Below are positions 1 through 16,632 of a stretch of 16,632 nucleotides of DNA, one piece after another; positions within the stretch are counted from its first letter, which is position 1; the number at the start of each line of letters is the position of its first letter. The DNA lies in assembly GCA_016711405.1 (NCBI GenBank), contig JADJSZ010000094.1, positions 1 to 16,632 on the forward strand, in the 5' to 3' direction. The position numbers and the translations under genes were made by a program. The notes under the pieces were generated by a model. That model did not search any database. It saw only the letters and a program-made list of their open reading frames with translations, and was not told the origin of the DNA. This stretch comes from Candidatus Hadersleviella danica. GTDB taxonomy: Bacteria > Chloroflexota > Anaerolineae > Promineifilales > Promineifilaceae.

Positions 1-138
1 CGTGCTATCCCATGACTTGCCCATAAATCCAAGTTCATAGGGTGGGTCGCAAACAATCGAATCAAAGTGATTGTCAGGGTATTTTTTTAGCACTTCGCGG
101 TTGTCCCCGTGGTGCAATGTGTAGCGGCTATTTTCCAT
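1..138 (-). CDS. DNA methyltransferase (N6-adenine/N4-cytosine, beta-class), N-terminal 46 codons only; the gene continues past the left edge
   Basis: The reverse complement of 1-138 translates to MENSRYTLHHGDNREVLKKYPDNHFDSIVCDPPYELGFMGKSWDST. This contains the catalytic motif IV 'DPPY' preceded by the hydrophobic run 'SIVC', the typical N-terminus of amino-MTases with the D12-class / beta domain order. The ATG is the complement of 136-138, with an AAGGAA Shine-Dalgarno 8 nt upstream. The six-frame track does not list it because it is under 60 aa inside the window. Confidence 0.75.
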   Translation of the reverse strand, partial: MENSRYTLHHGDNREVLKKYPDNHFDSIVCDPPYELGFMGKSWDST

Positions 139-164
139 GAGCAATTCCTTTGTGAGTGTGGGGG

Positions 165-356
165 TTATTCGACACCCATCTTGGCAAACATGCCGTGCCC
201 GACTGCTATCTCTGCACCGCTCTTGGGGCAGTCGAAAAGCAGGCGGCGCAATTCTTTCACCGTCATTTCTTGGTCGGAGATGTGAAAGAGAATTTGGCGC
301 AGTTCGTCGGCCGTGATGGTGGCAACTTCTTGGGTTTGGGGGTTGATTGTGGACAT
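165..356 (-). CDS. hypothetical 63-aa protein, immediately upstream of and co-oriented with the methyltransferase gene (probable two-gene operon)
   Basis: ATG with a GAGG Shine-Dalgarno ('gcgaggtatcATG' on the minus strand). Its stop lies 26 nt before the MTase ATG. A + strand ORF (156..428) overlaps it, but the minus-strand ORF has the better start context and fits the operon layout. No recognisable domain. Confidence 0.4.
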   Translation of the reverse strand: MSTINPQTQEVATITADELRQILFHISDQEMTVKELRRLLFDCPKSGAEIAVGHGMFAKMGVE

Positions 357-375
357 GATACCTCGCTTGCTGATA

Positions 376-391
376 CTGAACTTTCTGAACT
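376..391. repeat. CTGAACT-tt-CTGAACT direct repeat (9-bp phasing). Further copies at 472-478, 4976-4982 (opposite strand), 5230-5236/5239-5245 and 5337-5343
   Basis: Read directly from the sequence. All copies lie in the two non-coding regions and overlap the predicted -35 or spacer elements. Confidence 0.5.
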
Positions 392-461
392 ATCTAATCA
401 TACCAAAACGTTACATACAGGGCAATAGGCACGGCCGTTTTGCCCCAAATTGGTTTAGTAT

Positions 462-490
462 TTTACAAATCCTGAACTATTCTATACAAT
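462..490 (+). promoter_or_regulatory. putative sigma70-type promoter for the packaging operon (-35 TTTACA 462-467, 17-nt spacer, -10 TACAAT 485-490)
   Basis: Hexamers found by eye in the AT-rich divergent region. The spacer contains a CTGAACT copy (472-478). Confidence 0.3.
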
Positions 491-540
491 AAAAAGCGGT
501 AGACGGAAAAAATGAGGCAGAATCCAGTTACAGGGGCGGT

Positions 541-1254
541 GTGTTGGGTCACATCGCCCCACTTCCTATGCCACGGCCGACCTTTTTAGGCGGCCGTTTC
601 TTTTCCCCACACCCTATGGCAGATGCAGGGCGACCCCCCACCATAACCGATGACAGAATACTCAAGCGACTGCTTGAGGCGTTTGAGTGGGGCATGAACC
701 AAAAGGACGCGGCAAGGTACGCGGGCATTGCGCCCCAAACGCTATCGGCCGCGTTACGGCGCGGCCGTGAAGCGGACGAAGAAATGGCCGAGGGCGGGGC
801 GCGGGCTGGCAAAAAGCCGCTTACCAAAGATTGGCCATATGTGAGTTTTTACAGGCGGGTGGGGGAGGCGCGGTCAGTGATGGCGGCGCAAGCGGGGAAA
901 GCGGCCGTGAAACTGCTCAAGGGCGGCCGTAAGGTGACTGAGGTCACAACCGAGATTTACAGCATCATGGAAGCGGGGGAGGGCAAAGAACCCGTATTCG
1001 TGAAAGTAAAAGAGACGCGGGAAAGGCGGGTAGAAGAGTTACCCCCCGATTCGGCCATGACCCGCTTTGTCTTACAGCACAATTGGGGCAAGAGCGACGG
1101 CGCAAGCACGGCCGAAAGCGAGGGCGAGGGCGACACCATCAGCCCCGAACAGGCCGAGCAAGCCATGCAGAAACGGGCGGTGCAAGCGTTCGACGCTTTG
1201 CACTTGTTTGACGGCCTTGTGGAAGGGCAAGGGGAGGATGATACCTATGAGTAG
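541..1254 (+). CDS. terminase small subunit (putative). The start is uncertain: GTG at 541 with an AGGGG Shine-Dalgarno, or ATG at 616
   Basis: N-terminal HTH-like segment 'DDRILKRLLEAFEWGMNQKDAARYAGIAPQTLSAALRRG'. Acidic C-terminus. Its stop overlaps the start of the large terminase (ATGAGTAG). Position is immediately upstream of terL. Confidence 0.55.
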   Translation: MLGHIAPLPMPRPTFLGGRFFSPHPMADAGRPPTITDDRILKRLLEAFEWGMNQKDAARYAGIAPQTLSAALRRGREADEEMAEGGARAGKKPLTKDWPYVSFYRRVGEARSVMAAQAGKAAVKLLKGGRKVTEVTTEIYSIMEAGEGKEPVFVKVKETRERRVEELPPDSAMTRFVLQHNWGKSDGASTAESEGEGDTISPEQAEQAMQKRAVQAFDALHLFDGLVEGQGEDDTYE

Positions 1255-2702
1255 CCAACCACGAACCCCCACCAAACGCTTCCTGTTTCTGACCCAGCAC
1301 CTTGACTTGCCCCGCGCTTCGGGCGTTGACGATGCCCAATGGGAGCATTTTCAAGTGGCTCATTTGTGCGACGATGGGCAGTTCAGGATAGAGGACAAGA
1401 GCCGCCAAATTGCGTGGTCTTTTCTGGTGGCAATGGAAGCCACGGCCGAGGCCATTCTGGAAGGGCAAAGCTCCGTTTTCGTCTCTATCAATCTCGAGGA
1501 GGCCAGCGAAAAAATACGCTATGCCAAATCAGTTTTAGAGAACATCCAAAACTACAGGCTCCCCCAAATCATCCGCGACAACACTTTCGGCCTCGAGTTT
1601 GACAACGGGGCGCGGATTATGTCCCTGCCCTCGAGGGAGCCACGCGGCAAGGCGCGGATGAATGTCTACCTTGACGAGTTTTGTCACATCATGCGGGATA
1701 GGGCGATTTACTCAGCGGCCTTACCCATGATAAGCAAGGGCGGCCGTTTGCGGATTGGTTCAAGCCTGATGGGAGCGAGTGGGCAACATTGGGAAGTCAG
1801 CCAACAACGGTTACGGCCGTATCCGGGCTACACCCGCTCCGTAACCCCGTGGTGGAAAGTCAAGGCGTTTTCCAACGACGTGCGGACGGCTTACCAGCTT
1901 GCGCCCGAACATGCCCACGGCCGAGCGGGTGGAACGATTCGGCAACCAGCGCATTCGGGCAATTCACGACAACATGCACAGCGAAGATTTTCAACGCGAG
2001 TATGAATGTGTGTACGTGGACGAAACCAGCGCATGGTTCCCTTGGGAGGAGATTCAAGCCATTCAACAGCCCTCCCTCTACACGATTACGGCCGATACAC
2101 GGGGCGAAGCGGTGAGCAAGGCCATGAACGCCATAGCTGAGTTGAAAGCGGCCGTGACGCGGGGCGTGGTGGAAACGGCAATGGCCGTGGGCATAGACGT
2201 AGGGCGCACCCGCAACGCCACTGAAATCTTTGTGGTTGGTTGCACCACAACCGATACCTACCCCTTGCGCCTGACCCTCACCCTTGAAAATGCCAGTTTC
2301 GACACCCAGCTTGCGGTAGCGGCGGCCGTGTTCGACACCTTGCCCATTAAGAAAGGGTACATAGACCAGAACGGTATCGGCCGTAACCTTGCCGAGCGGC
2401 TCGAGAAACGCTTCCCCAGCAAGGTTGAGGGCGTGGATTTTACGGTGCAATCTAAAACGGTTTGGGCGACTGATGCAAAAATGCTTGCCCAACAACTCAA
2501 GGCCATTATCCCCGCTAACAGGGACTTGGCTTACCAGATTCATTCAATTAAGCGCACGATAACGGGCGCGAAAAACATGGTTTTCGACACCGACCGCACC
2601 GAAAAGCACCATGCCGATAAGTTTTGGGCATGGGCGTTGGCTCTTTCGGCCGCACGGGTCAAGGTCATGGTTCCTCGAGAATTTTCTAATCCAAGGCGGT
2701 GA
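1247..2702 (+). CDS. terminase large subunit (lambda gpA / Terminase_6-like), interrupted by an apparent +1 frameshift between about 1845 and 1905. Segment 1247..2005 is in frame 2 and 1845..2702 in frame 0
   Basis: The N-terminal half has the deviant P-loop 'DKSRQIAWS' (compare lambda gpA KSARVGYS) and a Walker B 'MNVYLDEF'. The C-terminal half has 'FQREYECVYVDE' and nuclease-domain acidic motifs 'AVGIDVGRT', 'GYIDQNGIG' and 'HHADKFWAWA'. The two halves are in different frames; frame 0 opens at 1845, directly after a TAA, at a CCCC run. The combined length is about 485 aa. SD GGAGG lies upstream of ATG 1247. Confidence 0.8.
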
Positions 2703-2706
2703 CAAG

Positions 2707-4144
2707 ATGATTGAAATTACAAAAGAGATGGATAAGCGGCTGATGGGCATGATAATGGGCGAAGTGGCCAATTACATGCAATCGGTTGCGCCCACTTTGA
2801 GCCAACGGCCGAAACTGGCCGCCATGCAATCCATTGGTGGCTACACGGGCGGGGCGATAAACCGCACAACGCACGGCGGCGATAGGGAGATTGATACCGT
2901 GCTGGGGCGCACAGCAACCGATTCGGCCACGTTTGATGTGTTTATGACGTGGTTCAAGCGCGACCCCGTGGCCAATGCCATGATTAGCAAGCCCGTATCG
3001 GCCACATGGCGACGGCCGCCCCAAATTACCGACGGGGATGCAAACGATACCCCGTTTTGCAAAGGCTGGAAGCAATTGGTCAAGCAAAAGAAGATTTGGA
3101 CAACGTTCCCCCGCCTTGACCGCCTCGCCATGTTGGGCAAGTACGCGGTTTTGCTCATTGGCTTTTCAGATGTCAAGAGCGACGCGGATTTAGCCACGGC
3201 CGTTAAGGAAAAGCAATTCAAGCGCGGTTTGGACGATGTCTACTTTTTGCGGCCGTATGGCGAAGACCAGATTAAGAAGATAACGAACAATGTTGACCCT
3301 TCCAGCCGTCGCTATGGCTTGCCCGAAACCTACACCCTCGTTGAAAGCATTGTCGTTTCCAGTGACGCGGCTCCTACCACCAAAGAGATAGATGTGCATT
3401 GGAGCCGTATCATTCACGCGGCCGATAGCACCATGCAAAGCGGCCTTGGAGGGGATTCCCTTTCTCTTGCCCGTCTTAGATGACCTCGAGGATTTGGCCA
3501 AGACCATTGGCGGCGCGGCTGAATCGGTTTGGCGGGCGAGTGGGCAAGATATTGTCATGGCCATGAATGAGGGCTATGAGTTCCCCACCGAAGCCGCCCG
3601 CGAAGATTTTACCGAGCAATTGCGCGACCGTGTCAATCAGCTTGTGCGGTCAATTATCACTACAGGCGGCAATCCCCAAATCGTTCACGCCACGGCCGTT
3701 GACCCGACGGGCATTGTGACCGCCATTTACAAGCGGCTTTCGGGCTACAGTGCCATCCCCTTGCGTATTCTGTTAGGGAGCGAGGCGGGGCGGCTGGCCA
3801 GTGACCAAGACGAAGGGAATTGGGCGGCGCACATTGCGGCGCGGCAAGTGGAGTATGCGGAGGATAGTATCTTGCGGCCGTTCATTGACCAGATGGTTTA
3901 CACGGGGGTATTGCCCGCGCCTGAGAGCGACGAAGGCTACGACGTGGGCACGTATGACCCCAAACACGACGCATGGATTTGGCCGAGCATTGAAGAAGCC
4001 AATGAAATGGAAAAAGCCGAAATTGCGGACAAGCGGGCGAGTGCCATGCAGAAAGCGGCCGATGTCGCGGCCGTCAACGGTTCCTTGGATGACAACGACG
4101 TGCGCGGCTTTGGCGGCTTGCCCCCCCGCGAAGATGAGGCGTAA
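2707..4144 (+). CDS. portal protein (probable; DUF1073 / HI1409-like by gestalt and position), interrupted by an apparent +1 frameshift near 3449-3453 (GGGG). Segment 2707..3483 is in frame 1 and 3392..4144 in frame 2
   Basis: It sits directly downstream of terL (stop 2702, ATG 2707 with a GGTGA Shine-Dalgarno). The two consecutive ORFs together give about 479 aa. The C-terminal part 'SAIPLRILLGSEAGRLASDQDEGNW...ILRPFIDQ' and 'GIPFLLPVLDDLEDLAKTIGGAAE' resembles portal C-terminal regions. The assignment rests on gene order and motifs, not on a search. Confidence 0.6.
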
Positions 4145-4147
4145 CCC

Positions 4148-4897
4148 ATGCCCACGCCTGACCTCTCATTCACCCCGCCCAACGACGGCGAAATAGCGGC
4201 CGATGTGCGCCAATCGTTTGCCCGTGTGGAAACGATTGGCCGCGTCATGGCTCTATGGGGCAAGTACGCCTCGTTGAAAGACTTGCCCCGCTATCCGCTC
4301 GACCCGCAAACGGGGCAATTCGTGCAACCAAACGGCCGCTTGCTCCCCTTTGCCGTGGTTCGTGCCAATGTGCAACGGCTGGCCAATGGCGTAGGGCGGG
4401 GCGAATTGGGGGAGATGACCAAGCGGCTCCAAAAGGGCAACGTGCCCCTTGCCGAGTGGTACAGCACCATGCGCGATACCAGCCGTGACGCTTATTTAGC
4501 GGCCGTGCTGGTTGCCTTGGGCGGGATTAGCCGACTGACCGCCACAACGCCCCAAGCGTGGGAGGGGGTGTACCAGCTTGCCGAGTTTCAAGAGCGCAAG
4601 CTCAGGGATATGGCCGTGGATTTGCAACGGGATTGGGAGGGGAAAAACACGGCCGCTTACAGCCGGGCAATCATGTACGGCGCGGCCGTGTATGGCGTGT
4701 TTGGCAACAGCAACCGCTTCTTAATGGACATTTTGGGCTTTAACCAAGAGCGGCGGGTGTTGGCTCCAGCCGAGCATTGTACCGATTGTGTGGGCTATGC
4801 CAGCGTGGGCTGGCGGCCGATAAATTCACTCCCCCCCATTGGCGATAGCAAGTGCCTATCCTATTGCCATTGCAGTTTTAGATTTAGGCGGGTGTAA
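4148..4897 (+). CDS. head morphogenesis protein, phage Mu F / SPP1 gp7 family (minor capsid protein)
   Basis: Position after the portal. C-terminal signature 'EHCTDCVGYASVGW...PPIGDSKCLSYCHCSF' matches the C-x2-C ... PP ... C-x3-C-x-C motif of Mu-F-like proteins. 'LAEWYSTMRD' lies in the core. Confidence 0.7.
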   Translation: MPTPDLSFTPPNDGEIAADVRQSFARVETIGRVMALWGKYASLKDLPRYPLDPQTGQFVQPNGRLLPFAVVRANVQRLANGVGRGELGEMTKRLQKGNVPLAEWYSTMRDTSRDAYLAAVLVALGGISRLTATTPQAWEGVYQLAEFQERKLRDMAVDLQRDWEGKNTAAYSRAIMYGAAVYGVFGNSNRFLMDILGFNQERRVLAPAEHCTDCVGYASVGWRPINSLPPIGDSKCLSYCHCSFRFRRV

Positions 4898-4917
4898 CTG
4901 GCCAGACTACGCCCGCC
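4887..4917 (+). terminator. hairpin overlapping the gp7 stop codon (stem GGCGGGTGTA / TACGCCCGCC, 11-nt loop), not followed by a U-tract. It may be a weak terminator or an RNA-stability element
   Basis: Inverted repeat read from the sequence. The missing T-run is why confidence is low. Confidence 0.2.
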
Positions 4918-5228
4918 TCCCATATATAGATTGTTCCCCTGCTTGTTGCCGTTGTCACCTCCTTTTGCAGTGAAGTACAGTTCAGATTGTAGCACAAAAT
5001 AAACCAGTCTATGTCTATCAACCACTTAAACCCCCTGACCGCCTCCGATATTTTCAAGCGTGTAACCAATGCCGATAGCGGCCGTGCCTACATGGTGCAA
5101 GCTGACGTATGTGGTCATTGATGGGCAAATCATGGTGCAAACCGTCGCCCCCCACCGCTTCGAGATGAAACAAGGGGTAAGCATGTACGCCGTGTTGGGC
5201 GAGCTGACCGACGCGCTAAATCCTGCTC

Positions 5229-5258
5229 TTGAACTTTCTGAACCGACTGCGGTATAAT
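5229..5258 (+). promoter_or_regulatory. putative promoter P1 (-35 TTGAAC 5229-5234, 18-nt spacer, -10 TATAAT 5253-5258)
   Basis: Near-consensus hexamers. The -35 element and spacer are themselves built from a TTGAACT-tt-CTGAACC direct repeat. Confidence 0.35.
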
Positions 5259-5280
5259 CTTTTTTCAGTCTCCTCTCTGC

Positions 5281-5328
5281 GGCCGTTGGTTAGTGACCCA
5301 AAACTAGCCAACGGCCTATTTTTTTTGG
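5281..5328 (+). terminator. rho-independent terminator T1 (13-bp stem 5281-5293 / 5304-5316, 10-nt loop, then TATTTTTTTTTT)
   Basis: GGCCGTTGGTTAG ... CTAGCCAACGGCC is perfectly complementary apart from one G-U pair, followed by a 10-T run. It lies only about 20 nt downstream of the P1 -10 element. Confidence 0.7.
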
Positions 5329-5345
5329 CTATTTTTCTGAACTTC

Positions 5346-5374
5346 TTGACCTGTTTTTGATTTTCGTTTACACT
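5346..5374 (+). promoter_or_regulatory. putative promoter P2 (-35 TTGACC 5346-5351, 17-nt spacer, -10 TACACT 5369-5374), with a CTGAACT copy abutting the -35 element
   Basis: Hexamers and spacing read from the sequence. The predicted transcription start is about 5381. Confidence 0.35.
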
Positions 5375-5458
5375 ACTATGCGATAGGCAAATTGTTTGCC
5401 ACCAATCGAATAACACCAATTCCCGTTAGGCCGTGAATCGGCCGTCTACCACCCAAAA

Positions 5459-5502
5459 GGCGGGCACACAACCAAAAAGTGTTGTGTGCCCGCCTTTTTT
5501 TT
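5459..5502 (+). terminator. rho-independent terminator T2 (perfect 14-bp stem GGCGGGCACACAAC / GTTGTGTGCCCGCC, 8-nt loop, 8 Ts), ending 11 nt before the ATG of the scaffold gene
   Basis: Perfect inverted repeat plus TTTTTTTT, read directly from the sequence. Confidence 0.8.
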
Positions 5503-5512
5503 GTTTCCACCT

Positions 5513-6709
5513 ATGGAACCCGAACAAACAGGCGAATCCACAACCCCAGAGCAAGAGCAAACGGCCACCGAAACCCATGCGGCCGTCGCCCTTGCCGCGC
5601 CCGTCATGGTTAACCATGCCCTGCAAATCAACCGCGCCGCCATCCGCTACGAAGCGTTCAATGGCGACAACTTCATGGTTGCCCCGTTCGTGGGCGCGGT
5701 CGAAGGGGTAATGAACGGGGCACTGATTTTGGCCAGCGAGTTAGAGCAGAGCGCACCGCTCTACCCCGATAGCCCTGTTGTTGTAGGCCATCCCACGGTA
5801 AACGGTGCGCCTATCAGTGCCAAGGGTCAGCCCATCCCCAAAATCGGCCGGGTCTACAACACGGCCGTGGATGGTGACAGGTTGACGGGCGAGTTATGGG
5901 TGAGCCAACGCGCCGCCCAATCTGCCCCCCGTGGCCAAGAGGTACTAGACAACCTCGCTACGGGCAAGGTCAACGAAGTGAGTTGGGGCTGGTGGATGCA
6001 AGCCGAGCCAGCCCAAGGGGAGTTTAAGGGCAAGCCCTACGCCGTCATCGGCCGCAATTTTATCCCCGACCACTTAGCCATTTTGTTAGATGTGCCCGGC
6101 GCGTGTTCTGTAGCCGACGGCTGTGGAACGCTCCGAGCTAATCAAGCCCTGACCGTCAACTGCGATTGCGGTTGCTCTGGGCATGTCGTCAATCCCAATC
6201 CATCAATCACAGGAGAAAAAACTATGACGGGTAACACCCAAGTAGACGCTCCCATTGAAGAGGACGAGGTTGTTGACGCTGTGGAAACGAGTGGGGCGCA
6301 AATCCCCGCCCCGACTGCCCCAGCGCAACCCGATTCCGCTTCTTTGGAAGTGAACCAAGTGCAAGCGGTGAAAGCCGAGCTTGCCAAACTGGCTGATTCG
6401 TTTGCCAAAACAAATCAGTTGGTTGCCAACCAGAACAAGCTCATTGAAGAGCTGTTAGGCGAACGGAAAACCCAAAAGCAACAGGCGCGTGAAGCGCAAA
6501 TTGCTGAACTGGCCACCTACGCCAATCAGCCGTTCAGCGTGGCCACGTTGAAAACTTTCAGCGACGAAGCCCTTGCTGAACTCGAGGGCAAGTTCCGCCC
6601 CGCTTACATGGCGGGCATGGGCATGAGCATCAACGGCCGCACCACGACCGCTGACCCCAACATGGGCTATGCGCCCGCCGCGCCCTATCTCTTTGGGGAG
6701 GTGAAGTAA
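5513..6709 (+). CDS. putative scaffolding / prohead-protease-like protein (DUF2213-like gestalt)
   Basis: Acidic Pro/Glu/Thr-rich N-terminus. A central domain ('VSWGWWMQAE', 'FIPDHLAILLD'). A Cys cluster 'CSVADGCGTLRANQALTVNCDCGCSGH'. A low-complexity Pro/Ala linker. A C-terminal coiled-coil-like Ala/Glu/Lys/Gln region typical of scaffolds. It lies just upstream of the capsid gene. There is no Shine-Dalgarno; the start codon follows T2. Confidence 0.5.
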   Translation: MEPEQTGESTTPEQEQTATETHAAVALAAPVMVNHALQINRAAIRYEAFNGDNFMVAPFVGAVEGVMNGALILASELEQSAPLYPDSPVVVGHPTVNGAPISAKGQPIPKIGRVYNTAVDGDRLTGELWVSQRAAQSAPRGQEVLDNLATGKVNEVSWGWWMQAEPAQGEFKGKPYAVIGRNFIPDHLAILLDVPGACSVADGCGTLRANQALTVNCDCGCSGHVVNPNPSITGEKTMTGNTQVDAPIEEDEVVDAVETSGAQIPAPTAPAQPDSASLEVNQVQAVKAELAKLADSFAKTNQLVANQNKLIEELLGERKTQKQQAREAQIAELATYANQPFSVATLKTFSDEALAELEGKFRPAYMAGMGMSINGRTTTADPNMGYAPAAPYLFGEVK

Positions 6710-7144
6710 ATGACTACCACAACGGGTAATCCCTACACCATTTTCCTGACAGGCCGCGACCGCACCGTTTTTGACGAAGTGGCCGTGACCGATGCCGTGG
6801 TTAAGCCCGGCATGTTCTTGGCTCGCACAGCCACAGGCGCACGGCCGCAAAACGTAGCCGCCGCCGCCGCTCCCTCGCTGGTTGCCACCGAAGCCACCGT
6901 ATTCGAGGGCACGATTGAAACCGAATTAGCCGTGGGCGAACGGGTTCAGTTTGGCAACGCCTCGGGTTGTCACGTCTACGCCATCTTGCTTTCGGGCGAG
7001 AACGTGGCCGCTGGTGCGAAGTTGACCCACGACGGCACGGGCAAATTGGCCGCCCTCGGGGTTGACGAAGTTTGGATTGCGACCGCCTTAGAAGCGGTAG
7101 ACGCAAGCGCGGCGGATAAACGAATCCGCGTGGAGGTGCTGTAA
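6710..7144 (+). CDS. small head-associated protein (possibly a decoration or auxiliary capsid protein), 144 aa
   Basis: GGAGGTG Shine-Dalgarno. The start overlaps the upstream stop (TAAATG). It lies between the scaffold and the major capsid gene. Function is inferred from position only. Confidence 0.45.
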   Translation: MTTTTGNPYTIFLTGRDRTVFDEVAVTDAVVKPGMFLARTATGARPQNVAAAAAPSLVATEATVFEGTIETELAVGERVQFGNASGCHVYAILLSGENVAAGAKLTHDGTGKLAALGVDEVWIATALEAVDASAADKRIRVEVL

Positions 7145-7146
7145 CC

Positions 7147-8136
7147 ATGAACGCTGAATTTGCAACCATTGAACTGGTGTCCCAATTGGACATCAACAAA
7201 ATGCGCCCCATCGCTGGCTTCCATGCCAACGCGCTTTTGCGGCAAGACGATTGGCGCACGATTGACGACGCGGTCGTGAAAGTCGCTCGCCAAAACCTGA
7301 GTGTTTTGGATGACCTCGCCCGTTTCGGCCTTGTACGGCCGCCCGCTGGTTTGGGGCTGATGTTCAGTTCCTACGAACAACAAAGCGAACTGACCACGGC
7401 CAACGTGGACATGGCGGCCGACACCCGCGCCGAAATGTCCAACCTCAACCACACGACCATCAACATTCCTGTGCCCATCATCCACAAAGAGTTTTCTCTG
7501 AACGCTCGGGTGCTGATGAATAGCCGCATGAACCGCATGGAAGGGTTGGACGTTAGCCACGCCGAAAGCTCTGCCCGGCGCGTGGCCGAAGCCATCGAGG
7601 ACATGATTATCAACGGCGTTTCGTTGACCGTGAACGGTTCCACCATTCAGGGCTTGACCAACGCTACCAATCGTGTCACCGACACCGCTACCAACTTTGG
7701 CGGCGGGGCGTGGAGTACGGCGGGGAACGCCTACAAAACCATCAACGGCATGATTGCTGGCATTGAAAACAAAGGTTTCTATGGCCCTTATGGGGTCTAC
7801 GTGGCCAACAACTTGTGGAGCAAGCTCCGCAATCTGATTAGCACCGAATCGGGCAAGTCTGAAATGGCCGCCCTCATGGAAAACCTTGGTTTGGCCACAG
7901 GCGGGCAAGTCGCCTACGTCAAGCCCTCCCGCTCCCTTGCCGCTGGCACGGCCGTCTTGTTCCAACTCACCAGTGATGTCATTGACATTGCCACGGGCGT
8001 TGGCATGACCACCGTCCAATGGGAAGAGCAAGGCCGCTTGACCAGCAATTTCCGCGTCATGGCGGCGATGGCGCCTCGTGTCAAGTACGACGCTTCCAGC
8101 AATTGCGGTGTGGCTCATGCCACAGGTGCGCTCTAA
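7147..8136 (+). CDS. major capsid protein (HK97-fold, DUF2184 / encapsulin-like type, inferred)
   Basis: 329 aa. Strong GGAGGTG Shine-Dalgarno. It lies immediately after the scaffold and small head protein. The composition and length are typical of this MCP class. The long antisense ORF 6976..8118 covering it is low-complexity and rejected. Confidence 0.7.
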   Translation: MNAEFATIELVSQLDINKMRPIAGFHANALLRQDDWRTIDDAVVKVARQNLSVLDDLARFGLVRPPAGLGLMFSSYEQQSELTTANVDMAADTRAEMSNLNHTTINIPVPIIHKEFSLNARVLMNSRMNRMEGLDVSHAESSARRVAEAIEDMIINGVSLTVNGSTIQGLTNATNRVTDTATNFGGGAWSTAGNAYKTINGMIAGIENKGFYGPYGVYVANNLWSKLRNLISTESGKSEMAALMENLGLATGGQVAYVKPSRSLAAGTAVLFQLTSDVIDIATGVGMTTVQWEEQGRLTSNFRVMAAMAPRVKYDASSNCGVAHATGAL

Positions 8137-8147
8137 GGGGGTGACGT

Positions 8148-8480
8148 ATGGCTGACCAACTTTACAAAGTGCGTGAGGGTAAGCGGTTTGGGGCGTTTGA
8201 CCAGTACGAAAGTGGCGACACCGTGGTACTGGACGAACTCGCGGCCGTGCCCTTCCTCGACAAGTTGGAACCTGTCACCCCAGAAACAGGGGCGGGTAAC
8301 TCTGCCCCTGTTGACCCGCCCTCTGACACGCTCCCCAGCGGCTTTCCCCACGCCACGAAGTTAGCGGCCAGTGGCTACACCACGGTTACGGCCGTGCGGT
8401 CAGCTACCGACGCGCAACTCATTGCCCTCAAAGGCATTGGCGAAAAGGCCGTTGTTGAAATTCGTGAGGCATTGGCTTAA
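8148..8480 (+). CDS. hypothetical head-module protein with a C-terminal helix-hairpin-helix motif ('LIALKGIGEKAVVEI')
   Basis: GGGGGTGA Shine-Dalgarno. 110 aa. The G-I-G hairpin with flanking hydrophobic helices is an HhH signature. Confidence 0.55.
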   Translation: MADQLYKVREGKRFGAFDQYESGDTVVLDELAAVPFLDKLEPVTPETGAGNSAPVDPPSDTLPSGFPHATKLAASGYTTVTAVRSATDAQLIALKGIGEKAVVEIREALA

Positions 8481-8857
8481 TGGCACTCCCCACCGCCTAC
8501 ACCGAAGCCACGTTCAAGGCTTATCTCTTCTCCCAAATAGCAGGGCTAAACCTGACTTGGACGGTAGACGGCGGTGATTTTGATGAAATCGTTATCTCGG
8601 TTGGGCTTTACCTCTCAGCCGAGATAGCCGATGTCACCAACATTAAGTTGCTCCGGGCAGTCGGGCGGCGCGAACTCTGGTTAGCCGTCATGCAAGCGAG
8701 TGGCAACAAGGCCACGGCCGCCACGGGTGTAGCGGGCAGTATCACATTCGGCAAAAACATTTTTGACCGTGCCCAAGACTTGTACAACAAGGCGACGGCA
8801 GAGGTTGAATTACTCGAGGGCGAGGTCACTAAAACCCCGTCTCTCTGGGCTGGTTAG
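8480..8857 (+). CDS. putative head-tail connector / head completion protein
   Basis: Start overlaps the upstream stop (TAATG) with a GAGG Shine-Dalgarno. 125 aa. Position is between the capsid and tail genes. Confidence 0.45.
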   Translation: MALPTAYTEATFKAYLFSQIAGLNLTWTVDGGDFDEIVISVGLYLSAEIADVTNIKLLRAVGRRELWLAVMQASGNKATAATGVAGSITFGKNIFDRAQDLYNKATAEVELLEGEVTKTPSLWAG

Positions 8858-8861
8858 GGCA

Positions 8862-9272
8862 ATGCTCGACTTCGACATTGAACTCAAGGGCTTTTCCAAA
8901 ACGACGTTGCGCTGGCAAAAGACGCTTGCCCAACGTGCCGCCATCGCCCAAGAGGAGTTGAACAAGTTCGGGGAAGCGGCCGTGCAAAAACTGGCGGGCG
9001 AGGCTTACCCCGCCCAACTGCCCAATCAGAAATACGTCCGCACTTTCTTGTTACGCAACCGCTTTCAATGGAAAGCACGGCCGTTGCAGAAAGCCGGGCG
9101 GATTCTGCTCAGTAACACCGCCCCGCGCCGTCGCTTTGCGATTGGGAAGAAATCGCAAGCGCGAATCCATCAGGGCAGATGGTGGACGATGCAAGACAAA
9201 GTCGTGGGCTACACCCCCGCTCTTCACAGGGCGTTGTTAGCGGCCTACATGGAACGGCTGACAAATGGATAA
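8862..9272 (+). CDS. hypothetical neck / head-tail joining protein (start uncertain; the track ORF begins upstream at 8763 in the same frame)
   Basis: The frame is open from 8763 to 9272, but the first ~100 nt overlap the preceding gene. ATG 8862 is the first ATG after that gene's stop. Confidence 0.45.
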   Translation: MLDFDIELKGFSKTTLRWQKTLAQRAAIAQEELNKFGEAAVQKLAGEAYPAQLPNQKYVRTFLLRNRFQWKARPLQKAGRILLSNTAPRRRFAIGKKSQARIHQGRWWTMQDKVVGYTPALHRALLAAYMERLTNG

Positions 9273-9741
9273 AGAAGCCGCCTTAATCGCCCTCCGCAAT
9301 ATGATTCGCGCCGCTGGCACGGCTCCCTTGTCCAACTTGGGGCAACGGGTGTGGGTTCAGTCAGAGGATTACACCTCTGTTTCCATCGCCACTTACCCCT
9401 TTTGCCTTGTGAACTATGCCATTGGCGAGGATTTTCCCGTGCGGAAAGCGGCCTTGAACGGCCGTTACACCTACGAATGGCTTGCCCAAGTCTACTTTGC
9501 CGTTGGCTCGGCCGATGTGGGCTATCCCAGCTCCGCCTTTGCCGCCGCACAACAAGCCAGCAAAGCATACCCACGGGCGTTGTTAAGCCTTTTGGCGGCC
9601 GATACGACCAAGTGGGCGGGCACGATTCACGCGCTCGGCAACACAAATTACTACTTACGCGACAACTTCACAATTTGGGAATGGGACGGCAATGTACTGC
9701 TCGGCCAAATGGTTGAGATACCCGTCACCCAATTCTTTTAG
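9265..9741 (+). CDS. hypothetical tail completion / neck protein
   Basis: The ATG overlaps the upstream stop (ATGGATAA). 158 aa. It directly precedes the major tail gene. Confidence 0.5.
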   Translation: MDKEAALIALRNMIRAAGTAPLSNLGQRVWVQSEDYTSVSIATYPFCLVNYAIGEDFPVRKAALNGRYTYEWLAQVYFAVGSADVGYPSSAFAAAQQASKAYPRALLSLLAADTTKWAGTIHALGNTNYYLRDNFTIWEWDGNVLLGQMVEIPVTQFF

Positions 9742-9753
9742 GAGAAAAACAAC

Positions 9754-10230
9754 ATGGCTATCTCAGGAACCTTAGCGGCCGAAGATGCAATGAACATGTC
9801 CAATGCCGTTTTCGGCGTTGACTTAGGCTCGACAGGCACATTTGCGGCCGTTTCCACATGGACAACCAACGTCGCCACGACAGGCGGGGAAGCTCCCACG
9901 GCCGAAATGATGCGGCTGGCGGGCGACCCCATCGTGAGCGTGGGGCGCAAAGGGGCGCGGACTGTAACCATCACCGCCATTTATGACAACGCGGCCACGG
10001 GCGTTTTCCAAAACGTCTACGCCGCCCACGAAGCGGCCACAGCAGGGCGCAAGTGCGATGTGCAATGGACGGCCTTTGGCGCGACGGCGGGCGACCCCCG
10101 TTTCACGACCGTTAACGGCTTGCTCACCAGTTGCACCTTGCCCGACTTGAACGCCTCCGAAGCGAACCCATCCACGTTCCAGTTCGTGATTTTCGCCTCG
10201 GCCGTTGAACTCGACGACGTGCCCGCCTAA
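9754..10230 (+). CDS. major tail (tube) protein, siphovirus type (inferred)
   Basis: Strong AGGAGA Shine-Dalgarno. 158 aa, Thr/Ala/Gly-rich. It lies immediately upstream of the G/G-T chaperone pair and the tape measure gene. Confidence 0.55.
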   Translation: MAISGTLAAEDAMNMSNAVFGVDLGSTGTFAAVSTWTTNVATTGGEAPTAEMMRLAGDPIVSVGRKGARTVTITAIYDNAATGVFQNVYAAHEAATAGRKCDVQWTAFGATAGDPRFTTVNGLLTSCTLPDLNASEANPSTFQFVIFASAVELDDVPA

Positions 10231-10267
10231 CCCGAATCACCATTCACCCTAGAGGACGACTAAGACA

Positions 10268-10630
10268 ATGACAACCGAAACCGAAACCAACGATTTTGTG
10301 ATTGAAGTAACCGTGGGCGGCATGACTGGCACTGTAGCCTTGCCCGACCCCGAAGAGTTTACGGGGCGCATGTACGATGACTTTATGGCCTTGAACAAGA
10401 AACACAGCAAGGGCGGCACGTCGCAATTGCGGGTCATGTTCTACACGGCCGTGGAGTTCATCAAAAAGTACGGCGGCTGGAACGTGGTTAGTGCTGATGG
10501 GATTCCCGTCAGCATTGACACCGCGCTCGGCTGGAAAAACTCCCCCAGCGCCGAACCGTTTAAGTTTGTCACTTTCTTAGGGCGGCAAACCGACGCTTAC
10601 TTCGTGAGCATTTTCGACCCAAAAAAGTAA
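10268..10630 (+). CDS. tail assembly chaperone G (gpG-like)
   Basis: 120 aa. It ends ...FDPKK* with its last codons forming the slippery heptamer A_AAA_AAG. It lies between the major tail and tape measure genes. Confidence 0.7.
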   Translation: MTTETETNDFVIEVTVGGMTGTVALPDPEEFTGRMYDDFMALNKKHSKGGTSQLRVMFYTAVEFIKKYGGWNVVSADGIPVSIDTALGWKNSPSAEPFKFVTFLGRQTDAYFVSIFDPKK

Positions 10631-10926
10631 TCTGGCAGGTATGGCGCAAGGTATCCCACGGCAAAGGTTCAATGCCCTTCCCTTGGGATACCGCCCGCCT
10701 CTGCCTGAATATGCAGAACGGGGAAGTAATCCACTTCCCCGCTGGCACATACAACAAGCAGGTTGCTACCGAACACGGCCGTCAGCAATTGGAACTAATG
10801 GAACTGACCTACCAAGCGCACCGTGTTTTTGTCGAAATGGGGCAACCAAACAAACAATCTGACAAGACCGCGCTCGAGTTTCTAAAAATCGCTCGAGAAG
10901 TCGAGAAAACCCGTCAACATGGCTAA
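10268..10926 (+). CDS. tail assembly chaperone G-T fusion, made by a -1 programmed ribosomal frameshift at 10621-10627 (join 10268..10627, 10627..10926)
   Basis: The -1 frame (frame 1) is open from the slippery site through track ORF 10672..10926 with no stop (KVIWQVWRKVSHGKGSMPFPWDT...). Its stop overlaps the tape-measure ATG at 10919. This layout is conserved in long-tailed phages. Confidence 0.65.
10621..10627 (+). promoter_or_regulatory. -1 programmed ribosomal frameshift slippery heptamer A_AAA_AAG (dnaX type)
   Basis: In the zero frame, cc[a aaa aag] taa. Read directly from the sequence. Confidence 0.7.
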
Positions 10927-13900
10927 CGAAAAAGACACCTTAGAGATAGAAGTCAAGGCCACGTTGCAAGGCGACGCGGCGTTCAAGTCTATTCTGAGTG
11001 ACCTTGAGAAAATCCGCAAAGAAGCGGATAAGGTCAAGCAATCGGCCGCTGGCATTGGCGGGGCGAGTGGGAGCATTAAGAGCGCGGCCACGGCCTTGGG
11101 CGAGGTTGAATCAGCCGCAAAAAAGGCGGGCAAGGGCGTAGGGGAAGCCGAAAAATCCACCGAATCAGCAGGTAGCGCGTTTACCAAAATGAGTGGGCTG
11201 GCCACGGCCGCATGGGCGGCGGCGGGCGCGGCCGTGACTGCGTTCGTGGTTGATTCGGTCTCCCAATTCATGGCCTTTGAGAAGGGCATGGCCGAAGTCT
11301 TTACCCTGTTGCCGGGCATATCAGGCGCGGCAATGGACGCAATGACGGCCGATGTGCGCGCCTTTGCCCTTGAATCGGGGCGACTGCCTGACGAAGTTGT
11401 GCCCGCCCTCTACCAAGCTATCAGCGCGGGCGTTCCCCAAGCCAACGTATTTGACTTTATGAAAGTGGCCAGCGACGCGGCTTTAGGCGGCGTGACTGAC
11501 CTCGAAACGGCCGTGGACGGTATCACGTCGGTGGTCAATGCGTATGGTTCAGAGGTAGTTAGCGCACAACAGGCCAGTGACATCATGTTCACGGCCGTTA
11601 AGCTGGGCAAAACCGACTTTAGCCAATTATCCGCCTCCCTCTTTAATGTCATCCCCACGGCCGCCGCCTTGGGCGTTTCGTTTGAGGACGTAGCGGCGGG
11701 GTTAGCGGCCGTGACTGCTCAGGGCACACCTACCAGCGTCGCCACAACCCAAATGCGGCAACTGTTTGTGGAACTGAGTAAGGAAGGGGGAAACACCAGC
11801 CGCATCTTTAAGGAAATAGCGGGCGTAGGCTTTAAGGAATTTTTAGCGCAAGGCAACAGTCTACAGGACGGCTTGCAACTCCTTGAAGAGTACGCCGCCA
11901 AAACCAACGTTGGTATCAACGACCTCTTTGGTTCGGTGGAGGCGGGCAGTATCGCCCTTGGTTTGACAGGGCAAGGGACTGAGAAATTCACGGCGGCCGT
12001 GCAAGAGTTTGGCAACGTGACGGGCGCAACAGGGCGGGCGGCCGATTTGATGGGCGAAACCACGGCGCAATCAATGGCGCGGGCAAGCGCGGCCGTCAAC
12101 GAACTCAAATTGATGTTGGGCGAATCACTCGCCCCTGCTTTGGCACAAACGGCCGAAGCTGTGTTAAGCCTTGCCAACATCGCCCTCCCTTGGCTGGCAA
12201 GCAACTTGAACAAGTGACCGTTGACAGGCGCGTTTGCCGACGGCATGAGCATCATAGCGGGTGAAAGCGAAGCTGTGGAGCGAACCGTAGCAGGTGTGGC
12301 CAATGTGGTAGGCGACAACGCGCTTTCGGCCGCTGAAAAGATGGCGCAATTGGACGCGGCCATTAGCAACGCGGGCACGGGCGGCCGTGTGTTTGGCCAC
12401 GCTGAAGAGATTGAAGCGGGCATGGTGCAGGTGGCTAAGGCCGTTGTCACGGGTGCAACCTCTTACGAAGATGCAATTGCCCGCATGAAAGAAGCGGGAT
12501 TCGAGATGGACGCGGAGGGCATGAGCTTTACCAGCCCTCACGAATGGGAAGCGTTTCAAGCGGCATGGGCACAAGTGGAGCAGGGCGCGGTCTTTTCGGC
12601 CTCCCAAGTCATGTCCCGCCTTGTGGACGTGAGCGGGGCGTATGCCCACACGGGCAAAGAAGCCGATGACGCGGCCGTGTTTATCACCGACTTGACCGAG
12701 GAGTTGGAAAAGAACGGCCGTGCTTACGAACAAGCGACTGAGGCCACGGCCGCCAATGAGCAGGTCAACGAACGCATTGCCAAGGTCAATGAAGCCGCGT
12801 TAAGCACCAGCGAAGCCAAAAACCAATTACTGAAAGAGGAAGCCCTAAGCGCGGGCAAAACGGCCGAATCCATTGCCGAATACGAAGCGGCAACCAAAGC
12901 GGCTTTGGCCGCTACACAGGCGTTTGTGCGGGATTCGACAGGCGCGTTTAACAAGTCGGGCAACATCTTTGGCGACGCTTTCCAAGAGCTTGAAAAGGCC
13001 GAAAACGCGCAAATCAATCTGAACGCGGGCACGGTATGGGCGTACAACCAAGCCTCTAAAGAAATAACCGAAATCAGCGGCCAATTAGCGGCCGATTTGA
13101 GCGAAGACCAGCAAAAAGCGTTCCAAGAAATCTTGGGCACGGTAGAGGAAGGGTCAGCCGAATGGCTGAGCGCCTACAACGCTTTGCAAGGCGATTTAAG
13201 CGACAGTGCCCGGCAGGGTCTTGTGGCGCAAATGGCTGAATTGCAAGGGGAGGCAGGCGAGTTAGCGGGCGGCGGGTTAGAAGCGGTGTACGGGGCTGAC
13301 ACACGGGCGGCCGAAGAAGCCCGCGCCGCCATCGAGGAAGCCAATCAAGCCATCATTGCCAGTTACAAGGCGACCACGTTTGAGGCGTTGCTGGCTCAAA
13401 CGGGCGTGACCGAAAGCACGTTAGCTTTCGGGCGTTCAATTGGGCATTATGACCGAGGCAGAGGCGGCGGCGCGGCTCGAGTTTACCAATACCACCCTCG
13501 CCCTGACCACGCTGGCCAGCTCGCAAGAATTTGCGGCCGCTTCCACCCGTGACCAAGCGGAGGCCGCGCAACTGCTTATTTTGGGCTACGCCTCTTCAGC
13601 GGAGGAAGCGGCCACAATGGCGGCCTCCATATCCGACAAGGGCGGCTTATCCGAATCCCTGTTAGCGGCCACAAGCCAAACCGAACAACTGAATCTTGAA
13701 TTAGCCAAGCTCGAGGGCGACAAAGAAAGCAAGGTCAGCGTGAGCGTGGACGGCATTGAATCGTTGCGCGAAGCCGTAGGGCTGACCCAGCAAATGGCGG
13801 GCGGCGGGCGCAAAGACGGCGCGGCCACGGCCGCTTTGCCCGAAGCCCGTGCCGTGGGCGGGGACATCAGCGCGGGCAGTCCCCTACATGGTAGGGGAGC

Positions 13901-14160
13901 AAGGCGCGGAACTGATTTTCCCCAGCAAGAGCGGCTTCGTGGCCACGGCCGCGCAAACCCGCCAATTGCTGAACGAAGCCAAACAAGCCCAAGCGCAAAT
14001 GGCCATGAGTAACAGCTATGCGACAAATACGGCCAACCTGAGCATGACCAACAACATCTATGCGGGCAACCAACCCGCCCAAGATATTGCCAGCACGATT
14101 GACCGACGCGGCCAACAAACCGCCCGCAAAATGGCGCGGCTCATGGGGCAAAAAATCTAA
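10919..14160 (+). CDS. tail tape measure protein (TP901-type core), about 1080 aa if continuous. As written it is split four ways: 10919..12217 ends at an in-frame TGA; 12218..~13430 (frame 2); a +1 shift near 13426-13432 to frame 0; a +1 shift near 13881-13884 (CCCC) to frame 1; end at 14160
   Basis: The first segment carries the TP901-family tape-measure core ('DIMFTAVKLGKTDFSQLSASLFNVIPTAAALGVSFEDVAAGLAAVTAQG'). The middle is Ala/Glu/Gln-rich and helical. The last segment carries the conserved TMP C-terminal motif 'VPYMVGEQGAELIFPSKSGFV'. Segments 1 and 2 share a frame and are separated only by 'aag TGA ccg TTG'. Confidence 0.8.
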
Positions 14161-14585
14161 TGATACCTACCTCATTCTCTGCCCTGACCGTCACGGCCTT
14201 AAACAACGGCACAACCACCTTTGCGGTGGATATGGGCTATGACCACTTGCCAATGGAAAACCGCCTTGTCGAAACCATTGCGGGGGTTTACGACACCAGA
14301 GGAACCCAAACCAGCCGCCGCAAGCCGGGGGTGCGACAAGTGCGCTACATCTTTGAGGGCGCAACGGCCGCTGATTTGCATAGCCACATCAATACCCTTG
14401 AATTTACCGACAAGGGCAAGAAAGGGACATTGACCCTGACCCGCGTGGGCGGCGCAACCACCTACACCTGCACGGCCGCGCTCACCAACATTGCCGTGGC
14501 TTTCCTGAGTGAAGATAACCCCGATGAAACAGCGGCCGTTATCACTCTCTTTTTGGCCGAATTAACAGCCCTTGCCCAAGCGTAA
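14160..14585 (+). CDS. small tail protein directly after the tape measure (possibly distal tail protein-like), 141 aa
   Basis: Its ATG overlaps the TMP stop (TAATG). Function is inferred from position only. Confidence 0.4.
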   Translation: MIPTSFSALTVTALNNGTTTFAVDMGYDHLPMENRLVETIAGVYDTRGTQTSRRKPGVRQVRYIFEGATAADLHSHINTLEFTDKGKKGTLTLTRVGGATTYTCTAALTNIAVAFLSEDNPDETAAVITLFLAELTALAQA

Positions 14586-14594
14586 CCAACACTT

Positions 14595-16632
14595 ATGACC
14601 ACCAACGGCGTAGTAGTGCAAGCGGATAGCGTCCGCGTTGATTTTAAGGCAACCCCCACGGGCGACGTATTGGCCACGACCACGGCCGTCTACAACCCCA
14701 GTGGAACCCAACGCCTGAGCATGGCGGGCGATTGGTCTTTTACGATGCCGCTGGCCGCTTATGACCCTGACACGATGGGCACGGGTAAATACGCCTTTGG
14801 CTTTGCCGCCTTCCCCAGCGTGACCAATTACCCGCTGTTTGCGGGGCGCATAGAAGAGGGGGATGACGACCTAAACCCAGATATTCACACGGTCACGATT
14901 AGCGGCATGGATATGTTGGGGGAACTGACCAAAAAAGAGATAGCCCACGCCGAAATTTGGGCAATTGCAACCGAAATACCAGTGTCGGTGTTGGGCGAAC
15001 GCTGGTACGCCTACGAAAACGAAACGGTTATCCCCAAGCCAGAGGCCAATGATGGCGATACAGGAACCGAGGCGGGCTTTATTTTGATTCGGTCGTTAAC
15101 GATTCCCCGACCCCAACAACCCCCGACCTTCCCCGAAGAGGCGGCGGCCGAAGAGGATAGGCTGATTCAGCACGTCAAGTTTATCTATTTTGGGCACAGT
15201 GCCCCGTTTTGGCGGATTGACCTAAACATCGCGACCGACATTGTGCAATCGGTTGCCTCGACCATTTTTATAGAGTTGTTCAACGCAGAGGGGCAATGGG
15301 AATCCCGCGCCATTGACACCAATACAACCATCGTGGCGGGCAAGCCATTTGCCCAAAGCGGGTACATTGAATGGGCAAAGGCTGAATTAGAACACCCCAT
15401 ACGTCACGACGGCATTACTCAGTATTGGGGGCGGATTGGGGTAAGCGGCGCGGCGTTGTCGCTGTTCAAAATCAAAGAAACCACCGTGCGCACAATGGGG
15501 CCACTGGCAACCGATGTGGAAACGTTGGTGGATGATTACGCCCCTGCAGGATGGTCTTTGGCCTCGGGCAGTGAAACGGGCACGGCCGACGGCGGCCGTC
15601 AAATCTACATTGCTGGCCAAACAGCGTTAGCCGCCCTTGTTGACCTCGCCAAACGCACGGGGGAGATGTTCGCCCTCATTGGCACGAACCAAATCAAGTG
15701 GTTGGCCTCGCCCATTTCCAGCGGCATAACGGCCAAAGAAGCCCCCGAGGGCGGCGACACAAGCACCTCTGTCTACATTAGCCGCTTGAATCGCACCCGT
15801 AGCCGCCGTGACATTATCACCCGCGCCTACTTGCGCGGCGGCGGCAATGACCCCGTGGCACAGGTAACGCTTTCGCCCTTGGACGGGCTGGACGTGTCGG
15901 CCTATTTGGGCGCGGATTACGCCGTGAGTGGCGACTGGTTAATCAACACGGCCTTAGAGGCGACATTAGCCACCGAACTGCCTAAAACCGTCAACTTCCC
16001 CAACATCGTAGCCGTTGGCGGCGGCACGGGGCGCAATCGCCAAAACGCGCTTGAGTTGTTGCGCTTCGGGCGTGGCCTTTTTGGAACGCAACAAAGACGA
16101 GGCGCGGCATTACACGGCCGATATTGTTGGCTTGCGCTCTTCCTCAGTGCATCCGGGCATGACCATGAACGTCGTGGCCAACATTTATGACGCGGACGGG
16201 GGAGTGACCGAGGCCATAGACGAAGATTTAGTCATTGTCGAAATGACCCAAAGCATGGGCAATGACGGCATTTTGTCATGGCGGATGGTCTTTGGAACCA
16301 TTGCCGAGCATGTGCCCACGGCCGCATTAGCAGAAGCGGGGCAAATTGCCCTAAACCAACAGAAAATGAACACCCCCCAAGCGGGCAGTAGCAACTTTGC
16401 CGTGGGCGGTTTGGCTGTGGGTAGTTCATCGGGCACGGGAGGCGGGGGAGGCGGCGGCACGGCCGAGCTTGACGCGCACATGGCCGAAACCTTCACGGCG
16501 CATCAGATACCGCTCCAAATTGACAACAAAATTGCGACCCATGCGGCGTTGACCACCACGGCGCACGGCATCCCCAGCCAGATTGATACCAAGATTGCGG
16601 CACATAGTGCTATTGAAGATGCGCACCATGAC
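14595..16632 (+). CDS. tail tip / tail fibre protein, continuing beyond the right edge. It has an apparent +1 frameshift at the TTTTT run 16078-16082: frame 0 up to that point, then frame 1 to the window end
   Basis: The frame-0 ORF 14595..16190 ends in junk (...TQQRRGAALHGRYCWLALF...). The +1 frame from about 16081 reads as good protein ('LERNKDEARHYTADIVGLRSSSVHPGMTMNVVANIYDADGGVTEAIDEDLVIVEM...') and is open to position 16632. It ends in a poly-Gly tract and tandem ~21-aa repeats 'TAHQIPLQIDNKIATHAALTT / TAHGIPSQIDTKIAAHSAIED'. Confidence 0.6.

What the first reader, a model, noticed from the sequence alone, without database searches (positions are those of the whole stretch)
1..16632. The palindrome CGGCCG (frequently ACGGCCGT / GCGGCCGT) is roughly tenfold over-represented, in all coding frames and in spacers
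In the first 1 kb I count 7 copies (432, 574, 591, 746, 762, 902, 924). About 0.6 would be expected for this base composition. The same density continues across the window, through every gene. It occurs as Ala-Ala-Val (GCG GCC GTG), Thr-Ala-Glu (ACG GCC GAA), Arg-Pro (CGG CCG) and His-Gly-Arg (CAC GGC CGT), and inside both terminators (GCGGCCGTTGG; GGCCGTGAATCGGCCGTC). Frame-independence argues against a codon-usage cause and for a genome-wide oligonucleotide drive. This is analogous to cyanobacterial HIP1 (GCGATCGC) or uptake-signal sequences, but the word is different from either; HIP1 itself and the Neisseria DUS and Pasteurellaceae USS words are absent. It may reflect a host methylation or very-short-patch repair bias, or a host signature the phage has taken on. 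It contains GGCC and the CGGCCG site, so it interacts with common restriction specificities. Notably, a DNA methyltransferase gene sits at the left edge.
Basis: seen in the sequence. Interest (0 to 1): 0.55.

Follow-up and report, generated by a model that had tools for sequence, protein, structure and literature searches.

The report
Host-derived iterated palindrome in a phage
This sewage-sludge phage is packed with the short palindrome CGGCCG, apparently because its likely hosts (filamentous Chloroflexota) have genomes saturated with ACGGCCGT, a counterpart of the cyanobacterial HIP1 repeat that I could not find described, and the phage keeps this word while having removed almost every other short palindrome.

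Summary
CGGCCG occurs 92 times in 16.6 kb: 10.6x the composition expectation, 7.2x under an order-1 Markov model, 3.5x under order 3. With proteins and codon usage held fixed it is still 3.5x (z≈15). It is the top hexamer. It is not a by-product of avoiding other words: a constrained simulation gives 35, against 84 observed in coding DNA. Sites lie in all frames and in spacers, are more evenly spaced than chance, and are conserved better than background in ~90% identical relatives (84% vs 63%).

The word is the core of an iterated palindrome, ACGGCCGT/RCGGCCGY. That octamer is ~80-fold over-represented (1.7/kb) in sampled loci of activated-sludge Chloroflexota (Ardenticatenaceae, Ca. Leptovillus, other Anaerolineae) and in other mobile-element contigs. 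These relatives' contigs come from activated sludge, and the phage's palindrome fingerprint matches those genomes.

The phage has also lost nearly all other short palindromes: 46 of 64 hexamer palindromes are absent, and GATC, CCWGG and GCWGC are at zero. The hosts are not depleted in GATC, CCWGG or GCWGC.

The neighbouring methyltransferase looks adenine-type and so is probably unrelated. No very-short-patch repair signature was found. The host link is compositional only, and the mechanism is inferred by analogy with HIP1.

The parts
1..16632 (.). 92 copies of the palindrome CGGCCG (5.5 per kb). The -1/+1 flanks are A/T 48%, G/C 32%, T/A 20%, and C/G almost never. 57 copies fit RCGGCCGY and 15 are the full octamer ACGGCCGT.
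   Evidence: Positions: 308, 432, 574, 591, 746, 762, 902, 924, 1109, 1443, 1741, 1814, 1918, 2089, 2149, 2323, 2378, 2647, 2806, 3013, 3197, 3250, 3419, 3693, 3875, 4056, 4068, 4197, 4333, 4500, 4650, 4683, 4814, 5079, 5280, 5439, 5580, 5845, 5862, 6049, 6634, 6842, 7336, 7415, 7949, 8242, 8389, 8715, 8977, 9078, 9459, 9509, 9596, 9776, 9845, 9899, 10199, 10446, 10776, 11043, 11205, 11229, 11346, 11508, 11592, 11658, 11706, 11994, 12039, 12090, 12150, 12327, 12382, 12672, 12715, 12747, 12861, 13089, 13308, 13534, 13828, 13946, 14365, 14473, 14533, 14683, 15145, 15583, 15593, 16115, 16319, 16460. Statistics.
1..138 (-). N-terminal 46 codons of a beta-class amino-DNA methyltransferase (MENSRYTLHHGDNREVLKKYPDNHFDSIVCDPPYELGFMGKSWDST). 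Probably adenine-specific, and probably not the enzyme acting on CGGCCG.
   Evidence: Sequence read. Near-identical N-terminus to the 472-aa N6_N4_Mtase gene of relative L330 (DPPY at residue 31, FAGSGSTG near the C-terminus). Best solved relatives are CcrM, DpnA and RsrI.
1067..2702 (+). Large terminase, split over two frames in the window (1067-2005 and 1899-2702). Carries CGGCCG sites in several frames.
   Evidence: Pfam Terminase_6N and Terminase_6C. Called as one gene in relatives L002 and L333.
2611..4144 (+). Portal protein, split over two frames in the window (2611-3483 and 3392-4144).
   Evidence: Pfam Phage_portal_3 on both pieces. One 477-480 aa gene in L001, L002, L330 and L333.
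5281..5316 (+). Strong intrinsic-terminator-like hairpin whose 5' arm overlaps the CGGCCG at 5280.
   Evidence: 14-bp stem followed by a T-run. Site context.
5455..5498 (+). Second strong terminator-like hairpin. The nearest CGGCCG (5439) lies 16 nt upstream, not inside it.
   Evidence: 18-bp stem followed by a T-run. Site context.
7147..8136 (+). Major capsid protein (HK97-like; DUF6260/Linocin_M18). Used to find relatives.
   Evidence: Pfam hits. All homologs come from metagenomic sources (jgi, Logan, ENA). Distant cultured-phage capsids at 34% identity or less.
10919..14012 (+). Tape-measure protein, broken into at least three ORFs in the window. A single 1085-aa gene in relative L001.
   Evidence: Pfam PhageMin_Tail. 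ORF map. L001 gene table.

Best explanation
CGGCCG is the core of a highly iterated palindrome of the HIP type, with full form ACGGCCGT, relaxed in this phage to RCGGCCGY. This palindrome is very abundant in sampled genome loci of filamentous Anaerolineae-class Chloroflexota from activated sludge (Ardenticatenaceae/Promineifilaceae, Ca. Leptovillus) and in other viral or mobile-element contigs that carry the same signature.

The window is the packaging, head and tail module of a siphovirus whose close relatives come from activated sludge. It carries the palindrome at about twice the density seen in the sampled host loci, in every gene and spacer. At the same time it has eliminated almost all other short palindromes, which is restriction-site avoidance.

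Shown: the excess is real, is not explained by codons or by word avoidance, and is actively maintained. Sites are conserved about twice as well as ordinary hexamers and are more evenly spaced than chance.

Inferred, by analogy with cyanobacterial HIP1: the word is a target of a host cytosine methyltransferase and works as a 'self' mark for host DNA-handling machinery (repair, recombination or uptake). DNA that carries it at regular intervals then fares better in these cells, and the phage is selected to keep it.
For: Real excess.

Not a by-product of avoidance: with 179 depleted words forbidden and proteins and codon usage fixed, the count relaxes to 35 ± 5 against 84 observed.

Shared by ~90% identical relatives from three other samples, and by the non-structural region.

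Conservation: 84% of sites are fully conserved, vs 63% of all hexamers and 71% of other G/C-only hexamers. Per-lineage loss is 0.05 vs 0.10 for background hexamers.

Even spacing: cv 0.72 vs 0.98 ± 0.10, P≈0.001.

Host side: a scan of 185,579 species genomes for three ACGGCCGT within short gaps returned Chloroflexota repeatedly among high-GC noise. In 187 kb of those loci, with the trigger clusters masked, CGGCCG is 2.8/kb (O/E 6.4) and ACGGCCGT is 1.7/kb (O/E 80). One-off variants concentrate at positions 1 and 8. Flanks carry at most 0.18 bit, and sites occur in all frames and in non-coding DNA.

Fingerprint match: hexamer-palindrome O/E correlates at Spearman 0.47 (0.43 without CGGCCG), vs 0.02 for actinomycete loci. 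RGGCCY is avoided and YGGCCR enriched in both. RCGGCCGY O/E is 26 in the phage and 25 in the hosts.

Habitat match: relative L001 comes from an activated-sludge pilot plant (PMC10949500), and several host MAG titles carry sludge or treatment-plant isolate labels such as HK-STAS and AalE (expanding those labels to named plants is my reading, not a tool result).

Other IMG/VR contigs carry the octamer at 66-150x.
Against: No direct phage-host link was found: no CRISPR spacer, prophage or shared gene. All capsid homologs come from metagenomic sources.

The 4-mer similarity with motif words excluded is only modestly better for Chloroflexota than for the four GC-matched controls (0.57 vs 0.45).

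The host loci were selected because they contain a motif cluster.

The phage's flank preference (A 48%, G 32%, T 20%) is looser than the hosts' (A 73%). Its CCGG and GATC depletion is not seen in the sampled hosts, so the true host lineage may not be among them.

No cytosine methyltransferase for this word was identified anywhere. The functional step is pure analogy.
Confidence: 0.7

Rival explanations
1. Neutral amelioration. A sequence-specific mutation or repair bias in the host cell (for example very-short-patch repair tied to a CGGCCG cytosine-5 methyltransferase) converts near-matches into CGGCCG in any DNA replicating there. The word would have no function in the phage.
For: Phage and host have nearly equal RCGGCCGY O/E (26 vs 25). 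Other mobile elements with the same signature also carry the word. Elhai proposed a repair-based origin for HIP1 (PMC4390886).
Against: The deamination-product words are not depleted (TGGCCG 1.67, CGGCTG 1.29, CGGTCG 0.90). No single-step gains were seen in 110 one-off opportunities, while losses run at half the background rate. That fits retention rather than continual re-creation, though the numbers are small. Spacing is more even than random. For HIP1, conservation was likewise taken as evidence of selection rather than biased repair (PMC5861425).
Confidence: 0.2
2. Passive by-product. Because the phage bans so many GC-rich words (CCGG, GGNCC, GCWGC, CCWGG and nearly all hexamer palindromes), the remaining G+C is funnelled into the few permitted words, of which CGGCCG is one.
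For: The purge is extreme: 39 observed vs 255 expected for the hexamer palindromes other than CGGCCG, TGGCCA and CTCGAG. Forbidding the 179 depleted words raises the simulated CGGCCG count from about 23 to about 35.
Against: 35 ± 5 is far below the 84 observed. Contigs L025, L021, L108, L336 and L349 have the same CGGCCG excess with no purge of GATC, CCGG, CCWGG or GCWGC. The host loci also show the excess with only mild avoidance.
Confidence: 0.04
3. Codon usage or amino-acid composition. Abundant Ala, Thr, Gly and Arg codons happen to spell CGGCCG.
For: Two thirds of coding sites use one frame (xCG GCC Gxx), and GCC-Ala is a common codon.
Against: The synonymous shuffle gives 23.9 ± 4.0 and the codon-order shuffle 15.8 ± 3.8, vs 84 observed. 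Non-coding density is similar. All three frames are used.
Confidence: 0.02
4. Copies of a longer dispersed repeat or miniature mobile element (REP/MITE-like) that contains CGGCCG.
For: Some sites occur in close pairs (9 pairs within 38 nt), and one sits in a hairpin.
Against: Flanking positions beyond ±1 carry at most 0.08 bit in the phage and at most 0.18 bit in the hosts. About 90% of sites lie inside genes, in all frames.
Confidence: 0.01

Closest known systems
HIP1 (GCGATCGC) and the alternate HIPs of cyanobacteria (GGGATCCC, TCGATCGA, GGCGCC, rCCGGy, GCsGC) - Elhai 2015 (PMC4390886), Xu et al. 2018 (PMC5861425)
   Same: A short GC-rich palindrome, tens- to hundred-fold over-represented. 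It is found in all reading frames and between genes, and is not part of a longer element. One-off variants concentrate at the outermost positions. Sites are conserved above background. Lineage-specific variants exist (L007 prefers CCCGGCCG).
   Different: A different word, ACGGCCGT with core CGGCCG. The associated genomes are Chloroflexota, not Cyanobacteria. No cognate methyltransferase has been identified. The 10-90 kb periodicity cannot be tested on a 16.6-kb window.
Restriction-site (palindrome) avoidance in phage genomes
   Same: The rest of the window shows it in extreme form: GATC, CCWGG, GCWGC, GGWCC, GASTC, GWGCWC and 46 of 64 hexamer palindromes are absent.
   Different: CGGCCG goes the opposite way, as do TGGCCA, CAATTG and TTGCAA more weakly. 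It is enriched and conserved, which restriction avoidance cannot explain.
Dcm/Vsr very-short-patch repair bias (CCWGG excess and CTWGG deficit in E. coli)
   Same: An over-represented palindromic methyltransferase-type site.
   Different: The expected deficit of the T-containing derivative words is absent. The effect here (3.5-10x) is, from my own recollection of the E. coli literature, much larger than the Dcm/Vsr bias; that comparison was not checked here. No cytosine-5 methyltransferase or Vsr was seen in the phage contigs.
DNA uptake sequences (Neisseria DUS, Pasteurellaceae USS) and Chi sites
   Same: Genome-wide, frame-independent, about one or more per kb. They mark DNA as 'self' for uptake or for RecBCD/AddAB-type processing. 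HIP1 itself has recently been proposed to act in uptake in a methylation-dependent way (bioRxiv 10.64898/2026.06.24.733823).
   Different: From established knowledge, those words are non-palindromic and Chi is strand-oriented. The known DUS and USS words are absent here, and E. coli Chi occurs once. Competence or Chi recognition in these Chloroflexota was not examined.

Membership tests
Highly iterated palindromes (HIP class) | Short GC-rich palindrome hyper-abundant genome-wide (8-mer O/E of 15 or more; roughly 500-2,500 per Mb) | tested here: met
   Window: CGGCCG 5,500 per Mb at 10.6x, RCGGCCGY 26x, ACGGCCGT 37x. Host loci: ACGGCCGT 1,740 per Mb at 80x after masking the trigger clusters.
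Highly iterated palindromes (HIP class) | Present in all three reading frames and in non-coding DNA; not explained by codon usage | tested here: met
   Phage coding frames 56/17/11, with 6 sites in 1.4 kb of non-coding DNA. Host frames 297/164/76 plus 72 non-coding. Synonymous shuffle z≈15.
Highly iterated palindromes (HIP class) | Free-standing word, not part of a longer repeat | tested here: met
   Flank information is at most 0.08 bit beyond ±1 in the phage and at most 0.18 bit in the hosts.
Highly iterated palindromes (HIP class) | Sites conserved above background between related genomes | tested here: met
   84% vs 63% for all hexamers and 71% for G/C-only hexamers. Rank 11 of 301 frequent words. 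Loss 0.05 vs 0.10 per lineage. Tested in the phage only.
Highly iterated palindromes (HIP class) | One-nucleotide deviations biased to the first and last positions | tested here: met
   Host loci: 19-44 copies of each position-1 variant, vs 0-15 for internal variants and 650 for the consensus (both-strand counts).
Highly iterated palindromes (HIP class) | A DNA methyltransferase of matching specificity is present in the genome | not testable with these tools
   The phage methyltransferases are amino-type with DPPY or NPPF motifs.
Highly iterated palindromes (HIP class) | Kilobase-scale (10-90 kb) periodic distribution | not testable with these tools
   The window is 16.6 kb. Only local regularity could be shown (cv 0.72, P≈0.001).
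HIP1 proper (GCGATCGC, Cyanobacteria) | The word GCGATCGC with a GATC/CGATCG core | tested here: not met
   GCGATCGC 0, CGATCG 0, GATC 0 in the window.
Very-short-patch repair-driven word bias | Deficit of the T:G-derived one-off words alongside the excess of the target | tested here: not met
   TGGCCG/CGGCCA 1.67, CAGCCG/CGGCTG 1.29, CGACCG/CGGTCG 0.90 (order-1 O/E).
DNA uptake sequences / Chi | Known DUS, USS or Chi word present; a non-palindromic oriented word (the second part from established knowledge) | tested here: not met
   The word here is a perfect palindrome. DUS and USS are absent, and E. coli Chi occurs once.
Restriction-site avoidance | Under-representation of the word | tested here: not met
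   CGGCCG is over-represented. Avoidance applies to the other palindromes.
REP/MITE-type dispersed repeats | Longer conserved unit, mostly intergenic | tested here: not met
   No flank conservation, and about 90% of sites are inside genes.

The most novel reading that the evidence does not exclude
ACGGCCGT is a previously undescribed highly iterated palindrome of the phylum Chloroflexota, which would be the first HIP outside Cyanobacteria that I could find. It would act as a methylation-linked 'self' mark. Viruses of these bacteria would be under positive selection to mimic it: this phage strips out every other short palindrome to escape restriction, yet builds up and preserves this one at twice the sampled host density, as a molecular passport.
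Probability: 0.35. Interest if true: 0.8.

Novelty: new variant of a known kind. Interest (0 to 1): 0.62.

Why it matters
The function of HIP1 has been an open question for some thirty years, and all comparative work I found is confined to cyanobacteria. An independent HIP, with a different word in a different phylum and shared with that phylum's viruses and mobile elements, would give a second system for testing the competing ideas: methylation-dependent repair, DNA uptake, or chromosome organisation.

The phage is informative because it separates two forces in one genome. There is strong selection against nearly all palindromes, and strong retention of one. That argues the retained word is beneficial rather than a mere compositional echo.

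In practice, the octamer is a cheap marker for assigning uncultured viruses and plasmids in wastewater metagenomes to filamentous Chloroflexota. These bacteria matter for sludge bulking and have few cultured hosts.

Tried and rejected
1. Close relatives among cultured phages (megablast) and among genome or IMG/VR contigs via the capsid: none found. A capsid tblastn found only distant phages, at 34% identity or less and with scattered hosts.

The family is ubiquitous and the same phage was not recovered.

The ACGGCCGT triple was specific.

4. Host clues from L025 via the plasmid and phage databases: nothing useful.

5. tblastn of the window's proteins against all fetched host loci: no link. The only long NCBI contig with a portal homolog (L334) lacks the signature.

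6. Very-short-patch repair signature: absent.

7. By-product-of-avoidance model: insufficient.

8. I briefly thought the window's frameshifting deletions coincided with residual palindromes in relatives, which would have been a modified-base sequencing artefact. I had misread the alignment flanks. A systematic test gave only 1-3 hits per relative, so I dropped the idea.

9. Literature searches for CGGCCG or ACGGCCGT as an abundant word, or for HIPs in Chloroflexi: nothing found. The library is open-access only.
Full report
**1. Observation**

The window (16,632 bp, 56.7% G+C) contains 92 CGGCCG, against 8.7 expected from base composition. Counting both strands (184 observed), the excess is 10.6x at order 0, 7.2x at order 1, 4.7x at order 2 and 3.45x at order 3. 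CGGCCG is the most deviant hexamer (z = 31), and the next words on the list all overlap it.

The window is a phage packaging, head and tail module: terminase, portal, an HK97-like capsid and a tape-measure protein. With every protein sequence and the global codon usage held fixed, synonymous shuffling gives 23.9 ± 4.0 sites in coding DNA, against 84 observed. Shuffling codon order within genes gives 15.8 ± 3.8. All three frames are used (56, 17 and 11 sites). Non-coding DNA has a similar density.

**2.

CGGCCG is an exception inside a genome that has lost almost every other short palindrome.
- 46 of the 64 hexamer palindromes are absent. Leaving out CGGCCG, TGGCCA and CTCGAG, 39 copies are seen where 255 are expected.
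- GATC is 0 of 63 expected, CTAG 3 of 63, CCGG 12 of 108.
- CCWGG, GCWGC, GGWCC, GASTC, GWGCWC and GRGCYC are all 0. GRCGYC and GGYRCC have 1 copy each.
- GGCC is tolerated almost only as YGGCCR (150 copies). RGGCCY is 0 of 27 expected.

This raises a serious rival: the excess could be a passive result of banning other GC-rich words. I tested it with a Markov-chain simulation that swaps synonymous codons while forbidding any increase in 179 depleted words. CGGCCG relaxes from 84 to 35 ± 5, compared with about 23 when nothing is forbidden. Avoidance therefore explains only a small part.

**3. Is it maintained?**

Contigs L001, L002, L330 and L333 are about 81-92% identical in DNA to the window, come from three other samples, and have intact genes. 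They show the same 10-11x excess, including in the non-structural region. Across these genomes:
- 84% of CGGCCG sites are fully conserved, vs 63% of all hexamers and 71% of other G/C-only hexamers. That is rank 11 of 301 frequent words.
- With the window as outgroup to L001 and L002, per-lineage loss is 0.05, against 0.10 for background hexamers.
- Single-step gains were 0 of 110 opportunities. About three gains involved several nucleotides at once. The numbers are small.
- Spacing is more regular than random placement: cv 0.72 vs 0.98 ± 0.10, P≈0.001. The same holds in L001 and L007.
- The C-to-T one-off words are not depleted (O/E 0.90-1.67), so there is no very-short-patch repair signature.

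**4. Where it comes from**

More distant capsid relatives split into two groups. L007 (46% capsid identity, 47.8% G+C) has a 19x excess and the palindrome purge. L004, L005 and L008 have neither. The trait therefore does not simply follow phage ancestry.

A scan of IMG/VR found other contigs (L025, L021, L108) with a 10-12x excess and no purge. In these, the abundant word is the octamer ACGGCCGT. L025 has 49 copies in 13 kb, about 150x.

I then used three ACGGCCGT within 31-nt gaps as a probe on one genome per species of GTDB. Apart from high-GC actinomycete noise, it repeatedly hit Chloroflexota:
- Ardenticatenaceae MAGs HK-STAS-CHLO-25, -32 and -38
- Ca. Leptovillus affinis (isolate label AalE_BATAC.251)
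- a Ca. Promineifilaceae MAG
- 'uncultured Chloroflexi CFX4'
- several Anaerolineae MAGs

In 187 kb of these loci, with the trigger clusters masked, CGGCCG is 2.8 per kb (O/E 6.4) and ACGGCCGT is 1.7 per kb (O/E 80). One-off variants cluster at positions 1 and 8. Flanks are uninformative (at most 0.18 bit), and sites lie in all frames and in non-coding DNA in proportion. These are the properties that define HIP1 and the alternate HIPs of cyanobacteria (PMC4390886; PMC5861425).

**5. Phage-host match**

- Relative L001 comes from an activated-sludge nutrient-removal pilot plant (PMC10949500). Several of the host MAG titles carry what look like sludge or treatment-plant isolate labels; that reading of the labels is mine.
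- The hexamer palindromes the phage retains (CGGCCG, CAATTG, TGGCCA, TTGCAA, AACGTT) are the ones ranking highest in the Chloroflexota loci. Spearman correlation is 0.47, or 0.43 without CGGCCG, against 0.02 for actinomycete loci.
- Both avoid RGGCCY, GRGCYC, GWGCWC, GASTC, GGWCC and CTAG. RCGGCCGY O/E is 26 in the phage and 25 in the hosts.
- With all motif-derived 4-mers excluded, the 24 loci most similar to the window are Chloroflexota or unnamed high-motif loci. Mean r is 0.55, against 0.09 for the others. Only four GC-matched controls exist (mean r 0.45), so this test is supportive only.
- GATC, CCGG, CCWGG and GCWGC are not depleted in the host loci (O/E 0.77-2.1) but are essentially zero in the phage. 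This is the classic pattern for sites that a host protects in its own DNA and a virus must avoid.
- No direct link (spacer, prophage or shared gene) was found. The host assignment is an inference from composition, and the exact lineage may not be among the sampled MAGs.

**6. The methyltransferase**

Window 138..1 (minus strand) encodes the N-terminus of a 472-aa beta-class amino-methyltransferase. It has DPPY near the N-terminus and FAGSGSTG near the C-terminus, and its best solved relatives are the adenine enzymes CcrM, DpnA and RsrI.

Relatives carry different methyltransferase cassettes at this position. L002 has a different gene after about 12 shared residues. L330 has three N6_N4 ORFs. 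L333 has a DUF4942 protein with an NPPF motif. None is a cytosine-5 enzyme, and CGGCCG has no adenine. The adjacency is probably part of the phage's anti-restriction equipment and not the cause of the word bias. An N4-cytosine specificity cannot be strictly excluded.

**7. Mechanism**

Shown: the excess is real, specific, shared between the phage and the putative host clade, and retained above background.

Inferred: by analogy with HIP1, the word is probably a host cytosine-methylation site used by host DNA transactions. HIP1 is methylated by dedicated enzymes, is conserved and quasi-periodic, and has recently been reported to enhance transformation in a methylation-dependent way. Carrying the word at regular intervals would then be advantageous to any replicon in these cells.

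A neutral repair drive remains possible, at about 0.2. It is disfavoured by the missing deamination signature and by retention rather than re-creation of sites.

**8. Novelty**

I found no paper describing CGGCCG or ACGGCCGT as an iterated palindrome, nor any HIP in Chloroflexota. The library searched is open-access only.

The kind of feature is known. The word, the phylum and the phage context (enrichment of one palindrome together with removal of all others) are new to me. I rate it a new variant of a known kind, of moderate to high interest.

Noticed in passing
window 1-16632 (also L001, L002, L330, L333, L007): Near-total purge of short palindromes and degenerate restriction-type words. 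46 of 64 hexamer palindromes are absent. GATC is 0 of 63 expected, CTAG 3 of 63, CCGG 12 of 108. CCWGG, GCWGC, GGWCC, GASTC, GWGCWC and GRGCYC are 0. The Chloroflexota host loci are not depleted in GATC, CCGG, CCWGG or GCWGC.
   Followed up: yes
window 1067-2702, 2611-4144, 10919-14012: Terminase, portal and tape-measure genes are each split by frameshifts or stops. Their orthologs in L001, L002, L330 and L333 are intact single genes. The cause is either assembly or sequencing errors in the window's source, or a decaying copy. Many net frameshifting indels were mapped (for example near 1911, 2313, 2487, 3449, 4603, 4805, 13429, 13881).
   Followed up: partly
window 1-138 (-); L002 1-471 (-); L330 3892-7431 (-); L333 4837-6303 (-): The methyltransferase slot next to the packaging genes is a variable cassette. 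The window and L330 share one DPPY enzyme. L330 additionally has a duplicated, split copy. L002 has a different DPPY enzyme after about 12 shared N-terminal residues. L333 has a DUF4942/NPPF enzyme.
   Followed up: partly
L007 1-13855: A distant relative (47.8% G+C) has CGGCCG at 19x but with different flanks (CCCGGCCG / CGGCCGGG). CCGG is enriched there (1.59) rather than purged. This may be a variant iterated palindrome from a different host lineage.
   Followed up: partly
window, genome-wide: Secondary palindromes are retained or enriched against the purge: TGGCCA 24 (4.8x), CTCGAG 12 (2.4x; z 5.2 vs the synonymous null), CAATTG 12 (4.1x), TTGCAA 8. GGCC occurs 150 times as YGGCCR (the EaeI/CfrI-type site) and never as RGGCCY. 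CTCGAG is not enriched in the host loci (0.17).
   Followed up: partly
window, genome-wide: CGGCCG sites are more evenly spaced than random placement (cv 0.72, P≈0.001; largest gap 585 bp). The same holds in L001 and L007 but not in L025.
   Followed up: partly
L025 1-13185 (IMGVR_UViG_3300033417_000002, 100-kb contig): A contig encoding ParA, an FtsK/SpoIIIE-family protein, an SLT transglycosylase and a P22-type antirepressor (plasmid-, ICE- or prophage-like). It carries ACGGCCGT 49 times in 13 kb (about 150x) with an otherwise host-like word profile.
   Followed up: partly
window, genome-wide: Other over-represented hexamers unrelated to palindromes: GGGCAA/TTGCCC (62 copies on both strands, 2.9x) and AAGCGG/CCGCTT and AGCGGC/GCCGCT (about 3.2x). 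The last group partly overlaps GCGGCCG.
   Followed up: no
window 5229-5498: An intergenic region with two promoter-like sites and two very strong terminator-like hairpins (5281-5316 and 5455-5498). The second hairpin overlaps the GTG start of the listed ORF 5486-6709, so that gene's true start is probably further downstream.
   Followed up: no
L333 1924-2517: A relative of this phage encodes a dCTP deaminase/dUTPase-family protein upstream of the packaging module. A possible link to nucleotide metabolism or DNA modification was not examined.
   Followed up: no

Follow-up and report, generated by a model that had tools for sequence, protein, structure and literature searches.

The DNA analyzed here, 16,632 nt of the forward strand of contig JADJSZ010000094.1 from the Candidatus Hadersleviella danica assembly GCA_016711405.1 (hereafter the window), carries packaging and head genes of an uncultured phage, in whose promoter regions a short motif, CTGAACT, accumulates; the motif is kept in relatives. 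The window contains eight copies against 1.07 expected (none of 200 shuffles reached eight). Five lie in the ~1.3 kb of non-coding DNA, where dinucleotide shuffles of those segments predict 0.074 (0 of 2,000 reached five); because positions 16191–16632, counted in this non-coding total, are frameshifted coding sequence, the enrichment is in fact stronger. The three copies in coding DNA (1380–1386 on the minus strand, 6504–6510, and 6576–6582) are absent from the list in the initial annotation, and, being near chance (~1 expected), they agree with its claim that the heptamer is not enriched there. The plus-strand copies that it had placed at 376–382, 385–391, 472–478, and 5337–5343 were all recovered; a reverse copy, AGTTCAG, and a TTGAACT-tt-CTGAACC pair are also present as described, although the former lies at 4979–4985 rather than 4976–4982 and the latter at 5229–5244 rather than 5230–5245.

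The 9-bp phasing proposed for the repeats holds in three pairs that share the core GAAC-N5-GA(A/C)C (378–390, 5231–5243, and 5339–5351). Of the four GAAC-N5-GAMC pairs in the window, three fall in promoter regions, as do both of those in the 85% relative L004. Intergenic enrichment extends to related phages: in the window and three relatives, the 8-mers most enriched in intergenic DNA include TCTGAACT and CTGAACTA (8:0 and 7:0, intergenic versus coding). Conservation counts are small, being drawn from three or four independent lineages, some of them very close. Short gene junctions without promoters carry no copy of the motif in the window, L002, L004, or L026.

Promoters and start sites are predictions from a consensus scan alone, which as a whole returned 12 promoter-like sites against 7.8 expected. 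With these predictions, all regulatory-region copies overlap consensus promoter elements or start sites, and seven of the eight match the direction of late transcription. The overlap with three promoters (terS, P1, and P2) is as first described; since units of the motif double as the -35 hexamers at P1 and P2, part of it may be mere TTGACA-like similarity.

Leftward from the divergent methyltransferase/terS control region runs an operon that begins with a 63-aa ORF (165..356, minus strand) and continues into the methyltransferase. Its putative promoter, P_L (397..425, minus strand), reads TTGCCC-17-TATGAT with a TG. The tandem pair S1, CTGAACT-tt-CTGAACT with core GAAC-N5-GAAC (376..391, plus strand), covers approximately -1 to +15 of P_L when read on the minus strand and lies 20 bp upstream of the 63-aa ORF's ATG. 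Overlooked previously, this position over the predicted P_L start site would be the clearest repressor-type placement. Rightward, the predicted terS promoter (462..490, plus strand; TTTACA-17-TACAAT, 10/12 consensus) holds a single site, S2 (CTGAACTAT; 472..480, plus strand), in its spacer at approximately -25 to -17, leaving 6 bp to the -10.

This control region has diverged strongly between the window and L004, with 123 of 259 positions identical (47%). Within it, TCTGAACT (8/8) and CTGAACTAT (9/9) are intact in L004 at the same promoter positions, both figures exceeding the 47% non-coding background identity, and the 6-bp gap between S2 and the -10 is the same. The positional analogue of S1 in L004 is CTGGAAC-aat-CTGAACT, which has the same GAAC-N5-GAAC core; the P_L -10 is conserved at 5/6 positions, and the homologous place of the terS promoter reads TTGCAA-17-TAAAAT. 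In L004, S2 and a second arm make up a perfect 9-bp inverted repeat around the -35, TAGTTCAGA-N11-TCTGAACTA; the partner in the window (GGTTTAG, 452–458) is degenerate. S1 is kept as CTGAACT/CTGAACC in L002, and the S2 equivalent in L025 is TTGAACT.

The remaining regulatory copies lie between 4979 and 5352. S3 (4979..4985), the reversed copy that reads AGTTCAG on the plus strand, overlaps the -10 of a weak plus-strand promoter, TTGTCA-18-TACAGT (4952–4981), upstream of a small gene; read on the minus strand, it comes immediately after an extended -10, TGcTACAAT. It belongs to a ~110-bp segment that the window shares with L005–L008 and that L026 and L004 lack, and the module TGGTACAAT-CTGAA(C/T) also occurs at two other places in L004. 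S4, the pair TTGAACT-tt-CTGAACC (5229..5244, plus strand), lies within the last codons of the small gene and constitutes the -35 and upstream spacer of predicted promoter P1 (5229..5258, plus strand; TTGAAC-18-TATAAT, 10/12). S4 is identical in L005 and L026 and replaced by TTGAGGCTCCCGAACC in L004. S5, CTGAACT-tc-TTGACCT with core GAAC-N5-GACC (5337..5352, plus strand), places its first copy 2 bp upstream of the -35 of predicted promoter P2 (5346..5374, plus strand; TTGACC-17-TACACT, 9/12), and its second, degenerate unit is that -35. P2 is conserved in all four lineages, and the S5 core, GAAC-TTCTT-GACC, is also found in L005, L026, and L004, the last with one extra G upstream of the core (CTGGAACT). 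This copy and the TTGAACT form of S2 in L025 indicate that the outer heptamer positions are not strictly required.

A feature overlooked in the initial annotation is that all three rightward late promoters lead into an intrinsic terminator. The terS leader contains a terminator-like hairpin and U-tract, t_terS (573..604, plus strand; leader fold z = -4.0), 12 nt before the Shine-Dalgarno-less terS ATG at 616; the same place in L004 holds a 13–14-bp stem of different sequence followed by TTTCTCTTT. P1 is followed ~25 nt after its start by t1 (5281..5326, plus strand; 14-bp stem and T8, z = -5.5). The P1 pair, the P1 -10, and t1 are jointly present in the window, L005, and L026 and jointly absent in L004. 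The ~125-nt P2 leader ends in t2 (5455..5506, plus strand; 18-bp perfect stem and T8, z = -6.8), 7 nt short of the protease/scaffold start codon, an ATG at 5513 that lacks a Shine-Dalgarno sequence; t2 is conserved in L004, L005, and L026. These three are the only strong plus-strand terminators in the 16.6 kb.

Among the explanations considered, a cis-regulatory site for a phage regulator is the best supported. As judged from the sequence, we see roughly even prospects that a sequence-specific DNA-binding regulator recognizes YTGAACY, which has a GAAC core and usually comes as two head-to-tail units at a 9-bp period. The support consists of the intergenic enrichment, the footprint-like conservation, and the joint absence of the P1 pair, -10, and terminator in L004. 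As a candidate operator, the motif would be an ordinary kind of element. We infer both the existence of the binding protein and the sign of its regulation. Two protomers could bind side by side on a direct repeat, and S1, S2, the P1 pair, and the P2 pair would all fall within the RNA polymerase footprint, so that a bound regulator might exclude sigma region 4 or prevent open-complex formation and thereby silence these promoters jointly. Because all four promoters are near-consensus and would therefore be expected to fire unaided, negative action through promoter occlusion appears most likely; the 9–10/12 consensus matches of the predicted rightward promoters likewise favor negative control over activation. 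Late-gene expression would in addition need read-through of the leader terminator behind each rightward promoter. A repressor of late promoters leaves these downstream terminators unexplained, a point against it.

The regulator is most probably phage-encoded by a gene outside the window. The initial annotation saw no obvious regulator gene within it, and neither the window nor ~12 kb of upstream DNA from relatives yielded a cognate DNA-binding protein or a convincing candidate. The 63-aa ORF had been put forward for this role. It is a real protein family, and we found no support for it as the regulator of the motif: it has no demonstrable DNA-binding fold, giving faint SAP/HeH and HTH_20 matches and a structure model with a pLDDT of 63.5, and nothing ties it to the motif. 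It is not found in 17 kb of L004 DNA, although L004 keeps the motif, and no such motif accompanies its homologues elsewhere. The helix-turn-helix (HTH) proteins of relatives are lineage-specific; an HTH_17 (excisionase-type) protein is confined to the L002 leftward operon, and the L004 DNA examined encodes no equivalent of it. Members of the RinA/LtrC/ArpU/Alt families were not detected in the window or among the flanking ORFs of relatives.

Because intrinsic terminators and Shine-Dalgarno-less ATGs come after all three late promoters, the main rival is Q-like antitermination, which we regard as a real but minor possibility. Here the repeats would be loading sites through which RNA polymerase, starting from constitutive late promoters, acquires a phage antiterminator and then reads through the leader terminators, the P_L copy serving at the same time to shut the leftward operon. 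The near-consensus rightward promoters, each with its intrinsic terminator ~25–125 nt on and just before a start codon, fit this arrangement, as do the absence of other strong plus-strand terminators in the 16.6 kb and the structural retention of the terS leader terminator in L004 under a different sequence, there being no upstream operon for this terminator to serve. The lack of any RNA motif common to the leaders that might act as a nut-like site also counts in its favor. Moreover, the 21Q binding element places two direct 6-bp repeats, TGAGCA, in the -35/-10 interval, their equivalent bases falling at -21 and -13 (PMC6606751; bioRxiv 10.1101/651190), and S2 and the P1 pair occupy the same promoter interval. 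The match is incomplete, however: the single terS site is inside the spacer, the P1 pair reaches the -35, and the P2 pair lies on and upstream of it, so that the register to the -10 varies (core 5' ends at approximately -23 for terS, -34/-25 for P1, and -42/-33 for P2). Further against a Q-like system, no TAnnnT (-10-like pause element) occurs within 40 nt after the -10 of P_terS, P1, or P2 in the window or L004; the motif is also found at promoters without a terminator (P_L and 4979); and the upstream neighbor of the terS promoter in the window, L002, and L004 is the leftward 63-aa ORF/methyltransferases and not a Q gene, with no Q family match among the flanking ORFs of relatives in Pfam or PHROGs. 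More speculative, and a slighter chance again, is that a new family of processive antiterminators, non-lambdoid and belonging to an uncultured siphovirus, loads at these repeats within the promoters; three separate cassettes of promoter, repeat, and terminator (terS, P1, and P2) would then gate the packaging and head genes without the sigma-dependent pause element on which lambdoid Q proteins depend, and the protein would also turn off the divergent methyltransferase operon from a position on its start site.

It is doubtful that the copies have no dedicated trans-factor and are by-products of promoter-module paralogy, -35-like TTGAAC/TTGACC elements, and sequence following extended -10s. The -35 elements of P1 and P2 do coincide with TTGAACT and TTGACCT, the 12-mer TGAACTT(T)CT(T)GA is common to both promoters, TGnTAyAAT stands directly before several copies (4986–4994 in the window; 2834 and 2938 in L004), and by our estimate ~0.5–1 exact 14-nt repeats would arise in 16.6 kb by chance. 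Yet S2 is conserved at 9/9 positions against the 47% background in a spacer that makes no base-specific sigma-70 contacts, S1 lies downstream of the start site, and CTGAAC agrees with TTGACA at only 3/6 positions; in the contexts inspected, the motif has no -10 partner at a fixed distance, which argues against a -35 element for an alternative sigma factor. Recognition by the terminase small subunit, at cosB- or pac-type repeats upstream of terS, seems improbable. In phage lambda (cosB R sites) and SPP1 (pacL), repeated TerS sites lie inside the small-terminase gene or shortly before it, and here a three-copy cluster lies 140–240 bp upstream of terS, whose product has a weak HTH signal in its N-terminus (the L004 counterpart is 50% identical there and keeps the putative recognition helix). 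The repeats are not confined to the packaging-initiation region, however: equally good pairs occur 4.6–4.7 kb downstream at P1 and P2, another copy lies at 4979, and L004 has related units ~3 kb upstream of terS (2834–2954). The exact overlap with promoter hexamers would also go unexplained. A site for a host regulator, such as a LexA-type repressor linking prophage promoters to host physiology, is highly improbable. LexA boxes share GAAC/GTTC half-sites with the motif, arranged as CGAAC-N4-GTTCG in Bacillus and as direct GTTC-N7-GTTC in Caulobacter (PMC9578287), but the direct repeats here are spaced by N5 in all pairs and the inverted repeat of L004 is a divergent GTTCAG-N13-CTGAAC, so neither the N7 direct nor the N4 convergent geometry is matched. 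A search of 185,579 species genomes turned up no prophage copy.

Compared with known systems, the proposed operator resembles several in part. The lambdoid late cassette has the order PR'-QBE-tR'; in phage 21 a pause element, a terminator, and the late genes come after the repeats of the QBE. The elements described here are like it in that direct 6–7-bp repeats with an 8–9-bp period sit inside late promoters close to consensus, and the first late gene, with the structural genes behind it, is separated from the promoter by an intrinsic terminator. Unlike the Q cassette, they have no -10-like pause element, promoter-adjacent Q gene, or Q-family match, and there are three cassettes rather than one, of variable register, with copies at terminator-less promoters. 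The RinA, LtrC, ArpU, and Alt late activators of Gram-positive phages likewise act at a control point just upstream of terS that governs a packaging/morphogenesis operon. Activator-dependent promoters are usually poor consensus matches, whereas the hexamers here match at 9–10/12 and the sites overlap the core promoter. The repressor of mycobacteriophage L5 and its Cluster A relatives binds operators and stoperators that share an asymmetric 13-mer, present in more than 20 copies whose orientation is tied to transcription (PMC9283540). As in that system, several promoter regions, including that of the structural-gene arm, carry copies of one asymmetric site, and seven of the eight regulatory copies run with late transcription; the sites here are instead short, mostly 9-bp pairs restricted to promoter regions, the P_L copy is antisense to transcription, and the stoperator pattern of many copies in intra-operon gaps is not seen, the short junctions in the window and relatives being motif-free. 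A further parallel is with lambda CII, P2 Cox, and 186 Apl. The CII site is a TTGC-N6-TTGC direct repeat straddling the -35, and Cox and Apl bind tandem direct-repeat boxes in divergent switch regions. The period here is 9 bp as opposed to 10–11, and no homologous protein was found; like these systems, the locus combines short head-to-tail repeats at or around the -35 with a divergent promoter region, in which a single protein could act on both promoters, repressing one of them.

PHROG and Pfam scans identify the window as the arm of an uncultured siphovirus-like phage that encodes packaging, head and tail functions. A DNA methyltransferase fragment (1–138) and a 63-aa ORF (165–356) lie on the reverse strand; on the forward strand are the genes for the small terminase (terS, 616–1254), large terminase (1247–2702), portal (2707–4144), a 249-aa protein (4148–4897), a small gene (5011–5257), protease/scaffold (DUF2213, 5513–6709), a decoration-like protein (6710–7144), major capsid (7147–8136) and, from 8148 onward, tail genes including the tape measure. 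Frameshifts (1899–2005, 3392–3483, 5069–5121, 12217–12221, 13440–13552 and 16185–16632) split the large terminase, portal, small gene, tape measure and distal tail protein, which in relatives are intact single ORFs of 476, 477–480, 78–81, 1085 and 1612 aa, a pattern that points either to assembly errors or to a prophage in decay. The best INPHARED match to the major capsid shares 34% amino-acid identity, placing the phage in a clade without a close cultured relative. We found no close relative by DNA among INPHARED phages, none in IMG/VR searched with two proteins and one DNA pattern, and none among GTDB genomes. JGI metagenomes yielded relatives at 28–44% identity only, with neither the motif described below nor an excess of CGGCCG. 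Looking up the window's own 249-aa, 63-aa and capsid proteins by exact match gave no source contig. The usable relatives are metagenome contigs obtained solely via exact-protein look-ups, and identities refer to the 249-aa protein unless otherwise stated: L002 and L003 (88%), L004 (85%; 17.5 kb covering the entire region), L005–L008 (97%), L026 (protease 91% identical; JGI sample shared with L002) and L025 (TerS 100% identical).

The motif noted in the initial annotation is confirmed: the heptamer CTGAACT occurs eight times in the window against an expectation of 1.07, a count reached in 0 of 200 shuffles. Exact copies lie at 376, 385, 472, 5337, 6504 and 6576 on the forward strand and at 1380 and 4979–4985 on the reverse strand; the coordinates first reported hold except for two offsets (4979–4985 rather than 4976–4982, and 5229–5244 rather than 5230–5245), and three coding copies had been left out. 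An intergenic excess, set as a test in advance, was found, with regulatory DNA enriched: five of the eight copies fall within ~1.3 kb of non-coding DNA, where 0.074 are expected and five were reached in 0 of 2,000 composition-matched shuffles, and coding DNA holds three against about one expected. When intergenic and coding k-mers were compared across the window, L002, L004 and L026, the top 8-mers included TCTGAACT (8:0) and CTGAACTA (7:0). Short promoterless gene junctions contain zero copies.

The informative part of the motif is its core, the direct repeat GAAC-N5-GA(A/C)C, whose units follow each other at a 9-bp period. This core is present at 378–390 (S1, the pair at 376–391), 5231–5243 (P1 pair) and 5339–5351 (P2 pair), with one further, coding occurrence at 10792. 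Promoters were predicted by consensus scan, and we considered the top three rightward predictions, P_terS (TTTACA-17-TACAAT, 462–490), P1 (TTGAAC-18-TATAAT, 5229–5258) and P2 (TTGACC-17-TACACT, 5346–5374), together with one leftward prediction, P_L (TTGCCC-17-TATGAT with TG, 425–397, reverse strand), which would serve the 63-aa/methyltransferase operon. The single copy S2 (472–478) lies within the P_terS spacer, 6 bp from the −10; the P1 pair forms the −35 and upstream spacer of P1; and at P2 the second unit is the −35 itself (TTGACCT), with the other just 5′ of it. On the opposite strand, S1 spans approximately −1 to +15 of P_L, 20 bp ahead of the 63-aa ORF ATG. The reversed copy at 4979–4985 overlaps the −10 of a weaker predicted forward promoter before the small gene and, on the minus strand, comes immediately after an extended −10 (TGcTACAAT). 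Of the eight regulatory copies, seven are oriented with late transcription.

As read from sequence, the best available explanation is that the motif is the operator of a regulator. A sequence-specific protein would bind it, with two protomers arranged head-to-tail on the 9-bp repeat, and once bound would occlude the promoters, that is, repress them. Because RNA polymerase at the predicted promoters, all near consensus (9–10 of 12 positions), would cover every regulatory copy, and because in two diverged lineages the S1 pair overlies the predicted start site, occlusion of the promoter is the most economical mechanism, one to which we give an even chance.

Comparison with relatives bears on this reading. 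The initial annotation had held that loss of the repeats from relatives with the same promoters would count against an operator; the motif is kept wherever the promoters are kept. The control regions of the window and L004 are 47% identical (123/259), and among their few conserved islands are TCTGAACT of S1b, the second unit of S1 (8/8), and CTGAACTAT of S2 (9/9). The L004 terS promoter has other hexamers (TTGCAA-17-TAAAAT), yet carries CTGAACT at the identical spacer position, as an arm of a perfect 9-bp inverted repeat, TAGTTCAGA-N11-TCTGAACTA, around the −35; in the window the inverted-repeat partner of S2 is degenerate only (452–458). Beside its leftward gene start, L004 has CTGGAAC-aat-CTGAACT, sharing the GAAC-N5-GAAC core with the window. 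L004 contains exactly two GAAC-N5-GA(A/C)C cores, each at a homologous regulatory place. The P2 core, GAAC-TTCTT-GACC, is present in four of four lineages, with one extra upstream G in L004. L005 and L026 carry the P1 pair unchanged, and in L004 it is absent jointly with the P1 −10 and the terminator t1 that follows. Since S2 in L025 reads TTGAACT, the first base of the motif is Y.

The 4979 copy sits on a non-coding insertion of ~110 bp (4898–5010), confined to the window and L005–L008, in which CACCTCCTT adjoins the reversed motif copy. This sequence matches the 3′ end of 16S rRNA; its other strand reads as a perfect Shine-Dalgarno sequence, with no start codon suitably placed after it. In L002 the entire control region is present twice (4047–4347 and 6199–6499), comprising the small ORF start, repeats, terS promoter, leader and first terS codons. 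The N6/N4 methyltransferase gene beside each copy is a different one, as might result if a methyltransferase cassette carrying its own control region had been inserted.

The initial account lacked a further feature: all three rightward predicted promoters are followed by an intrinsic terminator ending just 5′ of a start codon without a Shine-Dalgarno sequence. These are t_terS (573–604; leader fold z = −4.0), t1 (5281–5326; 14-bp stem plus T8, z = −5.5) and t2 (5455–5506; 18-bp stem plus T8, z = −6.8), all on the forward strand, which has no strong terminators in 16.6 kb other than t1 and t2. There is no upstream operon for t_terS to serve, and the terS leader terminator is retained in L004, where its stem is longer and its sequence differs. 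Given a terminator after each rightward promoter, late-gene expression very probably needs conditional read-through. The terS and protease/scaffold starts, in the contexts CACCCTATGG (604–618) and CCACCTATGG (5506–5515), lie 7–12 nt past the terminator U-tract; clear GGAGG-type sites are seen at neighboring genes, the large terminase among them.

The leaders have features of their own. P1 is predicted to yield an RNA of ~60 nt with a strong terminator (5259–5326) and a C/U-rich, anti-Shine-Dalgarno-like 5′ end (UCUCCUCUCU); the window, L005 and L026 have this locus, and L004 lacks it. Two tandem units at 2834–3010 of L004, TGGTACAAT-CTGAA(C/T)-~20 nt-CCTCC-terminator, with an extended −10 and CCUCC in the RNA, close its early operon; these units and the P1 RNA are candidate phage small RNAs. 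The P2 leader (5375–5512, ~125 nt) is conserved across four of four lineages and contains a small hairpin of CGGCCG-type repeats and t2, plus, in the window only, a 14-nt insertion (5394–5407) duplicating CACCAAT. It has no Rfam match, and an Rfam scan of the whole window gave chance-level matches only, none for leaders.

The same hexamer, CGGCCG, occurs 92 times across 1–16632 (median spacing 159 bp), about ten times the composition-based estimate, in the context D-CGGCCG-H with codon phase 1 favored (27:9:3), and also in terminator stems. GATC, GGGCCC, CCGCGG, GCCGGC, CCCGGG, AGGCCT, GGATCC and GCATGC each have zero copies in the window, and CCGG has 12. The excess is common to L002, L004, L005 and L026 and missing in the distant relatives L009–L024. 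The pattern resembles a HIP1-like iterated palindrome plus strong restriction-site avoidance; a literature search for it returned no match.

Which protein would bind the motif? The initial annotation had put forward the 63-aa ORF, which we rejected on family, fold and context evidence. It is a member of a genuine protein family (60 representatives at E ≤ 1e-3) in which (I/M)T-x-x-ELRxxLF occurs twice, as an internal duplication; the representative P0127 (2246 aa) has 19 T-x-x-ELRxxLF-type stretches. Little points to DNA binding: neither Pfam nor PHROG gives a family above threshold, SAP/HeH matches are faint (7 of 42 homologues), the AlphaFold model is of low confidence (pLDDT 63.5) with two short helices, and PDB searches gave neither a fold nor a sequence match. 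The ORF has no copy in ~17 kb of L004, though the motif is kept there, adjoining a different methyltransferase-like gene; homologues in L028 and L029 occupy other contexts, and we did not find the motif nearby. Other HTH proteins are each restricted to a lineage, L002 having an HTH_17 protein and L004 a 96-aa Xre-like one, so the regulator was not found among these candidates.

We weighed several other readings of the repeats. They could be a loading site for a Q-like antiterminator: in the phage 21 Q binding element, too, a pair of short direct TGAGCA repeats lies between −35 and −10 with a terminator downstream (PMC6606751; bioRxiv 10.1101/651190). However, the first 40 nt after the −10 of P_terS, P1 and P2 contain no TAnnnT pause element, site register is unequal among promoters, copies are present also at promoters without terminators, and no Q gene or Q-family match lies near the promoter in any lineage, leaving this unlikely. 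That the repeats reflect paralogy of promoter modules, with no trans-acting factor, appears less probable still. Recognition of the repeats by TerS, as pac sites, we consider very unlikely: TerS has a conserved N-terminal HTH signal, but further sites are distant from terS. Binding by a host LexA-type factor is most improbable, as the spacing here is N5 and that of the direct-repeat LexA box is N7 (PMC9578287).

Other candidates were rejected. An alternative-sigma −35 element (ECF-like GAAC) was dismissed because copies lack a conserved −10 partner at a fixed distance downstream. An RNA-level element was dismissed because the copies lie upstream of predicted starts at P_terS, P1 and P2 but, at P_L, antisense within the 5′ UTR, and because no motif is common to the leaders. 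A target of the phage methyltransferases, or a site avoided in coding DNA, was dismissed since the coding copies, three against about one expected, show no avoidance. A restriction-modification C protein with its C-box was considered because a small ORF precedes a methyltransferase; no C-protein-type HTH was detected, and direct repeats, not paired palindromes, are what the sites show.

Under the operator reading, the motif offers a concrete handle on regulation in an uncultured phage clade: it would mark four co-regulated promoters and give a 16-bp probe for finding the regulator. As a plain repressor operator it would be a clean but routine example; if terminator gating holds, it would extend promoter-loaded antitermination beyond lambdoid phages. 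The motif is of a kind already known, a phage operator motif, and the promoter-repeat-terminator cassettes could be the single unusual aspect.

Follow-up and report, generated by a model that had tools for sequence, protein, structure and literature searches.

The window, that is the entire stretch of 16,632 bp analysed here, is deposited at NCBI as a complete contig in the MAG of a 'Chloroflexi bacterium' (locus tags IPL28_25xxx, proteins MBK84343xx). Apart from a short region upstream, it holds genes for phage morphogenesis only. The genes follow the order terS-terL-portal-protease-MCP-...-chaperones-TMP-tail proteins, have Pfam and PHROG matches and are syntenic with ten related contigs (L001-L010) that served as the comparison set. 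These relatives share 80-93% nucleotide identity with the window and carry intact genes; six of them are k-mer-assembled Logan contigs. Judged by these matches, the window is the head-tail module of a tailed phage with an HK97-fold capsid and a TP901-type tape measure protein (TMP; Table 1). The module is probably ordinary and functional and probably comes from a Chloroflexota-associated tailed phage. The major capsid protein (MBK8434373.1, named 'encapsulin' by NCBI) shows 97% identity to its relatives. Nucleotide searches of phage and E. coli collections gave no match to the window, MCP scans of GTDB genomes and IMG/VR did not find relatives, and exact-protein look-ups with the MCP, gp249 and P0241 returned no contig. 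Moreover, the protein and contig searches did not retrieve any near-identical contig (>97%) from the same strain.

Table 1. Genes, frame lesions and recoding site in the window
Feature	Position	Strand	Basis
Small terminase subunit, intact	616..1254	+	PHROG 4102 terS; one-frame full-length match to 212-aa L001/L010 protein
Large terminase terL, split frame 2 to 0	1247..2702	+	Terminase_6N first half, Terminase_6C second half
Lesion A, one extra base in terL, outside runs of at least 3	1907..1911	+	Alignment to relatives
Portal protein, split frame 1 to 2	2707..4144	+	Phage_portal_3 profile positions 5-153 and 164-357 in separate halves
Lesion B, G to GG in portal	3448..3449	+	Alignment to L008/L009
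83-aa gene gp83 (relatives 81-84 aa), split frame 1 to 2	5005..5257	+	tblastn
Lesion C, extra G at 5097, then garbled ~9-15 nt	5097..5112	+	Alignment to relatives
Major capsid protein (HK97-like), intact	7147..8136	+	DUF6260, Linocin_M18, PHROG 771
A_AAA_AAG slippery heptamer, end of gp120	10621..10627	+	-1 frame open onward into 10672-10926
Tape measure protein, ~1079 aa if repaired, four pieces (in-frame TGA and two +1 shifts)	10919..14160	+	PHROG 991 and others
Lesion D, -1 and -2 deletions 10-16 nt apart; TGA 12215-12217 inside out-of-register stretch	12203..12222	+	Alignment to L008/L003
Lesion E, one extra C	13429 (vs L003/L008) or 13433 (vs L007)	+	Alignment to relatives
Lesion F, CCCC vs CCC in six relatives	13881..13884	+	Alignment to relatives
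Large tail protein, split frame 0 to 1, runs off contig end	14595..16632	+	Homologues at least 1220 aa (L003), 1612 aa (L008)
Scrambled stretch, four indels -1, -4, +1, -2 (net -6), C-run-rich	15074..15131	+	Alignment to L003, L005, L007
Lesion G, T to TT in tail protein	16065..16066	+	Alignment to L003

The frame breaks are really present in the deposited sequence. As the initial annotation had stated, terL, the portal gene, the TMP gene and the gene of the large tail protein are each split, with both halves matching one family or one intact homologue, and intact versions of every broken gene were found in close relatives. The two halves of terL were deposited at NCBI as two hypothetical proteins (IPL28_25110 and IPL28_25115); when rejoined they share 96% identity with P0001 and 75% with the intact 476-aa P0002. 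The terL shift had been assigned to CCCC 1845-1848 or TTTT 1868-1871, but the lengths of these runs are unchanged in intact relatives and the extra base lies at 1907-1911, where the window reads CCCGAACATG / CCCGAACATGCCC and the relatives CCCGTTC-TGCCC (L001, L009, L010) or CCCAACA-TGCCC (L002). Portal homologues of 477-480 aa are intact in L001, L002, L008, L009 and L010. Here the alignment of GCGGCCTTGGAGGGGATT in the window with GCGGCCTT-GAGGGGATT in L008 and L009 (CCTT-GAGGGG) places the extra base at 3448/3449 and not, as had been proposed, at GGGG 3450-3453; this run really lies at 3451-54 and is GGGG in the intact L008 as well. Small genes had been described as intact, which does not apply to the 83-aa gene at 5005-5257: it is broken at 5097, likewise by +1. 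In tblastn with the L001, L002 and L008 proteins the HSPs stop at 5097 in frame 1 and restart at 5102 in frame 2, and the window has ATGGTGCAAGCTGACGTAT at this site versus ATGGT-CAATGTCGTGTAT in the relatives.

For the TMP, intact homologues exist as a 1081-aa protein in four Logan runs (P0121; 92% identity, 100% coverage) and as a 1085-aa protein in JGI (P0252). The in-frame TGA at 12215-17, the only in-frame stop in the window, had been overlooked; it is caused by the pair of -1 and -2 deletions of lesion D. At this site 13 of 15 bases match L008 out of register versus 7 of 15 in register, and the peptide reads QVTV in frame 1 of the window, EVAV in L008 and KITMV in L003. The shift that had been placed near TTT/GGG 13426-13432 was located closely, but C13429 is inserted between TTT and GGG and does not extend a run (window GCTTTCGGGCGTT; L008 GCTTT-GGGCGTT; L003 GCCTT-GGGCGTT; L007 GCCCTCGGG-GTG). 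At CCCC 13881-13884 the proposed position was correct. Six relatives read CCC, and this is the sole true homopolymer expansion among the uncompensated sites.

The NCBI call for the large tail protein covers its first 531 aa only (MBK8434386.1). Its label 'tail fibre' derives from gene position only, and a PHROG search yielded no family for this protein, gp141 or the small tail and head genes. The scrambled stretch at 15074-15131, also overlooked in the initial annotation, combines four indels within 57 nt; the ORF remains open and the peptide is replaced. Frame 0 of the window encodes FILIRSLTIPRPQQPPTF versus VYFDSVVTQLPPDPNNPDLS in L003, L005 and L007, and pieces of the latter were found in frames 2 and 1 of the window. 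From the relatives to the window the lengths of the C-runs change from C7 to C4, C4 to C5 and C5 to C4. Further downstream, the shift claimed at TTTTT 16078-16082 had to be relocated: this run is identical in L003 and the extra base is at 16065/6 (window TTGCGCTTCGGGCGTG versus TTGCGC-TCAGGCATTG in L003). Apparent indels at 16467-16482 were rejected as alignment noise, the peptides being equally long.

Taken over all sites, the uncompensated frame changes share one direction, as had been claimed, with +1 in six of six. The count of five insertions, with small genes spared, was incomplete: altogether there are at least 12 indel events, deletions among them, and one small gene is hit. The assertion that the changes always occur at a short homopolymer did not survive the alignment to intact relatives, by which five of the six uncompensated sites lie outside runs of at least 3, and three of the five named positions were wrong. 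Nearly any frameshift has a homopolymer close by. Runs of at least 4 occur every 56 nt in the window, and of the zones of 40-180 nt to which the shifts can be narrowed down, most hold at least one by chance. Therefore, the position of an indel has to be taken from alignment with intact relatives and not from inspection of the sequence.

We think it likely that the frame breaks are consensus indel errors in a MAG assembly, probably a Nanopore-based one, and thus a data-quality problem and not a dying prophage. All lesions are private to the window, with one to seven related contigs from other samples lacking the change at each site. A census of frame switches in the same genes gave six in 15.5 kb of the window versus none in 42.4 kb of the six Logan contigs and none in 8.9 kb of L010; by our own arithmetic, if placed according to share of length, all six would land in the window with a probability of ~0.23^6, roughly 2e-4. 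A direct parallel comes from L008 and L009, two contigs of a single JGI sample. Their 2,852-bp overlap contains three substitutions and seven single-base insertions; all seven insertions are in L008, none in runs of at least 3, and they break terL and gp249. Judged from this overlap, the type of lesion seen in the window, including its +1 direction, demonstrably occurs as an assembly error, although this is shown for a relative and not for the window itself. Besides, the indels are clustered, with -1 and -2 within 16 nt (12203-12222), four within 57 nt (15074-15131) and a garbled stretch of 9-15 nt after 5097. Such clustering is not a product of single mutations.

According to this explanation the contig would stem from a noisy long-read (Nanopore) metagenome assembly, and its lesions would be uncorrected consensus errors, namely single-base insertions and a few clustered small deletions, and not phage mutations. 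Local failure of polishing, probably due to low coverage or co-occurring strain variants, may have left them in place. Taking out a single base at all six sites and repairing 12203-12222 and 15074-15131 would restore full-length terL, portal, gp83, TMP and tail protein. The MAG (IPL28, MBK8434xxx) may be part of the Nanopore project PRJNA629478. The assembly of this project combined CANU, Racon, medaka and Illumina-Racon with corMinCoverage=0 (PMC8012365). Gene calls with frameshifts are a common result of Nanopore consensus indels, and bins of low coverage require polishing with short reads (PMC9262707). The frameshifts reported for Nanopore-based, hybrid-polished MAGs resemble those of the window in that single-base indels cut a long gene into neighbouring ORFs that differ in frame, are found in one assembly only and leave two halves of good protein; they are commoner in low-coverage contigs (PMC9262707). 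The events in the window differ in being mostly insertions outside homopolymers and not classic homopolymer deletions, and the platform of the window is itself presumed. Homopolymer deletions are the usual Nanopore consensus errors, which counts against an artefact since uncompensated insertions outside runs dominate the window. For each individual lesion of the window, an error is probable from the comparison with relatives.

If the deposited sequence were accepted as it stands, one would class the contig as a defective prophage; its terL, portal, TMP and tail genes are deposited as fragments under the name 'hypothetical protein'. With about a dozen small indels repaired, the morphogenesis module would be complete and represent a little-known phage lineage associated with Chloroflexota. 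The frame breaks are most likely not a real biological feature, and their main value is that of a data-quality warning.

It appears unlikely to us, but deserves consideration, that the lesions are real and that the window belongs to a recently inactivated prophage or a defective phage genome which gathers small indels after loss of function. Binning placed the contig in a bacterial MAG, and five genes carry independent inactivating lesions; as in cryptic or defective prophages, the interruptions affect genes essential for morphogenesis (terL, portal, TMP, tail). Likewise, L001 has a private frame-breaking -2 deletion in terL compared with its 98.7%-identical twin L010. If L001 is a short-read JGI assembly, as we assume, real or assembly-independent frameshift variants may occur in these populations. 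Downstream of the shifts, dN/dS in the shifted frames is 0.02-0.25 versus 0.02-0.33 in intact genes, a comparison that is powerless for very recent inactivation at 7-10% divergence and therefore compatible with a very recent event. On the other hand, the window carries phage genes only and no host genes, att sites or integrase, although the contig ends inside a tail gene and integration could thus lie beyond it. In the alignments of the broken genes to relatives we saw no nonsense substitution, deletion >4 nt, large deletion or insertion element. The window thereby differs from cryptic prophages, as it does in lacking an integration context and detectable relaxed selection. Bacterial pseudogenes have a deletion bias, whereas all six uncompensated events here are insertions, and the indels cluster within tens of bases (16 and 57 nt). 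Moreover, none of the lesions is common to any relative, and in L008/L009 lesions of identical type are demonstrably artefacts.

The initial annotation had leaned towards a systematic insertion artefact. An artefact is indeed the better supported origin, but miscalled homopolymers fit only one of the six uncompensated sites and some C-runs of 15074-15131. That homopolymer-length miscalls of the 454, Ion Torrent or Nanopore type account for all lesions is therefore very improbable, even though CCCC 13881-84 faces CCC in six relatives, C-run lengths in the scrambled stretch differ from those of the relatives and the change at 12203 can be read as AAA to AA. Five of six uncompensated sites are outside runs of at least 3, and intact relatives show no difference in length for the runs to which the terL, portal and tail-protein shifts had been assigned. 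The functional A6 slippery run at 10621-26, which is the longest functional run, also has the correct length. As a sole mechanism, homopolymer miscalling thus appears largely refuted by the alignments.

It is scarcely credible that the extra bases are genuine and the genes functional as written, the +1 changes being decoded by programmed +1 ribosomal frameshifting or transcriptional slippage: the six shifts share their direction and three of the five TTCGGGCG 8-mers of the window (both strands) are at shift sites, but recoding sites are conserved, while the relatives encode terL, portal, gp83, TMP and tail protein in one frame, unshifted at the homologous positions, no motif is common to the six sites, fourteen TTGGGCG sites are unaffected, and the TGA and the scrambled stretch are left unexplained. 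We give equally little credence to genuine bases in the weaker version, in which a high load of insertion frameshifts in essential genes is tolerated by the phage population, for instance in defective genomes propagated through co-infection. Were the bases genuine, TTCGGGCG at three of six sites would mark a recoding or mutational hotspot.

Several narrower error sources were considered and rejected. A systematic error specific to TTCGGGCG covers three of its five occurrences, leaves the 14 TTGGGCG sites unaffected and conflicts with relatives that carry TTCGGGCG naturally. As to basecalling errors at the methylation motif CGGCCG, this motif recurs every 181 nt and only two to three sites have it within 13 nt; by our estimate this is not significant. 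Chimeric joins of strains, or retention of both alleles at strain-polymorphic sites, are speculation only. Sites A and E can be read as tandem combinations of the relatives' alleles, but any +1 insertion fits such a description. The change of nearest relative at the lesions that chimeric joins should bring was looked for with negative outcome, a finding that also weighs against the artefact.

A further, probable frame change in the window is separate from the lesions. The A_AAA_AAG heptamer at the end of gp120 is probably a genuine programmed -1 frameshift site from gp120 to gp84, i.e. a tail chaperone of the G/GT type. With it the window has one site like the programmed -1 frameshifts of tail assembly chaperones (lambda G/GT type), placed between these two genes and conserved in relatives, unlike the six lesions, which are +1, unconserved, without slippery motifs and in genes that are never recoded. 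The heptamer is identical in L001, L003-L006 and L008.

According to the ORF listing and to Pfam and PHROG scans, the plus strand of the window encodes a phage morphogenesis module with co-linear genes (see table). By comparison with related sequences, the frame breaks in this module are likely an artefact and not a real biological feature. Exact-sequence look-ups identified the window as a complete 16,632-bp NCBI contig ('MAG: Chloroflexi bacterium'; locus tags IPL28_25110 to IPL28_25215, proteins MBK8434365 to MBK8434386), in which the terL halves and the pieces of the tape measure protein (TMP) are separate protein records. The major capsid protein is named 'encapsulin' there (MBK8434373.1). 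Because its gene sits within a terminase-portal-protease-capsid-tail module, it is to be regarded as a phage capsid protein of the HK97 fold and not as an encapsulin shell.

Genes, lesions (sites A to G) and motifs of the phage module
Feature	Position	Strand	Detail
terS	616-1254	+	
terL	1247-2702	+	
Portal	2707-4144	+	
249-aa gene	downstream of portal	+	
~83-aa gene	5005-5257	+	
Protease/scaffold-like gene	5513-6709	+	
Decoration-like gene	between protease/scaffold-like gene and major capsid protein	+	
HK97-type major capsid protein	7147-8136	+	
Six small head/tail genes	between major capsid protein and TMP	+	
Slippery heptamer, gp120 end	10621-10627 (region 10616-10630)		CC A_AAA_AAG TAA
gp84	10672-10926		
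TMP, TP901-type	10919-14160	+	
141-aa gene	between TMP and large tail protein	+	
Large tail protein	14595-16632	+	runs off contig end
Site A (terL)	1907-1911		CCCGAACATG vs CCCGTTC-TG or CCCAACA-TG in relatives
Site B (portal)	3448/9		G to GG; both flanks identical in L008 and L009
Site C (83-aa gene)	5097		GGT[G]CAA, then garbled 9-15 nt
Site D (TMP)	12215-17		in-frame TGA; minus 1 nt, then minus 2 nt, 10-16 nt apart, vs both L003 and L008
Site E (TMP)	13429		C inserted between TTT and GGG
Site F (TMP)	13881-84		CCCC vs CCC in six relatives
Scrambled stretch (tail protein)	15074-15131		four indels (-1, -4, +1, -2) vs L003, L005, L007
Site G (tail protein)	16065/6		T to TT
TTCGGGCG at site A	1902-1909	-	
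TTCGGGCG at site E	13427-13434		
TTCGGGCG at site G	16065-16072		

The phage and E. coli collections contained no nucleotide match to the window. Relatives were found by protein searches with the repaired terL and TMP, and their contigs were fetched. L001 and L010, which share 98.7% identity (~89-91% with the window), stem from two JGI samples, L002 (80-89%) and L007 (93%) from Logan, L003-L006 from four Logan runs with an identical intact 1081-aa TMP (90-93%), and L008 and L009 from one JGI sample (metagenome 3300056999). Jointly, L001-L010 cover the whole window. The initial ~760 bp of the window, comprising the upstream region and the terS start, match L009 twice, at 6189-6952 and 8341-9100 (88-91% identity). 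Upstream of its packaging genes, L009 therefore holds two copies of a ~0.76-kb segment, with three N6/N4 DNA methyltransferase genes in the vicinity.

Searching the window with proteins of intact relatives (tblastn) revealed exactly six frame switches, all +1: two in the TMP and one each in terL, the portal, the 83-aa gene and the tail protein. The extra bases were positioned by multiple alignments with the relatives. The initial annotation had described five +1 events at short homopolymers; the breaks do exist in the deposited sequence and their direction was confirmed, but most of the positions and the count were wrong. Moreover, its statement that small genes are intact does not hold because of site C, and site D and the scrambled stretch had been missed. 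The TGA of site D falls in a short out-of-register stretch, where frame 1 of the window reads QVTV vs EVAV or KITMV in relatives. In the scrambled stretch the ORF is open, but the peptide VYFDSVVTQLPPDPNNPDLS is swapped for FILIRSLTIPRPQQPPTF, and frames 2 and 1 of the window still encode pieces of the peptide seen in the relatives. Counting these regions and the six switches, the ~15.2 kb of coding sequence in the window contains 12 or more small indels.

The lesions occur in this contig alone: across the same genes, neither the six Logan contigs (42.4 kb of alignment) nor L010 (8.9 kb) showed a frame switch. A direct positive control is provided by L008 (1-2852) and L009 (10474-13318), which come from the same JGI sample, overlap by 2,852 bp with 99.65% identity and differ by three substitutions and seven single-base insertions. 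L008 carries all seven insertions, each outside runs of 3 or more, and they disrupt terL and the 249-aa gene; in L009, terS and terL contain further +1 breaks. Their source assembly is rich in insertion errors. These breaks demonstrate that assembly errors of the insertion type, outside homopolymers, cause +1 frame changes in this phage group. The clustered indels of the window (site D, the scrambled stretch and the stretch after site C) look like locally bad consensus and not like independent mutations.

Real recent inactivation, the other reading offered by the initial annotation, is unlikely. Bacterial pseudogene decay is deletion-biased in nature. In the window the uncompensated events are insertions only, without any nonsense substitution, larger deletion or mobile element, and this spectrum does not fit decay. 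Downstream of each break, dN/dS in the shifted frame was 0.02-0.25, the same range as in intact genes, although this test is blind to very recent inactivation. Also in favour of the artefact reading, the IPLxx/MBK8 records presumably belong to PRJNA629478. There, Nanopore reads were assembled by CANU with corMinCoverage=0, and polishing relied on Racon, medaka and Illumina-Racon (PMC8012365). Frameshifted gene calls are known to result from residual indels in Nanopore-based MAGs, notably at low coverage (PMC9262707). However, an insertion bias is atypical for Nanopore, which weakens the artefact reading. Furthermore, L001 lacks 2 nt at 2873 (window 2543; TTCA--CAATT) compared with its near-twin L010 and with the window. 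This private lesion cuts terL to 433 aa; it may be a rare error of the assembly or reflect a variant that is truly defective. We take L001 to be a short-read JGI assembly. Such breaks would therefore not be confined to one assembly type, which also weakens the artefact reading.

Homopolymer-only error and recoding are, even taken together, very improbable. The artefact proposed in the initial annotation was supported, but not its homopolymer mechanism: site F is the sole true homopolymer expansion, and the runs named at 1845, 1868, ~3451 and 16078 are of equal length in relatives with intact genes. Runs of at least 4 occur once per 56 nt in the window. The possible range of a shift spans 40-180 nt, and most such ranges therefore hold at least one run by chance. 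As for recoding, a canonical slippery heptamer directly precedes the stop of gp120, and the -1 frame stays open from there into gp84. An unchanged copy of this site is present in 6-7 relatives (L001, L003-L006 and L008 among them). It is probably a programmed -1 frameshift site of the tail assembly chaperones. In contrast to this site, none of the six lesions is conserved, and programmed recoding was therefore rejected for them.

Regarding the origin of the +1 bias, sites A and E resemble a tandem combination of alleles found in different relatives, e.g. CCC-G (L001 type) then AACATG (L002 type) at site A, and TT-C-G-GGC at site E, which equals the third base C of a Leu codon in L007 plus the G of L003/L008. 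If a gap-friendly consensus built from mixed strains retained both alleles at a polymorphic position, it would always gain a base, which would account for the bias. This speculative idea was not relied on, as any insertion fits such a description; the nearest relative did not switch across the lesions. Of the five copies of the 8-mer TTCGGGCG on the two strands of the window, three lie at lesions (sites A, E and G). A consensus error that depends on sequence context is a possible reason, although 14 TTGGGCG sites are unaffected.

In the C-terminal part of the tail protein (~16490-16632) a motif is found twice (TAHQIPLQIDNKIATHAA... and TAHGIPSQIDTKIAAHSA...) vs once in L003, probably owing to a natural tandem duplication. 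The palindrome CGGCCG is present in 92 copies vs ~9 expected, every other GC-only palindromic hexamer in 0-1 copies. This phage lineage, which is associated with Chloroflexota, thus has a highly iterated palindrome like HIP1, of which no description was found in the literature. Of 85 coding copies, 63 share a single codon phase (xCG-GCC-Gxx). CGGCCG likewise dominates in L001, with 62 copies, and in L002, with 103, and between relatives 75-91% of the sites are conserved vs 47-72% for background hexamers.

Follow-up and report, generated by a model that had tools for sequence, protein, structure and literature searches.

A candidate promoter-proximal termination checkpoint, and a small conserved gene, ahead of the head genes of a little-sampled phage clade

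The interval between the packaging and head genes of the phage sequence studied here probably contains a functional non-coding transcription unit, as judged from its conservation: a promoter (P2), a short RNA (RNA2) and a strong intrinsic terminator (T2) that precedes the prohead protease/scaffold-like gene. The same interval almost certainly contains a real conserved gene, ORF78, whose reading frame is broken in this sequence only. As read from the alignments, the interval is built of three layers, namely ORF78, a terminator with its promoter (T1 and P1) gained in one subclade, and the older core P2–RNA2–T2. The best explanation of the whole, in which P2–RNA2–T2 is a termination checkpoint, ORF78 is a gene and P1/T1 is a gain, is held tentatively, with confidence falling a little short of an even balance.

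The window, that is, the whole stretch of 16,632 nucleotides that was analyzed, had been described in a first-pass annotation as containing a gene-free island at positions 4898–5512 with two tandem promoter–hairpin–U-tract units. The 615-nt extent is confirmed by the gene map, with the stop of a gp7-like gene at 4897 and ATG 5513 as the first annotated start after it, and the remaining junctions on the + strand across the window are all short, as had been claimed. The features on which the analysis draws are as follows.

Positions 462 to 615, + strand: promoter–leader–hairpin unit heading the packaging operon (promoter scan, folds).
Positions 4886 to 4918, + strand: hairpin over the gp7-like stop (TAA 4895–4897) (inverted repeat, 11-nt arms).
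Positions 4919 to 5010, + strand: AT-richer spacer, 42% G+C (alignments).
Positions 5011 to 5257, + strand: ORF78, small protein gene, 78–84 aa in relatives (gene calls, translations, codon bias).
Positions 5229 to 5258, + strand: P1, σ70-type promoter match TTGAAC-18-TATAAT (scan, 10/12, tied best in the window).
Positions 5265 to 5326, + strand: predicted RNA1, ~60 nt (folds, alignments).
Positions 5281 to 5316, + strand: T1, 14-bp stem followed by T8 (U-run 5319–5326) (hairpin/terminator scan).
Positions 5335 to 5374, + strand: P2, with the upstream block TTCTGAACTTC, −35 TTGACC (5346–5351), a 17-nt spacer and −10 TACACT (5369–5374) (promoter scan, alignments).
Positions 5381 to 5506, + strand: predicted non-coding RNA2 (folds, z −6.5; alignments).
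Positions 5455 to 5498, + strand: T2, 18-bp stem, T-run 5495–5502 (hairpin/terminator scan).
Positions 5513 to 6709, + strand: prohead protease/scaffold-like gene (DUF2213/Pa193_gp24), the first gene past T2 (protein searches).

P2, a non-coding RNA of 80–125 nt and T2 are kept in all six lineages found, including the distant L017. The relatives with P2–T2 (about six lineages) are all metagenomic, and the clade of phages carrying the unit is little sampled. Comparison lineages included L002–L005, L007, L008, L010, L011 and L017. Among phage GenBank records, neither DNA nor protein matched, the gp7 alignment search of GTDB genomes returned no relative, and IMG/VR, queried with the gp7-like protein, the protease, the major capsid protein and three DNA patterns, gave one 31% match and nothing else. 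Scans of genome and metagenome contigs for exact blocks produced one match each, both of them unrelated chance matches. Neisseria-type uptake sequences are absent.

Promoter-like sites across the whole window number 12, compared to 7.8 ± 2.9 expected, a count that is not above chance; it is therefore their conservation among relatives, and not the scan, that supports P1 and P2. At P2, all 13 ungapped columns of the upstream block and the −35 element are invariant, as are five of the six columns of the −10 element (TATACT in L008 and L017), compared to only 11 of the 17 spacer columns. L017 retains the corresponding hexamers around a largely different spacer. The terminator scan, run on both window strands and set to accept only perfectly paired stems of 10 bp or more with six or more T in eight, returned only three matches, two of which are T1 and T2, compared to a mean of 0.12 and a maximum of 1 in sixty dinucleotide shuffles. 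These two are the strongest intrinsic-terminator shapes in the window and lie 22 to ~80 nt past their promoters. None of the 18 pairs of T2 is broken in the six lineages, two pairs carry double changes, and the T-run ends ~10 nt before the protease/scaffold ATG in all six. No Shine-Dalgarno sequence is visible at this start. Because a strong terminator follows their own promoter, P2 transcripts need read-through to reach the capsid genes. P1, T1, P2 and T2 were all recovered by the scans as the sequence features first proposed, and both promoter–hairpin–U-tract units are kept in relatives, with invariant hexamers, variable spacers and compensated stems, as would be expected if the elements work.

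RNA2 measures ~125 nt in the window, ~111 nt in close relatives and ~80 nt in L017, and CGAUAG lies near its 5′ end. The window carries a private 14-nt insertion (5396–5409) that duplicates the CCACCAAU block and produces an additional 5′ hairpin. Two C-rich blocks, ACCACCAAUUCCCGUUA and CUACCACCCAAAA, are unpaired, and a small hairpin (5429–5443) has a fixed stem and a variable loop. Invariant columns amount to 106 of 118 in RNA2 (90%, five lineages) versus 306 of 442 four-fold sites (69%, four lineages); by this measure, the unit from P2 to T2 is conserved beyond the synonymous sites of its flanking genes. Within the clade, 32 of the 34 columns in the unpaired parts are invariant (18/19 in seed A, 14/15 in seed B). 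L017 lacks seed A and the small hairpin and retains ACCACCC alone.

Other identities for RNA2 were considered and set aside. Indels of 14, 2, 1 and ~27 nt between lineages led to rejection of a conserved ORF on either strand, and the mini-ORF AUG-CGA-UAG is missing from L017. No sequence complementary to the 5′ arm of T2 was seen upstream of T2, and accordingly no alternative fold of the attenuator type was seen. ARAGORN detected no tRNA or tmRNA, and a covariance model of RNA2 (R1) detected no paralogue in any locus searched, the small terminase leader included. The Rfam scan recommended by the first-pass annotation matched zero families: Rfam 15 gave nothing at the gathering threshold, and at E values up to 10 only bare hairpins far below it.

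By analogy with lambdoid phages, the role of P2–T2 may be the antitermination gating of the head genes, a possible assignment that carries considerable doubt. Host σ70 RNA polymerase would initiate at P2 and halt at T2, ~10 nt before the genes for protease/scaffold, decoration and major capsid proteins, releasing a short RNA. A phage-induced change would then render the polymerase terminator-resistant, and only then would head and tail genes be transcribed. The comparison with relatives establishes the gene and its frameshift, the anatomy and conservation of the promoters, RNAs and terminators, and that RNA2 is non-coding; from these features, we infer firing of P1 and P2, termination at T1 and T2 and regulated read-through. 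An additional trans-acting role of the short RNA is possible.

The PR′–6S–tR′ unit of lambdoid phages (lambda, 21, 82, P22 and Stx phages) likewise places a σ70 promoter and, within ~80–200 nt, a strong terminator before late genes, with a small gene directly upstream of the promoter, and likewise releases a short RNA without antiterminator, as is predicted for P2–T2. PR′ is constitutive and terminated just downstream, the short RNA being a by-product (PMC7547250). The corresponding σ70 promoter is present in sequence here (conserved P2 hexamers and a variable spacer in six lineages), as is the strong terminator (T2, ~75–120 nt past the predicted start, with support from covariation). The lambdoid unit differs in being single and located before the lysis genes, whereas P2–T2 lies between packaging and head genes in a layout that is apparently repeated before the small terminase. 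Lambda also has no tandem units, in contrast to the succession of P1/T1 and P2/T2 in four lineages here, and RNA2 is shorter than lambda 6S and unrelated to it in sequence.

The start of RNA2 offers a weak lead in the comparison with lambda: 11 of the 15 positions of TGCGATAGGTAAATT match the PR′ initial transcribed region, AACGATGGGTTAATT, when the register is shifted by 2 nt, and the RNA2 of L017 starts with CACGATAG. CGATAG is conserved at approximately +1 to +8, and CACGAT in L017 shares A2, A5 and T6 with AACGAT in lambda. The main-clade TGCGAT is without the key A at position 2, and a −10-like pause element is unconvincing there. No Q-like, N-like or other antiterminator was found among the proteins of the window and the fetched partial contigs L006 and L008. 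ORF78 occupies the place of lambda Q, yet in L018/19 it is followed by no promoter–terminator unit, which counts against the checkpoint. An N/nut or put site was also rejected. The small hairpin of RNA2, whose 5-bp stem closes a pentaloop (GGCCG-UGAAU-CGGCC) within a leader close to the promoter, recalls boxB of lambda nut in size. RNA2 nevertheless differs from the nut boxB and HK022 put elements, in that the loop is unconserved among lineages (UGAAU, UGAAA, UCAGA, AGA), L017 lacks the hairpin, and neither a boxA nor a two-stem put fold is present.

If P2–T2 works in the manner of a checkpoint, the clade would use promoter-proximal termination to control its late genes, and would do so at two or three places within the structural module. 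The lambda paradigm would be extended to a different layout without a recognizable Q. One or two new phage small RNAs would be added to a class that has been proposed as a rich source of regulators (PMC7547250).

The conservation of the unpaired parts of RNA2 exceeds what a pure by-product would need and is better fitted by a trans-acting or protein-bound RNA. In an unlikely but substantial alternative, RNA2 and perhaps RNA1 would be stand-alone trans-acting sRNAs whose C-rich unpaired blocks (ACCACC..., UUCCCG, CUCCUCU) base-pair with G-rich stretches of host or phage mRNAs, ribosome-binding sites for example, the terminator effect on the head genes being secondary. Consistent with this proposal are the layout of promoter, 60–125 nt and strong terminator with 7–10 U and no ORF; the near invariance of the unpaired blocks in the clade, above synonymous-site conservation; the duplication of CCACCAAU in the window and the invariant start of RNA1; and the apparent intactness of the units although the protein genes of the window have many lesions. 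Short phage transcripts that act as Hfq-bound sRNAs provide the precedent (PMC7547250). StxS from Stx phages and IsrK from Gifsy-1, short RNAs of antitermination-controlled phage promoters that acquired a regulatory function, are comparable: the predicted RNA2 is likewise a short terminated transcript in which a long U-tail accompanies unpaired sequence that is conserved, a combination that makes a dual role as by-product and regulator plausible. RNA2 has no sequence or Rfam similarity to them. However, a duplex scan of the 16.6-kb window with three unpaired blocks yielded no target that beats shuffled seeds, no copy of the RNA in another context occurs in the genome, metagenome and viral collections searched, and the loss of seed A and the small hairpin leaves L017 with only ACCACCC. 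A free-standing RNA gene would also leave unexplained the constant adjacency to the protease gene and the similar layout at the small terminase. By analogy with StxS, a trans-acting RNA can coexist with the termination checkpoint.

The upstream unit is restricted to fewer lineages. P1 lies across the 3′ end of ORF78, stop codon included, and carries the 13-mer GAACTTTCTGAAC. Both of its hexamers are invariant in the four T1-carrying lineages, whereas in its spacer 12 columns are invariant, 4 vary and 2 contain gaps. T1 has none of its 14 pairs broken in the four lineages, with one compensatory change and one change from G·U to G–C. The RNA1 fold reaches −27.8 kcal/mol (z −6.95), and its 5′ end is the single-stranded CAGUCUCCUCU, which is invariant across the T1 lineages. 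The P1 −10 element and the start of T1 are 22 nt apart, and the first-pass arithmetic, by which a P1 transcript would be ~60 nt long, is correct. The segment from just past the P1 −10 element through the T1 tail is cleanly missing from L008 and L017, and the P1 of L008 is degenerate (TTGAGG...CATAGT). Judging by this distribution, P1 and T1 are a later gain in four lineages of one subclade. They would yield a ~60-nt RNA, and T1 would also halt packaging-operon transcripts. It is possible, as had been suggested from the start, that T1 ends the packaging operon and that the P1 match is fortuitous.

Applied to both units, the idea that the terminators alone matter becomes distinctly unlikely. T1 and T2 would terminate the packaging operon, which runs from the small terminase to ORF78, and insulate it from the head genes, P1 and P2 would be fortuitous or unimportant, and the head genes would be reached via leaky read-through or an unrecognized promoter. 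This proposal draws on the chance-level promoter count of the window and on the location of P1, partly within coding sequence, and T1, directly past the ORF78 stop. The pattern at P2 is hard to explain without promoter function, however, since the −35 element and upstream block are invariant and the −10 element nearly so in six lineages as the spacer drifts. Furthermore, the 10-nt gap between T2 and ATG 5513 is too small for a promoter, and the proposal leaves unaccounted for the ~75 nt of conserved RNA that separate P2 from T2. It is unlikely that an 18-bp stem followed by 8 U leaks enough to sustain expression of the major capsid protein.

The arrangement before the small terminase gene, where a promoter, a leader and a hairpin are found in the window, L006 and L008, resembles that at P2–T2. 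The window promoter (TTTACA-17-TACAAT, 462–490) contains CTGAAC within its spacer. Its leader begins with GCGGTAGAC, 5 nt past the −10 element, and GCGATAGGC at P2 is likewise 5 nt past the −10 element. A GC-rich hairpin (~573–598) is followed by TTTCTTTT and then by the small terminase ATG at 616; in L008, the equivalent position (6097–6129) is taken by a terminator-like hairpin of 15 bp. The U-tract of the small terminase hairpin is interrupted, and the hairpin may be a weak terminator. Because the sole visible promoter of this essential gene precedes a terminator-like hairpin, read-through must occur. The layout suggests that the phage controls its late operons generally by promoter-proximal termination.

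The protease and small terminase starts share a further property: both lack a Shine-Dalgarno sequence, which internal genes have as GGAGG, and both lie right past a hairpin and a U-rich tract, with (C)CTATGG as their common context. These starts are what would favor a very unlikely reading of RNA2 as a cis-acting 5′ leader that controls translation or stability of the protease/scaffold message, in the manner of IsrK in Gifsy-1, the cited precedent (PMC7547250); in one variant, it would supply a stabilizing 5′ hairpin together with U-rich sequence on which ribosomal protein S1 could load. In the fold predicted for the read-through RNA, however, leader and start region form no conserved alternative pairing, and read-through of T2 would still be required, so that a leader function adds to the checkpoint without replacing it.

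ORF78 starts at ATG 5011, is intact in every relative found and is called as a gene in L002–L005, L008, L010, L011, L017 and L018/19. In the window, it is split by a 1-nt insertion at ~A5105 (GCTGACG versus GCCG-TG), and the island viewed there alone holds a 36-aa ORF (5011–5121) and a 62-aa ORF (5069–5257) in different frames. Variable sites are distributed 5/5/25 over the codon positions (first 59 codons), and the indel in L010 is an in-frame one of 3 nt. The gp7-like gene always directly precedes ORF78, a pairing that holds down to 32% identity, and ORF78 is the last gene of a portal/gp7-like/ORF78 block. The small protein of L017 is only 39% identical, and in L018/19 ORF78 is tightly packed among its neighbors without signals of its own. 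The terminase, portal and tape-measure genes of the window contain similar indels, and the frameshifting indels of the window number roughly nine.

The reading of the island as truly non-coding, gene-free DNA has virtually no chance of being correct and is already refuted, for although the window alone shows no ORF longer than 62 aa and none with a Shine-Dalgarno sequence, all relatives carry an intact ORF78 that is under purifying selection. A conserved coding gene, the finding that the first-pass annotation had itself named as decisive against its reading, is thus present. A single indel can make a "gene-free island" artefact in a single sequence.

ORF78 has no match in Pfam, NCBIfam or PDB, and no similarity to any Q family in these databases or PHROG; among PHROGs, a single weak match was obtained to phrog_10894, a family of unknown function (E 3e-4). 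AlphaFold (AF2) models reached pLDDT values of 49 and 55 (3 and 6 sequences), too poor for a fold search. It is highly improbable that ORF78 and P2–RNA2–T2 form a previously undescribed compact antitermination module. In such a module, an α-β-β-α ORF78 protein would bind the ACCACC blocks abutting the T2 5′ arm, or the polymerase at P2. Made from the packaging operon, it would open T2, so that packaging-gene expression would license head-gene expression, and P1/T1 would duplicate the module in function in four lineages.

The suggestion that the island is a moron entry point stands for the junction and fails for the gene. Distant phages differ at the junction between the gp7-like and protease genes, where L014 has three minus-strand genes and L015 has nothing, and among close lineages the 83-nt spacer and the P1/T1 segment are present in some and missing from others, as in a moron. 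A moron, however, is an accessory insert and a promoter–gene–terminator cassette, whereas ORF78 accompanies the gp7-like gene in every relative as its core partner, and the conserved P2–T2 unit encodes no protein. A moron was therefore rejected for ORF78, around which only the flanking non-coding segments vary.

The hairpin over the gp7-like stop and the AT-rich stretch are also as first described, with arms at 4886–4896 and 4908–4918 and with the low G+C content of 4919–5010 set against 57% window-wide. The label gp7 denotes position only; the gp7-like protein has no BLASTP similarity to the MuF protein at the same position in L015. About 83 nt of the spacer are found only in the window, L002–L005 and L011 and are missing from L007, L008, L010 and L017, where ORF78 begins 25–75 nt past the upstream stop. 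Inside the spacer lies a weak promoter-like match, P0 (4952–4981, 9/12), the −35 element of which is degraded in L002. The hairpin (MFE −19.1 kcal/mol, z −3.2) is without a U-tract and, on its sequence, is therefore no canonical terminator. Short-spacer lineages have a different hairpin at this site (GCGGC..GCCGC), and in L011 the stem is maintained by changes on both sides (AGACGGG...CCCGTC).

The 615-nt island between the stop codon of the gp7-like gene (4897) and the ATG of the protease/scaffold gene (5513) lies in a plus-strand module of head and tail genes that belongs to a tailed phage or a prophage.

Genes of the module (window coordinates, strand, description)
165-356, minus: 63-aa gene, divergent from the packaging promoter region; predicted promoter 425-397
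616 (ATG), plus: small terminase
1067-2702, plus: large terminase, two overlapping ORFs
about 2611-4144, plus: portal, two overlapping ORFs
4148-4897, plus: gp7-like protein, 249 aa (phrog_24776, no assigned function)
5513-6709, plus: prohead protease/scaffold-like (DUF2213/Pa193_gp24)
6710-7144, plus: decoration-like gene
7147-8136, plus: HK97-fold major capsid gene, followed by the tail genes

The first-pass annotation described a gene-free island with two promoter-hairpin-U-tract units, P1/T1 and P2/T2, whose predicted transcripts are termed RNA1 and RNA2. The signals are real, and all the sequence features it listed were found in place, but a gene does lie in the island. At the gp7 stop codon, the hairpin (arms 4886-4896 and 4908-4918) folds at -19.1 kcal/mol, and the segment 4919-5010 is AT-rich (42% G+C versus 57% for the window). 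A consensus scan recovered P1 (TTGAAC-18-TATAAT, 5229-5258) and P2 (TTGACC-17-TACACT, 5346-5374), and T1 (14-bp stem at 5281-5316, then T8) and T2 (18-bp stem at 5455-5498, T-run at 5495-5502) top the terminator list by a wide margin. A stricter scan of both strands of the whole window, in which a hit needed a perfect stem of 10 bp or more and six or more Ts in eight, gave three matches, T1 and T2 among them, versus a mean of 0.12 and a maximum of one in 60 dinucleotide shuffles. Promoter-like sites show no excess in the window (12 versus 7.8 +/- 2.9 by chance), and P1 and P2 therefore need other support.

The phage had no match in GenBank phage records or GTDB genomes, and only one distant match (31%) in IMG/VR. 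Four homologues of the gp7-like protein were found in a large protein index (53-97% identity) and their contigs were fetched; a small-ORF search added two contigs and a profile search three more distant ones. Among these metagenomic relatives, labeled L002 to L019, five close lineages were defined (the window, L002-L005, L008, L010, and L011; gp7 DNA identity 82-95%). L017 is a clearly more distant lineage with the island, and L018/L019 form a pair more distant still.

Unit 2, found in all six lineages whose sequence reaches this point, is by this comparison the conserved core of the island. Among the five close lineages, the TTCTGAACTTC block and the P2 -35 hexamer are invariant at 13 of 13 ungapped columns, the -10 hexamer at five of six (L008 has TATACT), and the 17-nt spacer at 11 of 17. 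The spacer is mostly replaced in L017 (tgaattaaataatagtt), with TTGACC, the 17-nt spacing, and TATACT retained. Fixed hexamers with a drifting spacer are the pattern that a working promoter at P2 would leave. Downstream, the RNA2 region differs between lineages by indels that preclude a conserved ORF on either strand: a 14-nt one at 5396-5409 that only the window has, others of 2 and 1 nt, and one of about 27 nt in L017. Leaving out the insertion, 106 of the 118 columns of 5375-5512 are invariant in five lineages; the corresponding count at four-fold degenerate sites of the gp7, protease, and capsid genes is 306/442 in four lineages. All 18 T2 pairs are kept in six lineages, with compensatory changes at one position (A-U / G.U / G-C) and at another (C-G / A-U), and RNA2 folds with z-scores between -5.9 and -11. 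Of the 34 columns in the unpaired blocks ACCACCAAUUCCCGUUA and CUACCACCCAAAA, 32 are invariant; the constraint on RNA2 goes beyond its structure. In the small hairpin at 5429-5443, the stem is fixed and the loop varies (UGAAU, UGAAA, UCAGA, or AGA); both arms consist of the strongly overrepresented word CGGCCG, and the hairpin is therefore given little weight. Neither this hairpin nor the first C-rich block is present in RNA2 of L017. L017 and the main clade have in common the promoter, CGATAG near +1, ACCACCC directly 5' of T2, T2 itself, and a U-run-GTTTC..C-CTATGG sequence leading into the protease start. RNA2 is predicted to be about 125 nt long in the window, shorter in close relatives (about 111 nt), and shortest in L017 (about 80 nt). 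A covariance model of RNA2 found no second copy in any fetched locus, and the Rfam scan proposed at the first pass returned no family for RNA2. The window-specific insertion at 5396-5409, GTTTGCCACCAATC, duplicates the CCACCAAT block of RNA2 and adds a 6-bp hairpin (GGCAAA-UUG-UUUGCC) near the RNA2 5' end. The first-pass interpretation holds in part, in that conserved regulatory RNA units exist, with unit 2 the important one.

Beyond the anatomy and conservation of the units, which are observed, the proposed mechanism is that a sigma-70 polymerase would start at P2 and be halted at T2, releasing a short RNA, and that the head and tail genes would be transcribed only once the polymerase turns terminator-resistant. 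The whole scheme follows the logic of lambda PR'/6S RNA/tR' (PMC7547250). The units are a new, unclassified case of a known kind, a short phage transcript predicted to be terminated close to its promoter, and their placement inside a structural module is unusual.

The small terminase has a comparable arrangement in front of it. In the divergent promoter region 357-615, TTTACA-17-TACAAT (462-490) is the highest-ranking promoter match of the window; the small terminase leader that follows it, about 120 nt long, closes with a GC-rich hairpin (about 573-598) and TTTCTTTT, 18 nt upstream of the ATG. L006 has the same leader sequence, and L008 has a different 15-bp terminator-like hairpin at this position. 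The leader starts GCGGTAGAC 5 nt past the -10 element, and RNA2 starts GCGATAGGC at equal distance. Neither the protease nor the small terminase has a Shine-Dalgarno sequence, and the start of each stands in a (C)CTATGG context preceded by a U-rich tract; internal genes, in contrast, carry GGAGG. Since no other small terminase promoter is visible, the polymerase must pass the hairpin at about 573-598, which is the main reason for favoring a control device over independent sRNA genes.

Alternatively, RNA2 could be a trans-acting or protein-bound RNA, which would fit the strong conservation of its unpaired sequence at least as well; yet for trans action, the unpaired blocks have no target in the window above shuffled controls. 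By-product and regulator roles coexist in StxS, so that both are possible for one phage RNA. Against the control-device model, no antiterminator was found in the genome parts covered; ORF78, a small gene of the island, occupies the position of lambda Q but is unrelated to Q and also occurs elsewhere without the unit. The lambda PR' initial transcribed region (AACGATGGGTTAATT) and RNA2 (TGCGATAGGTAAATT) share 11 of 15 positions, in registers that differ by 2 nt relative to the -10 element, and CACGAT of L017 has the same A2, A5, and T6 as the lambda pause element, whereas the main clade lacks the key A2. The comparison was post hoc, and the resemblance is a lead only.

Unit 1 is, from its distribution, younger than unit 2. 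The segment that runs from just past the P1 -10 element through the T1 tail occurs in the window, L002/L005, L010, and L011, is cleanly missing from L008 and the outgroup L017, and was probably gained once. Wherever it is present, both P1 hexamers and the predicted RNA1 5' end (CAGUCUCCUCU) are invariant, the P1 spacer has 12 invariant, four variable, and two gapped columns (a 2-nt length change in L002), and 14 of 14 T1 pairs are kept, with one compensatory change. It is possible, as the first-pass annotation offered, that T1 ends the packaging operon and P1 is incidental. T1 is located where the terminator of ORF78 and the packaging operon would be expected. The P1 hexamers are degenerate in L008, which lacks T1, and this co-occurrence, resting on one event, hints that P1 and T1 work together.

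ORF78 (5011-5257) is a conserved gene of 78-84 aa that opens at the equivalent of ATG 5011 in every relative.

ORF78 homologues
L002: 2107-2343
L008: 10783-11028
L010: 2794-3048
L011: 3029-3274
L017: 251-484

Alignment of the relatives places one extra base at about A5105 in the window alone (GCTGACGTATG versus GCCG-TGTATG), which splits ORF78 into the 36-aa and 62-aa ORFs seen there. Over the first 59 codons in five lineages, variable sites at codon positions 1/2/3 number 5/5/25, and a 3-nt insertion in L010 is in-frame; this bias and in-frame indel are the signature expected of a translated ORF78 under purifying selection. The family reaches down to 32-39% identity. The order in L018/L019 is portal, gp7-like gene (243 aa), ORF80 2 nt on, and, directly 3' and 10 nt on, an RNA-ligase-family gene (L018 2481-3248); from this tight order, ORF78 is a core partner of the gp7-like gene, and its reading as a moron was rejected because it adjoins that gene even there. 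ORF78 has no match in Pfam, NCBIfam, or PDB and a weak PHROGs match only to phrog_10894, a family without assigned function; AlphaFold models (pLDDT 49-55) predict a helix-strand-strand-helix arrangement too untrustworthy for a fold search.

The two overlapping ORFs each of the large terminase and portal were the first sign of frameshifts in the window. Compared with intact relatives, the window has at least nine indels of 1-2 nt, which split the large terminase (1911, 2063, 2097), portal (3448), ORF78 (~5105), and tape-measure genes (12211, 12221, 13429, 13881; the first two jointly create an in-frame TGA), reflecting either an indel-prone assembly or a decaying prophage.

The suggestion that the island is an entry point is supported for its noncoding parts, not for ORF78 as a core gene: within the clade, the P1/T1 segment and an 83-nt spacer upstream of ORF78 come and go independently. 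Among more distant phages that share the head-module order, L015/L016 have MuF, 73 nt, and the protease, with no terminator, and L014 has MuF followed by three small minus-strand genes (5264-5901). The gp7-like protein and the MuF protein of L015, which occupies the equivalent position, share no detectable similarity. The gp7-like C-terminus (4775-4897) has invariant cysteines (C211, C214, C236, C240, and C242 in EHCTDC...KCLSYCHC), which suggests a zinc-binding tail.

TCTGAAC occurs seven times in the window (1.0 expected; 0/200 shuffles reached seven), with four copies at the small terminase and island promoter regions. The 13-mer GAACTTTCTGAAC has exactly two copies, at 378-390 and within P1. 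More broadly, (C/T)TGAAC, often as tandem 9-mers as in this 13-mer, clusters at promoter regions (378-390; 472-477; 4980-4986, minus; 5231-5243; 5336-5342) and may be a shared operator or promoter-associated element. The palindrome CGGCCG, with 92 copies in the 16.6-kb window versus about 9-13 expected (about 7-10x), forms arms of the small RNA2 hairpin, the base of T1, and the small terminase hairpin, among others; 45 of 60 copies in the genes examined are in the frame nCG-GCC-Gnn. It is similarly enriched in L006, L008, L010, and L018, but not in L014 or L015, recalls the HIP1 palindrome of cyanobacteria, and may be a host or clade signature.

L006 carries two copies of the complete divergent promoter and leader region (4040-4300 and 6190-6470), with a minus-strand N6/N4 methyltransferase gene (4576-5994) between them; a truncated small terminase-like gene comes after the first copy. 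A regulatory role is possible for the minus-strand 63-aa gene at 165-356, which has no family match; its predicted transcript carries the GAACTTTCTGAAC motif at about +1 to +13.

Follow-up and report, generated by a model that had tools for sequence, protein, structure and literature searches.

Several phage systems control transcription by placing a terminator shortly downstream of a promoter. The regulators Q and AlpA act where an intrinsic terminator follows a promoter (PMC9371919). After loading at the promoter, Q takes RNA polymerase (RNAP) through terminators (PMC9388147, PMC6606751), and the PR'-tR' transcript of Stx phages, StxS, is a functional small RNA (sRNA) (PMC7547250). Promoters also occur elsewhere within late gene clusters: morons, inserted into phage late operons, are autonomous units of promoter, gene and terminator (PMC3594210), and PI is a late promoter of phage Mu (PMC2582627).

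The stretch of DNA analyzed here (the window; 16,632 nt of contig JADJSZ010000094.1) carries a cassette composed of a predicted promoter (P2), a leader and a strong intrinsic terminator (T2), followed directly by the gene encoding a head-maturation protease/scaffold. This cassette probably blocks ordinary transcription into the scaffold and capsid genes, whose expression probably needs a terminator-override factor. Our preferred reading, to which we assign a probability of roughly 0.45, is that P2-leader-T2 constitutes a self-terminating non-coding unit gating the head genes by factor-dependent antitermination, similar to the λ PR'/6S RNA/tR' unit. The features of the locus are summarized in Table 1.

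Table 1. Features of the P2-T2 cassette, its surroundings and the terS region (window coordinates).
Feature	Position	Strand	Remarks
TGAACTTTCTGAAC	377..390	+	Same letters as the P1 motif; in the divergent regulatory region 5' of terS
terS-unit promoter, TTTACA-17 nt-TACAAT	462..490	+	10/12; conserved TGAAC in spacer
Terminator-like hairpin, ACGGCCGaCC/GGCGGCCGU plus U-rich tail	573..608	+	17 nt before the terS ATG (616), which lacks a Shine-Dalgarno (SD) sequence
Small conserved ORF	5011..5257	+	81-84 aa in relatives; window copy disrupted by one inserted nt near 5096
P1, promoter-like site, TTGAAC-18 nt-TATAAT	5229..5258	+	10/12; overlaps 3' end and stop codon of the small ORF
T1, second strong terminator	5281..5324	+	14-bp stem and U8; 3' of the small ORF and P1
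Direct repeat, TGAAC-N4-TGACC	5338..5351	+	Overlaps the P2 -35; putative phage-regulator site
P2, σ70-type promoter	5346..5374	+	-35 TTGACC (5346-5351), 17 nt, -10 TACACT (5369-5374)
Predicted non-coding transcript	5381..5502	+	~122 nt; begins GCGAUAGG; ends inferred from P2 and T2
Hairpin 1, GGCAAA-uug-UUUGCC	5386..5400	+	Specific to the window; outside the conserved element
GAAUA(A/C)CACCAAUUCCCGUUA	5407..5428	+	Near-invariant, single-stranded; candidate seed or factor-binding sequence
Hairpin 2, GGCCG/CGGCC	5429..5443	+	5-bp stem, variable loop
Linker from hairpin 2 to T2, GUCUACCACCC	5444..5454	+	Conserved; one change (G to U, L002) in four relatives
T2, strong intrinsic terminator	5455..5502	+	18 perfect pairs (14 G+C-rich and 4 A:U), 8-nt loop, U8
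U/C-rich spacer and ATG	5503..5515	+	No SD sequence; spacer GUUUCCACCU nearly conserved
DUF2213 head-maturation protease/scaffold gene	5513..6709	+	Pfam PF09979; PHROG 760, 530; first gene behind T2

T2 exceeds chance expectation by a wide margin as a terminator. The first-pass annotation had described it as a perfect 14-bp hairpin followed by eight Us; this G+C-rich stem is confirmed (5459-5494, T8 at 5495-5502), and with the flanking A:U pairs (5455-5498) the pairing even reaches 18 bp, with a hairpin energy of -32.5 kcal/mol. A stringent terminator scan of both strands of the 16.6-kb window returned T2 and T1 (5281-5316) as the sole matches, and when loops of up to 12 nt were allowed, the + strand terminators in the window were T1, T2 and the hairpin of the terS leader only. 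In related phages the U-run of T2 varies from 6 to 10 nt, and the copy of L002 contains one compensatory change (A-U to G-C).

P2 was found exactly where the first-pass annotation had placed it (TTGACC-17-TACACT), with a consensus score of 9/12 in the promoter scan of the window. The window contains 12 promoter-like sites against 7.8 ± 2.9 expected, so the match alone is not above chance. L001, L002 and L090 retain the two hexamers and their 17-nt spacing (the -10 of L002, TATACT, is nearer to the consensus), and among these contigs substitutions are restricted to the upstream half of the spacer, which is the least conserved part of P2. This pattern, in which hexamers and spacing are held while the spacer drifts, supports the prediction that P2 is a promoter. 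The only -10-like element that might act as a pause site is (T/C)AAATT at +8 to +13, agreeing at 3-4 of six positions.

The arrangement behind T2 agrees with what had been proposed from the letters alone. No + strand promoter-like site scoring at least 9/12 is present in the ~11 kb of the window 3' of position 5374, in keeping with the earlier view that the head and tail genes have no other obvious promoter, and these genes are indeed co-oriented, all large ORFs between 5513 and 16190 being located on the + strand. The scaffold ATG (5513) lies 10 nt past the T-run and, as claimed, lacks an SD sequence: no GGAGG-like sequence precedes it, while such sequences are present before the genes at 6710, 7147, 8148, 9754 and 10268. 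Since there is no room for a promoter before this ATG and none was found downstream, transcription of the head and tail genes must cross T2. The promoter and terminator scans thus support the proposal that expression of the capsid operon has to pass the terminator.

The cassette was found in four related phage contigs (L001, L002 and L090 among those compared). Close relatives were obtained solely through protein-cluster look-ups: none was detected by protease-protein scans of viral_contigs and genome_contigs, DNA similarity searches against 50,697 GenBank phage records gave no match, and an exact 20-mer of the leader was absent from metagenome_contigs and viral_contigs. Over the cassette (5337-5502), 17 of the 146 ungapped columns vary (11.6%), compared with 44.4% of third codon positions in the neighbouring gene (p = 1e-17) and 24% of all coding positions (p = 1e-4). 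The distal leader, with 8.9% variable columns, is comparable to second codon positions (10.8%), while the promoter-proximal region shows 15.8% variable columns and a 14-nt indel. On either side the cassette is bordered by variable sequence. Upstream, the T1 block is an indel; downstream, codons 1-31 of the protease gene are hypervariable (50.6% of columns), the distant protease homologues beginning near codon 32 (ATG 5606). In the four relatives the cassette thus stands out as an island of conservation. The cassette is real and, judged by its substitution pattern, under strong purifying selection. A covariance model built from the four relatives (R1) gave, beyond its sources and their palindromic T2 on the minus strand, weak matches (E = 0.0016 to ~7), the four best of which fall on generic terminators that L007, L029, L036 and L054 carry at the corresponding junction. 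The R1 search revealed no second copy of the cassette in the window.

The default product of the cassette is predicted from the P2-T2 layout to be a short RNA, as had been suggested (~120 nt), with a length of ~122 nt in the window versus ~105-110 nt in the relatives. Both small hairpins reported earlier are present at their positions and appear in the minimum free energy (MFE) fold of the window RNA. The description of the leader as structured is overstated: hairpin 1 occurs in the window only, and apart from hairpin 2, which is kept, the leader is unstructured. Hairpin 1 owes its existence to 14 inserted nucleotides that imperfectly duplicate the CACCAAT segment; L001, L002 and L090 lack this insertion. 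The stem and flanks of hairpin 2 are invariant across the four relatives, with loops of UGAAU, UCAGA, AGA and UGAAA, and the segment 5407-5428, with one variable column, is unpaired in all folds. For the whole RNA z is ~ -6 owing to T2; once the 3' arm of T2 is removed, shuffled sequences fold as well as the leader (z = -1.36). Covariation is weak and, with only four close relatives, not statistically established: all 24 pairs are paired, one of them with a compensatory change, a result equalled in 133 of 500 shuffles. In the relatives, frame-breaking indels (14, 2 and 1 nt) leave no conserved ORF on either strand, and a coding function of the cassette was accordingly ruled out. The scan for tRNA and tmRNA genes gave none in the window, and Rfam contains no family for the cassette (locally at E ≤ 10, over the whole window at the gathering threshold), its sole weak matches being miRNA-hairpin models that fit T2 as a generic hairpin. 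The DNA at 5225-5450 has a GC content of 41% versus 57-62% in the flanks. GGCCGTC-like repeats prompted a search for Neisseria DUS and Pasteurellaceae USS, of which there are zero copies. The region of hairpin 2 (GUUA-GGCCG-UGAAU-CGGCC-GUCUACCA) is laid out like a 28-nt class 1 repeat, but a role as a solitary repeat of an RNA anti-CRISPR is very unlikely, given that no CRISPR-DR model of Rfam matches and the loop length varies.

P2 is linked to regulation by the phage itself through a motif that it shares with P1 and with the regulatory region preceding terS. Three copies of TGAAC-N4-TGAMC, a pattern defined post hoc from two of its three sites, were found in the window (377-390, 5230-5243 and 5338-5351) against 0.07 expected, a count reached in none of 200 shuffles. 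In L091 and L002, KGAAC-N4-TGAMC occurs only upstream of terS and, in L002, also at P2; in these three sequences (T/G)GAAC-N4-TGAMC is therefore confined to P2, P1 and the pre-terS region. P1 itself is present in L001 and L090 and absent in L002, which also lacks the 71-nt block containing T1. The T1 hairpin of L001 shows a compensatory change from G-C to A-U as well as U.G to C-G, and the U.G pair is compatible with a + strand RNA only. The small ORF whose 3' end is overlapped by P1 was considered as a regulator candidate and rejected: it has no Pfam match and a single weak PHROG match of unknown function (E = 0.0044), and its AlphaFold model was unusable (pLDDT 49).

A second unit of the same layout precedes terS. 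It consists of a promoter, a leader of ~50-75 nt, a hairpin with a U-rich tail, and an ATG without an SD sequence 10-17 nt further on, and was seen in the window, in L091 and L092, and in the divergent L002. The promoter is conserved in L091 and L092 and takes the form TTGCAA-17-TAAAAT in L002, where the hairpin is perfect (15 pairs in the scan, 14 in the RNA fold), the bulged A being paired. Collinear alignment of the terS and P2 units scored better than 500 of 500 shuffles, while their local sequence similarity is not significant (830 of 1000 shuffles were as good), so that only the collinear layout is alike. The sequence AGCGGTAG, which opens the terS leader, is one mismatch away from the ops core; its position is not conserved in L002. 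The position of P2-T2 had been called unusual. It does lie between the packaging and capsid genes, but the equivalent unit occupies the canonical place 5' of terS (462-618), and distant phages carry strong terminators at the same junction as P2-T2.

In 72 non-redundant distant DUF2213 loci, the last 450 nt before the protease gene contain seven of the 22 strong + strand terminators, against 1.21 expected (p = 2.6e-4). L003 and L075 have a 10/12 promoter-like site ~25-35 nt before the hairpin and a start codon 8-23 nt after it, the junction of L007 contains a promoter, a 50-aa ORF and a terminator, and all three tRNA genes detected in 87 distant loci are at this junction. The recurrence of strong terminators, tRNAs and mini-transcription units before the protease gene provides a practical annotation rule for the large group of DUF2213 phages, and implies that late transcription in these phages may generally be terminator-resistant.

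In the gating mechanism that we favour, host RNAP would initiate at P2, near position 5381, and halt by default at T2, whose efficiency we infer from its sequence. Halting would release the ~122-nt RNA, whose conserved body is mostly unstructured and which also contains a single small stem-loop and the U-tailed terminator hairpin. Only terminator-resistant polymerase would reach the genes for scaffold, capsid and tail. As nothing in the leader competes with the T2 hairpin, the override would have to be trans-acting; a putative factor performing processive antitermination of the λ Q, 21 Q or AlpA type may load at P2, at the terS promoter further upstream, or at both. The terminated RNA may itself be a regulator, as is StxS. 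The layout of the terS unit points to two gates in this phage, which, if they are genuine, would require it to encode or recruit a processive antiterminator. No match to the Q, N or AlpA families was found among the tested ORFs of the window and of the L091 and L002 flanks. A 252-aa HTH_17 protein of L091 was rejected as an AlpA-like candidate, having no match among solved structures (PDB sequences). The motif at P2 also argues against gating in that it overlaps the -35, unlike the Q and AlpA elements, which are situated between -35 and -10. In addition, the tRNAs or small ORF with terminator found at the junction in other phages are inserted genes and not gates, and the distal leader is the most conserved part, so that an RNA with its own function fits better than a DNA loading site.

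This last point leads to the main alternative, possible but doubtful, which accounts for the greater part of these observations and in which the cassette is an autonomous gene for a trans-acting sRNA of ~110-125 nt (a non-coding moron) and P2 and T2 are merely its promoter and terminator. Single-stranded CACCAAUUCCCGUUA and ACCACCCAAAA would pair with host or phage mRNAs, the polymerase starting at P2 would never read on, and the head genes would be served from the terS promoter by terminator-resistant polymerase, with T2 acting just as an insulator. The architecture is that of Hfq-type sRNAs: the cassette has its own promoter, an unstructured conserved body (the unpaired, near-invariant 5407-5428 and 5444-5454), a small hairpin and a terminator ending in U6-U10. 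The constraint on the distal leader, comparable to that on second codon positions, the variable loop on an invariant stem and the low-GC island favour this reading as well, as does the junction being a hot spot for small independent genes (the tRNAs and the L007 mini-gene), and P1-T1, an indel among relatives, could be a second mini-RNA. However, an sRNA gene leaves unexplained both the likeness to the terS order of promoter, leader, terminator and SD-less ATG and the motif common to P2 and the main regulatory region. The cassette is in all four relatives and not sporadic, the L003 and L075 units hold just ~25-35 nt ahead of the hairpin, and in a target search within the window the best duplex was within the range of shuffled RNAs (absolute energies are unreliable, as DNA letters were given to an RNA routine).

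It is improbable that only the hairpins matter, with P2 fortuitous and T1 and T2 serving as transcript-end, processing or stability elements in one long late transcript. They might then protect the packaging mRNA at its 3' end, protect the capsid mRNA at its 5' end or offer it an RNase III site, or adjust stoichiometry by partial termination. In T7-type phages, long perfect hairpins that separate gene blocks are known to serve in processing and stability, and in the window the hairpins are the statistically exceptional features, promoter-like matches not being enriched. Such a role does not account for the conservation of the whole of 5337-5454, with its hexamers and spacing kept and the leader so little variable. 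T2 is moreover a fully canonical terminator, a G+C-rich stem followed directly by U8, and cutting transcription before the most-needed proteins, scaffold and capsid, is the wrong direction for stoichiometry. Control in cis by the leader RNA, whether a put-like, nut-like or riboswitch element that makes polymerase resistant or turns T2 off, we regard as highly improbable. The order of promoter, conserved RNA and terminator suits this class, and hairpin 2, flanked on either side by conserved linear sequence, is as large as a boxB (a stem of 5 bp, a loop of 3-5 nt). Yet no segment of the leader pairs with either arm of T2, whose 5' arm stays essentially unpaired once the 3' arm is removed, and this absence of a competing pairing makes a riboswitch or attenuator unlikely. 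Rfam gave no leader or riboswitch match at E ≤ 10, the best boxA match has 3/8 mismatches and ops fares likewise, and the loop, which in boxB is the part recognized by N, differs in all four close relatives. The attenuation switch and the put-RNA-like leader envisaged by the first-pass annotation therefore found no support; for the latter, folding gave one small conserved 5-bp stem-loop where put has two large ones, and the Rfam search no put match.

A broader version of the gating hypothesis would be that each morphogenesis block has its own gate of promoter and strong terminator, an unrecognised and widespread control of head genes, opened by a new factor other than Q or N or by the leader RNA in cis without put-like stems, the terminated RNAs doubling as regulators. 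It draws on the cassette, its terS twin and the non-homologous promoter-hairpin units of distant DUF2213-type phages, and we consider it decidedly improbable. Should gating of the head genes by P2-T2 be correct, a phage lineage known from metagenomes only would control its terminase and head genes via two promoter-proximal terminators, Q/AlpA-type control would extend beyond lambdoid phages, and 5337-5515 would be a defined fragment for use with candidate factors. If the cassette is instead an sRNA gene, it would represent an unusually well-conserved phage small RNA inside a structural module.

Among described systems, the cassette shares with HK022 put and λ nut a conserved RNA element between promoter and terminators, in which hairpin 2 is boxB-sized, but put comprises two adjacent large stem-loops (~65-70 nt) just past the promoter, which are absent here, while nut has a boxA (CGCUCUUA-like) followed by a boxB with a 5-bp stem and a conserved GNRA-like pentaloop, whereas here there is no boxA and the loop varies; the tested ORFs include no N-like arginine-rich protein. 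In Mu, the gene order has PI just in front of gene I (protease/scaffold) and behind the portal/F/G block, which is the place occupied by P2 here. A further likeness is the candidate factor-binding motif that overlaps the -35 region of P2. Mu late promoters have no -35 hexamer and depend on the activator C, while P2 has a good -35, and no leader terminator separates PI from gene I, in contrast to P2-T2. Like a moron, the cassette has its own promoter and factor-independent terminator between morphogenesis genes and a lower GC content, and some relatives have the neighbouring T1 block while others lack it; it differs in having no protein-coding gene, in occurring in all four relatives and in being more conserved than the flanking genes.

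The PalpB-tB unit of AlpA (Pseudomonas aeruginosa) likewise consists of a promoter and an intrinsic terminator, which a small HTH protein lets RNAP bypass, and the TGAAC in the spacer of the terS promoter (~-24 to -20) is at the position of the AlpA binding element (PMC9371919). No AlpA homologue was found here, the P2 motif overlaps the -35 instead of lying in the spacer, and tB is a weak terminator while T2 is very strong. The resemblance to λ PR'/qut/tR' noted in the first-pass annotation extends to the promoter-terminator layout but not to the regulator, as no Q-type gene was found in the window or the flanks of its relatives. The lambdoid PR'-qut-6S RNA-tR' unit has no sequence similarity to P2-T2 and is located 5' of the lysis and terminase genes, whereas P2-T2 separates the portal/minor-head genes from the scaffold gene; the separate terS unit does fit the lambdoid position. 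No Q-binding element was identified at P2, and its pause element is a weak candidate. Common to both are a σ70-type promoter, a strong intrinsic terminator within ~100-200 nt, a short default RNA and the placement of all morphogenesis genes behind the terminator. The proposed gate is thus a fresh instance of a known design rather than a novel type of switch.

The window carries a phage packaging, head and tail module, whose genes all lie on the + strand. The first-pass annotation had placed a promoter (P2), two leader hairpins, an intrinsic terminator (T2) and a start codon without a Shine-Dalgarno sequence ahead of the protease/scaffold gene, and each of these elements was found where it had been located. 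An A4:U4 extension lengthens T2 from 14 G+C-rich pairs to 18 perfect pairs (hairpin energy −32.5 kcal/mol). In a stringent scan, T2 and T1, a second terminator upstream of P2, were the sole terminators on either strand of the whole window; permitting loops of up to 12 nt added exactly one (573-597).

Features of the window and of corresponding regions in other contigs
Feature	Location	Strand	Remarks
TGAAC-N4-TGAMC copy	377-390		divergent region upstream of terS
terS promoter	462-490	+	10/12
terS leader		+	about 75 nt; contains 11-bp hairpin
terS terminator-like hairpin	573-598	+	ACGGCCGaCC/GGCGGCCGU, U-rich tail
terS	616-1254	+	ATG without Shine-Dalgarno, 17 nt past hairpin
terL	1067-2702	+	two reading frames
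portal	2611-4144	+	two reading frames
minor-head-like gene	4148-4897	+	249 aa
small ORF	5011-5257	+
62-aa ORF	5069-5257		NCBI protein, locus tag IPL28_25135
P1	5229-5258	+	TTGAAC-18-TATAAT, 10/12 promoter-like; overlaps small ORF stop codon
TGAAC-N4-TGAMC copy	5230-5243		at P1
T1	5281-5316, then T8	+	14 bp + U8; strong; 140 nt upstream of T2, directly 3′ of small ORF
TGAAC-N4-TGAMC copy	5338-5351		over P2 −35
P2	5346-5374	+	TTGACC, 17 nt, TACACT; 9/12 matches
hairpin 1	5386-5400	+	confirmed in sequence and fold
hairpin 2	5429-5443	+	confirmed in sequence and fold
T2 stem	5455-5498	+	8-nt loop; followed by T8
DUF2213 protease/scaffold	5513-6709	+	ATG without Shine-Dalgarno; GGAGG-type sites at several downstream genes
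decoration-like gene	6710-7144	+
major capsid protein	7147-8136	+	HK97-fold
head-tail and tail genes	to 16190	+
terS unit, L002	2813-2945
terS unit, L091	7420-7560, 9590-9740
terS unit, L092	76-232
tRNA-Trp, L011	4565-4638	+
tRNA-Met, L029	4594-4666	+
tRNA-Met, L054	4135-4209	+

No DNA similarity to GenBank phages was found for the window. Relatives gathered by protein look-ups comprised four contigs with the cassette region (the window, L001 of JGI 3300056999, L002 of SRR23285957 and L090 of SRR21146039) and two more covering the terS region (L091 and L092). Each of the four cassette contigs carries P2, the leader and T2. Among ungapped columns, 11.6% are variable in the cassette (5337-5502; 146 columns), compared with 44.4% at third codon positions (p = 1e-17) and 24.1% at all positions (p = 1e-4) of the adjoining 249-aa gene; the values are 10.8% for second codon positions, 8.9% for the distal leader (5401-5454) and 6.5% for T2. 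The P2 hexamers and their 17-nt spacing are invariant, substitutions falling in the spacer, except that the −10 of L002 (TATACT) is nearer consensus. The flanks are unconserved: the spacer at 4898-5010 is unalignable, and L002 lacks P1 as well as the 71-nt T1 block. Indels of 14, 2 and 1 nt break the reading frame and so leave no conserved ORF on either cassette strand. The cassette is genuine: a non-coding promoter-RNA-terminator unit that is strongly conserved.

On the downstream side, variability at protease codons 1-31 (5513-5605) reaches the level of neutral sites, with 50.6% of columns differing. This C/A-rich, G-poor stretch (GC skew about −0.25) has a 6-nt in-frame deletion in L002 and unrelated sequence in L090, distant homologues start at the codon 32 position (ATG 5606), and ATG 5513 is a putative start codon. 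Upstream, P1 and T1 form a second mini-unit (5229-5324), between whose elements lies an RNA of about 16 nt that is C/U-rich and anti-SD-like, UCAGUCUCCUCUCUGC. T1 has undergone a compensatory G-C to A-U change in L001, and one of its pairs, U.G, is compatible with the + strand RNA only; in L090 a 13-nt deletion shortens its U-run.

The proposed structured leader fared less well. Hairpin 1 is specific to the window and stems from a 14-nt insertion partly duplicating a CACCAAT segment, while hairpin 2 keeps its 5-bp stem with a loop of UGAAU, UCAGA, AGA or UGAAA. T2 contains one compensatory A-U to G-C change; covariation analysis of the cassette RNA covered 24 pairs, 100% of them paired, but the signal is formally weak, being equalled by 133/500 shuffles. 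Deprived of the 3′ arm of T2, the leader reaches only shuffle-level folding (z = −1.36); the high z-score of the full RNA (−6 to −7.6) is due to the terminator alone. The attenuator mechanism is unsupported, as is a riboswitch, because of this shuffle-level folding and because no competing pairing partner for the T2 arms was found in the leader; the Rfam search that had been advised gave no match. Neither boxA nor ops was found in the P2 leader, whose best −10-like element (+8 to +13) matches at only 3-4 of 6 positions. The cassette is not a riboswitch, attenuator or put RNA.

A twin unit precedes terS, whose start codon is backed at the protein level: the window and L002 sequences are conserved from the very first codons on (M-A-x-x-G-R-P). 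The unit is near-identical in L091 and L092. In L002 the region is only ~60% identical, yet the promoter is kept (TTGCAA-17-TAAAAT) and the hairpin is perfect (14- to 15-bp, with the formerly bulged A paired), the ATG following 10 nt later; the only two strong + strand terminators of this contig lie before terS and before the scaffold gene. Collinear alignment of the terS and P2 units of the window beats 500/500 shuffles; no significant local similarity between them was detected. The terS unit may be the main late-gene gate of the phage. The two predicted transcripts both start with GCGRTAGR exactly 6 nt past the −10, as GCGGTAGA (496-503) and GCGATAGG (5380-5387). With the preceding A, the terS start, AGCGGTAG, has one mismatch to the RfaH ops core GGCGGTAG; the copy in the terS leader of L002, GCGGTAGG, lies about 12 nt farther downstream.

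The motif TGAAC-N4-TGAMC, a pattern derived post hoc from two of its three window sites, occurs three times against 0.07 expected. It is confined in L091 to the duplicated terS-upstream region, with one site per copy (7347-7360, 9499-9512), and GGAAC-N4-TGAMC in L002 to the terS-upstream region and P2 (2738-2751, 7841-7854). In this phage group the direct repeat (T/G)GAAC-N4-TGAMC is restricted to promoter regions; an extra TGAAC in the terS promoter spacer (473-477) is kept in L002. A possible role of the repeat is that of an operator or activator site by which P1, P2 and the divergent terS-upstream region are linked. It suggests that P2 responds to a phage regulator, and is treated as a lead only because its geometry relative to the −10 varies among sites.

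Several further features of these contigs were noted. At 1251-1263 the window lacks a 315-nt segment that in L002 (3614-3904) separates terS from terL and encodes an HTH protein of 96 aa (PHROG: antitoxin or transcriptional regulator with HTH). In L091 the entire divergent regulatory region and terS leader are duplicated (7300-7560 and 9470-9730), and the copies enclose an inserted gene for a 472-aa N6/N4 DNA methyltransferase and a terS-like fragment; the left arm of L091 encodes DHFR, dCMP deaminase/dUTPase, DUF5131, two further methyltransferases and a 252-aa protein whose C-terminal domain is HTH_17 (excisionase/AlpA-type). At its left end (1-138, − strand) the window encodes the truncated N-terminus of a DNA methyltransferase, including a DPPY motif (PHROG 67, E = 8e-17), and a 63-aa ORF of unassigned function (165-356, − strand) faces the terS regulatory region. 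Directly 3′ of the major capsid gene, a 110-aa gene (8148-8480) weakly matches helix-hairpin-helix and RNA polymerase alpha-CTD-like domains (PF14520, E = 1.6e-5; PF03118, E = 1.3e-3; both under curated cut-offs). Single-base insertions relative to all relatives interrupt terL, portal, the small ORF and the tape-measure gene (~1907, ~3448, ~5096, 12211-12221, ~13429, ~13881), and an in-frame stop (12215-12217) results from two deletions that compensate each other. The terL frameshift is absent from the close strain L092 and from L091, and that of portal from L091 and L001. Long-read assembly errors are the probable source of the frameshifts, more so than decay of a prophage; they perhaps fall at methylated sites, given that L091 carries three genes for DNA methyltransferases and that part of such a gene lies in the window.

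More distant phages were compared at 72 non-redundant loci with a DUF2213 protease 30-42% identical. Stringent scanning of these 594 kb gave 22 + strand terminators, seven of them within −450 to +30 nt of the protease match (1.21 expected; p = 2.6e-4), and two further ones at −462 and −790. The junction terminators end 8-33 nt ahead of the start codon. What precedes them differs: a 10/12 promoter-like site and then only about 25-35 nt (L003, L075), an 11/12 site and a 50-aa ORF (L007), or a tRNA gene (L011, L029, L054). These three tRNA genes, all on the + strand at the junction upstream of protease/scaffold, are the only ones in the 87 distant loci scanned; a strong terminator lies 3′ of the tRNA in L011 and L029, and L054 has one at −462 from the match. 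The junction therefore recurrently hosts small, self-contained transcription units of varied kinds, closed by a strong terminator. It is a hot spot for the insertion of small RNA genes, and head genes in the DUF2213 phage group are commonly reachable only through a terminator.

We robustly infer that the cassette works as a functional unit, that by default it yields a short non-coding RNA, and that head and tail expression needs polymerase ignoring T2, plus T1 for transcripts from upstream. Since no competing RNA structure exists, bypass of T2 would need a trans-acting factor. Our tentative preference (probability roughly 0.45), drawn from sequence comparison, is that polymerase starting at P2 would itself be converted to terminator resistance; in its favour are the terS twin, the motif that P2 shares with other promoter regions, and the mini-units of L003 and L075. 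That P2-T2 is solely a small-RNA gene, bypassed by polymerase modified upstream, is the chief rival reading and somewhat less probable. It is favoured by the distal leader being more strongly conserved, by the low GC content of the region (an island of 41% versus 57-62% around) and by the tRNA genes and small ORFs inserted at this junction. Two negative results count against both readings: family searches of the ORFs of the window and of the relatives' flanks revealed no antiterminator gene, and a duplex scan within the window found no RNA target.

The Mu late promoter PI is located ahead of the Mu protease/scaffold gene, a precedent that makes the position of the cassette less unusual than the first-pass annotation had held. 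PI is one of four late promoters of phage Mu (PMC2582627). The proposed logic of the cassette resembles that of lambda PR′-6S RNA-tR′ with Q and of AlpA antitermination, in which a trans-acting factor carries polymerase past a terminator (PMC9371919, PMC9388147); the terminated RNA of Stx phages is an sRNA, StxS (PMC7547250). A promoter-proximal terminator with a short RNA is a known design, and this variant of it is new.
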